A DNA stretch of 22,416 nt from Vitrella brassicaformis CCMP3155 (taxonomy: Eukaryota; Protista; Chromerida). The notes beneath the pieces were generated by a model, which saw only the letters and a program-made list of their open reading frames with translations, searched no databases and was not told the DNA's origin. Shown one piece after another: positions 1 through 22,416 of this stretch. Both the position numbers and the translations under genes were made by a program. Location: positions 1 to 22,416 of the forward strand of contig CDMY01000771.1 of assembly GCA_001179505.1 (NCBI GenBank), written 5' to 3'. The stretch's first letter is position 1, and each line of letters begins with the position of its first letter.

Positions 1-504
1 CAAGTCGACACGTGCATGCGCAGGTGTGTGCAACACAGAGATTCATCATACGCGCACACTCCAAGTCGACACGTGCATGCGCAGGTGTGCGCACACAGAC
101 ATCGGTCAGATACACACACTCCAAGTCGACACGTGCATGCGCAGGGGTGCGCACAACACAGACATTCATCATACGCGCACAGTCCAAGTCGACACGTGCA
201 TGCGCACGTATGCGCACACAGACGTTGGTCACATACACCCTCTCGAAGTCGACACGTGCATGCGCAGGTGTGCGCATGCAGACATTGATCATACGCGCAC
301 ACTCCAAGTCGACACGTGCATGCGCACGTGTGTGTACAGAGACATTGGTCAGATACACACACTCCAAGTCGACACGTGCATGCGCAGGTGTGCGCACAAC
401 ACAGAGATTCATCATACGCGCACACTCCAAGTCGACACGTGCATGCGCAGGTGTGCGCATGCAGACATTCATCATACGCGCACAGTCCAAGTCGACACGT
501 GCAT
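1..504 (+). repeat. ~60-bp minisatellite array A (~8.3 units, runs off the window start)
   Basis: The core (C/G)AAGTCGACACGTGCAT recurs at 1, 62, 122, 185, 245, 305, 365, 428 and 488 (spacing 60-63 bp). Confidence 0.97.
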
Positions 505-1881
505 ACATAAGTGCCTTGCTGCACTGCGCCATAGCATCGTATTCTGACTCACATGTACCCTGTGCAGCAGTGTGCTGGACGCGGCTCCGCCACATGACAG
601 GGCCGCCACCCATGAACACTACATAACCATCAGTCGACTTTGCTCCTGGCTGGTCAGTCAGTGACGCATCAGCATAGCCATCCAGATTGAAAAGAACCAT
701 ACACATGTCATCCACATCCATCGTGTCCCATTCACCGCCAGAGAAAGTGATGCCGAGCTCCCGTGTCCCCTTGATGTAACGTAACACATGATGACACGCA
801 TGTACATGAACAAGTGTGGGTGCATCCAACACACGAGACAGCACGGAACACGCAAAGGACAGATCAGGTCTACATGTAGATGCAGCGTACTGCAGGTGGC
901 CGACTACTGATCTACATGGGAAGTCAGCTATTTTCGCTAGCTCCCTCTCTGAATACTGATCACTACGCACATTGAAGTTGGGGCCGATAGGTAGAGGGCA
1001 ATCGGCCGGCGAACAGTCAGTCATATTGAAGTTCGCTAACACAGCATCCATGTATTTAGCCAGATGGAGTGTGAGCTGGCCATTCTGTCTATCTCGACTG
1101 ACTGACATACCCAAAAACGTACTTACATCACCCAGATCCTCGACTACAAGTCGTTCATTCAGTCTGTCTTGCAGCCACGCATACCCCTCACTCGTCGATG
1201 CAACTACCATATCATCTACATAGCGTGCGAGCAAAATGCCGAGAGACCCCTGGTATTACAGACACGTCTCATTACGATAAGATAGGAAGCCTAGTTCAGA
1301 CAAATACGAATCAATATGCACGTGCCATGCACGAGGTGCACCGGGCAGACCATACAGTGCCCGTTGCAGCTCCATTACACATCCATCTACGCGATAGCCG
1401 TCAGGAAACTCACACCATACAGGCTCATGCAAAGGAGAGTAAAGAAAAGCTGTCTCTACATCCATGTGCTTCAGGTCAAGGTCCATCGCATTGGCTGTGC
1501 TGGCTACGACACGAAACGCATCGAAGCTGAGTGTGGGTGAGAATGTCGGGCCTTTCTCTTGCCATGGTTGCTCAAAACCACGCACCACTATCCTAGCCTT
1601 GAACTTGTGTGCCCGTCCGTACAGCAAACACCCACCCATTTGATAGACAGGACCTGACCTCTGGCTGAGCTACGAGACACTGTCTTGTACACATCCTTTG
1701 CACGTACACTATTCATCTCACGATCCATTGCCTCCTCCCATCTATGTCTCAGTGGACTTTTCATTGCCTGTGCATATGTCTTGGGCCCGCACAAAAGCCG
1801 CGCGTGCGCCAAGTCACGTCTCAACTCCTCATCAATCACAGCAGGCATGGCAATCAGACACATCAGTGAGTGGATGCACAC
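505..1881 (-). pseudogene. pol: Ty1/Copia reverse transcriptase plus N-terminal RNase H, disrupted
   Basis: Manual minus-strand translation gives PKTYAQAM..RWEEAMDREMNS..IKWV, FKARIVVRGFEQ, HMDVETAFLY, LQRALYGL..APRAW, ARYVDDMV (1211-1222), CRSVVGHLQYAASTCRPDLSFA, VLRYIKGT. It then gives the RNase H motifs GYADAS (662-679), KSTDGYV and WRSRVQHTAAQGTCESEY. Frameshift near 1600-1640; in-frame TAA at 1256-1258; cut by array A at ~504. Confidence 0.95.
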
Positions 1882-4219
1882 TCATTCCAAGTACACATAC
1901 GACACAACACGCACATGCACGCACATGTACATTCATGCACCCCTCTGTCTCCCACTCTATCCATACGTCCGCCCCTGCATCACCACCATATCTCTTCTGC
2001 GGCGACTTCCCCAGTCGCTCTCGGATGCGGTCGTTGATCTTCTCCTGCCACTCGCGCTGAGCATGCTGCCTGCGGAGGATGGTGTTGCCGTGCAGCTGCG
2101 GGGCCCTCTTGCTGATGTACTCCTGCAAGGTGGGCATCTTGCTCTCCTCCTCTGCTCTGACGATGTTGACCTGCCGCTGGAGGCACTTGGAGAAGTCGTA
2201 GTTCTCCTCACCGTCACGCTTGGGACGCCGCACATCCCGCCGCAGTCCCTGCCGTCCACCCCCTCTGGTCTGCTGTCCGTCCTGTCCGTCCTGTTGCTGT
2301 GGGGGTTGCTCTTGTGGTGGTGCCTGCACGACCGCAGGTGGTGGGGAGGGTGAGGGTGAGGGTGGGTGAGAGGGTGGGTGGGGCTGCTGCTGGTCTCCTT
2401 GCTGTTGCTGCTGTGCGGGTGGTGGGGGTGGTGGGTTGGAAGACGATGCCCCGGGAGGGTTCTGCCGTGGTGGTGTGGGGGAGGGCGATGCCGTCGATGG
2501 CGTCCGACCGAATGTTGACGGGAAGGGGACGTTGATCTGCACACGCTGCTCACCCATACCGTCACGTGCCCCGCCACACCGACCCCCATGCGCCTCTCCC
2601 ACCCCTGTCCCCTGACCATTGTGTGCCCATGGGGCGGGTGTTGGGTTCTTCATGCGCTCGCGTCGCTCCTTGAAGGGGAAGCGGCTCTCGTCCACGATCA
2701 CCTCCGGTGTCTCGTACACCTTCTTGGTGTCGATGTCGAGGGCGCGATAGGTGCCCTTCATGCGCGGCGCCATGCCCAGCATCACCATCATCTTGCCCTT
2801 GGCCTGCAACCCCCTCCTGATCTCCTTCCTCTGGTGCACAAACGCCGCCGAACCGAAGAGGAAGAGGCCCTTGATGCTCGCCTTCTTGCCGTAGAGGGCG
2901 TAATGGGGGGAGGTGGGTCTGCCGTCAGGGAGCCGTGCCGCCTTGGTCACGGTGATGTTGTACATCCTGACGGCATGGTCGAGGGCGTACGGCCAGTACT
3001 CCTCAGGCATCCCTGAGTCGGCCATGATGGACGTCATCAGCGCCATGAGTATGCCGACCTTGTGCTCGACGACGCCGCCTTGGTTCCTGTGGTATGGGGC
3101 GTTGAACTGCTGGCGGATGCGGTGCTCGATGCAGTACTGCTCCAGCTTGCCGTACCGGAACTCTTTGGCACCGTCGCTCCGCAGCGTCTTGATCTTGCCC
3201 ATGGCCTGCTCGTAGCAGCCCACACACTCAGTGACCTTGTTGCGCGACGGGACGGCGAAGGCACAGATGTGGCGGGTCTTGTCGTCGGTCATGAAGAACC
3301 CCGTGTCGCCCTCGACTGACGCCACCTTCATCGGCTTGTGGTCGAGGTGGACGAGGTCGAAGGCCTCCTTCGCCCGTGTCCCTGGCTCCCTACAGACGTT
3401 CTTGAGCCGCATCTTGCCCGCCACGCAGCCCTCGCACACGCACCCGTCCTCTGGTGGCTTGATGTCGGGCATGCCGTCGACGAACTCCTGTGATTGGGCC
3501 AGCCGTTTGTGGCCGATATGGCACATCAGCCGGTGTGTCCGTTCGGTTGCCGCCACCTCCTCAGCTGTTGCCGTGGCTGCCAGCGATGGGGTGGTCTTGG
3601 GTGGGGGTGTTTTGGATGGGGGTGGTGTCTTGGGTGGGGGTGGGGGAGAGTTGGGGGAGGGCATGGTGGACAGGTAGTAGAGACCGCTCTCTCTGCGCAG
3701 GGGGATGGTCAGCTGGCCGAACTTGATGCACGAACGGGTTCTCTGCAGATGCGTGGTGTAGTTGTACGCTCGATCGAGGGCTCCAGCCGGCAGCAGGTTG
3801 ACGGACAAGTCGGGCACGTACAGCACATCGTGCACTCGCATCTCCACCACACGACCCTCTGCTGTCCACACGGACAGCTGGACATCACCCACCCCCTCTG
3901 CCATTGTTGTGTCCCCCGTCACCGAGCGAATCCGGTACCGTTTGGTGGGTGTGAGGTTGAGGAAGCTGCCCTTGTCGAACATGCAGTGCTTCTGTGCGCC
4001 CGAGTCCGCAATGATGCGGTTGTCCTTCTTGTCCGAGAGGGTGGCCGCCACTCGTGTCTCGATGATGGCGTCCTCCTCACTGCCGCCCGTCTCGTCGCTG
4101 ACCTCCTCCACCCTTGCGTGCGACGCCATGCTGATGCCGTGGGTCTCCTCCGTGACGTACGACTCCTCGAAGACCGGCGAGTTCTCGTCCTCGAATGTCG
4201 CGTTGGTGTGGTATGAGCG
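1832..4219 (-). mobile_element. pol: Ty1/Copia pol: aspartic protease, GAG-pre-integrase HHCC, DDE integrase, SH3-like C-terminus, Pro/Gln-rich linker
   Basis: The 810-aa ORF has IIADSGAQKH (protease, 3995-4006), HRLMCH..CEGC (Zn finger), LVHLD..RSDGAKEF..GGVVEH (D,D,E) and FLFGSAAFVH..LGM..YR..DESRFPF (Copia SH3-like). The PR-INT-RT-RH order is diagnostic of Copia. The first ~14 aa of the ORF come from array B. Confidence 0.95.
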
Positions 4220-4460
4220 ACTCCAAGTCGACACGTGTATGCGCAGGGGTGCGCACAGAGGCATTCATCATATAGACGCAGGTGTGCGCACAGAGGCATT
4301 CATGACATACACGCACTCCAAGTCCACGCGTGCATGCGCAAGTGTGCGCACAGAGGCATTCATGACATACACGCACTCCAAGTCCAGACGTGCCTTCGCA
4401 GGGATGCGCACAGAGGCATTCATCATATACACGCACTCCAAGTCCACACATGCCTGCACA
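4220..4460 (+). repeat. ~60-bp minisatellite array B (~4 units)
   Basis: CTCCAAGTC at 4221, 4316, 4376 and 4436. Local variant CACAGAGGCATTCATGACATACACGCAC. Confidence 0.95.
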
Positions 4461-4631
4461 CGGGGCTCAGCAGATATCTCTCGTAAGGAACCTCTCATCT
4501 CTGTTTTCTCTGTAAGGATCTTTCTTTCTCCGCCCTCCTAGCCTCCCGCCATGGTGCCCTCCCCTCTCTTTGTTGCGACCGTGGTTTTGCTGGGGACTCC
4601 TGGACTCGGCGTATCTGAGGTGGCCTGACTC

Positions 4632-4967
4632 GTGCCAGCGAAGAAGAGCAGCGAACAGGAGCCCCAGTCGTCTCCCTGCCCAGGTGTGTATGACTCGTCT
4701 TACATTATGTCGCGCCCCTGTGTGCACTGGCTGGCCTTGTCTGATGCAGGTGAGGTTACCCGTTTTAGCGGCACCATCGATTCCGTTTTGGGTATGAAGC
4801 GATTCGGGCCCATCACCTACTCGCAAGGAGACGTGGCGGACTTTCTCATCGTGGCGCTGGACACATTTGTGGGTGACGGGGGTCTTTCGTGTACGATGCT
4901 GACGGCGGGTGAGAAAGGGAGGGGTCATGCATGGTGGAATGACATGTGGGTATTTTTTCATGTGTAG
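4632..4967 (+). other. Coding-like orphan fragment with faint resemblance to the ubiquitin-specific protease QQDAxEFL region
   Basis: KRFGPITYSQGDVADFLIVALDTF loosely resembles the USP motif F..Y.QQDAxEFL..LLD. No Cys-box seen. Confidence 0.2.
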
Positions 4968-5911
4968 TGATGTTTTGCAGCCAGATAGACGAGAACTTTT
5001 CCTCTTTCTCTTTCAAAGAGAGTGACACAAGACACAATTACGAAAACGCGGTGAAAGTCGAAACAGCAGATTTCGCGAAGACGATGGCGTTCTTGTTGAA
5101 GTGATCTGCCTCGCGAAGACGTGCGCATTCGTAAGAAACTCCACGGACGGACGGATGCATCACATTTCACTTCATCCACACATATTCACGTGTGGCTATT
5201 TTCTTTCCTTCTTTAAGGAGCTGATCGCGTTCGAGCATACTGGATTCTGTGAACCTTAGCTGGAAGCTGGCGAGACCATCACAGGTACCACTAAGGAAAG
5301 GAAGACATCTGCCGATCTGTAATGACTGGCTCCTTTGGTTCTACGCACAGGGGTGTGCACGTGATCGCTTCATTCGTGCCCACGCTGTGTGTCCCTTAAT
5401 CGGCTCAAAGGAGGAACAACAAAGAGGAGCCAACCGCCAAGACGTTGAACACCAAGACAAGCAAGGGAAAAATCCTGAAGTTGGACAAACCGAAGAAAGG
5501 TGAGTCTTTGTCAAAAGAAATGCAGTGATCAATCATTCATGTCACCCACTATACGTATTCCATCCGTGATATAGCAACATCTGCTCGCCGAGAGGTAGAA
5601 GGCTTGTTCGGCTGCCCCCTTCTTAGCGCGCTTCTCGAGGACAGTACAGCGACACCTCCTATGCAGAGCATCGTCCAGGTAGACGAAACAGGACGGACAC
5701 CTGAACAGGACTTGCGATTTGTATGATGTCATTATCGTTTGATCAGAGTGGCACTGAGCAACAAATTGTGATCGACCTGCTATTCCTTGCCCAGAGCCAG
5801 ATCGGGATCTCTCAAGTGGTGATCGCTGCCACTCCCTTCAAGTGCACGAAGCATGAATGAATGCCTACTCAGCAAGATGCAGGGCTTCAAACGTGTGTTT
5901 GGATGACGCAG

Positions 5912-6583
5912 GGTAACGCCAACCTCCGCGTCACCGTTGATGGGTAGGCATTTATTCATGATTCCAACTCTTACGTATGCTATATGTATGCTTGAATGTC
6001 TGCAGCGAGGAGTGTCCGGATGATCCGGAGGTTTGCCCCAGGGCTACTTCTGCGAATCCTTCGGATACTCCCGAGCTAGACGTCGCTGATACCGTATATG
6101 AAGACGCGGTTGTCGTGAGCACCAGTGCAGGTGAAAGACTAGATGTGTTCGTCACCCCAGCAGACAACCCAGACGGCGAGCCCCAAGACGCCATCGTGGT
6201 ACGCATGCATTGCAGGCAGTCCTGCGTCCACATACAAGTTCTTGTATTTGTATGTGTGTGGGCGATGCAGGAGATCATTGTCTTGAGCTACAATGGGTGC
6301 AGATCGATAACGTTCCCGTAGAGCAAGTGCCCTTCGGCCCCCCTCCTGTCGACAAGTATGCTCATCAGTCTAAAGTGATCCATCCCAAGTATGCACACAC
6401 ACTTGCATCTTATCACGTTGTGTCGACAGCGCTGGCGCTCACGATGTGGATCCAGCCGATGTGCATGATGGTGGCAATGGTGCTGATGCAGGGGATGGTG
6501 GCGACGCGGGGGATGGGGGCGACAGTGGCGATGGTGGTGATGCGGGGGATGGCGGCAATACGGGGGGAGAGCTCGAGCGCTGA
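5912..6583 (+). CDS. 3' exons of a multi-exon gene for an acidic protein with a C-terminal (DGGDAG)n repeat; function unknown
   Basis: Phase-consistent GT-AG exons 5912-5943, 6006-6198, 6303-6355 and 6430-6583 give GNANLRVTVDGEECPDDPEVC...DAIVIDNVPVEQVPFGPPPVDNAGAHDVDPADVHDGGNGADAGDGGDAGDGGDSGDGGDAGDGGNTGGELER*. Further upstream exons are likely at ~5400-5840. Confidence 0.6.
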
Positions 6584-6837
6584 TGCGAAACAACGATCTT
6601 CATCAAGATGGGTGTGTGAGTGGAGGTACTTGTGTTCTTTCTTGATAGAAGCTGAATTGGTTTTTCTCCCGCTCCTTGATTTGCGGTCTTAGCGGCATTT
6701 TCCCCGAGGCTATTACTGTCAACGGACAGGGTGTCTCCCTTGCTGCCATGAAATGTTAGGGATTAATGGAATTATGAGTGCGACAGTTTTTCGGGTTTTT
6801 CGTCTCCGAATGGTGTGCGCGTGCTTTGCTCGATATG

Positions 6838-6880
6838 GAGTGGACGGGTTGGCCTGTTCAATGGGCCAGCCCGTCCACTC
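6838..6880. repeat. 17-bp inverted repeat / hairpin with a 9-nt loop
   Basis: GAGTGGACGGGTTGGCC-tgttcaatg-GGCCAGCCCGTCCACTC, with one T:G mismatch. Confidence 0.9.
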
Positions 6881-7475
6881 TAAAAAGTTTAGCTGGACTG
6901 CATGTGTGACACCATGTGTGGGTAGTGTGAGTCTCGTTCCTTCTCCCATCTTCTGACTGCCTGTGTGCACCGAGTGGGCTGACTTGGTTGCTGGCTGTGT
7001 GACTCACTGATTTGTGTTAGAACATTCGATATATACATTAAGTCAGATCGCAATCAACCTTCATTTCTCGCTATCAAACACACGATTTCATCAGTTGGTT
7101 CCTCCGCTTAGGCAATTTTCTCTTTTGACTATATAGTGGGGAGCCGTATATCACATTTTCGAGCTGAAACGGTTTCTTCTGGGACTGACGGCATCTGCAT
7201 TAGAACGACATAATGAAAGCTTCATTTTGCACTATCTGTGGTTCGGTGACTATTGTCGTCTCGTGTGCACGACTTGTGGCTCGACGAAGTAGTGGATATG
7301 CTCAGCCGCCCATCACAATACGCCAGAAGATAAAGAGAATAGCTCAGCTTCTCATTGATTTTGCATTGTGAAGGCACGTTCGACCTGCGTCTGCATCTGC
7401 GTAGGCCACAGACTCACAGAGCAATTACATATAAGTATCTTTGCACTGATTGATTTATCGTATTGCGTTCGCAAG

Positions 7476-8225
7476 ATATCGATATCTCTGCGCTAAGCCT
7501 GTTGACGAGCAAGTGCATTCTCTGCAGCAGCTCAGGAATGAGGCCATCACAGCCGCGGAGAATATGTACGAGATGAAAGGGGAGATGGCCAAGGCGCATG
7601 GGAGCTTTAATATCTTCGTCAGGGACTGTTCCACACACAGTGAGAGAAAACATAGACTGTTTTGTCTGATTGTCTGATTGTTTATTGTGTGTGTCTGTCT
7701 GTCTGTCTGTCTGTCTGTGAGTCCTGAAGAGAGCGCGGTGTCCCTGAACGTCGGGCGGGACGAGTCGGTGTGGGCTGTCAAGGCAAAGCTGCAGCACAAA
7801 GAGGGCATCCCCGCCAGCAAACAGACTCTTACCCACCAATCGACAAAAATGGACAACAACCGCACACTGGCTGCCTACAATGTTCGGAAAGAGGCAACTC
7901 TGCATCTGTATTTTTCGTGAGGACAGAACAATGCAGACAATAGATATCATACCCGATCGTGCATCCTGGCTGTTGGTGCATGTCTTGCAGTGTCCGTGCG
8001 GGCACTCTTGATGCCACCAGTGGCCGTCATGATTTCGAAGCAAGCACCGATGTGTCGGTCAACCAGCTGTCGATGCTAACAGGTATGGATGAAAATGGTG
8101 CCACGCTGGTCGAAGCCTAGGATGGCAAGAAAAAGGTACTCAAGCTGGTCGGCGAGGTGACAAAGGCCTTTGAAGACATGGCAATGCTCACCAATATCCT
8201 ACTCACCAGGCTCCGCCAAACCTGA
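7476..8225 (+). CDS. Ubiquitin-like (Ubl) domain protein, multi-exon, possibly pseudogenised
   Basis: Exons 7476-7639, 7730-7916 and 7991 onward give FNIFVRDCSTHKSAVSLNVGRDESVWAVKAKLQHKEGIPASKQTLTHQSTKMDNNRTLAAYNVRKEATLHLYFSVRAGTLDATSGRHDF. This aligns with ubiquitin (IFVK..VKAKIQDKEGIP..RTLSDYNIQKESTLHL). In-frame TAG at 8118-8120, with the frame open to TGA 8223-8225. Confidence 0.85.
7692..7716 (+). repeat. (GTCT)n intronic microsatellite
   Basis: Directly visible. Similar (CA)n tracts lie at ~12872-12896, ~16858-16881 and ~20638-20682, and (GA)n at ~12327-12346. Confidence 0.9.
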
Positions 8226-8409
8226 TCATGCAAAATACAAGCAGACAAGACAGCAACACAACCCTCTCACTGCATACACAAGCCTGCATCATGTGTATGT
8301 ACGTGTGTGTGCAGTTTGGCGATAGAGACACGTAGCGAAACAGACACACGTTGAGCTTTCGTCTGCACGTATCAGGCACACACTCATGTATAAGTCAATG
8401 AGGCACAAA

Positions 8410-9071
8410 CTAACACGCAAATACGACAGAGTGGGACGGAAAGGGGGGGGAGGAAGACACAGCACCGATTGGCATGCTTCCGTTCACTTTCTGCGAGCTC
8501 GGCCGAAGCTCGCCACCATCCTCTTCGATCGCAAAGCGGCACCTATATGTTGCCGTCTCCCGCAGCGCTTTTGCAGATCTGCCTTCTGCCCCCTTGCATG
8601 TTGCGTGTTGCATGTTCCATGTTGCCTGTTGCGTGCTGGACAAATATGGGACCAGGCCGTCGGGCCGCCTAGGGCATGTCGTGAAATCGCTGCCGCAGCT
8701 CATTTGGTAAGCGAGGAGGCGGTCACAAACTACCGAGGTCCCTGACTTGAGGCGCAGCATCGTGCTGACTAGAACAGTCATCGACATAATTCCCCCGCTC
8801 TGGTTTCGAATTCTTACTGGCGGCAAAGTGGATCTGCATTCCTTTGTTCGTTCTCCTTTAACGGCACTATCTGCGTCTGAGCGCTCACGGCGCTTTCGCG
8901 TGATGCCCTAGGTTTGAGTCTTTCATCGATCGTAAATTCGACCTCCAGACGACCCGAATCCTCGCTTCCATACAATTGCGGGCTCAGCAAATCCGAGAAA
9001 TGGTCCCCGTGCAGTCCTATGGAAGTGCTTGCATTGAGTAAGGACAACATGTGCGCTGGAGTATTAAGCAA
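8410..9071 (-). CDS. Possible exons of an unidentified minus-strand gene
   Basis: Coding-like stretches (SVVCDRLLAYQMSCGSDF..., RSAKALRETATYRCRFAIEEDGGELRPSSQK|gtgaac) separated by intron-like sequence. No recognisable motif. Confidence 0.25.
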
Positions 9072-9262
9072 GGGATGATGAATATGGCATATTTCTATCT
9101 GTAGATTGTATGACCATGGATACTACGCCACAGGGCTATAGGGTCATCCCGGGACCTCGTTCATTCATTCATTACACCTCTTCTCCACTATTCCCCCCGC
9201 TCCCCTTCCCCGCTCCCCTGAAAGAAGGAGAGTCGTATTACACTCTCGAGCATTCATCCCTC

Positions 9263-9374
9263 TGTGCCATTGGGTTCTGGGCTTGCAGCCTTCGAACTTA
9301 GGCCGCTGTGCCATTGCCTTCGAACTTACGCCGCTATGCCATTGGGTCCTGGGCCTACACCTTCGAACTGGGGC
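9263..9374 (+). repeat. Three imperfect tandem copies of a 28-44-bp unit
   Basis: T(G/A)TGCCATTG...CCTTCGAACT at 9263, 9307 and 9335. Confidence 0.8.
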
Positions 9375-9734
9375 TGACTTTATGCCCTGCCACCTCCCAT
9401 CGCTGCACCTCTAGATCTCGAGAGAAGAAATGTAGCTGTATCGTGCTCCGCCTATCGTTCGTCCCTCTGTACCAAAAAGGTTGTGAACTTGCCGCCCTGG
9501 GAGTTTGACTCCTTTGAGCTTATGCTCTCGTCTCGCTTGGGGCCTTTTCTTTATTCGGCAGCGTCTATATCGAGGTCTTCATTTAAGTCTGTCTCTCACC
9601 CTTGGCCATCGCTATTTGGTTCTGCATGCATAGATGTGCATTGCGGATATTTGCTCGAAGACTCAGCGCTTCGCAGTTTGCCTTCTTCCACCATCTGAGG
9701 GAGGGTTTTCATTGCATACGCCAACCAACTATAG

Positions 9735-10020
9735 GCTTGCGCAGGCGTGCTCACAGAGACATTCATTGTACACAGCAACTACAAGCGTGCACAGGCGAGT
9801 AGATAGAAAATACGTTCATCGCACACACCAGCCAATACAAGGGTGTGCAAGTGTGCGGACAAAGCCCTTCATTATACACATCGGCCAACTACAGGTGTGC
9901 GCAGGTGAACGCACAAACATATTCATTTCACACATGAACCAACTGCAGGCGCGTCTCCTCACACACAAGCGTCGAATTGCAGACGTATGTGAGATAAATA
10001 CCTCTGCGTACACAAGCGCA
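9735..10020 (+). repeat. Diverged ~54-bp relative of the 60-bp minisatellite (array C)
   Basis: CAACTAC-like anchors near 9776, 9833, 9886 and 9940. It shares the GCGCAGGTG..GCACA..ACATTCAT..ACAC modules but lacks CCAAGTCGAC. Confidence 0.75.
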
Positions 10021-10037
10021 TCCACGCGACTTGAAGG

Positions 10038-11100
10038 GTGTGTATTGCGTGGGCTGGCCGTGTGTTGGTGGGGGCGGTGGCTGGCCCGGATACTTCGCTT
10101 GTGGTGGTTGCTGGGCGAACTGAGACGGGTGTGTCGGCGCAGTGCTACTCTGCATCATCGGCGCACCTCGCTGCTGCTGTCGGCTTGTCGATCCATAGGG
10201 CGTCTGTCTCAGCCCCGGCGGGATCGTCGTCTGCTTCGGTATGCCCTGATGCGGCACCTGCTGCTGCTGACCCATTCCTTGATTCCGCATACCTTGGTTC
10301 GGCTGGTTCTGTCCATCAAACCCAGAACGTGACGGTGCCCACCAAAGCGGTCTCCTTGGTGCACGCATATGGTGATGATTGCGGCGTCGCGGCGACCAGT
10401 GGGTGCCCTTGTGTCGTGCCGCCTGCCTGGGGGGCGATGTTCTGTTGTTGGTGCGGTACGGCATTCTGCTGCTGACGTGACGGATCTTGCGCGGCTTGCG
10501 TATCCCCCCCATGCCCAAGAGAAGACGCTACTCCCGTCTGCGGTTGTATGGTTTGCGGGAGCGGGATGGGCGGCATCACCAGACGAGTCAGCCAACCATC
10601 ATCATCAATGCTAACCCAACCCGCCTCCAGAGCGTCCGCCTTCTGTCCGGCGATCCTGTCCGCGACAACTTCCGGGTCGGATTCGGCGAATCGCTCCACG
10701 ATGCACTTAACCTCTACCGCGGCGCGCAACGGGTCCTGCAGCATCGCCGGGGTGAGTGTCACCCACCACGACGGATAGGTGTCGATCGCGCGCCCGTACG
10801 CATCGCGGCCGGTCGGGAAGAGGCGGAATTTGAGCTCGGCGTATGAGCCATCCATGCCCACGGGAATAACGGTATAATATCTATCGCGACGCAGGCGGCT
10901 CGCGTCAGTGGTCGCACGGGGCTCAGATTCAGGTAAGTGAACCTGCGCGCCTGACGCTTCCCTCTGGGCTTGCAGGGCGGCATCATCCCTCTCTGAGTGC
11001 TCCTGCAGCGCCTGGTGGACGGCACAGTCGGCGGCGTCATACAGGTCTTGCGCCGACTCATCTCGGTGTGCAGCATGACGGGTGAATGCATGATCTCTAC
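10038..11100 (-). CDS. Largely intronless orphan ORF fragment with a Gln/Pro-rich tail; 5' end truncated at array D
   Basis: The 264-aa ORF 10316-11110 has a globular-looking core (RYYTVIPVGMDGSYAELKFRLFPTGRD...GWVSIDDDGWLTRLVMPP). A Q/P-rich continuation lies in another frame (9928-10330). Family not recognised. Confidence 0.5.
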
Positions 11101-11248
11101 ATAGACACACATCAAGCCCAAAGGTGCGTGCGCAGGTGTGTGCTCACAGAGACGTTCATCATATACACACACTCTAAATCCAGACGTGCGTGCGTAGGTG
11201 TCTGCACACTCCAAGTCGACGCGTGCATGCGCAGATATGCGCGCAGGG
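11098..11248 (+). repeat. Degenerate minisatellite array D (~2.5 units)
   Basis: GCGTGCGCAGGTGTGTGCTCACAGAGACGTTCATCATATACACACACTCTAAATCC...CTCCAAGTCGACGCGTGCATGCGCAG. Confidence 0.9.
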
Positions 11249-11789
11249 AGGCACTCTTCTAGGTAGCTGCTTCATAATTGGATAAGGAAGCGCTGCATTT
11301 CTTGTCTAGATCACACTACTCTGTACATGTACTTCCACGTTGCAGACTCTCCTGACCCTGTATTAAAAGAATAAGTCGCTGCACCTTTGCATTCTCATAT
11401 GCATAAATTCCACCCAACCGATATATACCGGTACATATGGACCCGCCTGAATGAATACGTCAGAAAAACGGAGCAAATGCGTATACTACATCCCCATTTG
11501 GGTTCCTTTTTGGCGGGGCGATTAGTATGTGCTTCAACTATGCTTCCAGGTAAGTGGCCCTGCAGGACATCCACAGCAACAAAGTGTGTGTGTATTCGTG
11601 TGTATCAAAAAACAGGAATAGCACATTGACGGACATCCATGGGACATCGGGCATCCATCGGGCGTTTTGAATCAACCACCACACACACTTACAAACATTA
11701 TCACGTACACACAAAAGCGTCTCTCTCTCTCTCTCATGCAGCAAAACTCTTCAATAGAGCCTCACACAAGCACGCATCCATCCGTTTTT

Positions 11790-12418
11790 TCAGCCTGCAT
11801 TGGTGACGACGTCATGGATGGCGTCGGCCAGATAGCCCACATTGCCATTGGTGAGTGCCGCCACGTTCAGCCGGCCGTTCCGCAGCATGTACACGTGCCA
11901 CTTAGTTAGCAGCTGCTCGCACAGACCGTCCTCTCGCACATCAAACAAACCATCAGGTCACACCGACCCCCCACCGCACCAGTACCGTGCGCCTTAGACA
12001 AGCCTGTGAATGAAAACCTGTTGACAACACACACAAAGAGGGAGGGAGGGAGGGACAAGACACACATTTGTCGGTTTCTGTATGCATTTCCTCTCTGCCT
12101 CTCTCCCTCGCCAACGTACATGCCGATCTGTTGAGTGATGTGCTCCCAGCTCCCGCGTGTGCCCTTCTTCTCGATGGCCTCCCTCAGCTGCCGCCTCATG
12201 GACGCCACACGGCTGCTCACATCCGCCAGCTGCGACTCCCACTCAGTGCGGTACTTGGTCAGCAGCAGCAGCGCCAGACGACCGCCGTGAGATGGGGGGG
12301 AGAAGTACATCGGCCTGCATTGCACAGAGAGAGAGAGAGAGAGAGAGGTGGACTGATGGCAGGGCGTGTGGGGGGTTGGGTGTGACCTGATGGTTTGTTT
12401 GATGTGCGAGAGGACGGT
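11790..12418 (-). pseudogene. GOT: Aspartate aminotransferase (class I PLP), C-terminal part only
   Basis: Exons 12418-12387, 12314-12120, 12017-11986 and ~11923-11790 give TVLSHIKQTIRPMYFSPPSHGG..EWESQLADVSSRVASMRRQLREAIEKKGTRGSWEHITQQIGMFSFTGL..KWHVYMLRNGRLNVAALTNGNVGYLADAIHDV*. These match the AspAT motifs YSNPP, W.HI..QIGMFSFTGL and GRIS.AG. The PLP-lysine region (S.SK..GLYGER) is absent. Confidence 0.9.
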
Positions 12419-12789
12419 GCAAAACCACCAAAAACATGCACCATTGTGCCGAGTCTTCCAGTCCCTCCCCATAATAAATGCCAGCCGCACATACATAAAC
12501 ACCAACACCCCCTTTGTGGCACATACCCCCTTTGTGGCACATACACAAACGTTTGTTACGACCCGAACGGACGGGCAAGGAGGACACACGCACCAAATCC
12601 TCCATCCACCGCAATCAAGCCCGTGGACATGATGACGTCCTGGACCAAAATCATCGAACACACAACATCGCACGTGCACGTAATCCATACAAAATCTCAT
12701 GCACCACATAAAGGACTGCATATTCGCTTTGCGATGATGCGATGGCCGTTGCCCTCAACACGCATAGTGCGCTCTTCTGCGCATTCGCT

Positions 12790-13143
12790 TGTTTACTGTC
12801 ACATCAAACCGCCTCTCAACTTGCGGCGCTCGCCAGCGTCATCAGGCGTGTTTCCTATCACGCCGATCTACCACACACACACACACACACACACACCCCA
12901 CCATGCCATATGATGGATAATTGGCCTTGTGGACGTGTCAAACATACGTTTTCCGTGAGATCGTATTCAGTCCAGTTGGGCATCCACAAAAGGCTGTGTC
13001 CGTCTCTGGACGGACATGCAGGTCATGATCACACCAGACATTCCTGCAATGCTATTGGCTGTGCCGTCTTTTTCCACATACGTGACATTTGACACGATCT
13101 TGAAGTCGCCAACTCTCGCGTCGATGACCGCGACGCCAGTGTA
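12790..13143 (-). CDS. Multi-exon fragment, possibly a beta-propeller (YncE/YVTN-like) blade; 5' end cut by array E
   Basis: Phase-consistent splicing gives YTGVAVIDARVGDFKIVSNVT|DGHSLLWMPNWTEYDLTEN|IGVIGNTPDDAGERRK. The VAVID..KIV...GH.L.W.P pattern suggests a propeller; the product is a weak guess. Confidence 0.35.
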
Positions 13144-13790
13144 GTGTGCGCACACCTGCGCATGCACGTGTGGACTTGGAGTGCGTGTATATGATTGATG
13201 TCTCTGTGCGCATGCACGTGTCGACTTGGAGTGCGTGTATATGATGAATGTCGTCTTGGAGTGTGTGTATATGATGAATGTCTGTGTGCGCACACCTGCG
13301 CATGCACGTGTGGACTTGGAGTGCGTGTATATGATGAATGTCTGTGTGCGCACACCTGCGCATGCACGTGTGGACTTGGAGTGCGTGCCTCTGATGAATG
13401 TCTGTGTGCGCACCCTTGCGCATGCACGTGTCGACTTGGAGTGCGTGTATGTCATGAATGTCTCTGTGAGAACACCTGCGCATGCACCTGCGTGTCTATG
13501 ATGAATGTCTCTGTGCGCACACCTGCGCATGCACCTGCGCATGCACGTGTAGACTTGGAGTGCCACCTGCGCATACACGTGCGCATGCACCTGCGCATGC
13601 ACGTGTGGACTTGGAGTGCATGTATATCATGAATGTCTGTGTGCGCACACCTGCGCATGCACGTGCGCATGAACGGGTGGACTTGGAGTGCGTGTATATG
13701 ATGAATGTCTGTGTGTGCGCACCACTGCGCATGCAAGTGCGCATGAACGGGTGGACTTGGAGTGCATGTATATCATGAATGTCTGTGTGC
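13144..13790 (-). repeat. ~60-bp minisatellite array E (reverse orientation, ~10 units plus scrambled sub-modules)
   Basis: Repeated GACTTGGAGTG (e.g. ~13173, 13223, 13313, 13373, 13433, 13553, 13608, 13680, 13754). Confidence 0.97.
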
Positions 13791-13799
13791 GCACACCGG

Positions 13800-14654
13800 C
13801 GCATGCACAGACATTCATCACATACACACACTCCAAGTCCACACGTGCATGCGCAGGTGTGCGCACAGAAACATTCATCATATGCAGACACTCCAAGTCG
13901 ACGCGGGCATAGGCAGGTGTGCGCACAGCGACATTCATCATATACACACACTCCAAGTCCACACGTGCATGCGCAGGTGTGCGCAGAGAGACATTCATTA
14001 TATGCACACACTCCACACACTCCAAGTCCACCCGTGCATGCACACGTGCATGCGCAGGTACATTCATCACATACGCACACTCCAAGTCCACACGTGCATG
14101 CGCAGGTGTGCGACATTCATCACATACGCACACTCCAAGTCCACACGTGCATGCGCAGGTGTGCGCACAGAGACATTCCTCAGATACACACTCCAAGTCC
14201 AAACGTGCATGCGCAGGTGTGCGGACGGCGACATTCATCACATACGCATACTCCAAGTCCACACGTGCATGCGCAGGTGTGCGCAGAGAGACATTCATCA
14301 TATGCACACACTCCAAGTCCACACGTGCAGGCGCAGGTGTGCGCACAGCGACACAAGTCCACACGTGCATGCGCAGGTGTGCGCACAGAGACATTCATTA
14401 TATGCACACACTCCACACACTCCAAGTCCAAACGTGCATGCGCAGGTGTGCGCTCAGCGACATTCATCACATACGCACACTCCAAGTCCACACGTGCATG
14501 CGCAGGTGTGCGCAGAGAGACATTCATCATATGCACACACTCCAAGTCGACACGTGCATGCGCAGGTGTGCGCACAGCGACATTCATCACATACACACAC
14601 TCCAAGTCCACACGTGCATGCGCAGGTGTGCGCATAGCGACATTCATTATATGC
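13800..14654 (+). repeat. ~60-bp minisatellite array F (~14 units), inverted relative to E
   Basis: CTCCAAGTC at 13831, 13891, 13951, ~14020, 14080, ~14133, 14191, 14251, 14311, ~14420, 14481, 14541 and 14601. Confidence 0.97.
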
Positions 14655-14657
14655 TTT

Positions 14658-16770
14658 GAGTGTCTTCGTGCTGAGAGAGGAGACACAGGAACCCTTCTAC
14701 ATGTGGACGTTGGAGCACGTAGTCTTCCTCCACCCTCCGAGCCACTTTACAGACAGGAAGGTGGGCGAAGCAGACGAGCCTAAACATACGTCGGCTATGG
14801 CTTGTCTGTATGCTGTGTTTGGTTAGTGGCGTCACTTGATTGACACCGATGGAGTGAGCCATAGGCGCTAATCACCCATCATTGGCCGTTCAATCTTGCC
14901 TTTTCATTGTGCTTGCTTGGTTTTGCAGCCACTCAAGGCGATAAAGCTTGACGACATTCACACAATCGAGCAGGATCAACACGTCGTGTCGCTGTACGAC
15001 CGAGACGACACTCTGCTACTGTCTCTCCAGCCGACCAACAACGACAGAGACCTGCTGATTGGCCAAGCCATCGAGGATCAAAGATCTGAGACTTTAGAGG
15101 AGCCGTTTCAAGAGACACCCCTCAAGCAGGACAGCCTCTTGATCCCACTGCGCTCTCAAAGTGATGAGCAGCTGAAGCCGTCGGTGTTCTGTTCGGCTCA
15201 ACCTTCCATCCATGAGATGACGGAAGCGCAGCAGGACCCGCATGTGACGTTGGTCCCCAGCGGCGTAGCAGCAGTGGCCCAGGTCATCCGTGCGGCGAAA
15301 GAGGCGAGGAAAATTCTGCTGGAGACCTATGCGGGAGAAGCTGAGGGAAAAGCAGCAAGTGCTTTCTCTCTTGATGGCCCAGTGGTGTGTTCGGCCTGCT
15401 TCTGTATGGTCAATGGTCAATGCGCACACATCTGGTGGACTCATGACGGACTGGTAAGCGCAACTGGTCACCGAGGAGAAAAGCACCTTTTTGTCTATTT
15501 CCCTTTTTTTCTTTCCTTGTTTTTTCAGGTGCTCAATGTGGTCTCGGACGATTCAAACATGACCCACGGCTACTTCGTGAAGGACATGTCAGAACCGACA
15601 CTTGAGGAGACGGTAGTCTCCCTCGGAATCATCAGAGTAAGCGCACCACGTCGTGTGTATGCTGAAATGAGATCCGTGTTTTCTTCTGTGTCTCGCCAGC
15701 TGGCATTCACCGATCCCCTCACTGCCGAGTCCTTCAGCCGCATTATCGCCTACCTAAAGACCCAACAAATATCAGATGGCCAGGATGAGGCGCTGCAGAA
15801 GCAGAGACGTGATGCCATCACGAGCTTCTACGCGGGCACCGAGTCGCAGCGGCCCTCCGTGACCTCGACTTATCGCCGCCCCTCTGTGGCCGACGGTGGC
15901 AAGACCGGCACGCCACTGGTGATAACGCACAGAGAGACAGAATGTGAGAGACGTGAGAGCAATGCTGTGCCTTCTGTCAGGCAAGGGCAGCTGCTGATCG
16001 ATTACGGTACCTTCGGTGCAAAAATAGGAAGATTCTCACTCAAGTTGCGACGAGGGATCATCCCCTGCTATCCTCGTGAGCAAATGATAAGAAACGTGTC
16101 CACAACGTGTCCTCACCTTCCTGCATTTTGCAGGCTTAAATACAACACCTTCTCTACACATGCCCAGCGCTTTGCGGCGTTAGAAGCATCTTTAATAGGC
16201 ATGATCACCATCTCTTCCCTCTTCTTCTGGTCCAATTGCGCCACCGTCCATATTGTCGGACACCAGATTGACCCGTATGTTGACTCGGGCGCCGTCTACT
16301 TGTCCCGGGTGTGTGACCCTCCCACGGTGACGCATCTGCCGTCCGCTGCCACAGTGACTGTGTCGGTATTGTCCTTTGTCATCGCCTCGGCTGTCGACTT
16401 CGTCATTTATGCGCTCTTCAGGAGATTTGTGATTGAAGTGAGGGAAGAAGAGATAAGAGAGACGCGTGTGTGCTCGGATATGTCTCGTGGATCTCTTTGC
16501 TCGTTTGCAGGATGAGATGTCTGCTGCCGAGAAAGGGATGCAGGTCCACCTTTGGAGGGTGATGGACTTCATTGGCTGGACGCTCTGGACATCGTGGAAT
16601 GTCGCCTGTGTCGGGTGGGATGTCCTGTTTATTGGGGTGAGTGAAGCTGCTGCAAATGGATACCAAAGCGCTCGGACATACGTGCTGCCGTCCCTGTGTG
16701 GGTTGCAGAACCAGCAAGACGTGTTGATCGGCCAGTGGATGTGGGCCTCACTTCTTGGCAGCGCTTACCG
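14658..16770 (+). CDS. Polycystin-1 (PKD1/PKDREJ)-like multipass membrane protein, internal fragment truncated at both ends
   Basis: Phase-consistent exons 14658-14760, 14929-15453, 15529-15918, 15981-16075, 16134-16437, 16511-16636 and 16709-16770 give RDHPLLSSLKYNTFSTHAQRFAALEASLIGMITISSLFF...VTVSVLSFVIASAVDFVIYALFRR...FIGWTLWTSWNVACVGWDVLFIG..QWMWASLLG. This recalls the polycystin-1 TM cluster (H.W.S...FTR.QR..MFY; ..LFR; IGW..; WL.S). The family call is by pattern only. Confidence 0.6.
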
Positions 16771-16804
16771 GTCAGTTAGCTTGCTCTCTGTCTCTTTCAC
16801 TCAC

Positions 16805-17516
16805 CCAGGTGGAGATTCATCAGCTGTAGCACGTCATCCAGCGTCTGCACAGTCGCCCACACACACACACACACACACACATACATACAAACAAACACCA
16901 CACACATGCGATGGGCTGTGCGCCTGCACCCACCTCGTCGAGCAGGCTGATGTTGTGGTCGAGGAGCTCCACCTCCTGCATGTAGCACTCGAGCAACAGC
17001 TCCACGTCCTCGGTGCTGTACGGCTCATCACCGGCCTCCTCGTGCTCGTGGTTTTCGGGCGATACTGGCCCGGCAGCGTTCCTCCCCTCCTCAGACTGAT
17101 AGTCCATCGGTCTGTCTGCCGTCCCTGCATTCGTCTGCTGCTCCTCAGCACCAACATCACGCGTGCCAAACTGGCAACAGAAGGAAAAGGGAGACAGATG
17201 AATGTGTGTGAGTCTGGTGGGGGTGGTGTGGCGTACATGTGGGCTGTCTGCGAGTGAGTGTGCGGAGCCGTGAAATGCCTCGGCGAATGTGGGTGAAAGG
17301 GTGGCCGCGCGGTGGTCGTGGCCCTTCCTGTGCACAGTGTGGAGCACGTGCTGCTGAGAGAACCGCCGCGCGACGTCTGCTGAGGGGGTTTCGACCAATA
17401 TCGACGATGTTGTTAGGGACGATGCGTTGACGTTGGATGAGTGGGTCTGCGTCATGTGTGCGCGGGCCAGGGAGGAGCAGACGGGGGGCAGGGAGGGGAA
17501 GGGAGGCGCTTCGGAA
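16805..17516 (-). pseudogene. MRS2: MRS2/CorA-family Mg2+ transporter fragment lacking the C-terminal GMN/TM part
   Basis: Exons 17516-17237, 17170-16934 and 16844-16805 give a low-complexity insert, then EDVELLLECYMQEVELLDHNISLLDETLDDVLQLMNLHL. This is the MRS2/CorA helix that precedes LD..RN and GMN; the downstream exons were not found. Confidence 0.7.
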
Positions 17517-17542
17517 CTGATGGATTAACAAGGGAGACACAG

Positions 17543-18118
17543 TCATGTGTTGGATATTGCCGGTATGTCTCTCCGTGTATGTGCTGACTGACACCCTTTT
17601 CCGTCTTGCCTTGTGCGCTCCCCGATGGCGGAGATGGGGAGAGGAGGCACAGGAGGCGGAGAAGCTCTTCTGCGAGAATCCTCTTCTGCAGCTTGCTTTG
17701 ACGAGACTTCCTCGACGAGCGCCTTCAACCCTCTGACCTCGGCTTTCAGCTCCTCCTGAATCTTCCCACCCCCTTTTAGCTGGTTCCCATGCCTCCCTTG
17801 CACAGTCTGGACCCCACCCAGCGCCTCTTTCACGCCAGCAATCTCCGCCCGGACTTCCTTGGCCTTCTTGATCATCGCTTCCTTCAGGCTCTCAGTGGCG
17901 TCTTTGTTCTCCGCCATGTGACAATCGGTGCGAGACAGATGTTCTTTGAACGACTTGATGAGAGCGTCCATGGTGAAGTCCACCTTAAGCTCCAGCCGAC
18001 AGAGACGCTCATCCATCTTCTCCTGCCATTCATCGTGGTGGCTGCATTCAACGTTTGGCGCCTGGGGCTTTGCATCATATTGCATGGTGCTGCTGTACCG
18101 TGTCGCCCAGCCGGACAA
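17543..18118 (-). CDS. Coiled-coil orphan ORF/exon
   Basis: 191-aa ORF with heptad-like helices (MDERLCRLELKVD..KEVRAEIAGVKEAL..IQEELKAEVRGLKALVEEV). A possible GC-AG splice at ~17625 would be in phase with the exon starting at 17516. Confidence 0.5.
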   Translation of the reverse strand: MSGWATRYSSTMQYDAKPQAPNVECSHHDEWQEKMDERLCRLELKVDFTMDALIKSFKEHLSRTDCHMAENKDATESLKEAMIKKAKEVRAEIAGVKEALGGVQTVQGRHGNQLKGGGKIQEELKAEVRGLKALVEEVSSKQAAEEDSRRRASPPPVPPLPISAIGERTRQDGKGCQSAHTRRDIPAISNT

Positions 18119-18357
18119 TGGGGGATAGGAAGCAGTGCCGCCCGCCGTGTCAGGTCCCGTCCACTTGAGTCAGATGGTGCTCGCCGTGGGCCTACTTGGA
18201 ATCATTGCAGATTAAGAGTGGTGGTGGTTAAGGGTAAGATTGTCCGTGTGTCCATGCGCTGGGACGGTCGATTACATGTCCGCATCTGAACTATTGACAG
18301 CAACGATCAAAACATTCGCTACCTACCCATGTACGCCCACCCACCCACCGCCTGCAA

Positions 18358-19035
18358 TCAACGAGGGTGGAAAGGCCCCCGCTCTAGCAACAGTCCCTCA
18401 GCAAAACCCGCCCTCTCCTGCCCATTCCACCTGCTTGCCCGCCACGCCCTGCTCCGCACCATGTGTGCGTTGCCCTTCTGCAGCAGCAGACTAAGTCGAG
18501 CCCACCACCTCTCCACTGCTGTCTCGCGGAAAAACTCCACATCGCCCTCCTCCATATAGACAGGTGGCCGCATGTGTCGGGCCATACGGTTGAGAAGGGC
18601 AGCCGCCTCGTCCCCCCACCGTCCGTAGCTCTCCGCCGACAGTGGGACGAAGGTGAAGTTGCTTGCTCTCGCCTCTGTGCCGTATTTGCTGTGCTTCCTG
18701 TCGGCCGCGTTGCGCAGCGCCTTGCCGTCTTCTGCCCCGTTCTGCCTGTTGGTGGCCGCGTGGTGTCTGTTGGTGAAGGGGTCGGGGCGTGTGGGGTGGG
18801 CGATGGTGACGTCGCCGAGCATGCTTTTTCCCTCCTCCACCCAGTAGAGGTCGTTGTAGGCAAGAGCTCGCGAGCCAACGCCGTCCCCAACTTGGAAAGC
18901 CGTGGGATCTTCGTTTTGATGTCCTTCAGTAAGTTCTCTCCCCGTCTCGCATGCGGACTGTGCCCCCATCGAGCCCCCACCCTGCTCCTCGGAGTCCCCA
19001 AAGACAAAGGCAAGAGGCACACCAGGAAGGTCCAC
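18358..19035 (-). mobile_element. Non-LTR retrotransposon (CRE/R2-type) C-terminal restriction-like PD-(D/E)xK endonuclease, 5'-truncated
   Basis: YNDLYWVEEGKSMLGDVTIAHP...AADRKHSKY...FTFVPLSAESYGRWGDEAAALL...RLSLLLQKGNA matches the typical D..DVT..P / K..KY / F.P...E..G.WG / LS..LQRGNA pattern. No RT domain is present upstream. Confidence 0.85.
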
Positions 19036-19079
19036 TGACAGGTCTTGACAACGCTTCGTCTGTTGTGTGGTCAGATGAT

Positions 19080-19440
19080 GGACAACCGGTTTACCCGCCC
19101 ATCATGGCAGCGGTCCCTCGCCCTCGCCCAACGCCTTCAACGACTTCTTCCACTCCGTCACCACTTGCCAGTATGATGCTGTGCAGCGGTGCTTCGAGAG
19201 AGAGGATCCCACGCCCTACATGCAGGCTACTGATCAAGTCAATACGGGGAGGGGGATGCGTCAATCACGTTTGGTGAGGGAGATATGCCTGGCTTGTTTC
19301 CCGCTGTGTCTGTCAGACGCTCAAGACGTGTCTGCACTTGGCTGCCAAGGGGGGTTTGCAGATCTGGTGCACTTCTTCATCACCCTCGGGGCCGCCATCG
19401 AAGCCAGAGAGCGAATCGGGAGGACGCCGCTGCGGTGCGC
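19080..19440 (+). pseudogene. Ankyrin-repeat protein fragment, frameshifted and cut by array G
   Basis: FNDFFHSVTTCQYDAVQRCFE..ATDQ|TLKTCLHLAAKGG (exon from 19317), then a 1-nt frameshift in the G6 run at 19349-19354, then FADLVHFFITLGAAIEARERIGRTPLRCA. These are canonical ankyrin motifs. Confidence 0.85.
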
Positions 19441-20290
19441 AAAAAGACATTCATGAGATACACACACTCCAAGTCCACACGTGCGTGCGCAGGTGTGCGC
19501 AAGGAGACATTCATGAGATACACACACGTGCGTGCGCAGGTGTGCGCACACAGACATTCAGTATGTACAAACACACCAAGTCGACACGTGGGTGCGCAGG
19601 GGTGCGCACAGAGACATTCATGACATACACACACTCCAAGTCCACACGTGCATGCGCAGGTGTGCGCACAGAGACATTCATGGGTGCGCAAAGAGACATT
19701 CATGAGATACACACACTCCAAGTCGACACGTGCATGCGCAGGGGTGCGCACAGAGACATTCATGACATACAAACACTCCAAGTCTACACGTGCATGCGCA
19801 GGTGTGCGCACAGAGACATTCATGGGTGCGCAAAGAGACATTCATGAGATACACACACTCCAAGTCGACACGTGCATGCGCAGGGGTGGTGCGCAAAGAG
19901 ACATTCATGAGATACACACACTCCAAGTCGACACGTGCATGCGCAGGTGTGCGCACAGAGACTTTCATGAGATGCGCAGGTGTGCGCAAAGAGACATTCA
20001 TGAGATACACACACTCCAAGTCCACACGTGCATGCGCAGGTGTGCGCACAGAGACATTCATGAGATACACACACGTGCGTGCGCAGGTGTGCGCACACAA
20101 ACATTCAGTATGTACAAACACACCAAGTCGACACGTGGGTGCGCAGGTGTGCGCACAGAGACATTCATGAGATACACAAACTCCAAGTCCACACGTGCGT
20201 GCGCAGGGGTGCGCACAGAGACATTCATGAGATACACACACTCCAAGTCCACACGTGCGTGCGCAGGTGTGCGCACAGAGACATTCGTCA
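19434..20290 (+). repeat. ~60-bp minisatellite array G (~12 units)
   Basis: Repeated CCAAGTC(C/G/T)ACACGTG. Local variant CACAGAGACATTCATGAGATACACACAC. Confidence 0.97.
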
Positions 20291-20368
20291 TGTGTGTGGA
20301 TGGATGTGTGAGGGATGGATGTGTGGATGGACGCGTCGGTGGGTGGATGGGTGCCATGGATGCCAACA

Positions 20369-20640
20369 GCACTTCTTCAAGCTCTCGTTGTGTATGGGAT
20401 GTTTGAGTTCGTGGCGCGTGTGTGTTTATGTACAGGATGGGTGGCCGTGATGTGTGGCGGTTGTGTGTGGTGCACTGTATGTGCCCGATATCTGCCCTCA
20501 CAGAGACACTGTCAGGTGTGTGTGCGTGTGTGTCTGTGTGTCATACGATGGATAGCACTACGAAAGTATACATGGCCCCCTGTAGTGTGCCGCCGCAGCA
20601 GCATGTGGTTGTCGGAGCCAGCCCTGCGACAAACACGCAC
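20369..20640 (+). other. Short exon-like segments between microsatellite-rich introns; unidentified
   Basis: ccaacag|CACTTCTTCAAGCTCTCGTTGTGTATGGG (LLQALVVYGMFEFVA) and gtacag|...CAG|gtgtg splice-like boundaries. Confidence 0.25.
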
Positions 20641-21699
20641 ACAGAACACACACACACGCACACACACGCACACACACACACACGGAGAGTATACAACAAC
20701 GCATCCATCTGTCTACCTCCCCCTCACTGACCGAGAAACCTTTGATGAGGCGACCACATGAAGGGGGCCGCATGGGAAGCCCCATGCAACGGAACCAAAG
20801 GGATTGCAAGTCAGAGGGCGCCTGCCCAAAGCCGAGGCGAAACCTGATAGCGCGAAAACAGATAGCGCGAGAGCGTGTACATAATTGAGTGGCCGTCTCT
20901 CACGAAGCAACCCAGGTGTCACTGCAGAAGGTCTCGCATCATGAAAAAGTCCGTTTCCAATGTGAACGAATTGACAATGCGTCTCTGAGAGACAGAGAGG
21001 CTGTGTGTAAAGTGGGAGGCATTGTGTTGCACTGTCGCGTCGTGCGTTCTCTGTCACGATGGACCGAGTCATATACAACTGTCTCACAGATGGCATGTCT
21101 GGAGAACCAAACAAATAACCCCTCCCGTGACGTGCTAACCATGGGTGCTACATGCACACAACATATGACAGACCAGAGAAAATGCACCGCGAAGAAAAAT
21201 AGGGCCTCACGAGGGAGAAAAATGTACGCGAGACGATGAGTGCACACTCGTATGTGCCTCCTACGCCTCTTATCAGTGTTCGAACACTCATGGCCTACTC
21301 TCACATATCTTCGTTCGTCGAAAGCTACCCTGGCTTCATCTGCCTGTCACATTGCACGGACACATAGGAAAAAGAGTGCGCTCACAAAGAAAAAGAGGGG
21401 CTCGCGAGGTAAGAAAAAATATACCCAATGATAGGTGTAGAAGCCTACTTGGCTAGTCATTATATTACAAGACTCGTACCGTACTCACATGTCTTCGTCC
21501 ATTGAAGCCTCCAGCCTACCTTCAGCCGGCTCGCTTCCATTCGCACACGAGACGTCAACAATCAGCACCCGCTCTCTATCAGCGGCCTCTCTGAGTTGAA
21601 CGTCTTCCTCTTGTCCATGGCCATTTACCTGACAAAGAAGAGGAAAGGAGCTGCACACATAACATACTAGAGCAAGATGCCTTAGGGAAGGGATGATGC

Positions 21700-22229
21700 A
21701 GCTATGGCTGCTGGTCGTTTTCTGTCGGTGTCTGCTGCTTCAGCGGCTGAGACTCGGGCGCAACCTACACACACACACAAGAGGTCATGGCTGCATCCAC
21801 GAAACCGCAAAGTGGACCTCGCTACCTCTCCATTTGGGGCGGGCAGGTAGTCATTGCCTCTCAGCGGCTGTCGCACCGGGTCGCCCCCAGCCACACTCAC
21901 GTTGTGCACCACTCGCACACCTATACCAGCATATATACACGCTCATGTACACTCGTGTGCGTGTCTATGTCTGTGTGTGTGAGCGTACTGTCGAGTTGTG
22001 GCTGCAAGGGGACCATCTGTGTGGCCATGGGTGGGGCGGTCGGCAAATCTCCCACTGTGTAGCCAGCCAACTGACACACACACAACACACCACAGCACAC
22101 ACAATACGCACAGACGTGTGCACAGCGGCAGGGGGCATCTGTCTGTCCGTGTAGTGTGGATGGGTGGATGGATGGGGTCATACATTGGCCGTGCCCAGGA
22201 CCGGGTCCAGCCCAGTCGTTACCACCAGC
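21700..22229 (-). CDS. 3' exons of an unidentified multi-exon gene; upstream exon cut by array H
   Basis: Splice-like boundaries (CCAAT|gtatga, acacag|TGGGAG, GACA|gtacgc, GAG|gtagcg, tgtag|GTTGCG) with a terminal VAPESQPLKQQTPTENDQQP*. The frame of the upstream exons is ambiguous. Confidence 0.35.
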
Positions 22230-22416
22230 GAGTGTGTGTATATCATGAATGTCTCTCACCTGCGCATGCACGTGTCGACTTGGAGTCTGTGTATATGATG
22301 AATGGATCTGTGCGCACATCTGCGCATGCACGTGCGGACCTGGAGTGTGTGTATATGATGAATGTCTCTGTGCGCACACCTGCGCATGCACGTGTGGACT
22401 TGGAGTGCGTGTATAT
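22230..22416 (-). repeat. ~60-bp minisatellite array H (reverse orientation, runs off the window end)
   Basis: GACTTGGAGT / GACCTGGAGT repeats with ATGAATGTCTCTGTGCGCACACCTGCGCATGCACGTG. Confidence 0.97.

Follow-up and report, generated by a model that had tools for sequence, protein, structure and literature searches.

Satellite arrays among truncated transposon and gene blocks on a scaffold of the chromerid alga Vitrella brassicaformis

Pericentromeres of plants and animals are mosaics of satellite DNA, LTR-retrotransposon fragments and segmental duplications. End joining at double-strand breaks can capture filler, as with Ty1 cDNA in yeast and filler DNA in plants. For mollusc satellite DNAs, Satovic et al. 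(2016, PMC5139131) describe, in part of their study, abrupt changes between monomers and unrelated sequence at mostly random junction positions. The flanks described there are anonymous DNA, short transposon segments and other repeats, with short arrays or partial monomers embedded. Part of a study on the oyster Crassostrea gigas (PMC7492417) describes non-autonomous Helentron/Helitron elements that carry satellite-like tandem repeats.

The window analysed here, a stretch of 22,416 bp, is the entire scaffold C771 of the Vitrella brassicaformis assembly, and both its ends lie in a 60-bp satellite. As far as the cited part describes the mollusc satellites, the Vitrella arrays share with them abrupt junctions, random phases and embedded short arrays. 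Unlike those, they occur in a chromerid alga, no Helitron link was found, arrays often meet in inverted orientation, and many junctions are demonstrably inherited through duplicated composite blocks. Short scattered arrays, as well as satellite-like units inside one block (E1) that run on into canonical arrays in two copies, resemble what is described of the oyster elements; in contrast to these, element termini and an association with Rep were sought in Vitrella and not found. With pericentromeric mosaics the locus shares an abundant satellite that breaks the assembly, old truncated Copia copies, a clean insertion of a Copia LTR in an array, a block order common to scaffolds, and local homogenisation of arrays. 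Unlike in described pericentromeric or heterochromatic mosaics, a centromere link of the Vitrella compartment would be putative. An internal Copia fragment without LTRs, whose two ends each show 2-3 bp of microhomology, and small patches between unrelated flanks are reminiscent of filler capture, but this Copia copy is indistinguishable from an insertion followed by two deletions, and the comparison covers only five junctions with known parents.

Satellite arrays and make-up of the scaffold

An earlier note on this DNA had mapped eight arrays of one repeat family in both orientations. Mapping by TRF and by blastn searches using three satellite units taken from the window reproduced this map to within a few bases (Table 1). 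The arrays are head-to-tail with a 60-bp period (TRF scores 185-980, 2.7-14 copies per array) and show higher-order periods of 120-243 bp. At least 440 matches to the satellite were found on many scaffolds, far beyond chance. Identity is 92-95% within arrays and 76-89% between them; each array is homogenised locally. As the earlier note had stated, array ends fall at differing phases of the unit and target-site duplications were not seen at the window arrays. Indeed, the phase differs at each edge in the window, without phase continuity across the intervening blocks, and the phases of 58 edges were uniform over the monomer (chi-square, p=0.73).

Satellite makes up 16% of the window and single-copy DNA ~20%, while the remainder is mostly multi-copy at 74-97%. 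The window had been pictured as a mosaic of host and transposon pieces. A mosaic of transposon and gene pieces it is, but the flanks are mostly multi-copy rather than unique host genes.

Table 1. Features of the 22,416-bp window
Feature	Position	Strand	Details
Satellite array	1-502	+	Runs off scaffold start; 123/243-bp higher-order pattern; within-array identity 92.8%; TRF and blastn
Ty1/Copia internal fragment	503-4224	-	Pfam BBD, gag-pre-integrase, rve, SH3, RVT_2; 89-91% identity to full copy
Satellite array, different subfamily	4220-4464	+	Closest relative on C630 (92%); only 76-79% like the 1-502 array
Single-copy DNA	4465-7206		Sole genome match is itself; no recognisable domain in Pfam
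Dispersed repeat copy	7233-8530	+	At least 25 partial copies, 74-93%; ubiquitin-like open frame 7678-7917
Multi-copy block E1	8525-10062	+	At least 10 copies, 79-95%; terminal part 9735-~10030 made up of about five degenerate satellite-like units
Degenerate satellite-like units	9735-9785 and 9823-9926	+	Part of E1; blastn/TRF
Single-copy DNA	10066-11082		275-codon minus-strand open frame without relatives; unitigs 9884-11126
Composite block	11083-11650	+	18 bp, 149-bp array (11101-11249) and right flank; unitig 11223-11829
Satellite array, 149 bp	11101-11249	+	Carried in composite block 11083-11650
MITE-like element	11925-12418		48-bp terminal inverted repeats
Copy of C411 sequence	12519-13143	+	74-79%; stops at satellite edge
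Satellite array	13144-13808	-	TRF and blastn; 10-bp overlap with opposite-strand array 13799-14650
Satellite array	13799-14650	+	TRF and blastn; inverted relative to 13144-13808
2.1-kb part of a family spanning at least 4.7 kb	14653-16779	+	C318, 84%; C887, twice at 74-77%
Ankyrin-gene block piece	16769-19433	+	Duplicated block of at least 7 kb on C381, C622 and C651; 94%
High-copy insertion, 636 bp	18218-18853		95-98% to many copies; site empty in paralogous blocks
Satellite array	19428-20286	+	Locally homogenised (95%)
Mixed stretch	20287-22229		~0.7 kb mostly single-copy, then two diverged copies: C659/C803/C508 (77-81%) and C98 (74%)
Satellite array	22230-22416	-	Runs off scaffold end

Truncated blocks and their junctions

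Truncations were confirmed wherever longer copies exist (Copia, 14653-16779 and 16769-19433). Array edges had been placed inside truncated coding sequence. This holds for Copia and ankyrin, as judged by the longer copies, but the array at 9735-10020 marks no breakpoint, and the 'propeller-like' and 'polycystin-like' exons found no support in Pfam or Atlas, nor did the orphan ORF or an 'exon at 22230'. Comparison of the window with the longer copies bore out that the interrupted sequence is never taken up again beyond the array.

The Copia fragment (window coordinates 502-4224) corresponds to L001:4351-8334 within a full element at L001:3800-9716 and lacks gag, both LTRs and the final ~340 bp before the 3' LTR. 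Its domains follow the Copia order on the minus strand: Pol_BBD (1.3e-13), gag_pre-integrs, rve, SH3_retrovirus (2.7e-13) and RVT_2 (2.7e-20). Since neither an LTR pair nor a target-site duplication is present in the window copy, it is a fragment and not a whole element. Microhomologies of CAT at 502/503 and AC at 4224 were observed at its edges. The full copy on scaffold C541 has LTRs of ~150-210 bp that start with TG and have diverged (85-88% alike); on C541 the satellite adjoins the exact TG start of the LTR, as expected for Copia insertion into an array.

The piece at 14653-16779 corresponds to L015:2668-4818 of its family and contains a 547-codon open frame (14872-16512) that is annotated as an orphan protein. 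The neighbouring piece at 16769-19433 (L018:2720-4739) derives from a block that elsewhere goes on with ankyrin exons (Ank, E=2.7e-15). In the window an ankyrin exon, in a frame with an Ank_5 match (E=9.6e-07), is cut at 19433 between residues GRTPL and H. In E1, the supposed breakpoint array consists instead of degenerate units inside the multi-copy block. These units occur in all copies, even those only 79% alike, and after them comes the beginning of an inverted satellite unit that is common to four other copies; in two copies, canonical arrays begin inside the degenerate units. The apparent 5' end of E1 is a scaffold gap.

About ten junctions in the scaffold are direct joins between truncated blocks, with no satellite involved. 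At one of them, 16775/76, 2 bp of microhomology (GT) lie within an imperfect match of 8/10. At least three satellite/flank junctions are inherited in composite blocks on other scaffolds at 79-96% identity, and hence are not independent capping events. These include the E1 units with the inverted unit that follows (common to 4-10 copies) and the composite block at 11083-11650, which is found on C508 up to 11360 at 96% and whose 11083-11360 part shares its right junction with C615 at ~79%. As the 149-bp array travels in this composite block, the break lies at 11082/11083 and not near 11100, where it had been placed. The 11083-11360 part, a satellite-containing patch of 278 bp, lies between unrelated flanks at two loci, and 12 of 70 sampled edges have a flank in common with another edge.

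A genome-wide comparison of the flanks, which had been proposed as a way to the parent sequences, yielded longer copies for five junctions, most flanks being multi-copy. Microhomology at these five junctions is 0-3 bp, as end joining would give, and reaches at least 2 bp at 3/5, which is weakly above chance (P ~0.16 per junction, binomial p ~0.03). Next to the ankyrin block, the side and relative orientation of the adjoining satellite agree between the window and C651; next to Copia, they agree between the window and C541. This fits different deletions across one old boundary. The arrays beside the paralogous blocks are not mutual closest relatives, so this scenario rests on side and orientation, in two cases only.

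Origin of the mosaic and its bearing on the genome

We consider it probable that the window is a heterochromatin-like repeat island formed by duplication, boundary deletions, end joining and growth of arrays in place. Its features resemble what repeat-rich DNA ordinarily acquires by decay and copying, rather than a novel mobile or end-capping system. In keeping with such a compartment, many other small scaffolds contain the satellite or terminate in it, as this one does at both ends. The satellite is dispensable for junction formation. Because about ten junctions are free of it and at least three others were inherited with it, it does not hold up as the active agent; of the earlier proposal of joining by microhomology repair, the 0-3 bp at the known-parent junctions stand, while an active role of the satellite does not. 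We infer an order of events and repair pathways in a compartment where a very abundant 60-bp satellite would lie together with old copies of transposons and with duplicated blocks that carry genes. Large composite stretches of satellite and neighbouring sequence would first be duplicated between loci. Pieces would then be lost through deletions and illegitimate or end-joining recombination, with one breakpoint often falling in the adjacent array, so that the truncated sequence would come to lie directly against satellite at a random phase. Transposon insertions would follow, and the arrays would expand and homogenise in place via unequal exchange or slippage.

It is doubtful that the satellite itself is break-prone and recombinogenic. 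In this case the palindrome-bearing monomer would often provoke double-strand breaks or stalled forks, repair by end joining or template switching would capture filler such as Copia cDNA and gene pieces, and short satellite seeds with a little flank, themselves copied as filler into other breaks, would then expand in place. The junctional microhomology, the 278-bp patch, flanking arrays that are out of phase and of differing subfamilies, and a Copia piece without both LTRs, like captured cDNA fragments, are in line with such events. So are opposite-strand satellite junctions with 4-18 bp overlap, suggestive of strand switches, on four scaffolds, and telomere repeats joined directly onto satellite on C1017; breakpoints per assembled kb, which are somewhat commoner in satellite than outside, would also be accounted for. 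However, while every monomer contains a hairpin with a 7-bp stem, its z-score is only -1.87, and with edge phases uniform the palindromic core is no breakpoint hot spot. Furthermore, the satellite-free junctions need another cause, the inherited ones leave few independent events, and satellite-telomere contact was found at only one duplicated site. If the satellite did act in this way, its dispersal would be driven by repair and gene fragments would be shuffled without a transposon, which would make the alga a compact system for satellite spread and gene-piece shuffling. With the same low probability, the compartment might be a first candidate for a chromerid centromere-type region.

Still less probable is an assembly artefact, in which local junctions are real but unrelated flanks were joined through collapsed arrays, making the scaffold order partly fictitious. 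The source assembly was built from Illumina reads only (velvet k=75, SSPACE, Gapfiller, IMAGE), satellite lies at both ends of this scaffold, and scaffold gaps made false 'insertions' in related loci. The summed word depth of the satellite, which is not a strict copy number, is 10^4-10^5x that of unique DNA in three studies, indicating that arrays are strongly collapsed in the assembly. No Logan record was found across any array longer than ~150 bp, and linkage over long arrays is therefore putative. Against an artefact, three culture studies yielded unitigs over 9884-11126 (identical to the scaffold in two of the studies, 0 differences), 11223-11829 and 12907-13173, the last reading across the satellite junction at 13143/13144. 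They confirm the local junctions there, and the truncations tested between 9884 and 13173 are thus present at the unitig level. The satellite-free junctions show the same patchwork, and REAPR was used to check the published assembly against mate pairs. Block order and orientation also recur: on C381, E1 precedes the ankyrin block with order and strand unchanged, and on C659, Copia and the 20981-21647 block keep their arrangement too.

It is very improbable that a non-autonomous transposon, of Helitron/Helentron type or E1 itself, carries the satellite as its internal tandem repeat and has spread it by transposition together with captured fragments. The units in every E1 copy, the canonical arrays starting within two of them, the arrays borne by Helentrons in oyster (PMC7492417, in the part cited) and the presence of Helitron Rep genes in the genome (14 Helitron_like_N hits) would suit this idea, the Helitron form of which the earlier note had raised. 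Yet no conserved element termini were found beside the arrays: each array has flanks of its own and the edges are spread over all phases of the monomer, unlike the termini at fixed positions (5' TC, 3' hairpin plus CTRR) that a Helitron would have. None of the Helitron_like_N scaffolds is among the listed top satellite matches or the retrieved satellite loci, and the search for a Rep/helicase element bearing the unit found no satellite in ~8 kb around the two best Helitron_like_N loci. E1 and its upstream DNA contain no transposase, Rep or RT domain, and E1 shows no definable ends. Scarcely credible is a dedicated activity, telomerase-like or retroelement-driven, that heals broken ends by templated addition of the 60-bp repeat: many truncation points do bear satellite, but, contrary to what templated addition predicts, arrays face either way with respect to the cut sequence and start at any phase, they are internal, of differing subfamilies and marked by higher-order local duplication rather than uniform synthesis, the window holds no telomere tract, and TTTAGGG is found at true chromosome ends on other contigs.

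In part of the Vitrella genome paper, only 1.5 Mb of transposons are reported and satellites are named only in the repeat-detection methods. Together with the satellite-ended scaffolds, this small tally points to a repeat compartment that is poorly assembled and probably far larger in the actual genome. The ordinary, partly inherited nature of the satellite/fragment junctions calls for caution against over-reading similar patchworks in this genome. Gene models predicted on scaffolds of this type are best regarded as likely fragments of pseudogenes, for example the orphan protein at 14872-16512 and the cut ankyrin gene, whose block also carries the young 636-bp insertion.

Satellite arrays of the window

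Arrays of the 60-bp satellite were mapped with Tandem Repeats Finder and with blastn, using three units from the window itself. The array coordinates of the earlier note were correct within a few bases. At least 440 genomic matches belong to the satellite family, most of them on scaffolds 5-90 kb long. Several satellite-bearing scaffolds begin or finish in satellite, and the window scaffold does so at both ends. No description of the 60-bp satellite was found in the literature searched.

Satellite arrays and satellite-free junctions on the window scaffold
Feature	Position	Strand	Remark
Satellite array	1-502	+	runs off scaffold start
Satellite array	4220-4464	+	
Satellite array, degenerate	9735-9785 and 9823-9926	+	
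Satellite array, 149 bp	11101-11249	+	
Satellite array	13144-13808	-	10-bp overlap with next array
Satellite array	13799-14650	+	
Satellite array	19428-20286	+	
Satellite array	22230-22416	-	runs off scaffold end
Satellite-free junction	near 7206-7233		
Satellite-free junction	near 8525-8530		
Satellite-free junction	near 10062-10066		
Satellite-free junction	near 11082/83		
Satellite-free junction	near 16775/76		
Satellite-free junction	near 20980		
Satellite-free junction	near 21647-21667		
Satellite-free junctions, several	within 11650-12520		

The window is scaffold C771 at its full length of 22,416 bp. Its assembly (72,700,666 bp in 1,064 scaffolds) rests solely on Illumina data, assembled by velvet (k=75), scaffolded with SSPACE and gap-filled with Gapfiller and IMAGE (PMC4501334); such data do not allow reliable assembly of a 60-bp satellite. 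Summed over satellite, word depth in the Logan contigs of three culture studies is 10^4-10^5x that of the single-copy part; although this ratio cannot be taken as a strict copy number, it indicates that the assembled arrays are strongly collapsed. Transposable elements account for only 1.5 Mb in the genome paper (PMC4501334). The window consists of 16% satellite and ~20% single-copy sequence, and most of the remainder is multi-copy with 74-97% identity. The scaffold is thus part of a minor repeat-rich fraction, the rest of the genome being repeat-poor.

Units are 92-95% identical within arrays and 76-89% between them, and the nearest relatives of several window arrays are on other scaffolds. 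This difference and the subfamily pattern indicate that each array grew and homogenised in place. A simple insertion of blocks into one array was rejected, since the phase changes from 8 to 50 across the Copia piece and from 41 to 12 across 14651-19427, and the arrays on either side of Copia are the least alike pair in the window. Oppositely oriented arrays meet at 13144-14650 and also on C508 (L025), C703 (L036) and C630 (L040). At these strand switches the phases differ and the arrays overlap by 4-18 bp; three of the five clean switches lie within a GCATGC/CACGTG palindromic core.

Truncated flanks and inherited junctions

Forty related loci were compared with the window and among themselves. 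The earlier note had described arrays that border interrupted sequences, and this observation is largely right. Three flanks are truly cut, each being longer in parent copies. A full element with diverged LTRs on C541 (L001:3800-9716) contains, as L001:4351-8334, the counterpart of the Copia piece at 503-4224 (minus strand; Pfam domains Pol_BBD, gag-pre-integrase, rve, SH3 and RVT_2). Because the match covers only this interval, the window copy is missing gag and both LTRs, together with the final ~340 bp preceding the 3' LTR. The segment 14653-16779 corresponds to L015:2668-4818 of a family whose similarity extends over at least 4.7 kb, with one copy on C318, two on C887 and satellite absent nearby. 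The segment 16769-19433 corresponds to L018:2720-4739 of a parent block that stays 95-97% alike for at least 7 kb among C381, C622 and C651. At the 19433 break the parent frame reads GRTPLH, with Ank_5 matching at the break itself (9.6e-07), and it continues through more ankyrin exons downstream (Ank, 2.7e-15), so the flank read as ankyrin GRTPLR had been correctly identified. For these three flanks the far side of the array never resumes the cut sequence. As had been claimed, edge phases differ and no target-site duplication was seen. The phases do not continue across any block.

Other flank assignments found no backing. Pfam and Atlas searches, in the window and in the parents, were negative for the flanks called polycystin-like and propeller-like, for the orphan-ORF flank and for the flank at 22230. 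The break beside the orphan frame does exist, at 11082/11083 and not at 11100. Within 14872-16512 an open frame of 547 codons, annotated as orphan P0001 (477 aa), lies inside the partial duplicate of the family of at least 4.7 kb. A homologue search with this frame matched its own annotated model only and nothing outside the species, with no Pfam or Atlas match; in the C318 copy the frame is disrupted.

The array at 9735-10020, one of the eight listed by the earlier note, is not breakpoint-located. It consists of about five degenerate monomer-like units inside E1, a multi-copy block (8525-~10030) with at least ten copies of 79-95% identity that all carry such units. The degenerate units (window 9735-10030; L006-L014) are 65-75% like the satellite and are kept even in copies that are 79% alike, and canonical arrays begin inside them in two copies. 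They represent either an ancient array or a satellite seed. An apparent 5' terminus of E1 at L007:1999 was an N-run artefact, other copies extending upstream, and an apparent 1.3-kb satellite-bearing insertion on C725 was a scaffold gap. One E1 copy (L008, on C687) carries a 122-bp insertion at 2382-2503, flanked by a 10-bp duplication, which is not in the window copy.

The block from 11083 is composed of 18 bp, the 149-bp array and its right flank, and it recurs on C508 at 96% identity between different flanks. The right-hand junction of this array is also present on C615 (~79%). Of the window's satellite/flank junctions, at least three were inherited inside duplicated composite blocks, and 12 of 70 sampled array edges have a flank in common with another edge. 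Shared block boundaries were also considered as natural element ends, which was rejected because the HSP ends merely mark the limit of the window's homology. Among the parents there was no case of an array inserted in sequence that is contiguous elsewhere.

Junction structure and probable stepwise history

On the window scaffold, truncated or unrelated blocks meet without satellite at about ten junctions. Where both parents are known, at the 16775/76 join, GT is shared within an 8/10 imperfect match; the four satellite junctions with known parents share 3, 2, 0 and 0 bp. Microhomology of 0-3 bp is expected from end joining or illegitimate recombination, and values of at least 2 bp at three of five junctions are a weak excess over chance (p ~0.03, an estimate). 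The 58 edges without a shared flank are distributed evenly over the monomer (chi-square p=0.73 with six bins, 0.37 with twelve), and arrays are found in either orientation. Uniform phases and both orientations are the opposite of the prediction from templated end-adding or from an element with fixed termini. We consider it probable that the scaffold is an ordinary repeat island, formed via duplication, boundary deletions, end joining, transposon insertion and in-place array growth.

Shared order is visible in two instances: E1 is followed by the ankyrin block on C381, and Copia by the 20981-21647 block on C659, each in the same order and strand as in the window. The ankyrin block is cut at a different point in every copy: in the window at the equivalent of L018:4739 by satellite, on C381 at L018:5923 by non-satellite DNA, and on C651 ~2.2 kb farther along, by satellite. 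In the window and on C651 the array lies on the same side of this block in the same relative orientation. Side and relative orientation of the satellite beside Copia likewise agree between the window and C541 copies, and in the latter copy the satellite abuts the exact TG start of the Copia LTR, as a clean insertion into the array would leave it. In an older arrangement the block would have stood beside an array, and different deletions, each starting in the array and ending in the block, would automatically have placed truncated sequence against satellite at random phase. The two cases are no more than suggestive of such a history. The adjacent arrays of paralogous blocks are not mutual closest relatives, for which fast array turnover could be the cause, and array relatedness gave no signal of common ancestry of the paralogous junctions.

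Ongoing transposon activity is visible in two elements. A 636-bp element (18218-18853) is 95-98% identical to dozens of copies genome-wide, full or truncated at one end, whereas the paralogous blocks on C381, C622 and C651 have an empty site. This young mobile element lacks inverted ends, duplicates at most 2 bp of target and bears at one end a short run of GGT/CCA type. A MITE-like element (11925-12418) has 48-bp terminal inverted repeats (96% complementary) with 398 bp between them and roughly 18 copies by word depth. The dispersed repeat family at 7233-8530, represented on large scaffolds by at least 25 partial copies, contains a ubiquitin-like open frame at 7678-7917 (Pfam ubiquitin, E=1.1e-12).

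Pericentromeric heterochromatin is usually made up of satellite, fragments of LTR retroelements and segmental duplications, and the compartment of the window may be likened to it, with satellite, LTR-retroelement fragments and duplications. In a study of four molluscs (PMC5139131), every satellite junction is abrupt and only one satellite has a preferred junction site; the flanks there comprise anonymous DNA containing short segments of transposons and satellites, or else portions of Helitrons. The pattern in the Vitrella window matches this description.

Alternative readings and telomeric sequence

The interpretation of the satellite as a junction-forming agent is only partly supported: the mosaic of cut pieces stands, whereas the satellite-free and inherited junctions and the uniform phases speak against the satellite as its agent. 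A break-prone satellite that captures and seeds fragments is a rather unlikely explanation of the mosaic.

A partly chimeric assembly is unlikely. Logan contigs from four runs of four studies were compared with window 8400-13400. The interval 9884-11126 is covered with 0 differences in two studies, and 9882-10754 in a third; the 9884-11126 records run across the E1 end and through two junctions, one at 10062-10066 and one, into the array, at 11082/83. Records over 11223-11829 cross the 11249/50 junction, and those over 12907-13173 cross the 13143/44 junction. The local junctions within 8400-13400 are therefore real, and the pattern of truncation is no artefact in itself. No record in this interval spans an array longer than ~150 bp, and some links across long arrays or at the scaffold's other junctions could be false. 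The record over the entire 149-bp array has seven differences, as many as separate the window from the C508 copy over 11097-11252. One run (X10), a 2025 marine-sediment metagenome, contains DNA near-identical to 8400-13400 with scattered single-base differences, which indicates that the alga or a very close relative is present in that environment and that wild relatives exist.

It is very unlikely that the satellite is the internal repeat of a transposon. Satellite-like arrays are borne by Helentrons in oyster (PMC7492417); the defining features of that kind were looked for here and not found. Helitron_like_N has 14 hits in the genome, and its scaffolds are absent from the top satellite matches listed and from the fetched satellite loci. 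The earlier note had proposed a search for a Rep/helicase or RT element with the same unit; the two best Helitron_like_N loci hold no satellite within ~8 kb around each. E1 and the DNA upstream of it contain no transposase, Rep or RT domain, and the uniform edge phases argue against this reading as well. A dedicated end-healing activity is extremely improbable in view of both orientations, uniform phases, at least three inherited junctions and about ten satellite-free ones.

TTTAGGG tracts are present at the ends of other contigs. A subtelomeric location was rejected, as the window has no telomere repeats and none of the first 100 of 345 telomere matches lies on the satellite scaffolds studied here. 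A direct satellite-telomere junction was found at only one duplicated site, on C1017. There, two identical junctions (G000:C1017:1089-1143 and 2066-2120) lead from satellite straight into TTTAGGG, in the orientation that addition of a telomere to a broken end would produce; with the pattern used, no other site of this kind was found.
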